In this document: positions 1-64,000 of the stretch, in pieces | Layout: each line of letters begins with the position of its first letter | Position numbering within the stretch: the first letter of the stretch is position 1 | Origin: Octopus sinensis | Lineage: Eukaryota | NCBI RefSeq assembly: GCF_006345805.1 | Contig: NC_043024.1 | Span: 14,694,001 to 14,758,000, forward strand | Direction of reading: 5' to 3' | Length of the DNA stretch: 64,000 nt | Made by a program: the position numbers and the translations under genes | Notes under the pieces: model-generated | The model's input: the letters and a program-made list of their open reading frames with translations, nothing else | Told to the model about the DNA's origin: nothing | Database searches by the model: none

Positions 1-3000
1 CAACATCAATACCAACAACAACATCAATACCCACAACAACATCAATACACACAACAACATCAATACCAACAACAACATCAATACCCGTACAATCAATACC
101 CACAACATCAATACCAACAACAACATCAATACCACAACAACATCAATACCAACAACATCAATACAAACACAACAACATCAATACCACAACAACATCAATA
201 CCCACAACATCAAACCAAACAACAACATCAATACCCACATCAACATCAATACCAACAAACACACAATACCAGCATAAAACATCAATACCCACAACAACAT
301 CAATACCCACAACATCAAAACCCACAACAACATCAATACCAACAACAACATCAATACCCACAACAACATCAATACCCACAACATCAAAACCCACAACAAC
401 ATCAATACCAACAACAACATCAATACCCACAACAACATCAATACCCACAACAACATCAATACCCACAACAACATTAATACCAACAACAACATCAATACCA
501 ACTAAAACATCAATACCCCCAACAACATCAATACCAACAACAACATCAATACCCACATCAACATCAATACCAACAACAACATCAATACCAGCTAAAACAT
601 CAATACCCACAACAACATCAATACCCACAACATCAAAACACACAACAACATCAATACCAACAACAACATCAATACCCACAACAACATCAATACCCACAAC
701 AACATCAATACCCACAACAACATTAATACCAACAACAACATCAATACCAACTAAAACATCAATACCCACAACAACATCAATACCAACAACAACATCAATA
801 CCCACAACAGCATTAATACCAACAACAACATCAATACCAACTAAAACATCAATACCCCCAACAACATCAATACCAACAACAACATCAATACCCACAACAG
901 CATTAAAACCCACAACAACATCAATACCAACTAAAACATCAATACCCACAACAACATCAATACCAACAACAACGTCAATACCCACAACAACATTAATACC
1001 AACAACAACATCAATACCAACTAAAACATCAATACCCACAACAACAGCAATACCCACAACATCGAAACCCACAACATCAAAACCCACAACAACATCAATA
1101 CCCACAACAACATCAATACACGCAACAACATCAAAACCCACAACAACATCAATACCAACAACAGCATCAATACACGCAACAACATCAATACCCGCAACAA
1201 CATCAATACCCACAACAACATCAATACCAACAACAACATCAATACCAACAACAATATCAATACCCACATCAACATCAATACCAACAACAACATCAATACC
1301 CACAACAACATCAATACCCACAGAAACATCAATACCCGAAACAACATCAATACCCACAAGAACATCGATACGCACAACAACATCAATACCCGCAACAACA
1401 TCAATACCCGCAACAACATCAATACCCACAACAACATCAATACCCACAACAACATCAATACATACAACAACATCAATACCAACAACAACATCCATACCCA
1501 CAACAACATCAATACCCACAACAACATCAACGCCAACAACAACATCAACGCCCACAACAACATCAATACCCACGACGACATCAATACCAAAATCACCCTC
1601 AATACCCACAACAACATCAATACCCACCACAACATCAATACCTACAACAACATCAATACTCACAACAACATCAATACCCACAACAACATCAATACCCACA
1701 TCAATAACGACAAAGTCATCAATACCCACGACGATATCAATACCAAAAACAACATCAATACCCACAACAACATCAATAACCACAACATCAAAACCCACAA
1801 CAACATCAATACCCACAACAACATCAATACCCACAACAACATCAATACCCGCAACGACATCAATACCCGCAACAACATCAATACCCACAACAACATCGAT
1901 ACCCACAACAACATCAATACCAACAACAACATCAATACCTACATCAACATCAATACCAACAACAACATCAATACCCACAACAACCTCAATAACCACAACA
2001 ACATCAATACCCACAACAACATCAATAACCAAAACAACATCAATACCAACAACAATATCAATACCTACAACAACATCAATACCAACAACAACATCCATAC
2101 CCACAACAGCATCAATACCCACAACAACATCAATACTCACATCAACATCAATACCCACAACAACACCAACGCCCACAACAACATCAATAACCACAACGAC
2201 ATCAATACCCACGACGACATCAATACAAAAATCAACATCAATACCCACAACAACATCAATACCTACAACAACATCAGTACCCACAACAACATCAATACTC
2301 ACAAGAGCAGCAATACCCACAACAACATCAACACCCACAACAACATCGATACCCACATCAATAACCACAAAGACATCAATACCCACGACGACATCTATAC
2401 CAAAAACAACATCAATACCCACAACAACATCAATACACACAACAACATCAATACCCACAACAACATCAATACCCACAACAACATCAACACTCACAACAAC
2501 ATCAATAACCACAACAACATCAATACCCACAAAAACATCAATACTCACAACAGCATCAATACCCACAACAACATCAATACCCACCACAACATCAATACCC
2601 ACAACAACATCAATACCCACATCAATAACCACAAAGACATCAATACTCAGGAAGACATCAATACCAAAAACAACATCGATACCCACAACAACATCAATAC
2701 CCACAACAACATCAATACCCACAACAACATCAACACTCAAAACAACATCAATACCCACAACAACTTCAATACCCACAACAACATCAATACCCACAACAGC
2801 ATCAATACCCACAACAACATCAATACCCACAACGACATCAATACCCGCAACAACATCAATACCCACAACAACATCAATACCCACAACAACATCAATACCC
2901 ACAACAACATCAATACCCACAACAACATCAACACTCAAAACAACATCAATACCCACAACAACTTCAATACCCACAACAACATCAATACCCACAACAACAT

Positions 3001-6000
3001 CAATACCCACAACAACATCAATACCCACACCAACATCAACACCCACAAGAACATCAATACCAAAAACAACATCAATACCAAGTCCAAAACTGATATGCAC
3101 AACATCAATACCAACAACGACATCGATACCAACAAGGGCATCAATACCAAAACACCACTCGCTACCAACAACAAGATCAATACCCACAACAACATCAATA
3201 CCAACAACAACATCAATACTAACAACAACATCAATACCAACAACAACATCAATACACACAACAACATCAATACCCACAACAACATCAATACCAACAACTA
3301 AATCAATACCAACAACGACATCAATACCCACAACAACATCACTACCACCAACAACAATACCCAAAACAACATCAATACCCGTAACAACACCAATATGTAC
3401 AATACCAATACCAAAAACGACATCGATACCAACAACATCAATACCCACAAAAGCATCACTACCTAAAACAACCTCAATGCCCACAACAACATTAATACCA
3501 ACAAAACATCAATGCCAGCAACGACATCAATACCCACAACATCACTACCAACAACAACAGCAATGTCCACAACAACATCAATTCCCACAACAACATCAAT
3601 ACCACAACAACATTAATACCAACAACATCAATAACCATAACAACATTGATACCAACAACAACATCAATACCCACGACAACATCAATACCAACAACAACAA
3701 CATCAATACCCACAGCAACGTCAATACCAGCAGGTACATCAATACCCACAACAACATCAACACCTACAACAACATCAATAACCACAACGTCAATACCAAC
3801 GACAACATCAATACCAACAACAACACCAATACCCACAACAAATCAATACCCACAACAACATCAATACCCACAACAACATCAATACCAACAACAACATCAA
3901 TACCAACAACAACATCAATACCAACAACAACATCAATACCAACAACATCAATACTCACAACAACATCAATACCCACAACAACATCAATACCCACAACAAC
4001 ATCAATACCCACAACAACATCAATACCCACAACAACATCAATACCAACAACAACATCAATACCAACAACAACATCAATACCAACAACAACATCAATACCG
4101 ACAACATCAATACTCACAACAACATCAATACCCACAACAACATCAATACCCACGACAACATCAATACTCCCAACAACATCAATACCCACAACAACATCAA
4201 TACCCACAACATCAATACCCACAACAACATCAATACCAACAACATCATTACCCACAACAACATCAATACCCACAACAACATCAATACCAACAACAACATC
4301 AATACCAACAACAACATCAATACCAACAACAACATCAATACACACAACAACATCAATACACACAACAACATCAATACTCCCAAGAACATCAAAACCGACA
4401 ACAACTTCAATACCAACAACAACATCAATACACACAACAACATCAATGCCTACAACAACATCAATACCCACAACAACATCAATACCCACAACAACATCAA
4501 TACCAACAACATCAATTCCAACAACAACATCAATACCCACAACAACATCAATACCAACAACAACATCAATACCAACAACATCAATTCCAACAACAACATC
4601 AATACCAACAACAACGTCAATACCCACAACAACATCAATACCCACAACATCAATACCTACAACAACATCAACACCAACAACAACATCAATGCGCACAACA
4701 ACATCAATACTTACAACAACATCAAAATTGACAACAACATCAATACCCACAAGAACATCAATACCCAAAACAACGTCAAAATTGACAACAACATCAATAC
4801 CAACAAGAACATCAACACCTACAACAACATCAATACCCACAACAACATCAATACCCACAACAACATCAACACAAACAACGACATCAACACCTACAACAAC
4901 ATCAATACCAACAACGACATCAACACCTACAACAACATCAATACCCACAACAACATCAATACCCACAACAACATCAACACAAACAACATCATTACCAACA
5001 AAAACATCAATACTCACAACGAAATCAATACCCACAACAACATCAACACAAACAACAACATCAATATCCACAACGACATCAATACCCACAACAACATCAA
5101 TACCCACAACAACATCAATACCCACAACAACATCAATGCCCACAACAACATCAATACCAACAACAACATCAATACCTACAACAGCATCAATACCTACAAC
5201 AACATCAATACCAACAACAACATCAATACCAACAACAATATCAATACCCACAACAACATCAATACCAACAACAACATCAATACCCACAACAACATCAATG
5301 CCCACAACAACATCAATAACAACAACAACATCAATACCTACAACAGCATCAATACCTACAACAACATCAATACCAACAACAACATCAATACCTACAACAG
5401 CATCAATACCAACAACGGCATCAATACCAACAACAACATCAATACCGACAACAACATCAATACCCACAACAACATCAATACCCACAACAACATCAATGCC
5501 CACAACAACATCAATACCAACAACAACATCAATACCTACAACAGCATCAATACCTACAACAACATCAATACCAACAACAACATCAATACCCACAACAACA
5601 TCAATACCCACAACGACATCAATACCCACAACAACATCAATACCAACAAAAACATCAATACCAACAACGACATCAATACCAACAACAACATCAATTCCCA
5701 CAACAACATCAATACCCACAACAACATCACTACCAACAACAGCATCAATAAACACGACATCAATACCCACAACAACTTCTATAAACACAACGTCAATAAA
5801 CACGACATTAATACGAACAACGACATCAATACCAACAACAACTTCACTACCAAGAACAACATCAATACCCACAATAACATCAATACCCACAACAACATCA
5901 ATACCTACAACAACATCAATAACAACAACAACCTCAATACCGACAACAACATTAATACCAACTACAACATCAATACCAACAACAACATCAATACCAACAA

Positions 6001-9000
6001 CGACATCAATACCCACAACAACATCAATTCCCACTACAAAATCAATACACACAACAACATCAATACCAACAACAACATCAATACCCACAACAACATCAAT
6101 ACCAACAGCAATATCAATACCAACAACAACATCAATACCCACAACAACATCAATACCAACAACAACATCAATACCAACAACAACATCAATACCAACAAGA
6201 ACATCGATACCCACAACAACATCAATAACCGCAACAACAGCAATACCCACAACAACATCAATACCCACAACAAAATCAATACCAACAACAACATCAATAC
6301 CCACAACAACATCAATACCTACATCATCAATACCAACAACAACATCAATACCAACAACGAGATCAATACCAACAACATCAATACCCACAACATTAATACA
6401 CACAACGACATCAAAAACCCACAACATCAATACCTACAACAACATCAACACCAACAGCAACATCAATACCCACAACAACATCAATACCTACAACAACATC
6501 AATACCAACAACAACATCAATACCCACAACAACATCAATACCCACAACAACATCAATACCAACAACAACATCAATACCAACAACAACATCAATACCAACA
6601 ACGACATCAATTCCCACAACAACATCAATACCCACAACAACATCAATACCCACAACAACATCAACAAGAACAACATCATTACCAACAACAACATCAATAG
6701 TCACAACGACATCAATACACACAACAACATCAACACGAACAACAACATCAATATCCACAACGACATCAATACCCACAACAACATCAATACCAACAACGAC
6801 ATCAATACCAACAACAACATCAATACCAACAACAACATCAATACCCACAACAACATCAATACCCACAACAATATCAATACCCACAACAACATCAATACCA
6901 ACAACAACATCAATACCCACAACAACATCACTACCAACAATAGCATCAATAAACAGGACATCAATACCTACAACTTGTATAAACACAACGTCAATAAACA
7001 CGACATTAATACGAACAACGACATCAATGCCAACAACAACATCATTACCAAGAACAACATCAATACCCACAACAACATCAATACCTACAACAACATCAAT
7101 AACAACAACAACATCAATACCCATAACAACATTAATACCAACTACAACATCAATACCAACAACAACATCAAAACCAACAACAACATCAATACCCACAACA
7201 ACATCAATACCAACAACAACATCAATACCAACAACAACATCAATACCAACAACAACACCAATACTAACAACAACATCAATACCTACAACAACATCAATAC
7301 CAACAACAACATCAATAGCCACAAAAACATCAATACCCACAACAACATCAATAGCCACAACAACATCAATACCTACAACAAAAGCAATACCAACAACAAC
7401 ATCAATACAACAACAACATCAATAGCCCAAAAAATCAATACCACAAACAACCCATCAACATCACACCATAACCCACACAAACACAAACATCAATACCGAC
7501 AACAACATCAATACCGACAACAACGCCAATACCGACAACAACCTCAATACCCAAAAAAACATCAATACCCACAAAAACATCAATACCCACAACAACATCA
7601 ATAGCCACAACAACATCAATACACACAAAACATCAATACCCACAACAACATCAATACCAACAACAACTCAATACCGACAACAACGCCAATACCGACAACA
7701 ACTCAATACCCACAACAACATCAATACCCACACATAATAACATCAAACAAACCCACAACAACATCAATAGCCACAAACAAACATCAATACCTACAACAAC
7801 CAGCAATACCAACAACACAACATCAATACCCACAACAACATCAATACAAACACAACATCAATACCACAACAACATCAATACCCACAACAACATCAATACC
7901 TACAACAACATCAATACCCACAACAACATCAATACCAACAACAACATCAATACCCACAACAACATCAATACCCACAACAACATCAATACCCACAACAACA
8001 TCAATACCCACAACAACATCAATACCCACAACAACATCAATAGCCACAACAACACCAATACCTACAACAACAGCAATACCAACAACAACATCAATACCCA
8101 CAACAACATCAATACCCACAACGACATCAATACCAACAACAACATCAATAGCCACAACAACATCAATACCTACAACAACAGCAATACCAACAACAACATC
8201 AATACCCACAACAACATCAATACCCACAACAACATCAATACCCACAACAACATCAATACCACACACAACATCAATACCCACAACAACAACAATACCCACA
8301 ACAAAATCAATACCGACAACAACATCAATACCTACAACAACATCAAAACCCACGACAACATCAATACCCACAACAACATCAATACCGACAACTACATTAA
8401 TACCCACAACAACATCAATACCAACAACAACATCAAAACCCACAACAACATCAATACCAACGACAACATCAATACCCACAACAACATCAATACCCACAAC
8501 GTCAATACCAACAACGACATCAATACCCACAAAAACATCAATACCTACAACAACATCAATACCAACAACAACATCAATACCCACAACAACATCAACACCC
8601 ACAACAACATCAATACCAACGACAACATCAATACCCACAACAACATCAATACCCACAACATTAATACACACAACATCAATACCAACAACAACATCAATAC
8701 ACACAACAACATCAATACCAACAACAACATCAATACCGACAACAACATCAATACCAACAACAACATCAATACCCACAACAACATCAATATCCACAACAAC
8801 ATCAATACCAACAACAACATCAATACCGACAACAACATCAATACCAACAACGACATCAATACCCACAACAAAATCAATACCCACAACAACATCAATACCC
8901 ACAACAACATCATTACCAACAACAACATCAATACTCAGAACAACATCAATACCCACAACAACATCAACACGAACAACAACATCAATACCAACCACAACAT

Positions 9001-12000
9001 CAATACCCTCAACAACATCAATACCCACAAGAACATCAATACCTACATCAACATCAATACCAACAACAACATCAATACCCACAACAACATCAATGCCTAC
9101 AACAACATCATTACCAACAACAACATCAATACCCACAACAACATCAATACCCACAACAACATCAATACCAACAACAACATCAATACCCACAACAACATCA
9201 ATACCAACAACATCAATAGCAACAACATCAATACCCACAACAACATCAATACCAACAACAACAACATTACCAACAACAACATCAATACCAACAACAATAT
9301 CAATACCTACAACAACATCAATACCAACAACATCAATAGCCACAACAACAGCAATAGCCTCAACAACATCAATACCGACAACAACATCAATACCGACAAC
9401 AACGCCAATACTGACAACAACCTCAATACCCACAACAACATCAATACCCACAACAACATCAATACCCACAACAACATCAATACCAACAACAACATCAATA
9501 CCCACAATAACATCAATACCTACAACATCAATACCAAAAACAACATCAATACCAACAACAACATCAATACCCACAACAACATCAATACCTACAACAACAT
9601 CAATACCCACAACAACATCAATACCAACAACAACATCAATACCAACAACAACATCAATACCTACAACAACATCAATACCCACAACAACATCAATACCAAC
9701 AACAACATCAATACCAAAAACAACATCAATACCAACAACAACATCAATACCCACAACAACATCAATACCAACAACAACATCAATACCCACAACAACATCA
9801 ATACCAACAACAACATCAATACCAAAAACAACATCAATACCAACAACAACATCAATACCCACAACAACATCAATACCTACAACAACATCAATACCCACAA
9901 CAACATCAATACCAACAACAACATCAATACCAACAACAACGTCAACACGAACAACAACATCAATAGCCACAGCAACATCAATACCAACTACAACGTCAAT
10001 ACCTACAACAACATCAATACCCACAAGAACATCAATACCCACAACAACATCAATACAAACAACAACATCAATACCTACAACAACATCAATACCAACAACA
10101 TCAATACCCACAACAACATCAATACCAACAACATCTAAACCAACAACAACATCAATACCCACAACAACATCAATACCCACAACAACATCAATACCAACAA
10201 CAACATTAATACCCTCAACAACATCAATACCCACAAAATCAATACTTACAACAATATCAATACCAACAACAACATCAATACCCACAACAACATCAATACC
10301 GACAACAACATCAATACCCGCAACAACATCAAGACCGACAACAACATCAATACCAACAACAACATCAATACCAACAACATCAATACCTACAACAACATCA
10401 ATACCCACAACAACATCAATACCCACAACAACATCAATACCTACAACAACATCAATAGCCACAACAACATTAATACCCACGACAACATCAATACCAAAAA
10501 CAACATTAATACCAACAACAACATCAATACCAACAACAACATCAATACCCACAACAACATCAATACCAACTACAACATCAATACCTACAACAACATCAAT
10601 ACCCACAACAACATCAATACAAACGACAACATCAATACCTACAACAACATCAATACCAACAACATCAATACCCACAACAACATCAATACCTACAACATCT
10701 ATACCAACAACAATACCCACAACAACATTAATACCCACAACAACATCAATACCCACAAAATCAATACTTACAACAATATCAATACCAACAACATCAATAC
10801 CCACAACAACATCAATACCCACAACAACATCAATACCCACAACAACATCAATACCCACAACAGCATCAATACCTACAACAACATCAATACCAACAACAAC
10901 ATCAATACCCACAACAACATCAATACCCACAACAACATCAATACCCACAACAACATCAATACCCACAACAGCATCAATACCAACAACAACATCAATACCA
11001 ACAACAACATCAATACCCACAACAACATCAATACCCACAATAACATCATTACCCACAACAACATCAATACCAACATCAGCATCAATACCCACAACAACAT
11101 CAATACCCACAACAACATCAATACCCAACAACATCAATACCCACAACAACATCAATACCAACAACAACATCAATACCCACAACAACATCAATACCCACAA
11201 CAACATCAATACCAACAACAACATCAATACCCACAACAACATCAATACCCACAACAACATCAATACCAACAACAACATCAATACCCACAACAACATCAAT
11301 ACCCACAACAACATCAATACCCACAACAACATCAATACCCACAACAACATCAATACCCACAACAACATCAATACCCACAACAACATCAATACCCACAACA
11401 ACATCAATACCCACAACAGCATCAATACCAACAACAACATCAATACCAACAACAACATCAATACCAACAACAACATCAATACCAACAACAACATCAATAC
11501 CCACAACAACATCAATACCCACAACAACATCAATACCCACAACAACATCAATACCAACAACAACATCAATACCCACAACAGCATCAATACCAACAACAAC
11601 ATCAATACCAACAACAACATCAATACCCACACACAACATCAATACCCACACAACATCAATACCGACAACAACATCAATACCACAACAACATCAATACCCA
11701 CAACCACATCATACCAATACCAACACAACATCAATACCCACAACAGCATCAATACCAACAACAACATCAATACCAACAACAACATCAATACCCACAACAA
11801 CATCAATACCCACAACAACATCAATACCCACAACAACATCAATACCAACAACACATCAATACCAACCACATCAATACCCACAACAACAACATCAATACCC
11901 ACCCACAATAACCATTAACCTACCCACAACAACATCAATACCAACATCAGCATCAATACCCACAACAACATCAATACCCACAACAACATCAATACCCACA

Positions 12001-15000
12001 ACAACATCAATACCCACAACAACATCAATACCAACAACAACATCAATACCAACAACGACATCAATACCAACAACAACATCAATACCAACAACAACATTAA
12101 TGCCTACAACAACATCAATACCAACAACAACATCAATACCCACAACAACATCAATACCAACAACAACATTAATGCCTACAACAACATCAATACCAACAAC
12201 AACATCAATACCAACAACAACATCAATACCCACAACAACATTAATGCCTACAACAACATCAATACCAACAACAACATCAATACCAACAACAACATTAATG
12301 CCTACAACAACATCAATACCAACAACAACATTAATGCCTACAACAACATCAATACCAACAACAACATCAATACCAACAACAACATCAATACCAACAACAA
12401 CATTAATGCCTACAACAACATCAATACCAACAACAACATTAATGCCTACAACAACATCAATACCAACAACAACATCAATACCAACAACAACATCAATACC
12501 AACAACAACATTAATGCCTACAACAACATCAATACCAACAACAACATCAATACCCACAACAACATTAATGCCTACAACAACATCAATACCAACAACAGCA
12601 TCAATACCCACAACAACATCAAAACCTACAACAGCATCAATACCTACAACAACATCAATACCAACAACAACATCAATACCAACAACAACCTCAATACCCA
12701 CAACAACATCAATACCCACAGCAACAACAATACCCACAACAGCAACATTACCCACAACATCAATACCCACAAAATCGTCAATAACCACTACAACATCAAT
12801 ACCCACAACAACATTAATACCATCAACAACATCATTACCCACAACAACATTAATCCCAACAACAACATCAATACCAACAACAACATCAATACCCACAACA
12901 ACAAAAATACACACAACAACATCAATACTCACAACAACATCATTTCCCACAACAACATCAATACCCACAACAACAGCAATACCCACAACAACAGCAATAC
13001 CTAGAACAACATCAATACCCACAACAACAGCAATACCCACAACAACATCAATACCCACAACAACATCAATACCAACAACAACATCAAAACCAACAACAAC
13101 ATCAATACCAACAACAACATCAATAGCCACAACAAGATCAATACCCACAACAACAGCAATACACACAACAACATCAATATCCACAACAACAGCAATACCC
13201 ACAACAGCATCAATACCCACAAGAACAGCAATACCCACAACAGCATCAATACCCACAAGAACAGCAATACCCACAACATCAACAATACCCACAACATCAT
13301 CAATACCCACAACAACAGCAATACCAAGAACAACATCAATACCCACAACATCAATACCCACAACAACATCAATACCCACATCATCATCAATACCCACAAC
13401 AACAGCAATACCCACAACAACATCAATAGCCACAACAACAGCAATACCCACAACAACATCAATACCCACAACAACATCAATACCCACAACAACATCAATG
13501 CCCACAACAACAGCAATGCCCACTACAACATCAATACCCACAACAACATCAATACCCACAACAACAGCAATACCCACAACAACATCAATACCCACAACGA
13601 CATCAATACCCACAACAACATCTATACCCACAACAACATCAATACCCATAACAACATCAATACCTACAACAACATCAATACCCACAACAACATCATTACC
13701 CACAACAACATCAATACACACAACAACAGCAATACCCACAACAACATCAATACCAACAACAACATCAATACCCACAACAACATCAATACCAACAACAACA
13801 TCAATACCCGCGACAACATCAATACCCACAATAACATCATTAGTAACAACAACATCATTACCAACAACAGCATCAATACCCACAACAACATCAATACCAA
13901 CAACAACATCATTACCAACAACAACATCAATAGCCACAACAACATCAATACCCACAACTACATATATACCAACAACGACATCAATACTAACAACAACATC
14001 AATACTAACAACAACATCAATATCTACAACATCAATACCCACAACTACATCAATACCAACAACATCAATACCCACAACAACATCAATACCAACAACAACA
14101 TCAATGCAAGCATCAACATCAATACCCACAACATCAATACCAACAACAACTTCTATAAACACAACGTCAATAAACACAACATTAATACCAATAACAACAT
14201 CAATACCCACATCGACAGCAATACCCACAACAACATCAATACCAACAACTACATCAATAGCCACAACTACATCAATAGCCACAACAACATCAATACCCAC
14301 AACAACAGCAATACCCACAACAACATCAATACCCGCAACAACAGCAATGCCCACTACCACATCAACAATACCCACAATAACATCAATACCCACAACAACA
14401 TCAACACCCACAACAACAGCAATACCCACAACAACATCAATACCCACAACAACAGCAATACCCACAACAACATCAACAATACCCACAACTACATCAATTT
14501 CCACAACAACATCAATACCCACAACATCATCAATACCCACAACAACAGCAATACCCACAACAACATCAATAGCCATAACAACAGCAATATCCACAACAAC
14601 ATCAATACCCACAACAACATCAATACCCACAACAACAGCAATACCCACTACAACATCAATACCCACAACAACAGCGATGCCCACTACAACATCAATACCC
14701 ACAACAACATCAATACCCACAACAACATTACCTACAACAACATCAATACCCACAACAACATCAATACCCACATCAACATCAATACACACAACAACAGCAA
14801 TACCCACATCAACATCAATAGCCACAACAACATCAATACCCACAACAACAGCAATACCCACAACAACAGCAATACCCACAACAACAGCAATACCCACAAC
14901 AACATCAATACCCACAACAACATCAATACCCACAACAACAGCAATACCCACAACAACAGCAATACCCACAACAACATCAATACCCACAACAACATCAATA

Positions 15001-17670
15001 CCCACAACAACAGCAATGCCCACAGCAACAGCAATACCCACAACAACATCAATACCCACAACAACATCAATACCCACACCAACAGCAATACCCACAACAA
15101 CAGCAATACCCACAACTACTTCAATACCCACAACAACAGCAATACCCACAACAACAGCAATACCCACAACAACAGCAATGCCCACAACAACAGCAATACC
15201 CACAACAACATCAATACCACAACAACACCAATACCCCACAACAACATCAATACCCACAACAACAGCAATGCCCACAACAACAGCAATACCCACACAACAA
15301 CATCAATACTCACAACAACATCAATACCCACAACAACACAATACCCACAACAACTTCAATACCCACAACAACATCAATACCCACAACAACAGCAATACCC
15401 ACAACAACAGCAATGCCCACACACAACAGCAATACCCACAACAACTCAATACCCACAACAACATCAATACCCACAACAACATCAATACCCACAACAACAA
15501 CAATGCCCACAACAACAGCAATACCCACAACAACAGCAATACCCACAACAACATCAATACCCACAACAACAGCAATGCCCACAACAACATCAATAGCCAC
15601 AACTACATCAATAGCCACAACAACATCAATACCCACAACAACTGCAATACCCACAACAACATCAATACCCGCAACAACAGCAATGCCCACTACAACATCA
15701 ACAATACCCACAATAACATCAATACCCACATCAACATCAATACACACAACAACAGCAATACCCACAACAACATCAATAGCCACAACAACATCAATACCCT
15801 CAACAACATCAACAATACCCACAACAACATCAATACCCACAACAACATCAATACCCACAACATCATCAATACCCACAACAACAGCAATACCCACAACAAC
15901 ATCAATAGCCATAACAACAGCAATACCCACAACAACATCAATACCCACAACAACATCAATACCCACAACAACATCAATACCCACAACAACAGCGATGCCC
16001 ACTACAACATCAATACCCACAACAACATCAATACCCACAACAACATCATTACCCACATCAACATCAATACACACAACAACAGCAATACCCACAACAACAT
16101 CAATAGCCACAACAACATCAATACCCACAACAACAGCAATACCCACAACAACAGCAATACCCACAACAACATCAATACCCACAACAACATCAATACCCAC
16201 AACGACATCAATACCCACAACAACATCAATACCCACAACAGCAATACCCACAACAACATCAATACCCACAACAACATCAATACCCACAACAACATCAATA
16301 CCCACAACAACATCAATACCAACAACAACATCAATAGCCACAACAACAGCAATACCAACAACAACATCAATACCCACAACAACAGCAATGCCCACAACAA
16401 CAGCAATACCCACAACAACATCAATACCCACAACAACATCAATACCAACAACAACATCAATGCCCACAACAACAGCAATACCCACAACAACAGCAATACC
16501 CACAACAACATCAATACCCAGAACAACAGCAATGCCCACAACAACAGCAATACCCACAACAACAGCAATACCCACACAACATCAATACCCACAACAACAG
16601 CAATACCTACAACAACATCAATACCCACAACAACAGCAATGCCACAACAACAGCAATACCCACAACAACTTCAATACCCACAACAACATCAATACCCAGA
16701 ACAACATCAATAGCCATAACAACATCAATACCCACAACAACAGCAATACCACAACAACATCAATACCCACAACAACAGCAATGCCCACAACAACAGCAAT
16801 ACCCACAACAACTTCAATACCCACAACAACATCAATACCCACAACGACATCAATAGCCACAACAACATCAATAGCCACAACAACAGCAATACCAACAACA
16901 ACATCAATACCCACAACAACAGCAATGCCCACAACAACAGCAATACCCACAACAACATCAATACCCACAACAACATCAATACCAACAACAACATCAATGC
17001 CCACAACAACAGCAATACCCACAACAACAGCAATACCCACAACAACATCAATACCCACAACAACAGCAATACCCACAACAACAGCAATACCCACAACAAC
17101 AGCAATACCCACAACAACATCAATACCCACAACAACAGCAATACCTACAACAACATCAATACCCACAACAACAGCAATGCCCACAACAACAGCAATACCC
17201 ACAACAACTTCAATACCCACAACAACATCAATACCCAGAACAACATCAATAGCCATAACAACATCAATACCCACAACAACAGCAATACCCACAACAACAT
17301 CAATACCCACAACAACAGCAATGCCCACAACAACAGCAATACCCACAACAACTTCAATACCCACAACAACATCAATACCCACAACGACATCAATAGCCAT
17401 AACAACATCAATACCCACAACAACATCAATACCCACAACAACATCAATACCCACAACAACAGCAATGCCCACAACAACAGCAATACCCACAACAACTTCA
17501 ATACCCACAACAACATCAATACCCACAACGACATCAATACTCATAACAACATCAATACCCACAACAACAGCAATACCCACAACAACATCAATACCCACAA
17601 CAACATCAATACCCACAACAACAGCAATACCCACAACGACATCAATACCCATAACAACACCAATACCAAC
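1..17670 (+). repeat. Coding minisatellite, 18-bp unit ATACCCACAACAACATCA (15-bp variants), about 980 copies
   Basis: Directly visible; very strong A/C strand bias. Confidence 0.98.
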
Positions 17671-18490
17671 AACATCATCAATACCCTCAGCATCCTCATC
17701 AGTATCCTCAGCAGCATCATCACTACCAACATCATTATCAACAACAACATCAGCACGAACAACAACTTCATCAATACCCTCAGCATCCTCATCAGTATCA
17801 TCAGCAACATCAGCATCTTCACTACCATCAGTATCTTCAAAAGTTCGTCTCCCATCTACACCAGCAAAAAAAATGCCAACATCTCCAAATCCGTCAACTC
17901 TGATTCCAAGCGTAGTGACATCACAGACATCTTTTCCAACATCTGCATCCGTAACAACCCCAACAACTTCATCCTTCTCAAGAACATCATCTCCCACATT
18001 ATCAACAGTGAGTGAAAAAGCAGCTGCAGTTCCAACGATTAGCGTAACTACACGAAATCCAACATCTCTCCCAACAGAAACCACGACATTGGTACGAACC
18101 TCAAATGCATCAATGTTTTCAACCCCACTAACATCTGTTTCGGCGAGATCAGCAATTCCAATAATGTCGACATTAACATCTCTAACCAGCTCAATACCAG
18201 CATCCACCTCAGTACCCTCAGGAACAATACCTTCAATTCCTACAACAATACCATTCATAACAACTGCAGCTTCATCTTCATGCCAACAACAACAACAACA
18301 ACAACGGTACTACCAAAAACAAAATTATACAGAACAACAACAAGTATACCCACAACAGCAACAGAAATAACTACACCAGCATCTTCAATATTAACAAAAA
18401 CAGTTCCATCACTGACATCAACAACAATGCCATTATCAATTCCAAGAACTGCTCCTTCTCTACCAACCACTCATTTACCAACTACATCAG
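1..18490 (+). CDS. Giant mucin-type PTS exon, 5' end outside the window (about 6,100 aa of (IPTTTS)n plus a unique S/T/P-rich tail); assembled with many 1-nt frameshifts
   Basis: The repeat frame IPTTTS continues into non-repetitive S/T/P sequence from about 17670 (SSIPSASSSVSSAASSLPT...). Variation sits mostly at third positions of this frame (CCC/CCA/CCT/CCG, ACA/ACG/ACT). One missing A near 18280 (TCA ATG) joins ORF 15413 to ORF 18280. Candidate donor ACATCAG|gtaccg at 18490 is phase 1, matching all downstream exons. Confidence 0.75.
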
Positions 18491-18702
18491 GTACCGTTTT
18501 TCTTACCACATGTTCTTGAGAGATTAGTTTTGTATCATACGTTCATTTTGTGTTTCTTCAATATTTCCAGGGGTTTTTTCTTTTTCATATTTTTACCTTG
18601 CCTTATTCCTTGTTTTTGCATATTTTTGTAATTAGTATCACAATTTTTTTAATAATAAATCTCTGAACGAAGTATAAACAGTAGCTGCACAACAATGTGA
18701 AG

Positions 18703-19075
18703 TATATTTGCCACTTAAATGTGGCTAACCACTAAGGGTGGATGCTACTGTAGCTTGTAGCCCCAGGAGACCATCTTCTCCAGCTGGCTATTGACACACT
18801 TTCTGTGCCCTATCAATATTTGCAAAGGGAAGCTATCCTTCCCATCGTCGACCTGACGTGATACGCACGGACCCGGTTTTCTGGGTATTTACCCGTCGTC
18901 ACTGGAAAAAGGTTATATGTATTTGCATTGGGACCCCTTCGCATTGAGGACCGGTGATTGTCATGCACTGACGACAGGTAAATACCCAGAAATCCGGGTC
19001 CATGCGTTCTCCTGGGGCTACAAGCTACAGTAACATCCCCCCTTAGTGGTTAGCCACATTTAAGTGGCAAATATA
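18703..19075. mobile_element. MITE-like element with 68-bp terminal inverted repeats and a second internal inverted pair
   Basis: tatatttgccacttaaatgtggctaacc...ccccaggaga (18703-18770) is nearly the reverse complement of 19008-19075. Inner pair at about 18866-18901 and 18970-19006. TA at both ends. Confidence 0.75.
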
Positions 19076-19499
19076 TTTTTTTTTAACATTATCTTTGTAG
19101 CCCATTGTCACTATTTTATGCCTTTGTTATCACATGTGAATTAATACGACAGTAATTAATATATTTTTGGTCTATTTTGCTTTGATATTCTCTCAATATT
19201 AGGCTATTGTATCAGCCCTTTTTTAAATCTTACTAAAATACACAGAATAACTTATAGATGGTTGGTCCACAGTATAAGTGAGAATTGCTTTATCCCGGTT
19301 GAAAATATGTCAATACTTATGGATACATATTTTGAACTACATGTAGTATTGAATAATAATCAGGAGTTATATAGTTAGAGGTGAATATAGACAAGAAAAG
19401 GAAATAATATTTATAGAAAAAGAAAGAGAAAGTGATAGGTGTAATATACAAACATGTACACATACATGCACAAATGTGTGTGTGTGTGCACATATATAT

Positions 19500-21100
19500 A
19501 ATTTCCAGGACAACTCCCGTTGCTATGCTGCTGGCATCACACCACACGATCCCCTTCTTCAATTTGGGCACATACCAGTTCCCTCTTACTGGGTCCTCCG
19601 CAGTCACCCTCTCCAAGACTTCTTGCATCATGGCAGTTGTCTTCTTGCCAACGTTATCACTCCACCTCACTCCTTCTGCTCACCTCTTGATGAAGCTGCA
19701 TGCCATCCGGAGCCATCCTGCAGTCAGGTAGTACCCTAGCAGCTTCTCACACACAGTTCCCGCCTACTCGTCTTCAAGCCCAGTTCTGGGATCTCATTCC
19801 CTCTCTGAAACACCAACACGCCAGCCTTGTCTCTCCATAGCTTGAGTCTCGGGGTAGCTCCGCCTTCCATTGAATCCAGCGGTTTGGCAGTTAACCCAAA
19901 ACTCCTCAGGTGGCTTTTGACCTCCTTTGCCAACACTATGCTCTCATCCACCAGGGTTTCATTGATATAAGAGTTGGTGGCTCTTTTCACTTTGTCGGCC
20001 TTTCCCAGGATGGTCTTGAGGATTGTTGCCATAATCTTCGGTGCTGATTTCATCCCGAATCCCAACCTGGTCAGGCAGTATGTCCAACCCTTATAACTTA
20101 GCAGCTGATATTTCCAGTCTCTCAGTCACATGTACCTGCAGGTATGCCGACTTCAAGTCAACGATTGTGGAGATCCCCGTCATCTGCCTCCACTCTCCCA
20201 AAATTTCACTACAAATGTCCATAGCTTCACCACCCGTATGGCACAATACGTGGTTGCTCAGCTCCCGGAAATCCAATACTGGCCTGACTTTATGTTTTGT
20301 CAGCTGCTCCACTGCCATCAGCGGTAGCACTCCAGTCTTCACTGCCTCCTTCCAAGGAATCAGAATACCTTCCTTGATCTGCCGGTCCACCTTTCCCTTG
20401 AACTCTCTTCTGGCATCCCCTTTCAGGGTATGCTGATAGCAGCCTACTGCGTCTTTCAATGTCGGAAGATCTCTCTTCCAGTGCTATTCCACTGTCCACT
20501 GCCAGCCATCAAACACAGCTCGAAAATCTTTGTCTGTGATGGTGTGTGCAGCATATTTTTCTTTGCAGCTCTCACCAATCTCCTGTCGTGAACTCACAGC
20601 GCATAGCGGCCCTGCATCACTGAACACTACACCAGCTTCATTGATCGTAACACCACCCAAGCGGACAATGGCGTCCATCTTCATCACAAAATCGATCCCA
20701 TCCACAACACAATCAATTACAATAGCCCGCAACCTCAATCTTGTTCCTCGTACCACCATCTCCACATCGCTACTTCCTCTGCATTCAACTTCCATACCAT
20801 CAACAGCCCTTACACTACTCACTCCGCTGCATTCTTCTACCACTTCTGGAGTCATCAGGGCTGTTCAGTAGCCCTTGTCCACGAGGGCTTGTGGCACCTT
20901 TCTGTTTACCATGTCTTCTACTACTGGCAACGACTGTAAACGCACCTCTATTCCTTCGACGGGACAACTACCGGTGCAGTAGTCTCCCTTGGACCGTTTC
21001 CCTGTATGCATTCACTAGTGATGTGGCCTATCTGTCTGCATCGATGGCAAATCACTCCAGGCCTGGGTTTCCTGAAGTCCCTCACCATGTGCGAACCCTA
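19500..21100 (-). mobile_element. Degenerate Ty3/gypsy-like LTR retrotransposon fragment (gag knuckle, protease, RT, RNase H)
   Basis: CCHC knuckle CHRCRQIGHITSEC (21008-21049). Protease ALVDKGY*TALM. RT motifs KVRPVLDFREL, VDLKSAYLQVHV, GFGMKSAP and SYINE (decayed YxDD). RNase H VWCDASSIATG. Stops and frameshifts; no LTR seen. Confidence 0.9.
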
Positions 21101-21889
21101 ACACCAAAAACACTGCTCTTTGAAAGGTACTTGGGGAAAATTTCATTAAAAGATATTCATTTCCCTGAAAGTTATGAAGAAAAAAAATCAGATTGTGTGA
21201 ATTTTACAAAACTCCTCTACCCACCCCCTCAAAAAACTTCTTTCCCATAAATCTTTATGTACTCTGCATCCACAGCATCTCAGCAGTATGTGTTGAAAGT
21301 TTCATTAAAAAGTATACGTTTTTTTGGAAGTTATGAGCCAACGAACTCAGATGGGGTACATATCTGTAGTTATGCCACTATATTTTCCTGTCTCTATATC
21401 CATCTGTCTGTCCATCTATCTATTTGTGTTAAGGCTATGAGTTTATAAAACCAGGTCCGTCTACTTGTATATACATACATACATGGTGGCTGCCCCCTCG
21501 TTATCGAGTATGGCCATTACACGTAGCTTAATCAATGTTGTTATCGTGCAATGCCTGTGCAAGAGGATTTTTTTTAAAGTGAGGAAAGGCTGTGCACTGA
21601 GTCAATCCCACTCACTAAGCAACAGCAGCCATAATCCGAAAAGAAGAACAAGTCAACATCATCGGTAACCACTGAGCTGCAGGTTTTATGTCGGAGTTAT
21701 CCCAGTTACCTGAGTTACCTTCTCCTAGAAGGATGCCCTAACAAAGGCTAGGAGTCCTTCACTCCCAATGGTTTAACCGCGCGATCGGGTATTTCTATGT
21801 CCCTGCGCATGATACAGCTTTAAGACATACATACATACATACATACATATGCATACATATCTTAATACATACAAATATATATGCCATCA

Positions 21890-23900
21890 TCCTCATCATC
21901 ATCATTTAATGTCTGTTGCCCATGCTGATCTGGGTTGGATGGTTTGTCCAGACTTGGCAGGCTGGGGAGCTGCACCAGACTCCAGTCTGATTTGGCATGG
22001 TTTCTACAGTTGGATGCCCTTCCTGACATGCCAACCACTTTACAGAGTATGCTGGGTGCTTTTACTTAGCACCACACATGGCACTTTTACAGGGTGTCAT
22101 GCAGGTGCTTTTATGTGGCACCACATGAGCAATTTTATGTGACACCACATGGACACTTTTACATGGAACCACATGGCACTTTTATGTGACACGACATGAG
22201 CACTTTTATGTGACACCACATGGCACTTTTATGTGACACCACATGGCACGTTTATGTGACACCACATGAGCACTTTTATGTGACACCACATGGCACGTTT
22301 ATGTGACACCACATGGCACTTTTATGTGACACCACATGGGCACTTTTACGTGGCACCACCATGAATGCTTTTCACCATCAGAGGGACTGGTCTTAACACT
22401 TCTTGAGTACAGTAAAGTGCTAGGCATCTCAATCCTTTGTCATCTCGCTTTAAAGGTTCAGCATCCTCAGATTGTTCTTCAGTACTTCATCCTATGTCTT
22501 CCTGTCTTCCACTTCATGTTCCATCTACTTTGAGGGATCAGCACTTCTTTATGGAGCTGCTGGCATCCATCCACGTCACATGACCAAACCAGTGCAGTCT
22601 TCTCTCTTGCACACAGCAGCCATTTCCTCTTATGCCTAACTTCTCCCTCAAAATACTATCACTCTCTCAAACATATACACTACATTACACATCCAGCAGA
22701 GCATACTAGCATCATTCTTTTCTAACATTTGCATGTCCTCTGCATTCAGGGCCCACATCTCACTACCATGTAGAATTGCTGTTCATATACATGCATCATA
22801 CAATATTCCTTTCACTCGGGGAGAGAAACGTTTCATGGCCAACAGAGGTAACAGCTCTCTGGATTTCCTCCATCCTATTCTTATTCTAGGTATCACACTC
22901 TTTGTGCATCTTCCCACACTACTAATTTGGTTCCTACTACCTCTAATGAGCCACCCAGGCATTTGAGAGAATCAATTTCCAAAGTCTCTAAAGTTTCTAT
23001 GGATCCTCTGCATCTTCCACATGCAAAAACTATCTTCTCTGAAAACCTTCCTGTTAATTCACAGCTCCCAGTGCAGCTTACACTAGGTACACCATATGGA
23101 GTTCCTGCCTACAAATCAAACCGGGCCACCTACCTGAGGGGGTAGGATCTGTAACTTTTCTGGCTTACTAGGAACTTAGTCTTTGCTAAGTTAGCCTTAA
23201 GGTCCTTAGATTCCTGGTTTTGCTTCCACACCTGCAAGTACATCAACATATAGTAGTTCCCAGAGGCTGCCAGTCTCAAATTCCTCTGTTATGGCCTGGA
23301 GGACAATGATGAAAAAGAGAGGACTAAGGACTGGGCCTTCATCAACCCCTACTTGTACACCAAATTCCTCACTGTACACATGGTTAACTCTCACTTCACT
23401 GACAGCATCTTTGTACATGGCCCGTATAGCTTTCATCAGCCACTTGTCTATCCCAAGCCTCTTCAGAACCCATCATATCATACAGGGGGACACTCTATCA
23501 AAGGCTTTCTCTAGATCAACAAATTCCAAGTATAATGGTTTATTCTTAGCTCAGTACTTCTCTTGCAGTTGCCTGACTATGAAAATAGCATCAGTAGCGT
23601 TTCTTTCCCAGACAGAGCTGTCTGGCAATCCAGAACACAAGTCTCTGATCTTCACACTGTAGGACTTTGGCAAACCTCTTCATTTCTGCTTCTACCCTAG
23701 CTAGATAGACCTGATGTCTAGACTCCCTTTTAGCCTTCTGATATGATTCTTTGCTACCACCCCCTCTTTTCCACTCTTTCCACTCTTCTTTCTTATGGCC
23801 TTGTCAATGTCACTGTTGCACCACCATCTCACCCTTGGTCTGGCAGAGGCTTCGCTCTAGCTACAAATTTGATCTATTGCCCTTAGTAGTTATCTATTTG
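21890..23900 (-). mobile_element. 5'-truncated RTE-clade LINE (RT fragment, 3' UTR with about 21-bp tandem repeat, (ATG)n tail)
   Basis: ORF 23206-23436 contains VGVDEGPVLSPLFF...WELLYVDVL (QGSxLSP / YADD-like). Tandem ggcacttttatgtgacaccacat at about 22060-22370. (cat)n at 21885-21905. Confidence 0.85.
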
Positions 23901-24187
23901 CAGTTATATACACATATACTCACTCATATATACACATAAACATGAATACATGCACTGATGTATTTACATAAATATATATGTTACAACATATGCTTTTACT
24001 TACATATACACGTATTTATTGACACATGCACACTCTCACACCTTTACATATGAAATACATCAGTATAGATACAATTTTCTCACAGAATACAGGTGATTTC
24101 AAAACATGAACACAAATGTATATATATGTATATATATATATATATGTATATAGGTGAGAAAGTTGGTGTGTGAAAGCACGTGGTTGG

Positions 24188-24643
24188 ATATATAGAAAAT
24201 AGAAAAGAGTGAAAAAACTACAAAAGGCTTGTTTTATAAGGTTAAAGAATATATTTAAGTCGTTATGTTAGAAAAATGTTATAAAATTTTGCATATAGTA
24301 ACATAGTTTTTGGAAAAATTACTGGTTTCATTTTAACTTTTCAAATTGCTCAAATGTCTTTATCTACATCATGTCATGTCTTCGTTAACTTTTCAAATTT
24401 CTCAAATGTCTTTATCTACATTGTGTCATGTCTTCGTTATGCATAACGAAGATATGACATGATGTAGATAAAGACATTTGAGCAATTTGAAAAGTTAATA
24501 TGAAACCGGTAATTTTTCCAAAAGCTATGTTTCTATATGCAAAATTTTATAACATTTTTCTAACATAACGACTTAAATATATTCTTTAACCTTATAAAAC
24601 AAGCCTTCTGTAGTTTTTTCACTCTTTTCTATTTTCTATATAT
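24188..24643. repeat. Long loopless palindrome (about 200-bp arms, 52-bp duplication in the left arm), Penelope pLTR-like
   Basis: Axis tcttcgttatg|cataacgaaga at 24441/24442; arms near-identical; contains gaaaccggta at 24502-24511. Confidence 0.85.
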
Positions 24644-24683
24644 ATGCTTCAAAAATAAAATAGAAACTACAAGTGAAAAAGAT

Positions 24684-25433
24684 ATGGGGAAAGTAAAAAG
24701 AAAAAAAGCGAAAATGCACATTGAATATCAAAAAAATAAAAGGCTTTTTTGTGAAAAGTAGCAATAAATAAATACAACTAGCAGCATAGCCTGACGTTGC
24801 CCGGGTATGTAAGAGCCCCTAGTAGGCAATGACTAATCCCAATCTAGTCTTTTCCCTCTTGGGAATGAAGGCGCATGTGTAGGTTGCAATGTCTTCTCTT
24901 CACTCGAATACTTCTGTGTATACAATGTTCCTAGCTGTCCCTTTGGGCGAAAACATGAAAACATCATTGCGCCTCCCAACGTGTGAACAGCCCACGTACA
25001 GCCCAGAAAATGTGTTGCATATAAAAAGCTTAGATTCTCGACCCCATGTCGAATTTATCGATTTTTTCAGAACTGGGGGAACTTTTCAAACTTTTCGCTG
25101 CGTTAGTTTTGAATTATGACATTGGGCTATGTGTGTGTCAAGTTTCATCAGAATCGGTTGAAAGCCATGGTCAGGGTGAGGGTACAACCTGACAGACACA
25201 CAGACAGACAAACTGCCGTTTATATATAGAGAGATTAGATGAACTGAGGTAGAATTAAGAGGAATTAAATTCATTATTTTGAATTGTTAAAGAGATTCAA
25301 AATAATGAATTTAATTCCTTTTAATTCTACCTCAGTTCATCTAATTGTATTTATTTATTGCTACTTTTCATAAAAAAGCCTTTTATTTTTTTGATATCCA
25401 ATATGTATTTTCGCTTTTTTTCTTACTTTCCCC

Positions 25434-25437
<4 letters not shown>
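24684..25437. repeat. Second long palindrome, with its left arm interrupted by a Helitron
   Basis: ...gcaataaataaatacaa|[24778-25234]|ttagatgaactgaggtagaatt... pairs with ...aattctacctcagttcatctaattgtatttatttattgc...; loop near 25285-25295. Confidence 0.8.
24778..25234 (-). mobile_element. Non-autonomous Helitron
   Basis: On the minus strand: 5' TCTCTCTATATATAAA, 3' hairpin (cccgggcaacgtcagg) then CTAG, inserted between A and T with no TSD. Confidence 0.8.
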
Positions 25438-25485
<48 letters not shown>

Positions 25486-25565
25486 AAGAGAGAGAAAGCA
25501 AGAGAAAGAGGGAGATATGTGTATATATATGTGTGTATATATGTATGTATGTATGCATGTATATA

Positions 25566-25608
<43 letters not shown>

Positions 25609-25712
25609 GCATGTATGTATCATCATCATCGTTCAACATCCACTTTCCATGGTGGCATGGGTTATATATATGTATGTATGTATGTATGTATATGCATATA
25701 TATGTATGTAAG

Positions 25713-25744
<32 letters not shown>

Positions 25745-25745
25745 A
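25437..25745. repeat. Compound microsatellite (TA/TG/AG/TATG)
   Basis: Directly visible; it generates several spurious ORFs. Confidence 0.95.
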
Positions 25746-25836
25746 ATAATAAATATAAGGGTAGCAAAAAATTCTAGAAAAAATTCTCCGCTACCAGCGG
25801 TCTAGTGAGAAAGAAAAGATAGTCAAAGACTATATA

Positions 25837-25938
25837 ATATACATTCAACAATATAAGGAATGGCCATATAGGACATTCGACTCTTTCTAGTGAGTCGAAT
25901 GTCCTATATGGCCATTCCTTATATTGTTGAATGTATAT
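25837..25938. repeat. Perfect 47-bp inverted repeat with an 8-nt loop
   Basis: atatacattcaacaatataaggaatggccatataggacattcgactc-tttctagt-gagtcgaatgtcctatatggccattccttatattgttgaatgtatat. Confidence 0.95.
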
Positions 25939-26121
25939 ATATATATATATATATGCACATTAGCATAGATACATATACACATGCACGTAAAAGTCACACT
26001 CACATGCATATATATATATATGTGTGTGTGTGTGGCTATAAATATAGACACAAATTATATAGAGTGATTATATATAATTGACTTTAATGCTTATTTTTGG
26101 AAAAATTCATATAAATTATTA

Positions 26122-26485
26122 GGTGTGGTTGCGTGGTAAGATGCTTGCTTCCCAGCCACATACTTTCAGGTTCAATCCCACTGTGTGGCCTTGTGGACAA
26201 GTATCATCTACTATAGCTTCAGGTCAACCAAAGGCTTGTGAGTGTGTTCGGTACACTGAAATTGAAGGTAGCCTATTGTGTGTGTGTTTGTCCCCCACCA
26301 TCACTTGACAACCTGTGTTGGTGTGTTTACATCGCCATAACTTAGCAGTTTGACAAAAGAGGCAAATAAAATAATACCAATCTTAGATAAAGATAATAAA
26401 TACTTGGGTCCCTTCATTCCACTAAGAATTCTTGAAAGCAGTGCTCCAGCATGGCTGCAGTCTTGTGACTGAAACATGCAAAAGA
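26122..26485 (+). mobile_element. tRNA-derived SINE family A, diverged copy
   Basis: Head gtggttgcgtggtaag...gttcaatccc; matches the other family A copies. Confidence 0.75.
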
Positions 26486-26679
26486 TGTCCCCTCTATGTT
26501 TAGTCCCTTGTGGGCAATAAAGAAATATGAAATATGCAAAAGATGGGAGATAATATGGATTAATAGAAAGAGATTCCGTGGAAAATACTGCCTGGATCAT
26601 ATTGTCTTGTTGTTAGCCTTTCTGACTGTCACCAAACTGGTCAACTGGTAAAACACTTGTTTGCTTCTAACCTTTCCAG

Positions 26680-26697
26680 TGACCACCAGACCATACT
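26680..26697 (+). CDS. Candidate 18-nt phase-1/phase-1 microexon (xTTRPY)
   Basis: Branch-like ttctaac, then cctttccag|TGACCACCAGACCATACT|gtgaat; frame-preserving and T/P-rich. Confidence 0.4.
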
Positions 26698-26764
26698 GTG
26701 AATTACTTTGTCTAACTGTTTCTCTAGATCAACATTTGCTCAGTAGACCTTCAGCTAAAAGCTA

Positions 26765-27329
26765 TTGGGTTGTCCGGAAAGTTCATGCCGATTTATAGTA
26801 GCTTACCTTTCGACTTATTTTAGAACATGGTTGAGTCCATGAAATAAGATTTCACTACACCTCCATTTAAAGCACAGTTTAAGCTATCTTTTCATGGAAG
26901 AAGGTTTATGTTCCTATAACCTCTGTTAATTCTGTAACCCTTTAAAATGGAAGGTAAGAAAGTTCATTTTCGGCACTTGATGCTTTGGGAACCAGACAAA
27001 ACTTGCTGCAGTTTGGCTGGGATGTGTTACCCCACCTTCCATATTCACCAAATATTGCTCCTTTAGATTTCCACTTATTCAGGTCTCTGCAGAATAGCCT
27101 TAATGGTAAAAATTTCAATTCCTTGGATAACATAAAATGTTACCTTGATGAATTCTTTGCCAGAAACCACCTGAATTCTGGGAAGAGGGTATTTTCAAGT
27201 TAAAGGAAAGATGGAGACGCATTGTGCAACAAGATGGTTCATATTTGGTTGATTAAAAATGCAATGGCAAGTATTTATTGACCTTTTTCTTTCCTTTAAA
27301 AATCGGCATGAACTTTCCGGACAACCCAA
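26765..27329 (+). mobile_element. Internally deleted mariner transposon
   Basis: Perfect TIRs ttgggttgtccggaaagttcatgccgatt with TA TSDs; transposase C-terminal motif VLPHLPYSPNIAPLDFHLFRSLQN. Confidence 0.95.
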
Positions 27330-27699
27330 TATTTCTGCCATTGCATCAATAGTAAATGTGCATTGATAGTGCTTCTTCCTGACACAAAACCAAACTGCAT
27401 TTCATCTAACCATCAGTGAGACTGTGGAAGGAGATAAATTCAAGGTGATGACAACTTGTTCCTATTTCCCTTTGATATACTGAATATAATAGCAATTAGT
27501 GTTTTGCAAAGGCCATAAAGTTTGGGAATGGGGCACAGTAGCGTGTTTACAACTATTGGGATAGATTCCTGTAGAGAAAGAATGATTACAGGATCTGGTT
27601 ATGATAACAGATAACTCTGAAATGTATGGTCTTTAAGGTTATTGAATGTCATGATATCATGATCTCTCTGTTATGTTTGAGAAGTCAATGAAGTTTCCA

Positions 27700-28305
27700 C
27701 ACTTATTTCTTTATTGCCCACAAGGGGCTAAACATAAAAAGGACAAACAAGGACAGACAAAGGGATTAAGTCAATTACATCAACCCCAGTGTGTAACTGT
27801 TACTTATTTAATCGACCTCGAAAGGATAAAAGGCAAAGTTGACCTTGGCAGAATTTGAACTCAAAACGTAACAGCAGACGAAATACCTATTTCTTTACTA
27901 CCCACAAGGGGTTAAACATAGAGGGAACAAACAAGGGCAGACATAGATATTAAGTCGATTACATCGACCCCAGTGCATAACTGGTACTTAATTTATCAAG
28001 CCCGAAAGGATGAAAGGCAAAGTTGACCTTGGCGGAATTTGAACTCAGAACGTAACAGCAGATGAAATACCTATTTCTTTATTACCCACAAGGGGTTAAA
28101 CATAGAGGGAACAAACAAGGACAGACATAGGTATTAATTCGATTACATCGACCCAGTGCATAACTGGTACTTAATTTATCGACCCTGAAAGGATGAAAGG
28201 TAAAGTCGATCTCGGCGAATTTTAACTCAGAATGTAATGGCAGATGAAATACTGCTGAGCATTTCGCCCGACGTGCTAACGTTTCTGCCAGCTCATCCCC
28301 TTAAA
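27700..28305 (-). mobile_element. SINE family C with three tandem 3' modules
   Basis: tRNA-like head (reverse complement of gctggcagaaacgttagc...gttctgagttcaaattcc); body repeated with about 180-bp period. Confidence 0.8.
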
Positions 28306-29371
28306 GTTTCCACTCTTAATGATTGATTTTATGTTCTTGAGGAGTGAAGGAGAGATTTTCAGAATTTCGAAAAACTAATATTTTGAATCTTCCACATGCT
28401 GTAGCTTTTGTGGAATTACTTATAGTGTTGCAATAACCATTTTAGCCATTTTGAAATATGGCACGAATTGGCAATATGACGTAATGTCTTTGCCAAAGAA
28501 TTATTATTTTCGTTTTTTTTCCATTGGTTAATATTACTGCTCATATAAAGATTCAAAAAGTTTTGTAGAGAATATTTGTCATGGATTTCAATTCTTTTTA
28601 GTCAAGTTGAGCAGTTATAAAAACCCTGGATTTGGGGAAAAACTTGAGTGTTTGTTGGATGTCACTGAACTCCACGACACTCGCTCTTTTGAGACACCGG
28701 TAATTTTCATGCCATGTCTAAAGTTAATCACAAGTCTATTTTGATTTGTTGGTTAATGTATTAGTTAAAATTAAGAATTAGTTAATGAATTTATAGTCGT
28801 TGTTCCACACGACAAAGTTATCTTTCTTACCTACTGTAAATAATATAAAATGTTATATTTATATAATAAAACTAATTAAAAGAAAATGTTTCTCTTCACA
28901 TTTGTTTTTCAACTGAGCATAAATAAGTATGCATTTCTGTAATCCTTAATTTATGTTTTCTTATAGCGGTTAAAAGGACACAAAGAAAATATTCAACATA
29001 CATGTCATTAATATTCATAGCGTTCCATGTGTATATGTCTCTATGACATTATATACTGTAGTTAGGGTTTTAGGTATAATGATAACACTTAAGTATAAGT
29101 GACTTTAATCATTATATTCTCCCTTACTCAGAAAAAAGCCAAATAAAATAATATAACCTAAGAGAAAGCTTAAGGTAGAATAAGCAAAACCGCCATAATA
29201 GGATCTTCTCTAGTTCAACCAGAAATATGCTTATTCTGATGCCATCCTTTAAAACACCATCCACTGAATTAAATGGTTTATTTTCATTTTATTTTTGATG
29301 ATGTAAATAACTCACTGATAATGTTATCCCATATTTTAATAACTGTGATTTTTTTTATAAGAGAACACAAT

Positions 29372-29753
29372 GGAAGCACTCCGTCGGTTACGACGACGAG
29401 GGTTCCGGTTGATCCAAATCAACGGAACAGCCTGCTCGTGAAATTAACGTGTAAGTGGCTGAGCACTCAACAGACACGTGTACCCTTAACGTAGTTCTCG
29501 GGGATATTCAGCATGACACAGAGAGTGACAAGGCCGGCCCTTTGAAATACAGATACAACAGAAACAGGAAGTAAGAGTGAGAGAAAGTTGTGGTGAAAGA
29601 GTACAGCAGGGATCACCACCATCCCCTGCTGGAGCCTCGTGGAGCTTTAGGTGTTTTCGCTCAATAAACACTCACAACGCCCGGTCTGGGAATCGAAACC
29701 GCGATCCTATGACTGTGAGTCCGCTGCCCTAACCACTGGGCCATTGCGCCTCC
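29372..29753 (-). mobile_element. SINE family B, full length
   Basis: Head ggaggcgcaatggcccagtggttaggg...gtttcgattccc; 13-bp TSD aagagaacacaat (29359-29371 / 29754-29766). Confidence 0.92.
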
Positions 29754-29820
29754 AAGAGAACACAATATTCTACAAGTTAAGCAATGCGTGCATTTGCATG
29801 TGTGTGTGTGTGTGTGTGTG

Positions 29821-29856
<36 letters not shown>

Positions 29857-30401
29857 CATTTGTTCTTTTTTGATATCTTTCTACAGAAATATTAACAGGA
29901 AGCAAAATATAAATTGAATATAAATCAATTCTGAGATTTCTCTTCAACTACTATTCATCAAGCATTATCATATAAACATATTAATGTTATGTTCTGTTGT
30001 GTCTGGGGAGAGTCATTTTATTTTTGTGCCTTATAATGTAACACACTCACTGGTAAAATTTCCACTTATTTCTTAATTTTATTTTCCTAAAATTTTTGTT
30101 GCATCTTTCAACCTTTTCAATAGTCTTGACTCTGGAAAACAGTCAAAACTATTGAAAGGTTGCAAGACGCAACAAAAATTTAAGGAAAATAAAAATAAGT
30201 GGAAATTTTACCTGTGAGTGTGTTAAATAATAAGGCACAAAAAGAAAATGACTCTCCCCAGACACAACAGAATATGCTTCAACACACGAACTCATATAAA
30301 GAATCTTGCAAACCAAATCCAAACACAAAATATTAATGTTATTTTTATTTAAAAAAACAGACATCATCTTATTTAACATTTTACTCTTTCCACCTGAATA
30401 G

Positions 30402-30461
30402 CTCCCATACAGCCTTCTTCTTCCATTGTAACTACACAACCAGTTACACCTCATATAACAG
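30402..30461 (+). CDS. Microexon A1, 60 nt (APIQPSSSIVTTQPVTPHIT)
   Basis: ttttactctttccacctgaatag|CT...ATAACAG|gtaaagt; phase 1-1; three paralogous exons keep the frame. Confidence 0.8.
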
Positions 30462-30534
30462 GTAAAGTATTTAACCACATGAATCACTTCTTCAAATATT
30501 TTCTTTATATATAGAACTTCTATAAGTACTATTT

Positions 30535-31290
30535 GTGGAGGCACGTGGCTTAGTGGTTAGGGTGTCAGCATCATGATCGTAAGATTGTGGTTTCGATTCC
30601 TGGACCGAGCGACGCGTTGTGTTCTTGAACAAATCACTTCATTTCACATTGCTCCAGTCCACTCAGCTGGCAAAAATGAGTAACGCTGCGATGGACTGGC
30701 ATCCCGTCCAGTTGGGGAACACATACACCATTGAAACCGGGAAACTGGGCCCATGAACCTGGCTAGGCTTTAAAAAGGCACAAGTAGAGGTGTGTGGCTT
30801 AGTGGTTAGGGTGTCAGCATCATGATCGTAAGATTGTGGTTTCGATTCCTGGACTGGACAATGCATTGTATTCTTGAGCAAAACACTTCATTTCACGTTG
30901 CTCCAGTCCACTCAGCTGGCAAAAATGAGTAACGCTGCGATGGACTGGCATCCCGTCCAGTTCGGGAACACATACGCCATTGAAACCGGGAAACTGGGCC
31001 CATGAACCTGGCTAGGCTTTAAAAAGGCACAAGTAGAGGTGTGTGGCTTAGTGGTTAGGGTGTCAGCATCATGATCGTAAGATTGTGGTTTCGATTCCTG
31101 GACTGGACAATGCATTGTATTCTTGAGCAAAACACTTCATTTCACGTTGCTCCAGTCCACTCAGCTGGCAAAAATGAGTAACGCTGCGATGGACTGGCAT
31201 CCCGTCCAGTTCGGGAACACATACGCCATTGAAACCGGGAAACCAGGCCCATGTGCCTGGCTAGGCTTTAAAAAAAGGGTGCATTTATTA
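30535..31290 (+). mobile_element. SINE family D, head-to-tail trimer (about 249-bp period)
   Basis: Three copies of gtggcttagtggttagggtgtcagc...gtttcgattcc...aggctttaaaaagg; flanked by tataagtactattt / tataagtgctattt (putative TSD). Confidence 0.85.
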
Positions 31291-31436
31291 TTTTTATAAG
31301 TGCTATTTACAAACAAAACACTATTCTTGCCCTTTTCTTACCTTTTAAGACTACATTTGTAGGAATTATGTCATCAGTTACCCTTTTGGCTTTCTGTGAT
31401 TGTTCATATTATTTGAATGATATTTTATTTACATAG

Positions 31437-31852
31437 ATGTAGCTGCATGGCTGTGTGGTAAGAAGCTTGTTTACCAACCACATGGTTCCGGGTTCAGTCC
31501 CACTGCGTGGCACCTTGGTTAAGTGTCTTCTACTATAGCCTCGGGCCGATCAAAGTCTTGTGAGTGGATTTGGTAGACGGAAACTAAAAAGAAGCCTGTC
31601 ATATATATGTATATATATATATATATATATGCGTGTGTGTGTTTGTGTGTCTGTATTTGTCCCCCTAGCATTGCTTGACAACCGATGCTGGTGTTTACGT
31701 CCCCGTTACTTAGCGGTTCGGCAAAAGAGACCGATAGAATAAGTACTGGGCTTACAAAGAATAAGTCCTGGGTTCGATTTGCTCGACTAAAGGCGGTGCT
31801 CCAGCATGGCCGCAGTCAAATGACTGAAACAAGTAAAAGAGAGAGTAAAGAG
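31437..31852 (+). mobile_element. SINE family A
   Basis: tggctgtgtggtaag...ggttcagtccc head, (TA)n(TG)n middle, gtaaaagag tail. Confidence 0.9.
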
Positions 31853-32133
31853 ATGCATACACATGCAGAGTTGCATTTCACATCACAGGTGAAACTTTAG
31901 CTCTTCATCAGAAACGTAAACATTAAAAAACATGCCTAGAAAATCTTTAAAATGGGACATTAAAAAAAAGGTAAAGAGCGTATCAGGTCAACACTGCATT
32001 TAAATGAGCACAAGTGAGATATGTTAGAGATTTCATACACAAGACTACAGAAATAAAGATGACCTTAGATTGAGTGGGTATGATTTTTCTTGAAAATAAT
32101 ATATATTACATTTTCTATATCTTAAAATTTCAG

Positions 32134-32175
32134 CATCAACTACAGCAACTCCATATCCTGGTTCTACACAACAAG
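32134..32175 (+). CDS. Microexon B1, 42 nt (ASTTATPYPGSTQQ)
   Basis: ttttctatatcttaaaatttcag|CA...CAACAAG|gtttgt; phase 1-1. Confidence 0.78.
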
Positions 32176-32223
32176 GTTTGTGAATATAGTCATGTGATAT
32201 AAAACTTATGTTTATTTTGTAAA

Positions 32224-32289
<66 letters not shown>

Positions 32290-32291
<2 letters not shown>

Positions 32292-32760
32292 GGGTGGGGG
32301 AAAATTCACAAAAAAACAAAAGATGAAGACAGGTGGTGTAGACAACAAACATATGTATTGGTTTAACGCTCGGGAAGTGAAAAAGTCTTTAGAGTTTCAA
32401 GCCTACGCTCTCCCACAGAAAGAAACAAGGAGAGAAAATAAAGAATGTGTAGTGGCTAGTGATCTATCATGGCGAATGCCAGACAGAGGGATCACACAGG
32501 AGAGCTAGGAAAAAGGGGAGATAATAAAGTAGTGGTGATCCCAAAACGAAGGTGCACGTGTGTGTATGAATGTAAGAGACCATGTATGTGCATGTGGAAG
32601 AGGGCTGGTGACCCTGACATGTGTGTGTGTGTGGATGATGATGTGGGGCTGGGAAGTGGTCAGTGCTACTGTGTGTGTGGTGGTGTGATGTGGTGTTGTG
32701 TGGCATGGGGTGGTGGTGTGGAACCCTTTGTGAGATTGGCCACAATGATATTTATTAATG
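32290..32760 (-). mobile_element. Penelope-like pLTR remnant with a decayed hammerhead motif
   Basis: Reverse complement of 32388-32420 reads ctgtggga-gagc-gtag-gctt-gaaac. Confidence 0.4.
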
Positions 32761-33189
32761 TACACTTCAATAAGTGCACAGTATTAAATATCCATTATGG
32801 CCAACCTCACAAAGGGTTCGACAGAATGTTAGGTAACAGTCCAATTATGTAACCATTCTCTCTTCAGAGATGCAATTATGAATGAAATATGGCTACTGTT
32901 CTCTATTGTTGGAAGTGAACTTACACATCTGATTTGTTATTGCTGTGAAAAAGAAGATGAAACGGACCAAGTAAGGATTAAGTTAAGAGTTATGTCCCTT
33001 GGTTCCAAAGACCCCATTTCTGGGGGTGTTGCAAGTTAACAAGAATTTTCTGAAAAAGGAGTTTATGAGAAATACATGTATCTTTAACGTTAATGGTCTT
33101 GTAGAAATGGAATGTGTATGCATGTATGGTGTGTGTGTGTGTGTGTGTACGTATTTTCATATTTATATGTCTATGAGTATATTTTCATA

Positions 33190-33586
33190 TGGAGTGGCTG
33201 TGTGGTAAGTAGTTTGCTAACCAACCACATGGTTCCGGGTTCAGTCCCACTGCGTGGCATCTTGGGCAAGTGTCTTCTGCTATAGCCTTGGGCCGACCAA
33301 AGCCTTGTGAGTGGATTTGGTAGACGGAAACTGAAAGAAGCCCGTCGTATATATGTATATATATATGTGTGTGTATGTTTGTGTGTCTGTGTTTGTCTCC
33401 CTAGCATTGCTTGACAACCGATGCTGGCGTGTTTACGTCCCCGTCACTTAGCGGTTCGGCAAAAGAGACCGATAGAATAAGTACTGGGCTTACAAAGAAT
33501 AAGTCCCGGGGTCGATTTGATCGACTAAAGGCGGTGCTCCAGCATGGCCGCAGTCAAATGACTGAAACAAGTAAAAGAGTAAAGAG
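33190..33586 (+). mobile_element. SINE family A
   Basis: Near-identical to the other family A copies. Confidence 0.9.
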
Positions 33587-33713
33587 TATATATGTATGTA
33601 TCTACACAAGTGTACAACATGGGCAATGAAGTCAGATTGTGTGTGTATGTGCATATACACTGATTTGTCATGAATATAATGCAGATTACAATTTCTGTTT
33701 CCTAAAATTTCAG

Positions 33714-33754
33714 CATCATCTACAGTAGCCCCATATTCTGCATCTACACAAAAA
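33714..33754 (+). CDS. Microexon B2 (ASSTVAPYSASTQK), 41 nt as assembled, 1 nt short
   Basis: cctaaaatttcag|CA...CACAAAAA|gtttgt; compared with B1 the terminal exon G is missing. Confidence 0.5.
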
Positions 33755-33864
33755 GTTTGTGAATAAAGTCATGTAACTTAAAACTTATGCTTATTTTGTT
33801 AACCTATATGTATGTATGTAGGTATGCATGTACACAAATACATACATATACATGTATATAAGTA

Positions 33865-33903
<39 letters not shown>

Positions 33904-34154
33904 CATGTAATCAAAATAACAGGATGTCAAGTAGTAAGGCAGTACAACGACCCCAAGCGGCCCCTTCTAATTACACAATGCAATCATTACATCAATTCAA
34001 ATGCAGCGCTATCTTCAGCTGCAAAAAATATGGATTTTCAACAGATAAGACATATCAATATAATTTTTCTGAAATATCCTGACAGAGCAAGAGGATGAAA
34101 GAATTTCATGCTGTCACCATTGCAGCAAGAATAGCTAAGAGAAGAACAAATTAT

Positions 34155-35090
34155 AATCCCTATTCTGATGGCTGGTCCCTCTACTGAATCAGCATTTGGT
34201 AGGCTCTCCTCCTCCCACTCATTCTCCACATTCAATAGTCTTTTATAATGGCTCCTCCAAGCCTCTTTCTTTTCCAAATCATTAAAAGCAAGTGCACCAT
34301 TATCCATGCGGATGATTGTGACATCACAATTTTCTCTCACACACTGTCTTGCAATCCAAAATACTTCAGTTCTTTGGTCCTCACATCGCTGGACATTGGC
34401 AAACTTCTTTTCTGCTTCACCCTTAGCTATGTATACCTGTCACCCAGCCTCCCTTTCAGCTATCTGGTATAGTTCCCTGCTACCCCAACCCTTCCAGGTT
34501 TTCCAGGCCTGCTTCTTTGCTCTGATGGCTTTGTCTACCGTATTATTCCACCACCACGTTACTCTAGGTCTAGAAGGGACTTTGCACCATCTGCAGACTT
34601 GGTCTGTGGCACTCAGCAAGCTGTCCCGTAAGAATTTCCAGCTATCTTCTATGTCTGAGGACTGTAGTTCCTCCTCCCTCTCATCAAATTTCTTGATGAG
34701 AATGTCCCTAAATCTCTGACCATGTGAAGGGTTCTTTAGCTTCCAAATCCTTCTCTTCTGGATTGGTCTGCTTCTTGGCAACCTTCTGGTCTCAAATCGA
34801 AAGTCCCTAATGACTAGTCTATGCTGGAGGATGCATTCCTCACCTGGGATGGTCTTTGTATTTAAGGGCAACACTGCGCTCCACTGTCTGGTGAGGAAGA
34901 AATCAATCTGGCTAGCAGAGTCCCCTGATTGATAGATTATCAGGTGGCTGTCTGACTTCCTGAACTTCGTGTTCCAGATTAAAAGGTTATATGCATCAGA
35001 GAACTCCTGTAGCCTAGTTCCTGCATTGTTCCAGGAACCAATACCATGGGCCCCATGTACACCAGTGAAGATCCAGATTTCCATTGATGC
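34155..35090 (-). mobile_element. RTE-clade LINE fragment (APE endonuclease region and linker)
   Basis: ORF 34440-35084: GVHGAHGIGSWNNAGTRLQEF...NTKFRK...SQIDFFL...QHRLVIRDF. Confidence 0.88.
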
Positions 35091-35378
35091 TTATGGACAA
35101 CCACTCATTGTGGAGATAGTTCAAAAGACTGAACTTTCCAGTGTACATGAGATATGCACTATCAATCAATAGGTCACAAGTACAATCATTGAAAGTAACT
35201 GGGCTTCATCTGATAGGACAGTGCCTTTCTCATGGCCAGCTCTATGTTGGTTGTTCAGAGGTTGGGAATGGAAACAAGCCATTCCCCGAATGGAAAGATT
35301 AAAAATATTGTTTGTCATGCAGCTTTGCAAAAGTTGCAAATAGACAAATTTTATCATTGTTTTGATGAAAATTGTTAA

Positions 35379-35774
35379 TCTCTATATATAAAACTGAAGT
35401 TGTGTGAGTGTCTGTCTCCTACGATTTAGATTCCTAACTACTTCCACATTTTGCGGTGCAGTTTAACCAAAACCGGGTATCTTATAGTCGTGATTCATAT
35501 CGAGCCCGTCTGGGTATTAGCGCGTGTCTCCGATGAGTCTATGATTTTAAAAATAATTTACCATAATTTTTTTCCATTTTAAAGCATATTTTTTAAATAA
35601 AGGGAAGTAACTCTCTAAAAATGTCTACGATGAGTCAACGATTTAAAAAAAAATTTACCATAATTTTTTTTCCATTTTTAATGCATTTTTTGCTGTTTTT
35701 TGTCTATAACTCTCTAAAAATGCTTTATAGTTATTTCCCTTACAAACCCGAGCAACGCCGGGCGATACTGCTAG
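35379..35774 (+). mobile_element. Non-autonomous Helitron
   Basis: A|TCTCTATATATAAAACTG ... cccgagcaacgccggg hairpin ... CTAG|T. Confidence 0.85.
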
Positions 35775-36027
35775 TTGTTTATAAAATATTGCTCAAGTTT
35801 AATAAAATTCAATATGTTTTCAATGCATGAAGTGTTATTGTTGGGCCAAAGGCCCAATGAAGAGCCCTCCACAGGAGCTGGCTTAAAAGCCACACTATCA
35901 GGTGGCTTTTTAACTAGTATATATATATATATATATATATACATATGTATGTGTGAAAATATAATCATATGTATATATGTATGTGTGTATATATAATCAT
36001 ATGTATGTATGTATGTATGTGTGTATA

Positions 36028-36330
36028 TCCCCGTGATCACCGTGACCAACCAGGCTATCAGATGTTGCTACATATCGCTGGACACAATGTGCTTTGCCTT
36101 GTTTTAGCCTTCAAATGATGCCACCCCACTGGCTAAGCGAGCAGGCCAACAGAAGAAAGAGTGGGAGAAAGTTGTGGTGAAAGAATACAGTAGGGATCAC
36201 CACCACCCCCTGCCAGAGCCTCTTGGAGCTTTTAGGTGTTTTCACTCAATAAACACACACAACGCCCGGTCTGGAAATTGAAACCGCGATCCTACGACCT
36301 CGAGTCCGCTGCCCTAACCACTGGGCCATT
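36028..36330 (-). mobile_element. SINE family B variant (alternative 3' body)
   Basis: Family B head plus a body shared with 38886-39197 and 50258-50550. Confidence 0.8.
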
Positions 36331-36337
36331 GTGCCAT

Positions 36338-36368
<31 letters not shown>

Positions 36369-36369
36369 G

Positions 36370-36400
<31 letters not shown>

Positions 36401-36689
36401 ATGTCTGTGTGTGCATGCATATGGTAAGGAAAAAGGTTTATATTTCACTTTTGCCCTTGTTCATAAATATAAGAGAAAATCTGAGGAAAGTTCAAGAAGA
36501 AGATATTTAAAGAGGAAACAGTTTGTCATGTTAATACTGCTTTGAAATTACCACATGTGAGAATAGTTATAGATGTCATGCAGAAGAGTACAGAAAGGGA
36601 GATAAGGTTAGAGTGTGTCTGTGTGTCTGTATACAATGATTTGTCTTGAATATAATATATATCACAATTTCTATATTCTGAAATTTCAG

Positions 36690-36731
36690 CATCATCTACA
36701 GTACCTCCATACTCTGGATCTATACAGACAG
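36690..36731 (+). CDS. Microexon B3, 42 nt (ASSTVPPYSGSIQT)
   Basis: tttctatattctgaaatttcag|CA...CAGACAG|gttagt; phase 1-1. Confidence 0.82.
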
Positions 36732-36938
36732 GTTAGTGAATAAAAACTTGTTTACTTAGTAAATATAAACACACATAAAGACATACATACACACACACAC
36801 ACATATACACATATGGATATATGTAAATATATTATTTTGTTAATCTTCTTTTAATATACTATAAAGTATATTAAATATTTTTTGAGTTAATACTATGTTC
36901 TACTGTGTTACAAGAGCACTTTACATTATTTTTATTGT

Positions 36939-37151
36939 TTTATTTGCTTCGGTCATTTGACAGCGGCCATGCTGGAGCACCACCTTTAGTCGAGCACATC
37001 GACCCCCCAGGACTTATACTATGTAAGTCTAGTACTTATTCTATCGGTCTCTTTTGCCAAACTGCTAAGTTACAGGGACGTAAACACACCAGCATCGGTT
37101 GTCAGGCAATGTTGGGGGAACAAACAGATACACAAACATATACACACACAC

Positions 37152-37183
<32 letters not shown>

Positions 37184-38093
37184 GGCAAGACTAGTGAGAC
37201 CATAACCTGTGGCCTCTACCTGGTATGTAGCCAGTCGATTTATACATACCTTTCCTTCTTGGGACATAAAACTCCACTTGTGAAGACCCGTTGAGGCAAG
37301 TGAAAATCCGAATCAAAATCAAAATCAAATCAAACCAAATCAAATCAGATATCAGAAAGCAGAACCAAAATCGAAGTCGATCAACATCAATGGAAATTGC
37401 GGCTGTGATACCAATGCCGGTGACAAGTAAGCGAACCATATCGATCGTGACCGTTGCCAGCGTCGCCCCGACTGGCTTCCGTGCCAGTGACACGTAAAAA
37501 GCACCATCTGTTCGTGGCTGTTGCCAGCCTGGCCTGGCCCCCGTGCCGTTGGCACGTAGAAAGCACCATCCGTTCGTGGCCATTGCCAGCACCGCCCCGT
37601 CTGGCCTCCATGCCGGTGGCACGTAAAAGCACCATCCGTTCGTGTCCATTGCCAGCGCCACCCCGTCTGGCCTCCATGCCGGTGGCACGTAAAAGCACCA
37701 TCCGTTCATGGCCATTTGCCAGCTCCGTCTGGCTCCTGTGCGGGTGGCACGTAAAAAGCACCCACTACACTCGCAGAGTGGTTGGCGTTAGGAAGGGCAT
37801 CCAGCCGTAGAAACACTGCCAGATCAGACTGGGCCTGATGCAGCCTTCTGGCTTCACAGACCCCAGTTGAACCGTCCAACCCATGCTAGCATGGAAAACG
37901 GACGCTAAATGATGATGATGATGATGATGATATATATATATACACATATATACGATAGGCTACTTTCAGTTTCCGTCTACCAAATCCGTTCACAAGGCTT
38001 TTGTCGGCCCAAGACACTTGCCCAAGGTGCCACACAGTGGGACTGAACCCGGACCCATGTGGTTTGTAAGCAAGCTACTTACCACACAGCCGC
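36939..38093 (-). mobile_element. SINE family A split in its (TA)n middle by an RTE 3' end
   Basis: 3' half at 36939-37170, 5' half at 37931-38093. Confidence 0.75.
37170..37930 (+). mobile_element. RTE-type LINE 3' end with about 63-bp tandem repeats and an (ATG)n tail
   Basis: ggcacgtaaaagcaccatccgttcgtggcc... repeated; ends ggttggcgttaggaagggcatccagc...atgatgatg. Confidence 0.75.
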
Positions 38094-38150
38094 ACTAAGT
38101 TTTAACATTCTAGCCCACTTCCAGTTTACAGTAGTGCTTGGAAGGAATGT

Positions 38151-38872
38151 GTGTAGTGTCTGATCATCGCATTGACCGTGATAGAGAAAGTTGTCATGGC
38201 AATACCTGTTCAGAAACCGACACAAAGTTGCAGAAAGTGCATGGAGAGGAGTGTATGAGTTGCACTCAAGTGTACAAGTGGTTCAGACGTTTCCAAGATG
38301 ACTGAAAAAATGTCGATATTGCCGAACATTCTGGGAGACCCACAACCGGTAGGACTGAGTAAAACATCACAGATGTGCATGGAGCTGTGAGGGGAAATCA
38401 TTGAATCACCATTCATGAGAGGATGTGCAGATTAGTTACGGTTCAGTTCAGTCCATCATCACTGAAGATTTGGGTATGAGACGAGTGTCTTCCAAGTTTG
38501 TGTCAAAGTTGCTTTCAGCTAAGCAAAAGGACACTCAGGTTTCAGTTGCAGAAGATCTCCTTGATTGTGTCAAGAATGATGAAAACTTTTTGAAACCTCT
38601 GCATAAGCCTCTGAGCAGGTGTCACCAAGCTTTTGGCAAAATTTGATGCAGATTCTCTCCTCAGTTTTCTGGCCATGGTCAATGTGGTGATCACACGCTA
38701 CATGCCTTCCTTCCTAGCACTGCTGTAAACAGCAGAAGTGAGCTAGAACATTAAAACTTAGTGCACATGCACAGCAGAGTTCAAAGGTCAATGTGTGCTA
38801 AGCAGCTTTTCTCTGAATGCTTTAGCTTCGTTATTATGGCAACAGTCCGGATACTTATTGATCAGACCACAT
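38151..38872 (+). mobile_element. Degenerate mariner fragment
   Basis: ISYGSVQSIITEDLGMRRVSSKFVSKLL resembles the mariner N-terminal region; right end ccggatacttattgatcagaccacata. Confidence 0.7.
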
Positions 38873-38885
38873 ATATATATATATC

Positions 38886-39197
38886 ACCATTATCACCGTG
38901 ACCAACCAGGCTATCAGATGTTGCTACACATCGCTGGTCACAATGCGCTTCGCATTGTTTTTTAGCCTTCAAATGACGCCACCCCGCTGGCTAAGCGAGC
39001 AGGCCAACAGAAGAAAAAGTGAGAGAAAGTTGTGGCAAAAGAGTACAGCAGGGATCGCCACCACCCTCTGCCAGAGCCTCTTGGAGCTTTAGGTGTTTTC
39101 GCTCAATAAACACTCACAACGCCCGGTCTGGGAATTGAAACCGCGATCCTACAACCACGAGTCCGCTGCCCTAATCACTGGGCCATTGCGGCTCCAC
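38886..39197 (-). mobile_element. SINE family B variant
   Basis: Same as 36028-36330. Confidence 0.8.
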
Positions 39198-39386
39198 ATA
39201 TATATATATATATATATATATATGTAAGTGTCTGTGTTTGTCCTTCACCAATGCTAGACAACTGGCATTGGTGTGTTTACATTCTATTAACTTAGCAGTT
39301 CGGCAAAAAGAGTAGGCCCCAGCCTTTAAATAATGTACTGAGATAAATTCATTAGACTAAAAGTTATTCAAGGTGGTGCCCCAGCA

Positions 39387-39486
39387 NNNNNNNNNNNNNN
39401 NNNNNNNNNNNNNNNNNNNNNNNNNNNNNNNNNNNNNNNNNNNNNNNNNNNNNNNNNNNNNNNNNNNNNNNNNNNNNNNNNNNNNN
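39387..39486. other. Assembly gap (100 N)
   Basis: Run of N. Confidence 1.
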
Positions 39487-39733
39487 CCACTTTTGCCCTT
39501 GTTCATAAATATAAGAGAAAATCTGAGGAAAGTTCAAGAAGAAGATATTTAATAAGGAAACAGTTTGTCATGTTAATACTGCTTTGAAATTAGCACATGT
39601 GAGAATAGTTATAGATGTCATGTACAGAAGAGTACAGAAGGGGAGATAAGCTTAGAGTGTGTCTGTGTGTCTGTATACAATGATTTGTCTTGAATATAAT
39701 ATATATCACAATTTCTATATTCTGAAATTTCAG

Positions 39734-39775
39734 CATCATCTACAGTACCACCATACTCTGGATCTATACAGACAG
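39734..39775 (+). CDS. Microexon B4, 42 nt (ASSTVPPYSGSIQT)
   Basis: tctgaaatttcag|CA...CAGACAG|gttagt. Confidence 0.8.
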
Positions 39776-40199
39776 GTTAGTGAATAAAAACTTGTTTACT
39801 TAGTAAATATCAACACACATAAAGACATACACACATACACACACACATATACACACATGGATATATATAAATATATTATTTTGTGAATCTTTTATCAATA
39901 TACTATAAAGTATATTAATTATTTTTTTAAGTCAATACCATGTTCTACTATTTTAAAAAAGCTCTTTACATTATTTTTTCCACTAAATAATGTAAAGTAC
40001 ATGGCTAACACAGTAGAGCTTGGATTTAACTTATAAAAACATGTACATAATATTTAATAGTATTCTCTGGGTGCAGAAACACAGACAGAAATGTATATGT
40101 GCTATGCAGAAACATATGTCGCAAGGCATTATAGTACAATATAAAAATTTCCATCCACAAATCATTATCTTCATTGATATGTATATATATATATATATA

Positions 40200-40697
40200 A
40201 AAATAGTAATGCAATACGAGAGTATTGCTTTCCAGTAAAGAATAGCCCATGAGGGAAAATTATACATAGAAGTAAATATATGGCACAACGAAGTTCCGAT
40301 ATTTACTGGAAAATAGCGAACGTAATAAATACGACGCTAATGTATAGCTTCACTGCGTATGTACTAGCAAAAATGCGTGTGCAACAAACTTGAAAAAAAT
40401 TGTTTTACCTCCAGGGAGAACATCTGAAAGATGAAATACCTAGATAGGGATAATGTGGGACCGGTTTCAGATTTTTAAAGATATGTCTCCAAACATATAC
40501 TTGATTTATCTTCATCAGCCAACATATACCCGACAACATTTCAGATGTTGCCACATCAATGCCAATACACTCGACTGAAACGCCAAAACGCTGACAGAAG
40601 TTTCAATAAAAATAGTAATGCAATACGAGAGTATTGCTTTCCAGTAAAGAATAGCCCGGTAAAGAATATCGGTACTCGTTGTGCCATATATTTACTT
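40200..40697. mobile_element. Penelope-like element remnant (direct plus inverted terminal repeats)
   Basis: Direct repeat aaaatagtaatgcaatacgagagtattgctttccagtaaagaatagccc at about 40200 and 40609. Inverted pair at about 40270-40303 and 40665-40697. Contains the hammerhead. Confidence 0.6.
40453..40525 (-). ncRNA. Type I hammerhead ribozyme (minimal Penelope type)
   Basis: Minus strand: AUGUUGG-CUGAUGA-AGAU(...AUAUGU-loop-ACAUAU...)AUCU-GAAA-CCGGUC-CCACAU. All core nucleotides are present, with palindromic stem III ACCGGU and a GUC cleavage triplet. Confidence 0.7.
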
Positions 40698-41030
40698 ATA
40701 TATATATATATGCATATATATATACACACACATGCACATATATTGATGTATATGTAAGACAAGAAGTATAAGGAAAAAGGTTTATATTTCACTTTTGCCC
40801 TTGTTCATAAACATAAGAGAAAATCTGAGGAAAGTTCAAGAAGATATTTAAAAAGGAAACAGTTTGTCATGTTAATACTGCTTTGAAATTACCACATATG
40901 AGAATAGTTATGGATGTCATGCAGAAGAGTACAGAAGGGGAGATAAGCTTAGAGTGTGTCTGTGTGTCTGTATACAATGATTTGTCTTGAACATAATATA
41001 TATCACAATTTCTATATTCTGAAATTACAG

Positions 41031-41072
41031 CTTCATCTACAGTACCTTCATACTCTGGATCTATACAGACAG
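41031..41072 (+). CDS. Microexon B5, 42 nt (ASSTVPSYSGSIQT)
   Basis: tctgaaattacag|CT...CAGACAG|gttagt. Confidence 0.8.
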
Positions 41073-41499
41073 GTTAGTGAATAAAAACTTGTTTACTTAG
41101 TAAATATCAACACACATAAAGACATACACACATACACACACACATATACACACATGGATATATATAAATATATTATTTTGTGAATCTTTTATCAATATAC
41201 TATAAAGTATATTAATTATTTTTTTAAGTCAATACCATGTTCTACTATTTTAAAAAAGCTCTTTACATTATTTTTTCCACTAAATAATGTAAAGTACATG
41301 GCTAACACAGTAGAGCTTGGATTTAACTTATAAAAACATGTACATAATATTTAATAGTATTCTATGGGTGCAGAAACACAGACAGAAATGTATATGTGCT
41401 ATGCAGAAACATATGTCGCAAGGCATTATAGTACAATATAAAAATTTCCATCCACAAATCATTATCTTCATTGATATGTATATATTTCTTTATATATTT

Positions 41500-41847
41500 T
41501 TATGTGCCGGTGGCACGTAAAAAGCACCATCCGATTGTGGCCGTTTGCCAGCCTTGTCTGGCCCCCGTGCCGATGGTACGTAAAATCTCCATCCGATCGT
41601 GGCTGTTTGCCAGCCTCGCCTGGCCCCCGTGCCGGTGGCACGTAAAAAACACCATCCGATCGTGGCCGTTTGCCAGCCTCGTCTGGCACCTGTGCCGATG
41701 GCACGTAAAAAGCACCCACTACACTCATGGAGTGGTTGGTGTTAGGAAGGGCATCCAGCCATAGAAACATTGCCAGATCAGACTGGGCCTGGTGCAGCAT
41801 CCTGGCATGGAAAGCGGACGCTAAACAATGATGATGATGATGATGAT
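41500..41847 (+). mobile_element. RTE-type LINE 3' end (tandem repeats, (ATG)n tail)
   Basis: Same family as 37170-37930. Confidence 0.75.
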
Positions 41848-42059
41848 TTGTTTCTATTAAGATTACTGCAAGCAGCTAGATCTCATTAATCTCAGGGGGC
41901 ACACTTCCAATCTTTATTCTCGCTACTCTTTTCCTGAGGTATGTTGGATGGAGTGCCCATTTTTCCATTTTTAGTGTTACAGTATTTTACTGCCTCCTCC
42001 ACAGCAGGAAAACACACCTCCGCTGTTCAAAACTTTCTTCCTCTGCAGTAAAATTCAAC

Positions 42060-42400
42060 ATCACTTCTTACATCTGTGGCCATGCTGGTGCACCGACTTT
42101 AGGCGAGCAAATTGACCCCAGGACTTATTCTTTGTAAGCCTAGTACTTATTCTATCAGTCTCTTTTGTTGAATTGCTAAGTTACTGGCATGTAAACACAC
42201 CAGCATTGGTTGTCAAGTGATGTTGGGGGGACAAACATAGACACACAAACATATACACATACATACATATATACAACGGGCTTTGGTCAGCCCGAGGCTA
42301 TAGTAGAAGACACTTGCCCAAGGTTCCACGCAGTGAGACTGAACCAGAACCATATGGTTGGTAAGCAAGCTACTTACCACACAGCCACTCCTGCGCCTAT
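42060..42400 (-). mobile_element. SINE family A
   Basis: Reverse complement of the family A consensus, slightly deleted. Confidence 0.85.
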
Positions 42401-42689
42401 ACTGCGTGTGTAATTTTTTGTCTTAAATATAATATATATTACAATTTCAATGTCCTTGGTCATAAACATAAGAGAAAATCCCAGGGAAGCCCAAGAAAGA
42501 GATTTATAAAGGAAAACATTTTATCATGTCAATATTGCATTTAAATCACCACATGTGAGAATGGTTAGAGAGATCATGCACAAGAGGACAGAAGGGGCAA
42601 TAAGCTAAGAGTGTGTGTTTGTATTTGTATAAATAGTATTTTATCTTAAATATAATATATATTACAATTTTTATATTCTAAAATTTCAG

Positions 42690-42731
42690 CATCATCTACT
42701 GCAGTCCCATACTCCTCATCTATTCAGACAG
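42690..42731 (+). CDS. Microexon B6, 42 nt (ASSTAVPYSSSIQT)
   Basis: ttttatattctaaaatttcag|CA...CAGACAG|gttagt. Confidence 0.8.
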
Positions 42732-42821
42732 GTTAGTGAATAAAAACTTATGTCTACTTTGTAAATACACACACACACACATATGGTTATATGTAAATGT
42801 ATCATTTTGTTAATCTCTAAA

Positions 42822-43125
42822 TCTTTATATATAAAACTGAAGTTGTGTGAGAGTCTGTCTCCTCCGATTTAGATTCCTAACTGCTCCCACATTTTGCGGT
42901 GCAGTTTAACCAAAAGCGTGTATCTTATAGTCGTGATTCATATCGAACCCTTCTGGTATTAGCACACGTCAACGATGAGTCTACGATTTAAAAAAAAATT
43001 TACCATCATTTTTTCGCTTTTTAATTTTTTTTTTTGCTCGGTTTATATAAGGGAAGTAACTCTCTAAAAATGCTTATATAGTTATTTCCCTTACAAACCC
43101 GAGCAACGCCGGGCGATACTGCTAG
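42822..43125 (+). mobile_element. Non-autonomous Helitron (same family as 35379)
   Basis: A|TC...hairpin...CTAG|T; the homologous site in the other B units is empty. Confidence 0.85.
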
Positions 43126-43386
43126 TATACTATAAAATATATTAAATATTTTTATAAGTCAGTAGCATGTTCTACTCTGTTAGAAGTGCATTTTTGTAAG
43201 TGAAATAATGTAAAGAGTACTGCTAACAGAGTAGAACATGGTGTTGACTTATAAAAACATTTATAAATGATATTTGATAATGTCCTATGGATTTGAAAAC
43301 AAATTCATATGTGCTACACAGAAATATATATCACAAGGTATTAGTAAAGTATAAAAATATCCATTCACAAATCATTATCATTATTA

Positions 43387-43417
<31 letters not shown>

Positions 43418-43500
43418 CTAGCAGTTAAGGCTGGTTTCACCCGGTCGGTTTGGATGATGTGGCTGTAAAACCTGCTCTGTGTAATCATTTGACTTGTTTG

Positions 43501-43728
43501 GCGGCGAGCTGGCAGAAACGTTAGCATGCTGGGCGAAATGCTTAGCAGTATTTCGTCTGCCGCTACGTTCTGAGTTCAAATTCCACCAAGGTCGACTTTG
43601 CCTTTCATCCTTTAAGGGTCGATAAATTAAGTACCAGTTACACACTGGGGTCGATATAATCGACTTAATCCGTTTGTCTGTCCTTGTTTGTCCTCTCTGT
43701 GTTTAGCCCCTTGTGGGTGGTAAATAAA
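43501..43728 (+). mobile_element. SINE family C
   Basis: gcggcgagctggcagaaacgttagc head...ccccttgtggg. Confidence 0.85.
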
Positions 43729-44592
43729 TACATTTGACTTGTTTGGGCACGCTTACATTAAAAAACAATTTTAGAATGAATTTTTTCTATCAAAAAGCTA
43801 AAAATAACTGACCAACAAAAAAAAAAAGCCAAGATTCAACCAAATCAAAAAATAAACCCAAATACTAAGCGAACAAAGATGAACCATCCCACTTCCATTG
43901 AGCACACACACACAAACACACACACTAACACACATATTCACGTACCCCCCCTTTACATACACACACACATATTCACGCAGAGTTGAAATGCTGTTTGATT
44001 TATTTTTCCAGCGTACAATTTTCATCATCCCACTACCAAATATGGCATCACCCTTTCCTTCCTTATTCATCTATCACCCCTTCCTTTCTCATATATAAAC
44101 ACAAGAGTATTATTATAGTAGATTATCTTGGTAACCATGGGAGCTATGAAAATATACAAAACCCAGCAACGCCACTGAATCATTCTACACATCTGCGTAA
44201 TTTTTCACGCAATTCTACCCAGCCGTTTGACCGTGAATCCCAAGAAAGAACCACCTATATCAAATTTATATGCATAGATATATTAAATCTCTGAGTGAGA
44301 TGTAAACAGTAGCAATATGGAATCGTAACATATGATTGCCAGCCAAGTGTGGTGTCCTATACGGGACAGTGCTAATGAGATTTATAGCCCCAAGGAGACA
44401 TCTCTTCCTGCTGGTAACTTACCCTTAACAAAAATTTTAGTGGGGTTGCAAACAGCACCCCATGCTGGTTAATATAAGAGAAGATGTATCTAATTTTTAG
44501 AAAAAACTCAGAAGTCAATATCTCTAAAAACTTTCTGTAGGTTCTGAATCCACATGTCTATGTGTGTGTGTGTGTATGTGTGTTATTAAGTA

Positions 44593-45041
44593 TCAGGTTA
44601 TTAAGAAGGAAATATCCGATTTTCTAGACAACCAACATTGGTTGATAGAGACAGGCCAGTTCTCTTGCAAGACAATGCTCAACCACATGTTGCACAAAAA
44701 ACACTACTCAAGTTAGAAGAACTGAACTTGGAAGTACTCCGTCGTCTACCATATTCTCCAGACCTGCACCAACTGACTATCATGTTTTCCAGGCATTAGA
44801 CAACTTTTTGCAAGGAAAAAACTTCAAATCTGAAGAATATGCAAAAAACAGCCTTTCGTGATTCCATCACCTCTTGCTCTCCAGAATTCTTCGCTGTTGA
44901 CATAAATAAGCTTCTGATAAAATGGCAAAATTGTGTTGATAATTTAGGCACATACTTTGATTAACTGCATTGCTTTTTGCTGAGATAACTTTAAAATAAA
45001 CTTTCAGTTCAAAATTGGACATTTCATTCTTAATGACCTGA
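44593..45041 (+). mobile_element. Internally deleted mariner transposon (second family)
   Basis: Imperfect TIRs tcaggttattaagaaggaaatatccgatttt / aaaattggacatttcattcttaatgacctga with TA TSDs; LLQDNAQPHVA...LPYSPDL. Confidence 0.88.
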
Positions 45042-45101
45042 TAATATAAAATTCTACCTGTTAAATTTTGAGAGTGTGTGTGTGTGTGCATGCATGGACG
45101 T

Positions 45102-45134
<33 letters not shown>

Positions 45135-45545
45135 GTTTAACATCCGTTTTCTGCGCTAGCACGGGTTGGGCGGTTTAACCGGGGTCTGGGAAGTCAGGGG
45201 CTGCACCAGGCTCCGGCCTGATCTGGCAGTGTTTTTACAGCTGGATGCCCTTCCTAACGCCAACCACTCCGCGAGTGTAGTGGGTGCTTTTTACGTGCCA
45301 CCGGCACAGGTGCCAGGGGAGTCTGGCATCGGCCACGATCGATTGGTGCTTTTAACGTGCTACTGGCACAGAAGCCAGCCAGGATGGCGCTGGCATCGGC
45401 CACGTTCAGATGGTGCTTTTTATGTGCCACCAGCACAGAAGCCAGTCGAGGCGGTGCTGGCAACGGTCACGTTCGGATGGTGCTTTTTATGTGTCACCGG
45501 CACAGGTATCACAACTACTATTTCCATTGATATTTATTTCGATGT
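45102..45545 (-). mobile_element. RTE-type LINE 3' end
   Basis: (cat)n tail followed by the reverse complement of the 3' UTR seen at 37170-37930. Confidence 0.75.
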
Positions 45546-45734
45546 TCATGAATATCAATGGTTTTATATCTTTTTACAGAGACTAGGAAAAATATAAAAT
45601 TGTATTTACTTTAATTCTGAGAATTCTCTTCAACAACTATTCATTAAAAACTATCATATAAACATGTTTCTTTTTGTTAAAAAAACAAAGACAAAATCTT
45701 ATTTAACATCATTTTACTCTTTCCACCTCTATAG

Positions 45735-45794
45735 CTTCAACACAGCTTCCTCCCTCCATTGTAACTTCACAACCAGTTACACCTCAGACAACAG
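45735..45794 (+). CDS. Microexon A2, 60 nt (ASTQLPPSIVTSQPVTPQTT)
   Basis: ttttactctttccacctctatag|CT...ACAACAG|gtaagt; phase 1-1. Confidence 0.85.
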
Positions 45795-46079
45795 GTAAGT
45801 TCTTAACCATATGAATCATTTCTTCAAATATGTTGTTTACATACAGAACTTGTATAGGTTCCATTTAAAACCTAAACAGATTATTCTTGCCCATTTCTCA
45901 GCTTTTAAGACTATACTTAAAGAAATTATTAGTTGTCATTTTGGTTTTCTGTGATAGTTCAGATCTTTTCAATGGTATTTTATTTGCATACATACTTACA
46001 TACATACAGAGCCTTGATGTAAAATAACTTTGTGTTTATAACAATTTGAGGAAACAAATGCAACTGACAGCCATAATAA

Positions 46080-46460
46080 TAGGAGCACTCCGTCGGTTGC
46101 GACGATGAGGGTCCCAGCTGATACGATCAGCGGAACAGCTTGCTCGTGATATTAACGTGCAAGTGGCTGAGCACTCCACAGACACGTGTACTCTTAACGT
46201 AGTTCTCAAGGAGATTCAGCATGACACAGAGTGTGACAAGGCTGGCCTTCTGAAATACAGGTACAAGAGAAACAGGAAGAAAGAGCAAGAGAAAGTTGTG
46301 GTGAAAGAGTACAACAGGGTTCACCACCACCCCCTGCCAGAGCCTCGTGGAGCTTTAGGTGTTTTCGCTCAATAAACACTCACAATGCCCGGTCTGGGAA
46401 TCGAAACCGCGATCCTCCGACCGCGAGTCCGCTGCCCTAACCACTGGGCCATTGCACCTC
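46080..46460 (-). mobile_element. SINE family B, full length
   Basis: 12-bp TSD cagccataataa. Confidence 0.9.
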
Positions 46461-46865
46461 CAGCCATAATAAAACTGTGAGTCTGACTAAGTTGATTTTT
46501 GTTCAGCCTCTGGGCAATCAGAATAACATGTCCTCTTTGTTGAATTATTTTATTTATCTACTGCAGTGCTTTTCAAACTTTTTGCTGGAGCGGAACCCCA
46601 AGGAAACATTCCACTGGCTCGAGGAACTCCTGTGCAATAATTTAATAGTCTTATGCACACATATCTACACAGGAGAATTAAAAATTACTGCCGATATTAG
46701 AAGTTTTGTAACTTCTTGCGGAACCCCTGGACTGTGCTGGCGGAACCCTGGTTGAGAACCACTGATCTACTGATATACAAAATGTGACACTTAATTATGA
46801 GGCTGCATTGAAACTCAAAATAACTGGATTATGTTTAATTTGCAAAGCTTAGATTCCAAGGACGT

Positions 46866-47235
46866 ATGTTCTCTTTACTCTTTTACTTGTTTCAGTCATT
46901 TGACTGCCACCATGCTGGAGCACTGCCTTTAGTCGAACAAATCGACCGACCCCAGGACTTATTCTTTGTAAGCCTTGTACTTTGCCGAACCGCTAAGTTA
47001 CAGGCATGTAAACACACCAAGCGATGGTGGGGGGACATACACAGAGAAACAAACAAACACACACACACATATATGATGGGTTTCTTTCAGTTTCCATCTA
47101 CCAAATTCATTCAAGGCTTTGGTCAGCCCCGAGGCTTTAGTAGAAGACACTTACCCAAGGTACCATGCAGTGGGACTAAACCCGGAACCATCTGGCTAGA
47201 AAACAAGCTTCTTACCACACAGCCACTCCTGTGCC
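46866..47235 (-). mobile_element. SINE family A
   Basis: Reverse complement of the consensus. Confidence 0.85.
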
Positions 47236-47440
47236 TCCTTAAGTTTTGTGAATACAAAAATTTTGGAGGAACATGGCTGAAAGTTTAGTGTTAACTAGAG
47301 ACATGTAGGGCTGTTTGGGCTAAAAAGTTTGCTTCACAACCATGTGATATCATGGTTGGTTCTACAGCATGGTACCTTATGCTGGTGTTTTCATCTGTTG
47401 CTTGAAGCCAAGTAACATCTTGTAAATGAATTTGACAGAT

Positions 47441-47850
47441 GGCGCAGGAGTGGCTGTGTGGTAAGTAGCTTGCTAACCAACCACATGGCTCTGGGTTCAG
47501 TCCCACTGCATGGCATCTTGGGCAAGTGTCTTCTGCTATAGCCCCGGGCCGACCAATGCCTTGTGAGTGGATTTGGTAGACGGAAACTGAAAGAAGACTG
47601 TCGTATATATGTATGTATATATATGTGTGTGTGTGTGTTTGTGTGTCTGTGTTTGTCCCCCTAGCATTGCTTGACAACCGATGCTGGTGTGTTTACGTCC
47701 CCGTTACTTAGCGGTTCGGCAAAAGAGACCGATAGAATAAGTACTGGGCTTACAAAGAATAAGTCCCGGGGTTGATTTGCTCGACTAAAGGCGGTGCTCC
47801 AGCATGGCCGCAGTCAGATGACTGAAACAAGTAAAAGAGTAAAGAGTAAA
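47441..47850 (+). mobile_element. SINE family A
   Basis: ggcgcaggagtggctgtgtggtaag head, full length. Confidence 0.9.
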
Positions 47851-47995
47851 GAGATGGAAATTGCAGAAAACCTGTTTGTGTGTGTGTGTGATCATGATGA
47901 TGGTCATCATCATTGCTATTTCACGTGCATTTTTCATGCTAGTATGTCCAGGATGGTGTGTGTGTGCATGGAGATACACTTGTATTTTTTTATAT

Positions 47996-48411
47996 CTTGG
48001 CTGTGTGGTAAGTAGCTTGCTTACCAACCACACGGTTCTAGGTTCAGTCCCACTGCGTGACACCTTAGGCAAGTGTCTTCTATTATAGCCTCAGACCGAC
48101 CAAAGTCTTGTGAGTGAATTTGGTAGACGGAAACTGAAAGAAGCCCTTCGTATATATGTATATATGTGTATATATAAATATATATATGTATGTGTGTGTG
48201 TATATATTTGTGTGTCTGTCCCCACAACATCATTTGACAACTGATGTTGGTGTGTTTACGTCCCCGTAACTTAGCAGTTTGGCAAAAGAGACCGATAGAA
48301 TAAGTACTAGGCTTACAAAGAATAAGTCCTGGGGTTGATTTGCTCGACTAAAAAGAGGTGGTGCTCCAGCATGGCTGCAGTCAAATAACTGAAATAAGTA
48401 AAAGAGTAAAA
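47996..48411 (+). mobile_element. SINE family A
   Basis: Full body and tail. Confidence 0.88.
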
Positions 48412-48522
48412 GATTTTAGCACTAAGAAAAAAATAAAATAAAACTGGATATAATATATAGAAAAATATAACATTGAATATACTTCAATCCAGAGATTTCT
48501 CTTCAACTACTATTCATCAAGC

Positions 48523-48869
48523 CGGTCAGTCGGGACCCCCTTCGGTCACGACACTGACCATGGGACTGCACCTAGAAAGTTACCCTTCGAGGCACAAGTC
48601 TGGGCAAGGTGGTTTATGGAAGACCAGCAGTCGCCCATGCATACCGACCTCCTCTCTCCACACCACTGATGCTATCCAAGGGAAAGGCAAAGGGGCCGAT
48701 ACAGCTTGGCACCTGTGACGTCGCAACTCATTTCTACAGCTGAGTGAACTGGAGCAACGTGAAATAAAGTGTCTTGCTCAAGAACACAACACGCAGCCCG
48801 GTCTGGGATTCGACCTCACAACCTCACGATTGTAAGTTCGATGCTCTAACCACTGAGCCATGCGCCTTC
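48523..48869 (-). mobile_element. tRNA-derived SINE (family E)
   Basis: Head ggcgcatggctcagtggttagagc...ggtcgaatccc; 14-bp TSD actattcatcaagc; the site is empty in the other A units. Confidence 0.9.
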
Positions 48870-48965
48870 ACTATTCATCAAGCACTACCATATAAACATG
48901 TCTATTTCTGTTAAAAAAACATAGACATCAACCTATTTAACATTTTACTCTTTCCACATTAACAG

Positions 48966-49022
48966 CTTCAGTACATCCGTCCTCCATTCCATCTTCACAA
49001 CTAGTTACACCTCATACAACAG
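48966..49022 (+). CDS. Microexon A3, 57 nt (ASVHPSSIPSSQLVTPHTT)
   Basis: ttttactctttccacattaacag|CT...ACAACAG|gtaaag; phase 1-1. Confidence 0.8.
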
Positions 49023-49069
49023 GTAAAGTAGGTAACCATAGGAATAATATGTTCAAATTTTCTTGTATA

Positions 49070-49680
49070 TCTCTATATATATAAATGGCAAAATGTCTGT
49101 GTGTGTGTCCTTTATACAAATCCACAGTTAATCAGTTAGAGGGCTCGCACTTTCTATGGTCATTCAAAACCGTCCAAAGGTGGTCGTGTACATCTTTCTG
49201 GAAAAAAGTAGCTTAGAGGTCAGATATGTTGAATGCACTCAAAAAAACTAGTGGAAAAATAATTATTTCACACCAAGATATGAACGGGTCCTTTACGAAT
49301 ATTTACTCCCGAATGAAACTGGGTCCTTCTGCTTGTAATCTCTATATATATAAGTGGCAAAATGTCTGTGTGTGTGTCCTTTATACAAATCCACAGTTAA
49401 TCAGTTAGAGGGCTCGCACTTTCTATGGTTATTCAAAATCATCCAAGGGTGGTCGTGCACATCTTTACATTTCCCCAGTCACCCCGAAAAGCCATTAAAA
49501 AATCAATAGAAGTGATCTATCCAAAACCCAATCAAAATGCTCGAAACTTGATACGCCAATTGAATGCCAGCTAGCTGTATGTAATAGGTCAGAGATTTAG
49601 ACAGTACTCGTGTGTATGTGTGCATGCACGCAGCTGTATATGCATGCACTAGCACTATGACCCGGCGTTGCCAGGTCATA
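49070..49680. mobile_element. Helitron-like fragments (two tandem 5' ends on +; a hairpin-CTAG end on -)
   Basis: a|tctctatatat at 49070 and 49339; reverse-complement tatgacctggcaacgccgggtcatagtgctag at 49649-49680. Confidence 0.55.
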
Positions 49681-49925
49681 AACACACCAGCATCGGTTGT
49701 CAAGCAATGCTAGGGGGACAAACACAGACACACAAACATACACGCACACACACATATATACATATATACGACGGGCTTCTTTCAGTTTCCGTCTACCAAA
49801 TCCACTCACAAGGCTTTGGTCGGCCCGAGGCTATAGTAGAAGACACTTGCCCAAGGTGCCACGCAGTGGGACTGAACCCGGAACCATGTGGTTGGTAAGC
49901 AAACTACTTACCACACAGCCACTCC
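49681..49925 (-). mobile_element. SINE family A (5' part)
   Basis: Reverse complement of head and middle. Confidence 0.85.
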
Positions 49926-50127
49926 TATATATTTATATTTTTTTCTTATATCTTTTCATAGAGACTTTAGCACTTAGAAAAATATAAAATTGAATATAAT
50001 CCGTTTCTGTGATTTCTCTTAAACTACTATTCATCAAGCACTATCATATATACATGTTTAATTCTGTTAAAAAAAAGATATAGACATCAACTTATTTAAC
50101 AACATTTTACTCATTCGACATTAACAG

Positions 50128-50184
50128 TTTCAGTATATCCTTCCATCATTGTAACTTCACAACTAATTACACCTCATACAACAG
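50128..50184 (+). CDS. Microexon A4, 57 nt (VSVYPSIIVTSQLITPHTT)
   Basis: ttttactcattcgacattaacag|TT...ACAACAG|gtaaag; phase 1-1. Confidence 0.78.
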
Positions 50185-50257
50185 GTAAAGTATTTAACCA
50201 CATGAATCATTTCTTCAAATATGTTCTTTATATATAGAACATCTATAAGTGCTATTT

Positions 50258-50550
50258 GTGGAGGTGCAATGGCCCAATGGTTAGGGCAGCGGACTTGTGG
50301 TCGTAGGGCCGTGGTTTTGATTCCCAGACCGGGCGTTGTGAGTGTTTATTAAGCGAAAATACCTAAAGCTTCACGAGGCTCTGGCAGGGGATGGTGGTAA
50401 TCCCTGCTGTACTCTTTCACCACAACTTTCTCTCACTCTTTCTTCTGTTGGCCTGCTCACTTAGCCAGCAGGGTGGCGTCATTTGAAGGCTAAAACAATG
50501 CAAAGCGCATTGTGACCAGCGATGTGTAGCAACATATGATACCCTGGTCT
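50258..50550 (+). mobile_element. SINE family B variant
   Basis: gtggaggtgcaatggcccaatggttaggg head. Confidence 0.8.
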
Positions 50551-50578
50551 ATAAAGGTGATATATATTAATTATTACA

Positions 50579-50743
50579 GGCGCAGGTGTGGCTGTGTGGT
50601 AAGTATCTTGTTTACCAACCATATGGTTCCAGGTTCAGTCCCACTGCGTGGCACCTTGGGCAAGTGTCTTCTACTATAGCCTCGGGCTGACCAAAGCCTT
50701 GTGAGTGGATTTGGTAGACAGAAACTGAAAGAAGCCTGTCGTA

Positions 50744-50796
<53 letters not shown>

Positions 50797-51020
50797 ATGT
50801 GTTTGTGTGTCGGTGTTTGTCCCCCTAGCATTGCTTGACAACCGATGCTGGTGTGTCTACGTCCCCGTCACTTAGCGGTTCAACAAAAGAGACCGATGGA
50901 ATAAGTACTGGGCTTACTAAGAATAAGTCCCGGGGTCGATTTGCTTGATTAAAGGCGGTGCTCCAGCATGACAACAGTCAAATGACTGAAACAAGTAAAA
51001 AGAGTAAAAAGAGAAAAAGA
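50579..51020 (+). mobile_element. SINE family A
   Basis: Full length. Confidence 0.88.
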
Positions 51021-51082
51021 GTATATGTGGAAGTGTTGAAGAAGATGAAAGAGAAGAGACAGTTGATGGATACTAACAGAGA

Positions 51083-51465
51083 GGAGGCGCGATGGCCCAG
51101 TGGTTAGGGCAGCGGACTCGCGGTCGTAGGATCGCGGTTTCGATTCCCAGACCGGGCATTGTGAGTGTTTATTGAGCGAAAACACCTAAAGCTCCACGAG
51201 GCTCCGGCAGGGGATGGTGGTGATCCCTGCTGTACTCTTTCACCACTACTTTCTCTCACTCTTACTTCCTGTTTCTGTTGTGCCTGTATTTCAAGGGGCC
51301 AGCCTTGTCACTCTCTGTGTCACACTGAATATCCCTGAGAACTATGTCAAGGGTACATGTGTCTGTGGAGTGCTCAGCCACTTACACGTTAATTTCACAA
51401 GCAGGCTGTTCCGTTGGTCGGATCAACCGGAACACTCATCGTCGTAACCGACAGAGTGCTTCCAC
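51083..51465 (+). mobile_element. SINE family B, full length
   Basis: 11-bp TSD actaacagaga. Confidence 0.9.
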
Positions 51466-51475
51466 ACTAACAGAG

Positions 51476-51725
51476 AAGAGACAGTGGAGATATGTTGGTC
51501 ATTTTCTCAGAGAGGATGATGGAATGGAGCATTACATGGTGGAGACTGAGTTGGTGGGAAGGAGAGTGAGAGGGAGGCAGAGAATGAAGATGTTTGGCTG
51601 GATGAAGAAGAGAATGAATGTGCAGAGCAAGAAAGACCTGGGTGATGTTGCGAGAGACAGAAATAAATAGAGGAGGAACAAGCCATGATCCATCAATGGC
51701 ATGGATATGCCATGACAGAAGAAGG
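51476..51725 (+). mobile_element. RTE-clade LINE C-terminal fragment
   Basis: RQWRYVGHFLRED...GRRVRGRQR...W...ARDRNK resembles RTE ORF C-termini. Confidence 0.65.
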
Positions 51726-51734
51726 AGATACGAA

Positions 51735-52530
51735 GGCGGTGAGCTGGTAGAAACGTTAGCATGCCGGGTGAAATCCTCAGCAGTATTTCGTCTGCCGCTA
51801 CGTTCTGAGTTCAAATTCCGCCGAGGTCGACTCTGCCTTTCATCCTTTCAGGGTCGATTAAATAAGTACCAGTTACGCACTGGGGTCGATATAATCGACT
51901 TACTCCCTCTGCCTGTCCTTGTTTGTCCTCTCTGTGTTTGGGATTGGAAGCACTCCGTCGGTTACAACGATGAGGGTTCCAGTTGATCCGATCAACGGAA
52001 CAGCCTGCTCGTGAAATTAACGTGTAAGTGGCTGAGCACTCCACAGACACGTGTACCCTTAACATAGTTCTCGGGGATATTCAGCGTGACACAGAGAGTG
52101 ACAAGGCCGGCCCTTTGAAATACAGGTACAACAGAAACAGGAAGTAAGAGTGAGAGAAAGTTGTGGTGAAAGAGTACAGCAGGGATCACCACCATCCCTG
52201 CCGAGGTCGACTTTGCCTTTCATCCTTTCAGGGTCGATTAAATAAGTACCAGTTATGCACTGGGGTCAATGTAATCGACTTACTCCCTCTGTCTGTCCTT
52301 GTCCTCTCTGTGTTTAGCTCCTTGTGGGTAGTAAAAAAATAGGTATTTCGTCTGCCGCTACGTTCTGAGTTCAAATTCCGCCGAGGTCGACTTCGCCTTT
52401 CATCCCTTTGGGGTTGATAAATTAAGTACCAGTTACATACTGGGGTCGATCTAATCGACTTAATCCATTGTGTCTGTCCTTGTTTGTTCCTTCTATGTTT
52501 AGCCCCCTTGTGGGTAGTAAAGAAATGAGA
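51735..52530. mobile_element. Nested SINE cluster: family C (+) interrupted by a partial family B (-, 51946-52200)
   Basis: Family C head at 51735, C modules at 52201-52530, reverse-complement B body between them. Confidence 0.8.
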
Positions 52531-52557
52531 AAGAGAGAGATATATAGAGAGATATAT

Positions 52558-52953
52558 AGGCGCAGGAGTGGCTGTGTGGTAAGTAGCTTGCTAACCAGCC
52601 ACATGGTTCCGGGTTCAGTCCCACTGTGTGGCACCTTGGGCAAGTGTCTTCTGCTATAGCCCCGGGCCGACCAATGCCTTGTGAGTGGATTTGGTAGACG
52701 GAAACTGAAAGAAGCCTGTCGTATATATGTATATATATATATATATATATGTGTGTCTGTGTTTGTCCCCCTAGCATTGCTTGACAACCGATGCTGGTGT
52801 GTTTACGTCCCCGTCACTTAGCGGTTCGGCAAAAGAGACTGATAGAATAAGTACTAGGCTTACAAAGAATAAGTCCCGGGGTCGATTTGCTTGACTAAAG
52901 GCGGTGCTCCAGCATGGCTGCAGTCAAATGACTGAAACAAGTAAAAGAGTAAA
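52558..52953 (+). mobile_element. SINE family A
   Basis: Full length. Confidence 0.9.
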
Positions 52954-52989
52954 ATAATATATTATTTCTTTCTTTTTTTTTCTTTGCAG

Positions 52990-53258
52990 AAAAACCATGT
53001 GAAATGGTAAATCTTATGAGTGCTCCTGACCTTCTTCCTGATTCATACATTACCGTTACAAGCAACCAAGAGAATGCATCTGAAATAAGACATTTACGTC
53101 AAGGTTGGGTTTCAGATAAAAGGGATTATTTCCCTACAGTTCACATTTTCCTCCCAAGTCAGTATTTGATATTCGGTGCTCGTTTAAGCCTGTCAATTAA
53201 AAAAAATATAAGAACATTTGATTTATTTTTTGAAAGTGTAAAAGACAAACCTTCACAG
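52990..53258 (+). CDS. Exon encoding the N-terminal part of a divergent discoidin/F5-8 type C-like domain
   Basis: Long T tract ttctttgcag|AA AAA CCA TGT...CCT TCA CAG|gttagt; phase 1 to 0; KPCEMVNLM...LPDSYITVTS...LRQGWVSDKRDYFPTVHIFL...IRTFDLFF. Confidence 0.82.
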
Positions 53259-54082
53259 GTTAGTATATATTCCTTTATGTCTTTCTGTTTTTTGCATCTT
53301 TTTGTTCTACTGCCAGCATTGTATTTATATAATTTACGAGCTAAAGCCCCCCCCCCCATCATCTAATGGACGGTGCTGAATCATATATGCTGAATAAAAA
53401 GCAATCAGTGTTTTCTTTTCATTAAAAAATAATTAAGCATGCCTTTATTTCAACAAAATTTTTGGTTTTATTAAATGAAGTTAAGGCCAAAAAAAAACTT
53501 CTTGAGAAACCATATAGTCTTTCCTTCCTTCATGCCAAGCTTGAAGAAAATATCTCTTTTGCATCTTACTTTTTTGGTCTCTTAAATATCCTTCATTTTG
53601 TGGCATTATTTCAAGCCAGCCGGCTTTTTTTGCACAAACTGCATGTGCATTTTTCTCGCGTACGTGTAGTATCGATCACAACAGCTGATGTACTTGCGTG
53701 TACAAATGCATGTTCTCACGGCTTTATCGATCGCATTCTCACCTGGAATCGATTTTTGTAATTTTTTCAAGACTTATACACACCCTGATACCATCGGTAT
53801 CTGCATATCAAATTTGAGTACAATCGGATGGAGGATGCCTGAGATCCTAGAAGACACACACACACAAGAACGGATTTTATATGATAGATTACTCCTGCTT
53901 TCAAACAACTCTTTTATCTATGTTTGCACTGAACCCACTTTCGTGTGTACACATGCACACACACACACACACACATGCACGTGCGCAAGGTGGGTTCATA
54001 AAAAGAGTACACTTGATATTATAGAACGGGCATAATTTGAATAGAAAATTATAATTATAATTATAAATTATAAATTGTTTTG

Positions 54083-54228
54083 AATTCAGACTTTGCCTTT
54101 CATCCTTTCGGGGTCGATTAAATAAGTACCAGTTACGCACTGGGGTCGATGTAATCGACTTAATCTGTGTGTCTGTCCTTGTTTGTCCCCTCTGTGTTTA
54201 GCCCCTTGTGGGTAGTAAAGAAATAGGT
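54083..54228 (+). mobile_element. SINE family C, 3' part
   Basis: gactttgcctttcatcctttcggggtcga...aaataggta. Confidence 0.8.
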
Positions 54229-54308
54229 AAGTGCTGTAACAGACTACTGGGGCTCCAAGGCTATAACCAAGATGGTAGTTATGGAGCCATTGCAGATTTC
54301 CAATACAG

Positions 54309-54355
<47 letters not shown>

Positions 54356-54364
54356 CCGCGTGTG

Positions 54365-54545
54365 TATCGTTGGCGATTTTTTTCCTCCGTCTTCCTTTCC
54401 TTTTTCTATGTTTCTGACAAAGAGCTCCGCTCAAAACATTAAACCCTCCTTCTTTCTTTCCTTCCTGAGCCAATAACACTATACTTGTTCCATGTCCTTG
54501 CGTTGTTGTGTTTTCTTTTTGTGTTTTCATGTTTGGATTAACTTT
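54365..54545 (+). mobile_element. Penelope-like pLTR remnant with a decayed hammerhead
   Basis: gttt-ctgacaa-agagc-tcc-gctc-aaaac-att-aaac at 54410-54445. Confidence 0.5.
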
Positions 54546-54718
54546 ATATATATATATATATTCGATGGGCTTCTTTCAGTTTCTGTCCACCAAATCCACT
54601 CACAAGGCTTTGGTCAGCCCAAGGCTATAGTAGAAGACACTTGCCCAAGGTGATGCATACCACTAATTGTATGTCCAGTGACTGGGGCAAAAGTTTACAT
54701 TTCTTCTTTTAGCCTTTA

Positions 54719-55235
54719 CTAGCAGTATCGCCCGGCGTTGCTCGGGTTTGTAAGGGAAATAACTATATAAGCATTTTTAGAGAGTTACTTCCCTTATAGA
54801 TGCCAATTCGGGCTTTCTTAGCCATTTCTGTTCTGGTGTCTTCAAGCCATGAAGTCGTTGTTCTAAAAGAACGCTGGTCTCCTTGACAACGCTTTACGAC
54901 GTTGATTTCCTTACACTCCCTTCCCCACAGCTTCACGAGGGAGGGAAGAAGGGGGAGAAGCAAACACAGGTGCAGGTGTTTGAGCGTGGATGCCAACTCC
55001 GCCGCCATCGACACACGAAAAATTATGCATTAAAATGGAATAAAAAATGATGTTAAATTATTTTTAAAATCGTAGACTCATCGTAGACGCGCGCTAATAC
55101 CCAGACGGGCTCGATATGAATCACGACTATAAGATACCCGAATTTGGTTAAACTGCACCGCAAAATGTGGGAGTAGTTAGGAATCTAAATCGAAGGGGAC
55201 AGACACTCACACAACTACAGTTTTATATATATAGA
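54719..55235 (-). mobile_element. Non-autonomous Helitron (same family as 35379)
   Basis: Reverse complement of TC...hairpin...CTAG, at an A|T site. Confidence 0.85.
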
Positions 55236-55284
55236 TTTCACTCAGATACTCGTTTAAAAGCCTAACTTGTTTCTCTCTTTCCAG

Positions 55285-55420
55285 ACATTTACAGCAGATA
55301 GTGTTGTAGATATTCCAGCGAAGATGCCTGATGAAACAATAATGATATCTTTCACTAAAAACTTACCCTTTCGACCCATTAGAGTAACTATTAGTATTCT
55401 TACTTGTTTACGGAATGCAT
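55285..55420 (+). CDS. Exon completing the discoidin-like domain (TFTADSVVDIP...VTISILTCLRNA)
   Basis: Branch cctaac, then ttctctctttccag|ACA...GCAT|gtaagt; phase 0 to 1, complementary to the 52990 exon; supplies the closing Cys. Confidence 0.82.
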
Positions 55421-56096
55421 GTAAGTATTTGATTTATTTGCTACTGTCATATAGTATAATCTGATTTGATTTTTTGGATAATAGAAACTCTGCTTTCTTT
55501 CCTCTGCTTATTTTAACCTTTTGTCTATTTTGAATTGCATCCTTAGAATTCCTTCATATTCATAACTTTTATTGCAGATTACTCTGTTAAATGTAATATT
55601 TTTTTTTATTCAAATTGTTTTGAATTAATCAAACATTATCTCATAGCTTTGAGGTTTCAATGATGTGAATTATTTTTAGAATGGCATTGTAGGTTAGGTG
55701 TGAGAGGCTAGATATTGCCAGTTTGAATATAAAACATATAGAATATTTGGGCCGGATATGGCCGGTTTAAACACTAAAGGGTTAAGTCTAGTCACCAGCA
55801 TGATATATCTAAAATATATTTGGTTTATCTTTTACTTGTTTCAGTCATCAGACTGTGGCCATACAGGGGCACTTTTGTCAAAAGTGTTAATGAGAAAAGA
55901 AAACTTGGAAATTTCTGTGGAAATACCTACATTTTGAAGCTGAATGATGCCTGAGTTACAATTACTCTTCAGAGATCTTTATTAGATCTTCTAAGAAAGA
56001 GAATAAGGCTTTTGAAAATAAGAGATTTAGAGAGAATAAAATCTGATATCTAGGCCCATTAGAGAGACAAACTTGGGATTAGTGGATTTGTAGCAG

Positions 56097-56649
56097 TTGA
56101 TGAGTTATACTCTCCAGTGTGACGGAAACTCTGAAAGAATATCAGTCCATAGTATATGTGATTCTTGTTGCACTATTTTGGCAAATGACCAAAGGTTTTG
56201 TACTTCCCTGGGCATGGATACATTGAAACTCCGAAGTATGGCAGCTGACTTGGCAGACACCCATAAAATTATTAACCATCTTACAATCAATAACTCTGAG
56301 CACCTTTTCAAACTCCACCCGTCTAACACCCGTGGACATATTTACAAAGTCACAAAACAGCGCAGCTCCCATGACTTTAGGAAACATTTTTTAACTCTAA
56401 GAGTTTCTGAAGCATGGAACAAACTGCCGGCATCAGCTGTTAGTTGTTGGAGCACTGCATCCTTCAAAACTTCCATGGTTCCTGAGATTTGCCAACACTA
56501 CACCTGATTTTATCCCCTCCATACACACACAAGCATGTATCTGACTCATACACTGTTCGCTTTCCAGACATTTGTACATTTCTGCATATACTTTATATAC
56601 ACTTTTGACAAGTTGTGGTGCACCTGAGCACTGTATACAATAATTTCAC

Positions 56650-56692
<43 letters not shown>
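56097..56692 (+). mobile_element. CR1-clade LINE 3' end with an (ATT)n tail
   Basis: LGMDTLKLR...DL...KI...SNTRGH.YK...RKHFLTLRV..AWNKLP; (att)n at 56650-56692. Confidence 0.88.
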
Positions 56693-56693
<1 letters not shown>

Positions 56694-57077
56694 TGGTAAA
56701 TTATTTGCTTTATTCGTTAAATTACAACAAAAGCAGCCTTGCATTCAAAGTAGTAGCCATCGTGTTGCACCGTCTGAAGTCAGTTCTTTGATCCTACACT
56801 GATACCACTTCTTGTCCTTTGGGGCAAAATTTTCAATAAACTGAAATAGTAAAATAAAAATTATTCATTCGTGTTAAAACATTACAAAATGTTTTTCCTT
56901 TGACTAACATGTTCACATTCTTTTCTCAAGATTTGCATTTAATTAGTACAGCTTTTATCTGTTTTATGCTTTTTTTTATTTCATTTGTTTTACAAATTAA
57001 TTAACAGACACACACGCTTTTTCTCACACACACATGCATATGCCCCTCTACATGCACACACACATACACACTTACAT

Positions 57078-57463
57078 TGTGGAGGCGCAATGGCCCAGTG
57101 GTTAGGGCAGCGGACTCGCGGTCATAGGATCGCGGTTTCGATTCCCAGACCGGGCGTTGTGAGTGTCTATTGAGCGCAAACACCTAAAGCTCCACGAGGC
57201 TCCGGCAGGGGATGGTGGTGATCCTTGCTGTACTCTTTCACCACAACTTTCTCTCACTCTTACTTCCTGTTTCTGTTGTACCTGTATTTCAAAGGACCGG
57301 TCTTGTCACTCTCTGTGTCACGCTGAATATCCCCGAGAACTACGTTAAGGGTGCACGTGTCTGTGGAGTGCTCAGCCACTTACACGTTAATTTCACGAGC
57401 AGGCTGTTCCGTTGATTCGGATCAACCGGAACCCTCGTCGTCGTAACCGACGGAGTGCTTCCA
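57078..57463 (+). mobile_element. SINE family B, full length
   Basis: 12-bp TSD acacacttacat. Confidence 0.92.
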
Positions 57464-57714
57464 ACACACTTACATACAAAGCTCAAAAATTCAAAATGTC
57501 TACTTAGTCTACTCAGATTTCCTTGCACTAAAAATTGCTTCCCCTTTACAGAAGCTCTTTTAGTGAGAAATTAAATCACTCAATAACATTTTCAATAACT
57601 AAACTTCAGCTTTAAAAATACTCTGCTACTTTAAAACAGAATTTCTGCATACTCCTGTCACATTATTTTGTATTAAAACATTGTTAATGATGATATTTGT
57701 TCTTTCTTCCTCAG

Positions 57715-57744
57715 CTAATATAAAGGAGTCACCATATGTACTAG
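57715..57744 (+). CDS. Candidate 30-nt phase-1/phase-1 microexon (SNIKESPYVL)
   Basis: tttgttctttcttcctcag|CTAATATAAAGGAGTCACCATATGTACTAG|gtaaga; strong splice sites; open in the frame set by the 55285 exon. Confidence 0.65.
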
Positions 57745-57970
57745 GTAAGAAAAATCTGTTTATTTCTAGCTCTACAAATTTTTCTTTTCTTTTTTTTTGT
57801 TTTGTTAGATTTTTGCATTGAGAACACATTTCCTATGTTTGCAATTTAGCATTATTTTTGTTAAGAATTATATTTCACTATTTTTTTTCTTGAATTTTCT
57901 ATGGTTTTTATGTATTATTTTTATTTTTTTATTTTTGCTATTTTTTAAATTTAGAAATTTGTATTTACTC

Positions 57971-58011
<41 letters not shown>

Positions 58012-58101
58012 GGGAAAAGAGAGTAAATGTGAATGAGAGAGTAAATCAGGGTTGTATTTTTTTGTTGTTTTGTTTTTCTTTTGTACTCACTGTTGTTATA
58101 G

Positions 58102-58118
58102 AAACAAAGCTGTATTGA
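58102..58118 (+). CDS. Possible terminal coding exon (ETKLY*)
   Basis: Very long U-rich tract, ctcac branch-like motif, gttatag|AA ACA AAG CTG TAT TGA in phase 1; aataaa at about 58491. Confidence 0.3.
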
Positions 58119-60424
58119 ATGTTTGCTAATATAAGTGCTACAACAGGAAATTTACTTTGGCAATCAATATATTTTTATTGCTACTCTACTTCTGCTTAAA
58201 AAAAACCATTAAGTTAGTTATCTGCCCCACAGTTTTGTGTAATATAAAAAGAACACACAGAAAAGAAAGAAAATAAGAAAGATGTTTTACACCTTGCATT
58301 TAGATTAGACAAGCATCCATTATTCCAATTATTTCATCTGGCATCTCCAGTGACAAGGTTTTTGATGTGATCGAACACCGACCAACTTTTGTTCTTTGAC
58401 TTTCCTCTCTATCTGACACAGACTGGAAATCATATATATAGTTTTATGGTTTGTTCTAAAGCACCACTGATTACCCACAAAATAAACTTTGATTTGATCA
58501 TTACCAAATACACAGAGAAGAGAAAATCCTTATATTTTGCAATCCAGCATTTTGTACTTCTGTTTTATATGTAGCACTTTTTGCACTCTTGAAGTGCTTT
58601 ATATTAATGGAAATGTTCTAGTTTAAGCTCCAGAATTTGTGAGCACTAATTAGTCAAGAGCTCTTGATGAGGTCGTTATCACTAAACTGATCTTATTTCT
58701 TGTGTTGAGTAAAGCATAGCATCTCCAAAGAGCACACAAGTCATCTTTGATAATGTCCCATAAACTTTTAGCATCATCTTTGATCTGTATCCATGGCACA
58801 TGATCAGTCCATATACAACAAACAGCCATAGACTTGAGCTATACATGATATGGACGTTTCCATTTTAGCAATAGTCTCACAGCTAGTCTTTTGCATATCA
58901 CTCTACTTACAAGACAATCATGATAGCAGGTGGGGGGGCCACACTGATTAATCATATAGAGCCAGGTACTAAAGGAAAAAACTTGTAGAGACAGCCATTA
59001 TGCATGCAGAGACATTTGTCAATGTAGCATATGAATTCATATAAATCTGAATGGAAAAAGGTATCAAAAAATAGTCTGGCTTAAGAGAGGAATTCAATGC
59101 TTCTTGTTATCACTTATTCTGATAAAATTTATCTATCCAGAAAAAAAACTACCTTCTTAAATTCACAGGTAATCTCACCTCACTGGGGAGAGATGTGTCA
59201 GTAGAAAGGTCACCAAGAAGACAAGTAACTAAGGTAGTCTTATATGTAAGACTGTTTAAAGCTACATTTACAGTCAGAAGGATAATGCATGCAGGCATCT
59301 GAGGGAAATGAGCCCTAAATTCTGTGATTCTTGAAATAAAATAGGACACATGGTGATGTTATCATCACTAAAGCGATGTGTTTGTGAACTCAAAGACTTA
59401 TGTTACCATAAGTCTATCTGATATTTATAAGTTCGTCTTCCTAGACCCCATACCTTCACTCCTATTAAGATAAACCATGTATTTCATGATTTACGAATAA
59501 CTAATAGATTAAGGAAAGTAAAAGATTATTGGAAAGAAGACCAGAAGGTGAAATATAAAGAAAGTTCTGAGTTGCACAGAAAGCAAGAGACTAGAGTTGA
59601 AAAGACAGATTAGAGCCAGAGTTTAAGATGAAGCAGCTTATTCTAGATATAATATACACACACTAAGTTTTATAGTAAGACTTTATAACATTTATACAGA
59701 TACAGGCATAGCTGCATATTTGTCAATGCACTAGTGACCGGATGTGTTCTTCACAGCTCTGACCAGCCAACAGCTGAAGACACAGAAATACAATCACAAC
59801 CCAGCTGTACATCTGAAATCCTTTTCAAAATAACTTTAAAAACCTGAATATTTTCAATTTAAAAACTTCAAAAATACTTGAAATTTTCTGCGGGTATTTG
59901 AGTGTTTTCTCTGATTATTCAAATATGCACACATCTCTTCTCCTACAAGAACACTTTTAAACACCAATGGATATCTGACTTAAGCAGCTTCAAAATAAAT
60001 TAGTCCTCCTGAGAATATAATTTCTTAATTTCTTTTGGCTGTCTGAACACACAAACATTTCTCTTTCATATAAATTTAGAAAAACAAATCGAATATCTAC
60101 AACTTTCAGACAAAACTGAAACACCTCCAGAACACAATACCCAGAACTGATACCAAACGCAAAAGACAAGCAATTGACATATTAACAAACTGCTCTGCTA
60201 CTAAAACTGCAAAGCTCATTATAACTTCATTAACACTGGAAAATATAAAGTCATTGATAATTAAAACCACAAAGTAAATCAGTCCTCCTCAAAATCTTCC
60301 ATCACTTTCACCATCCATAATATCAGTGACTATTAATGCTCTAATCATATATCTTGACCTTTGCTGACCACATGGAAGCAAGCATTTGTTTGTTGGTTCC
60401 CTGCTTACATCTATTAAATCTACT

Positions 60425-60731
60425 TGTTGCTTGTTCTTTCTCAAGCCATGCCTGGCTCATAAGAGCCGGTTTCCTGATTTCCTTGGTGCATAGGTTCTCC
60501 ACCTGGACGGGACGCTGGTCCATCGCAGGTGATCTGCTAGATGCAGGAGGAAAGAGTGAGAGAAAGTTGTGGCAAAAGAGTCAGTAGAAGTTTGCCATTA
60601 CCTTCTGCCGGAGCCGCGTGGACCTTAAGTTTTTCGCTCATAAACACACACATCGCCTGGTCTGAGATTCGAACCCGCGATCCCTCGACTGCGAGTCCAC
60701 TGCTCTAACCACTAGGCCATGTGCTTCCACA
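60425..60731 (-). mobile_element. tRNA-derived SINE with a B-like head and a D-like 3' body
   Basis: Reverse complement gtggaagcacatggcctagtggttagagc...ggttcgaatctc ... gcgatggaccagcgtcccgtccagg. Confidence 0.75.
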
Positions 60732-60794
60732 AATCTACTTATAGACTAATGATATCTAACTGTGGGCTAACCTGTCTTTCTTCTTACCCCAAAG

Positions 60795-61020
60795 TTAAGC
60801 CTGTAACCTTAACTTTGCCAACCCCCCAGCAGCAACAACAACAACAACAACAACAACTTATCTGTATACATATAGAGGCAGCAGCAAGCTTCTGAGGGGA
60901 GCTCAGACAAGCACAAAAACAACAACAAAAGCAACAACACACTCTGAGGTAACAACAAGGACAATGATAACCACAGTCTGCCAATGCCAATTCCTTTTCT
61001 CTGGGGCTACAGAATGGTAG
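60795..61020 (+). CDS. Candidate Thr-rich mucin-like exon (needs one extra C in the C6 run at 60822-60827)
   Basis: gctaac branch, ctgtctttcttcttaccccaaag| acceptor; VKPVTLTLPT then, shifted by 1 nt, PPAATTTTTTTTT...TSTKTTTKATTHSEVTTRTMITT. Confidence 0.3.
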
Positions 61021-61114
61021 CCTAACCAGAGACAAAAGCAACACTACCAACAACAGTGTTTCTGTGGCTATAAAAAGTAGCCACAAGGACAAAGGCAACA
61101 ACAACAACAATAAT

Positions 61115-61230
61115 ACCTATTTCTTTATTACCCACAAGGGGCTAAACACAGAGGAGATAAACAAGGACAGACATAGGTATTAAGTCGATTACATTGACCC
61201 CAGTGCGTAACTGGTACTTAATTAATCGAC
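61115..61230 (-). mobile_element. SINE family C, 3' part
   Basis: Reverse complement of the C module. Confidence 0.75.
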
Positions 61231-61377
61231 CAGCAACAACACTTTTGATGGATAGCTCCAAGGAGTCTAAAATAAACGGCTTGGCTACTTCCTTCTTTTC
61301 ATATATTAAACGCCATACCATTTCAACTCTCAGACAACCCAAAACATCATCATCACCACAGATACTCTCTACCATAC

Positions 61378-61683
61378 CAAAGAGGTCCTGGCTGCCCTCT
61401 AACTCAAACATACTGACCCACCTGCAGACCTCAGACCTATACCTCCAATCAACTTCCAACAGAAATGGATGTCACTCATGGTTCTGAATGTCCCAACCAT
61501 CCCATCTAGAATGAGTAATATGTATTGCAATAGCTTGGGATTCAAAGGTCAATGGCTATTTAATATCTAGCCCAAAAATCTGAGCGGTTTACATGGAGTA
61601 GGGGTAGATGTTTTCAATAAACAACTTGACCTTCTGTTGTCCAAGATTCCAGATGAAGCGATATCATATCAAGAAACTCAAGA
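61378..61683 (+). repeat. About 300-bp duplicate of 63594-63895 (CRE fragment fused to another LINE 3' end)
   Basis: Near-identical sequence from gaggtcctggctg to gaaactcaaga at both positions. Confidence 0.9.
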
Positions 61684-61904
61684 TGTCCCAACCATCCTAT
61701 CTAGTTTCTTTTGGAAGTTGACATATCATAGGAAAAAAAAAAGGAATAAAAAAGGGAGAGAAAAGGAAAAAATCCCTTATAGACTAACATGTCCGCATTT
61801 ACAAATTTACAGTAACTAGAATACGTTGTAATGTAATGTTGCAGTGTGCTTGAGTCTACATCCTTGGACCATCATCCTCAAACCAAACTGGGTGAATAAT
61901 TGCT

Positions 61905-62127
61905 TTTCACTCTTTCACTCATTTACTTGTTTCAGTCATTTGACTGCGGCCATGCTGGAGCACCGCCTTTAATCAAGCAATTCGACCCCGGGACTTATTC
62001 TTTTTGTAAGCCCAGTACTTATTCTATCGGTTTCTTTTGCTGAACCGCTAAGTGACGGGGACGTAAACACACCAGCATCGGTTGTCAAGCAATGCTAGGG
62101 GGACAAACACAGACACACAAACATACA

Positions 62128-62173
<46 letters not shown>

Positions 62174-62340
62174 TACGACAGTCTTCTTTCAGTTTCCATC
62201 TACCAAATCCACTTACAAGGCTTTGGTCGGCCTGGGGCTATAGCAGAAGACACTTGCCCAAGGTGCCACGCAGTGGGACTGAACCCAGAACCATGTGGTT
62301 GGTTAGCAAGCTACTTACAACACAGCCACTCCTGTGCCTA
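61905..62340 (-). mobile_element. SINE family A
   Basis: Full reverse complement. Confidence 0.9.
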
Positions 62341-62684
62341 CTAGTGAACATTCATATTTGCATTTTGGACACGGACACACACATGGATGGATTACATGCA
62401 GTGATTGTCTAAGGGAGAAAGAAAGAGTGAAGTTGGGAGGATTTCAGGTTGTCTCTCTCTCCCTTCATTGATCTCAGTTTCTCTTTGTTTTCTCTTTTCC
62501 CCCTTGCTCAGATTTCTGCACGGGTCAGATCATCAGCTTCCCTTAATCCAGTGGCCATCACCTCATCAGTATTGCAACCCTGTCTCCCACCCATTTTTGG
62601 AATGGCAGTCAAATTTGCACCTCTACCTCCTCCGTGGGTGGGGTGCCAACGCCCTTGTCAAACATTGCTCTAGTCCCATATTTA

Positions 62685-62893
62685 TTTCTTTACTTCCCAC
62701 AGAGAGGACAAACAAGGACAAACAAATGGATTAAGTCGATTGTATCGACCCCAGTGCATAACTGGTATTTATTTAATCGACCCCGAAAGGATGAAAGGCA
62801 AAATTGACCTTGGCGGAATTTGAACTCAGAACGGAACAGCAGACAAAGTACCGCTAAGCATTTCGCCCGGTGTGCTAACGTTTCTGCCAGTTC
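62685..62893 (-). mobile_element. SINE family C
   Basis: Reverse complement of head and module. Confidence 0.85.
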
Positions 62894-62929
62894 TAGTCCC
62901 ATACTGTGTGATCCAACCTCTTATACCCA

Positions 62930-63900
62930 CAGGAAACTAGCTGCAGCACATGTGCCACCACCAGCAGGCATAAGAAAGGGAGGAACTGTTCAGGATGTGG
63001 CTGTTTCCATCATCTCTCTTGCACCAGCCTGATACAGTGGCCCTTGAGTGTGCTCTCAATGTGGGGAGACAGAAGCTGTTAATTTACCCCCTCAGCCACA
63101 CAGTAGCAGCCATCCCCCACACCCTCAGATGAGACAGCATGTCTGTCTGATTTCCAACGCTCACTGGTCAACCTCACCTGGCTCAGGAGGCTTCATAATA
63201 TCCCTCTTAAGGTCCTGAAAACAGCCCAGTTGCTAGTGGCTGATACCTTTGCATCCTCAGTCGAGAAAGCTCTAAAATCTGGTCGACCACGTAATTGGGA
63301 TCAACTGTTTTATTTTGCTCTGCTTGTTCTTGGTCTCCCCAACACTGTCACCAAATGAGACAGCCTATCAACAATGGCCCTAGACAAGGCCAACATCTCG
63401 TCCTGGAGCAGACGTCCATACCTAGATTGTCTGAACATACTGCACACCACTCGTTCTTGCACCTACTGACCTCCACCCCTAACACTGGCTCAAAGTGTCT
63501 ACACACCCATGTAAATGCCAAACTTATCAAGGGCAACATCTCAGCAGTTATTAGAGTAGTCACCTCTGATGACACTACTCTCTACCCTACCGAAGAGGTC
63601 CTGGCTGTCCTCTAAATCAAACATACTGACCCACCTGCAGACCTCAGACCCATACCTCCAATCAACTTCCAACAGAAATGGATGTCACTCATGGTTCTAA
63701 ATGTCCCAACCATCCCATCTAGAATGAGTAATATGTATTGCAATAGCTTGGGATTCAAAGGTCAATGGCTATTTAATATCTAGCCCAAAAATCTGAGCGG
63801 TTTACATGGAGTAGGGGTAGATGTTTTCAATAAACAACTTGACCTTCTGTTGTCCAAGATTCCAGATGAAGCGATATCATATCAAGAAACTCAAGAGGGG
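62930..63900 (+). mobile_element. Degenerate CRE-clade non-LTR retrotransposon fragment joined to the C-terminal piece of a different LINE
   Basis: RRLHNIPLKVLKTAQLLVADTF...NWDQLFYFALLVL and VNAKLIKGNISAVIRVVTSDD...TEEVLAVL*IKHTDPPADLRP resemble the pre-RT region of animal CRE elements. They are followed by ...PKNL..LHGVGVDVF.KQLDLLLSKIPDE. Confidence 0.55.
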
Positions 63901-64000
63901 GGAGCAATATCAATCCTTGTTGTTCACCAAAAGCCAATCACAAGAGATTGACCATTGAAAAGATGATGCCAGCATTGCTCCAGCATGGCCACAGCATTTG

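Follow-up and report, generated by a model that had tools for sequence, protein, structure and literature searches.

In vertebrate mucins such as MUC2, MUC5B, MUC4 and MUC16 the Pro/Thr/Ser-rich (PTS) domain is a single very large exon, and VWD-C8 units form the N-terminus typical of gel-forming mucins. Elastin, the titin PEVK region and the fibrillar collagens follow another plan, in which each repeat module occupies one short exon, all exons share one phase (1-1 in elastin) and inclusion varies by cassette-type alternative splicing. Lophotrochozoan mucin-like proteins combine VWD-C8-TIL units, a PTS domain and F5_F8_type_C domains, the last being characteristic of these proteins (Lang et al. 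2016, PMC4948705); a preliminary description of the DNA studied here had placed F5/8 type C domains in invertebrate mucin-like proteins, in agreement with that survey. In Schistosoma mansoni, SmPoMuc carries 0-20 tandem copies of a 27-bp exon and is diversified by alternative splicing (PMC4015677). Schistosome micro-exon genes (MEGs), as portrayed in the same source, have very short symmetric exons flanked by longer ones and encode secreted products (DeMarco et al. 2010, via PMC4015677).

The window analysed here is a stretch of 64,000 nt from Octopus sinensis (NC_043024.1, positions 14,694,001 to 14,758,000; contig C28 below). The genome, of 2.72 Gb, is of cephalopod type and has octopus-style SINEs. 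We regard it as reasonably probable that the window covers the 3' portion of a single, very large + strand gene for a secreted mucin-like protein. The layout is real, yet a variant of the designs above. The features, in window coordinates, are as follows.

1..17686, + strand: 3' half of an 18-bp tandem array (TRF: about 993 copies, 86% match)
17687..18490, + strand: unique S/T-rich tail of the giant exon, read in frame 2 to about 18283, then in frame 1
18284..18305, + strand: (CAA)7 run; the frame 2 to frame 1 slip lies just before it, at about 18259-18283
18368..18370, + strand: TAA stop in frame 2, ending a 1182-codon ORF 120 nt before the donor
30402..30461, + strand: microexon B1, 60 nt, phase 1-1, encoding A-PIQPSSSIVTTQPVTPHIT; boundaries aatag/ and /gtaaag
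32134..32175, + strand: microexon A1, 42 nt, phase 1-1, encoding ASTTATPYPGSTQQ
33714..33754, + strand: microexon A2, 41 nt, one base short; terminal G of the ...CAG/GT junction lost
36690..36731, + strand: microexon A3, 42 nt, phase 1-1, encoding ASSTVPPYSGSIQT
39387..39486, no strand: assembly gap of 100 N, intronic, within a tandemly duplicated intron-plus-exon unit
39734..39775, + strand: microexon A4, 42 nt, phase 1-1
41031..41072, + strand: microexon A5, 42 nt, phase 1-1; acceptor ttacag
42690..42731, + strand: microexon A6, 42 nt, phase 1-1
45735..45794, + strand: microexon B2, 60 nt, phase 1-1
48966..49022, + strand: microexon B3, 57 nt, phase 1-1; lacks 3 nt, in frame, that B1 and B2 have
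50128..50184, + strand: microexon B4, 57 nt, phase 1-1
52990..53258, + strand: domain exon D1, 269 nt, phase 1-0, beginning E-K-P-C; motifs LLPD..I.V.SN...R...GW
55285..55420, + strand: domain exon D2, 136 nt, phase 0-1, ending ...RVTISILTCLRNA at /gtaagtat

The array is a long Pro/Thr/Ser-rich tandem repeat of the mucin kind. The consensus of its unit reads I-P-T-T-T-S, i.e. TSIPTT, and 469 of 731 exact 18-mers encode IPTTTS, the variants being mainly S>A or I>M. Variation along the unit peaks (41%) at the four-fold degenerate third position of the proline codon when the array is read in the TSIPTT frame. The array continues for about 16.2-16.3 kb upstream of the window, to a total of about 33.9 kb, inside a giant exon of about 34.8 kb (34820 nt; remainder 2 on division by 3) that starts at coordinate -16329 (C28:14677671). 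The first 230 nt past the acceptor of this exon, ttacag/, are S/T-rich and open in the phase-1 frame only. When the genome was queried with a 36-nt (two-unit) repeat at up to 2 mismatches, 537 forward and 0 reverse matches were returned, and among the matches listed every place falls within the C28 array; the tail of the exon is likewise unique in the genome, save that its first 150 nt draw low-complexity matches. The preliminary description had proposed a PTS exon of at least 18.5 kb ending in phase 1. A mucin-like exon is indeed present, and is larger, starting 16.3 kb upstream of the window, but its frame is broken as assembled, and phase 1 at the donor (CAG/GTACCG at 18490/18491) holds in frame 1 only.

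Read as assembled, the PTS region has stops in every frame (in frame 3 at 7602, 11916, 13002 and 15594) and no intact coding sequence, for which assembly errors alone may be the cause. The T/S/P frame of the array changes about 30 times within the window, and that of the giant exon about 45-50 times over its full length. The spacing between units is divisible by 3 in 764 of 798 cases and off by 1-2 bases in the other 34, in 17.7 kb. The frame-breaking changes are mainly 1-nt deletions, clustered and in many cases within CCC or AA runs. They are most likely uncorrected single-base errors of long-read assembly in the repeat, and such errors would explain why the gene has no gene model. At the 3' end, the last 1.5 kb before the frame switch is read in frame 2. 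The slip near 18259-18283 is likely a 1-nt indel, whether introduced in assembly or truly present in the genome; beyond the (CAA)7 run, an S/T/P-rich frame-1 reading with a TTSIPTT motif reaches the donor exactly, as expected of such an indel. Joining the giant exon to the cassette of microexons requires this 1-nt correction and, in addition, the use of a weak donor, GTACCG being without a G at +5.

All ten paralogous exons of 41-60 nt reported earlier are present, with AG and GT at every boundary. Nine are symmetric short exons of 42, 57 or 60 nt in phase 1-1, the arrangement of micro-exon genes; the single one-base-short exception already reported is A2 (33714-33754), probably a decayed pseudo-exon. 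By contrast, the two single candidates that had been added to the ten could not be matched: other AG/GT-bounded S/T/P-rich segments are without paralogue support, and several of them (e.g. 29364-29407) overlap repeats or TE-like ORFs. A count of microexon-type loci gave 12 for the + strand of the window but 1 for its - strand and 0-5 for shuffled sequence. The microexon readings are open in all three + frames, so openness says little. Every exon has a final G and the next opens with CA, CT, TT or AA, and therefore any skipping pattern would yield a sense junction codon (GCA, GCT, GTT or GAA); together with the uniform phase-1 entry and exit, this means that any subset of the microexons could be included without breaking the frame.

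The assembly gap lies inside the cassette. Its left flank is a truncated SINE-like insert following an (AT)n/(TG)n tract. To its right, the conserved repeat unit resumes 248 nt before microexon A4, and this flank aligns collinearly with the units found at 36.2-36.9 kb and 40.6-41.3 kb. No candidate exon or reading frame crosses 39387-39486. Since the gap sits within a tandem duplication (39488-40199 versus 40790-41496, 97% identity), there may be more A-type exons than the assembly reveals.

To place the cassette in the genome we searched with a strict pattern of the 42-nt type, TTYCAG-N17-CCNTAY-N19-GTNNGT. Of 43 genome matches, 32 lie on the + strand of C28:14388848-14736737 (348 kb), and the remaining 11 are as many as a control for chance returned (3+8). 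The cassette is one end of a larger array, which extends upstream of the window by at least 28 more 42-nt microexons; the total across the locus is at least 40, on both sides of the giant exon. C28:14666138 is the site of a C-family microexon, 11.5 kb upstream of the giant exon; the B family has four copies, all inside the window. All 23 A-type copies keep AG and GT (21 are 42 nt long, one is 33 nt and one 41 nt), and splice sites together with frame are kept in 22 of these 23 and in all B, C and D copies. Exon length variants among copies with intact splice sites differ by 3, 6 or 9 nt. The two clusters are 86% identical over the 40 nt that lead into the acceptor, 77% over the exon and 83% around the donor, with 36-56% further out, and the 42-nt microexons combine an invariant Pro-Tyr with a strongly conserved 40-nt upstream intronic element. 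The A-family exon is not better conserved than its near flanks and shows a weak third-codon-position bias (0.135, 0.198, 0.233), so that protein-level selection on the modules is not apparent from these figures. An origin of the microexons as transposon pieces was ruled out, the copies being confined to one strand and one 348-kb interval. The cassette is a locus-specific, same-strand set of symmetric phase-1 microexons that follows the PTS exon.

We know of no description of long arrays of 42-nt microexons in gel-forming or lophotrochozoan mucins. In SmPoMuc, as in this cassette, every short repeat module of the mucin-like protein has a tandemly duplicated, frame-neutral microexon to itself. 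The two are unrelated in sequence, and the octopus modules are 42-60 nt long, number at least 40 across the locus and stand beside a 35-kb PTS exon of conventional type; splicing variation is documented in SmPoMuc and hypothetical for the octopus locus. As in the MEGs, the short symmetric exons could be skipped without frameshift and the octopus product is predicted to be secreted. MEG proteins are small and mostly made from microexons that are unrelated to each other, whereas the octopus microexons are recent paralogues and would supply linkers in a giant protein. With elastin, titin PEVK and collagen the locus shares a short exon for each low-complexity module, a uniform phase and a potentially freely variable inclusion, but those proteins are elastic or structural rather than O-glycosylated mucins and show no homology to it.

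Downstream of the microexons the preliminary description had placed a two-exon globular domain with phases 1-0 and 0-1, and both exons and both phases held up. Both D1 and D2 read intact and keep their conserved cysteines and motifs. Paralogues on contig C9, another chromosome, are 29-35% identical, have the same acceptor and donor phases and share the GTAAGTAT donor with the window domain. The cysteine at D1 residue 4 is present in every copy that covers the position, and a second cysteine, 5 residues short of the D2 end, is shared without exception by the window and C9 copies. Just upstream of the C9 domain exon lies a 48-nt T-rich phase-1 microexon that is non-homologous to those of the window and has the same ...ACAG/GTA end. 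An exon scan of 55.4-84 kb, downstream of D2, recovered nothing recognisable, such as the C-terminal cystine-knot/VWC region of gel-forming mucins.

The affinity of this domain, called discoidin-like in the preliminary description, was approached by several routes. Discoidin domains are beta-sandwiches of about 130-150 residues whose two ends are tied by a disulfide. Pfam searches with D1 and D2 separately returned no family even at E<=10; one of six relatives matched PF00754 (F5_F8_type_C), at E=0.22, and a genome-wide PF00754 search gave no match on C28 or at the C9 locus. When a six-sequence D1 profile was run against 177,635 PDB sequences, the only matches were neuropilin-1 b1/b2 chains (E 1.3e-3 to 1.8e-2) and one CBM32 (E 1.7), the alignment spanning the motif I..SS....GW....(I/V)D(L). 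The D2 profile found nothing meaningful in the PDB. AlphaFold modelled D1 alone as mostly strands, with a pLDDT of 47.6 that is too low for a fold search. The discoidin-like label is thus backed by the marginal neuropilin b1/b2 matches (E about 1e-3) and not by any Pfam match; on these profile matches, D1 and D2 are probably a very divergent discoidin/CBM32-type module that would bind sugars or surfaces. A small, possibly discoidin-like domain after the PTS region is also what lophotrochozoan mucin-like proteins have, and the octopus belongs to a taxon from which F5_F8-bearing proteins of this kind have been described, but the octopus domain, unlike theirs, falls below the Pfam F5_F8_type_C threshold. 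A full HMMER scan of 1.84 billion representative proteins returned nothing above 36% identity to D1; the domain is thus absent from the predicted proteins of that library.

Upstream of the microexon arrays, matches to VWD (C28:14296409, weak; 14352970, E 4e-22; 14356175) and C8 (14320081; 14336144, E 3e-12; 14360777) all lie on the + strand. On C9 the same VWD/C8 series precedes the domain modules by about 20 kb, and a genome VWD search placed no further VWD downstream of the domain. Neither the 13.7 kb searched upstream nor the interval 18.5-30.4 kb yielded a signal-peptide exon. The same-strand position of the VWD/C8 exons suggests a gene of at least 450 kb. A huge P/T/S repeat in one exon, with VWD and C8 upstream on the same strand, is the plan of gel-forming and lophotrochozoan mucins; in the octopus the VWD/C8 exons are 317-398 kb from the window, a distance of which 181 kb (14.485-14.666 Mb) was outside the sequence read, and we infer the link between them.

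This single-gene reading has to be weighed against others. The frame-2 stop at 18368, an AATAAA at 18654-18659, 285 nt past it, and the weakness of the donor mean that the big exon could be a terminal exon. There would then be two or more adjacent genes, the giant exon closing an upstream mucin and the cassette with D1 and D2 forming a separate transcript or an alternative 3' end. Against such a boundary, the frame-1 reading reaches the donor exactly, in keeping with a 1-nt indel, AATAAA is fairly common by chance in AT-rich sequence, and 18.5-30.4 kb offers no plausible ATG/signal-peptide first exon for a second gene. The donor phase and terminal G of the giant exon moreover fit the cassette, and microexon families flank that exon on both sides. 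We give the separate-gene arrangement a small but appreciable chance.

The stops in every frame, the 34 units whose length is not a multiple of 3 and the visibly broken A2 would also fit a decaying pseudogene, or an array that is a non-coding, exon-derived minisatellite, with real frameshifts, relic exons and no protein. The repeat consensus is open in all three forward frames, so that long ORFs there are no evidence of coding, and the huge protein library holds no close match to D1. Random decay, however, would hardly favour clustered 1-nt deletions in CCC and AA runs, which resemble long-read consensus error, nor leave so many unit spacings at multiples of 3; nearly all microexon copies keep splice sites and frame, identity between copies is highest at the splice signals, and the domain exons retain their cysteines and motifs. 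We consider such decay quite unlikely. It is very improbable that the ten microexons are simply a conserved stretch within a repeat unit that was amplified locally and bears AG and GT by chance. Each does lie within a duplicated unit of 0.3-0.7 kb with similar flanks, and the openness of the exon in every + frame would suit such a piece. The units are not dispersed, though, and old copies diverge outside -40..+8 yet remain 77-86% identical across acceptor, exon and donor. Where copies are otherwise intact, differences in length also stay in frame, and on C9 a non-homologous exon of the same phase and end precedes the domain exon.

The sequence features, their restriction to this locus, the conservation between copies and the paralogy are what the analysis shows directly, and from them we propose a model for the single mucin-like gene. 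The gene would probably start 350-400 kb upstream with three VWD-C8 units, as position, strand and the C9 analogy suggest, and at least 28 of the 42-nt microexons would lie between that start and the giant exon. The transcript would then run from a 42-nt phase-1 microexon 11.5 kb upstream into the big exon, whose roughly 34.8 kb would encode about 11,600 residues of TSIPTT-type repeat, a predicted scaffold for dense O-glycosylation. Each of the nine intact microexons, five of them 42 nt and four 57-60 nt long, would add an S/T/P-rich module of 14 to 20 residues, and a two-exon, putatively beta-rich domain of about 135 residues, bracketed by two cysteines, would follow. The cassette would have grown by tandem duplication of exon-plus-intron units. 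A bolder and tentative extension, to which we give only a modest chance, is that this unit of about 450 kb is a gel-forming-type mucin made tunable by splicing, with regulated, tissue-specific inclusion of its at least 40 microexons around the repeat exon of about 35 kb.

The gene appears invisible to standard annotation and flags a class of genes that single-base repeat errors break in long-read assemblies, so that catalogues of the cephalopod mucus proteome miss them. If expressed, it would have one of the largest coding exons, and be among the largest mucin genes, described. It would also show mollusc mucin linkers built from arrays of symmetric microexons, a design known so far, to our knowledge, mainly from SmPoMuc, the MEG genes, elastin and titin, and the tuning of mucus by exon choice would become a directly testable question. 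A splicing-tunable mucin, if real, would give the animal a way to adjust the polymer length and chemistry of its mucus, for which we know of no description in molluscs.

The anatomy proposed in the preliminary description, a giant exon followed by a microexon cassette and a two-exon domain, proved essentially right, and it reaches well beyond the window. The giant exon, a Pro/Thr/Ser-rich (PTS) exon, carries an 18-bp array for which Tandem Repeats Finder reported ~993 copies at 86% match (window positions 1-17686), and this array extends another 16.2 kb upstream. The acceptor, ttacag/, lies at window coordinate -16329 (C28:14677671; the window itself spans positions 14694001-14758000 on the + strand of contig C28) and is directly followed by a unique S/T-rich stretch of 230 nt that is open in the phase-1 frame only. 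On the 3' side, a unique S/T-rich tail of ~800 nt leads to the donor CAG/GTACCG at 18490/18491, giving a length as assembled of 34,820 nt, 2 mod 3. When the genome was searched with a 36-nt (two-unit) repeat query allowing ≤2 mismatches, 537 forward and 0 reverse matches were returned, all of those listed lying within the array; the array has no counterpart elsewhere in the genome, nor does the tail beyond its first 150 nt. The start of the tail (17690-17840) is low-complexity sequence of CAGCAxCAxCA type, and ~100 dispersed tandem-repeat loci on either strand match it at 70-79% identity.

The 18-bp unit translates as I-P-T-T-T-S in one frame and as Q-H-Q-Y-P-Q and N-I-N-T-H-N in the other two. 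Given that the consensus unit is free of stops in all three forward frames, long ORFs within the array prove little. Two features nevertheless favour coding. Variation within the repeat peaks (41%) at the four-fold degenerate base of the TSIPTT-frame Pro codon, and all but 34 of the 798 unit spacings (764) are divisible by 3.

To define the cassette we scanned for AG...GT segments that lacked stops in phase 1 and had an S/T/P content of 55% or more, and completed the resulting families by alignment. This recovered the ten paralogous microexons described previously, with their size range, as two families. Candidates of length 3n numbered 12 on the + strand, compared with a single one on the - strand and 0-5 in shuffled sequence.

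Microexons of the window cassette (window coordinates)
32134, 33714, 36690, 39734, 41031 and 42690 (starts), + strand: family A, 42 nt, A-S-S-T-V-P-P-Y-S-G-S-I-Q-T
30402, 45735, 48966 and 50128 (starts), + strand: family B, 57-60 nt

The copy noted earlier as one base short is 33714-33754, a 41-nt exon that has lost its terminal G. A terminal G is otherwise present on all exons, and the following exon starts with CA, CT, TT or AA, so that the junction codon is GCA, GCT, GTT or GAA in any combination of exons. Where the splice sites are intact, length variation never breaks the frame: the variants are of 9 nt in A, 3 nt in B and, in the upstream family C, 6 nt. Among 23 copies of A, the AG and GT are kept in all 23, and the length is 42 nt in 21, 33 nt in one and 41 nt in one. 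Every genomic occurrence of the A unit is on the C28 + strand, either in the window or in a second cluster at 14.389-14.438 Mb; the B unit was found nowhere in the genome outside the window. An origin of the microexons as transposon fragments is ruled out by these distributions. Between the two clusters, A copies agree best in the 40 nt preceding the acceptor (86% identity), followed by the donor (83%) and the exon (77%), and drop to 36-56% further out. Functional splice units whose low-complexity coding part is under loose constraint would give this profile, which differs from the even decay of a neutral repeat. Selection at the peptide level is not demonstrated, since exon diversity in A (0.19) is about equal to that of the near flanks and third-codon-position bias is weak. 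The more conserved intronic 40 nt (ATATATATTACAATTTCTATATYCTRAAATTTCAG; 36650-36689 and equivalents at every A-type microexon) may be a splicing-regulatory element.

Other candidates in this region were rejected. A minus-strand ORF over the window A units (e.g. 36526-36732) carries interrupting stops in the upstream copies. The AG/GT-bounded, S/T/P-rich segments at 19757-19828, 23322-23382, 29364-29407, 34203-34237, 37560-37598 and 60830-60975 have no paralogue with conserved boundaries, and several such segments overlap SINE copies or TE-like ORFs.

The window cassette belongs to a larger microexon array. At least 28 more 42-nt phase-1 microexons, of families A, C and D, lie on the + strand at C28:14388848-14484759 and 14666138.

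Upstream microexon families (C28 coordinates)
14445388-14461152: family C, P-S-S-P-T-P-Y-L-G-x-S-P-T
14467852-14484759: family D, at least 10 copies, S-T-V-S-M-P-Y-S-E-S-T-V-T

An outlying C copy, 96% identical, is located at C28:14666138-14666179, 11.5 kb upstream of the giant-exon acceptor. Pro-Tyr occupies module positions 7-8 in all 42-nt families, and A, C and D have in common this PY and the terminal ...ACAG/GT. A strict 42-nt pattern (TTYCAG, 17 nt, CCNTAY, 19 nt, GTNNGT) searched in 2.72 Gb (13,516 sequences) matched 43 sites, 32 of them on the C28 + strand at 14388848-14736737; the other 11 were scattered and equalled the reversed-pattern control (3+8).

Further exons could hide in the only N run of the window (39387-39486), which is intronic and across which there is no reading frame. 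To its left lie an (AT)n/(TG)n tract and then a truncated SINE-like insert. To its right the conserved repeat unit resumes 248 nt before microexon 39734-39775, collinear with the units at 36.2-36.9 kb and 40.6-41.3 kb. Given that 39488-40199 and 40790-41496 are 97% identical, the gap falls within a tandem duplication, where extra 42-nt exons could be concealed.

SINE copies, presumably of the type known from octopus genomes, are packed into the introns, where two abundant SINE-like families of ~400 bp occur.

SINE-like copies (window coordinates)
31448-31853, 33191-33595, 47441-47853, 47998-48411, 50575-51017, 52557-52954 and 61904-62340, both orientations: SINE-like copies
29369-29754, 46078-46462, 51072-51464 and 57070-57463: further SINE-like copies

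At 30545-31274, beginning 84 nt 3' of the B1 microexon, are three tandem copies, 96% identical, of a 249-bp unit whose head resembles a tRNA; ARAGORN called no tRNA on this unit, and Rfam and tRNA scans were empty. The cassette introns also carry three copies of a GC-rich minisatellite of 63-67 bp (37414-37762, 41504-41716 and, inverted, 45283-45505). By eye, broken ORFs on the - strand (19317-20483, 23206-23803, 34038-35090) resemble reverse-transcriptase/endonuclease remnants and those on the + strand (26958-27203, 38135-38646, 44605-44964) mariner-type transposase remnants; Pfam gave no significant match on the tested pieces. Downstream of the gene parts, 61363-61683 is directly duplicated at 63576-63896 (321 bp, 98% identity), and ~3.4-4.3 kb beyond the window end (window-equivalent 67421-68268) is a 28-bp minisatellite of ~30 copies.

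We considered three alternatives to a single coding structure. It is unlikely that the microexons merely reflect chance within a local repeat. A pseudogene, the consequence if the frameshifts of the giant exon are real, is improbable as well. A continuous giant ORF is absent from the assembly, where 34 of 798 spacings are off by 1-2 nt, the S/T/P reading switches frame ~30 times in the window part and ~15 more in the upstream part, and stops are present in each frame. Most of the off-frame units are 17-mers, and many of these lack one base of a CCC or AA run; we infer that the off-frame units are residual consensus errors. The frame-breaking 17- and 19-mers are unevenly spread, with clusters at 129-266, 3495-3829, 6381-7861, 11121-11895, 15214-15432 and 16568-16746, spaced ~3.5-4 kb apart. 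A ~3.8 kb higher-order repeat was rejected as their source because no such lag was found (best long lags 126 and 2484 nt); polishing or read-end artefacts, haplotype switches and real structure are possibilities.

The giant exon might also be terminal, with the cassette in another transcript, a reading we regard as rather unlikely. The donor at 18490 is weak, an AATAAA lies at 18654, and frame 2, open through the tail, reaches a stop at 18368. At ~18259-18283, ahead of a (CAA)7 run (18284-18305), the S/T/P reading switches to frame 1, which includes a TTSIPTT motif and runs to the donor, arriving in phase 1. The phase-1 end originally assigned to this exon therefore stands conditionally, on a 1-nt correction.

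Downstream of the cassette, the two-exon domain was confirmed with the phases first reported.

Domain exons (window coordinates)
52990-53258, + strand: D1, phase 1-0, good acceptor, donor GTTAGT
55285-55420, + strand: D2, phase 0-1, good acceptor, donor GTAAGT

The D1 acceptor is ~35 nt past the end of one SINE-like copy. Paralogues of D1 are confined to another contig, C9, at 75.10-75.23 Mb, with about 30-35% identity. There (75.10 Mb) tandem copies of a D1/D2-like two-exon module follow one another every ~3 kb, the phases and the GTAAGTAT donor being as in the window, and a 48-nt T-rich phase-1 linker microexon ending ACAG/GTA comes before each D1-like exon. The C9 locus is a multi-domain paralogue, whereas the window has a single module. 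Conservation of this exon structure at about 30% identity shows D1 and D2 to be genuine coding exons, and a T-rich phase-1 microexon followed by a domain to be a family design.

Neuropilin-1 b1 and b2 are both discoidin domains, and these, together with one CBM32, were the only PDB matches to a six-sequence D1 profile (E ~1e-3 for neuropilin-1). Pfam gave no significant match on D1 and D2 separately or on their relatives, a genome-wide PF00754 search found nothing at the window or C9 locus, and a D2 profile and the query P0001 had no PDB match. The combined domain has one Cys near each end; the AlphaFold model of D1 alone was unusable (pLDDT 47.6). The discoidin-like label first applied is thus plausible but weakly supported. 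A full HMMER scan of 1.84 billion representative proteins with D1 found no close relative, returning two fragments alone at 32-36% identity, which fits an unannotated gene and is equally compatible with no expression.

Matches to VWD and C8 models lie on the C28 + strand at 14.296-14.361 Mb (14296409-14360887), in the order VWD, C8, C8, VWD, VWD, C8, 17-82 kb upstream of the first microexon at 14378487. An equivalent series is present on C9 (75046616-75079657, +), ~20 kb before the domain modules, with apparently three VWD/C8 units at each locus. This suggests that the two loci belong to one family of genes for gel-forming-type mucins. Lang et al. 2016 (PMC4948705) describe F5_F8 domains as characteristic of mucin-like proteins in lophotrochozoans. 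On the simplest interpretation, one gene for a gel-forming-type mucin would extend from ~14.30 to at least 14.75 Mb, with its parts putatively linked across an unread 181 kb (14.485-14.666 Mb); the window would hold the giant PTS exon, the last microexon cassette and the globular domain of this gene. Scans for a signal-peptide first exon in the 13.7 kb upstream and at 18.5-30.4 kb found none, and no published description of the gene was found in the literature.

Together these data allow us to propose how such a gene may work. Giant-exon mucins and microexon arrays with one exon per repeat are both known, and the locus is a new variation on these designs. Because the microexon arrays are symmetric, linker length can change over evolutionary time through unit duplication, which is visible here, and possibly also in the cell through exon skipping. 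Comparable skipping occurs in elastin and titin PEVK. For symmetric microexons it has been documented in schistosome MEGs and SmPoMucs (PMC4015677). The PTS exon and microexon modules are predicted to form a heavily O-glycosylated, extended polymer, with a putative sugar- or surface-binding role for the terminal domain.
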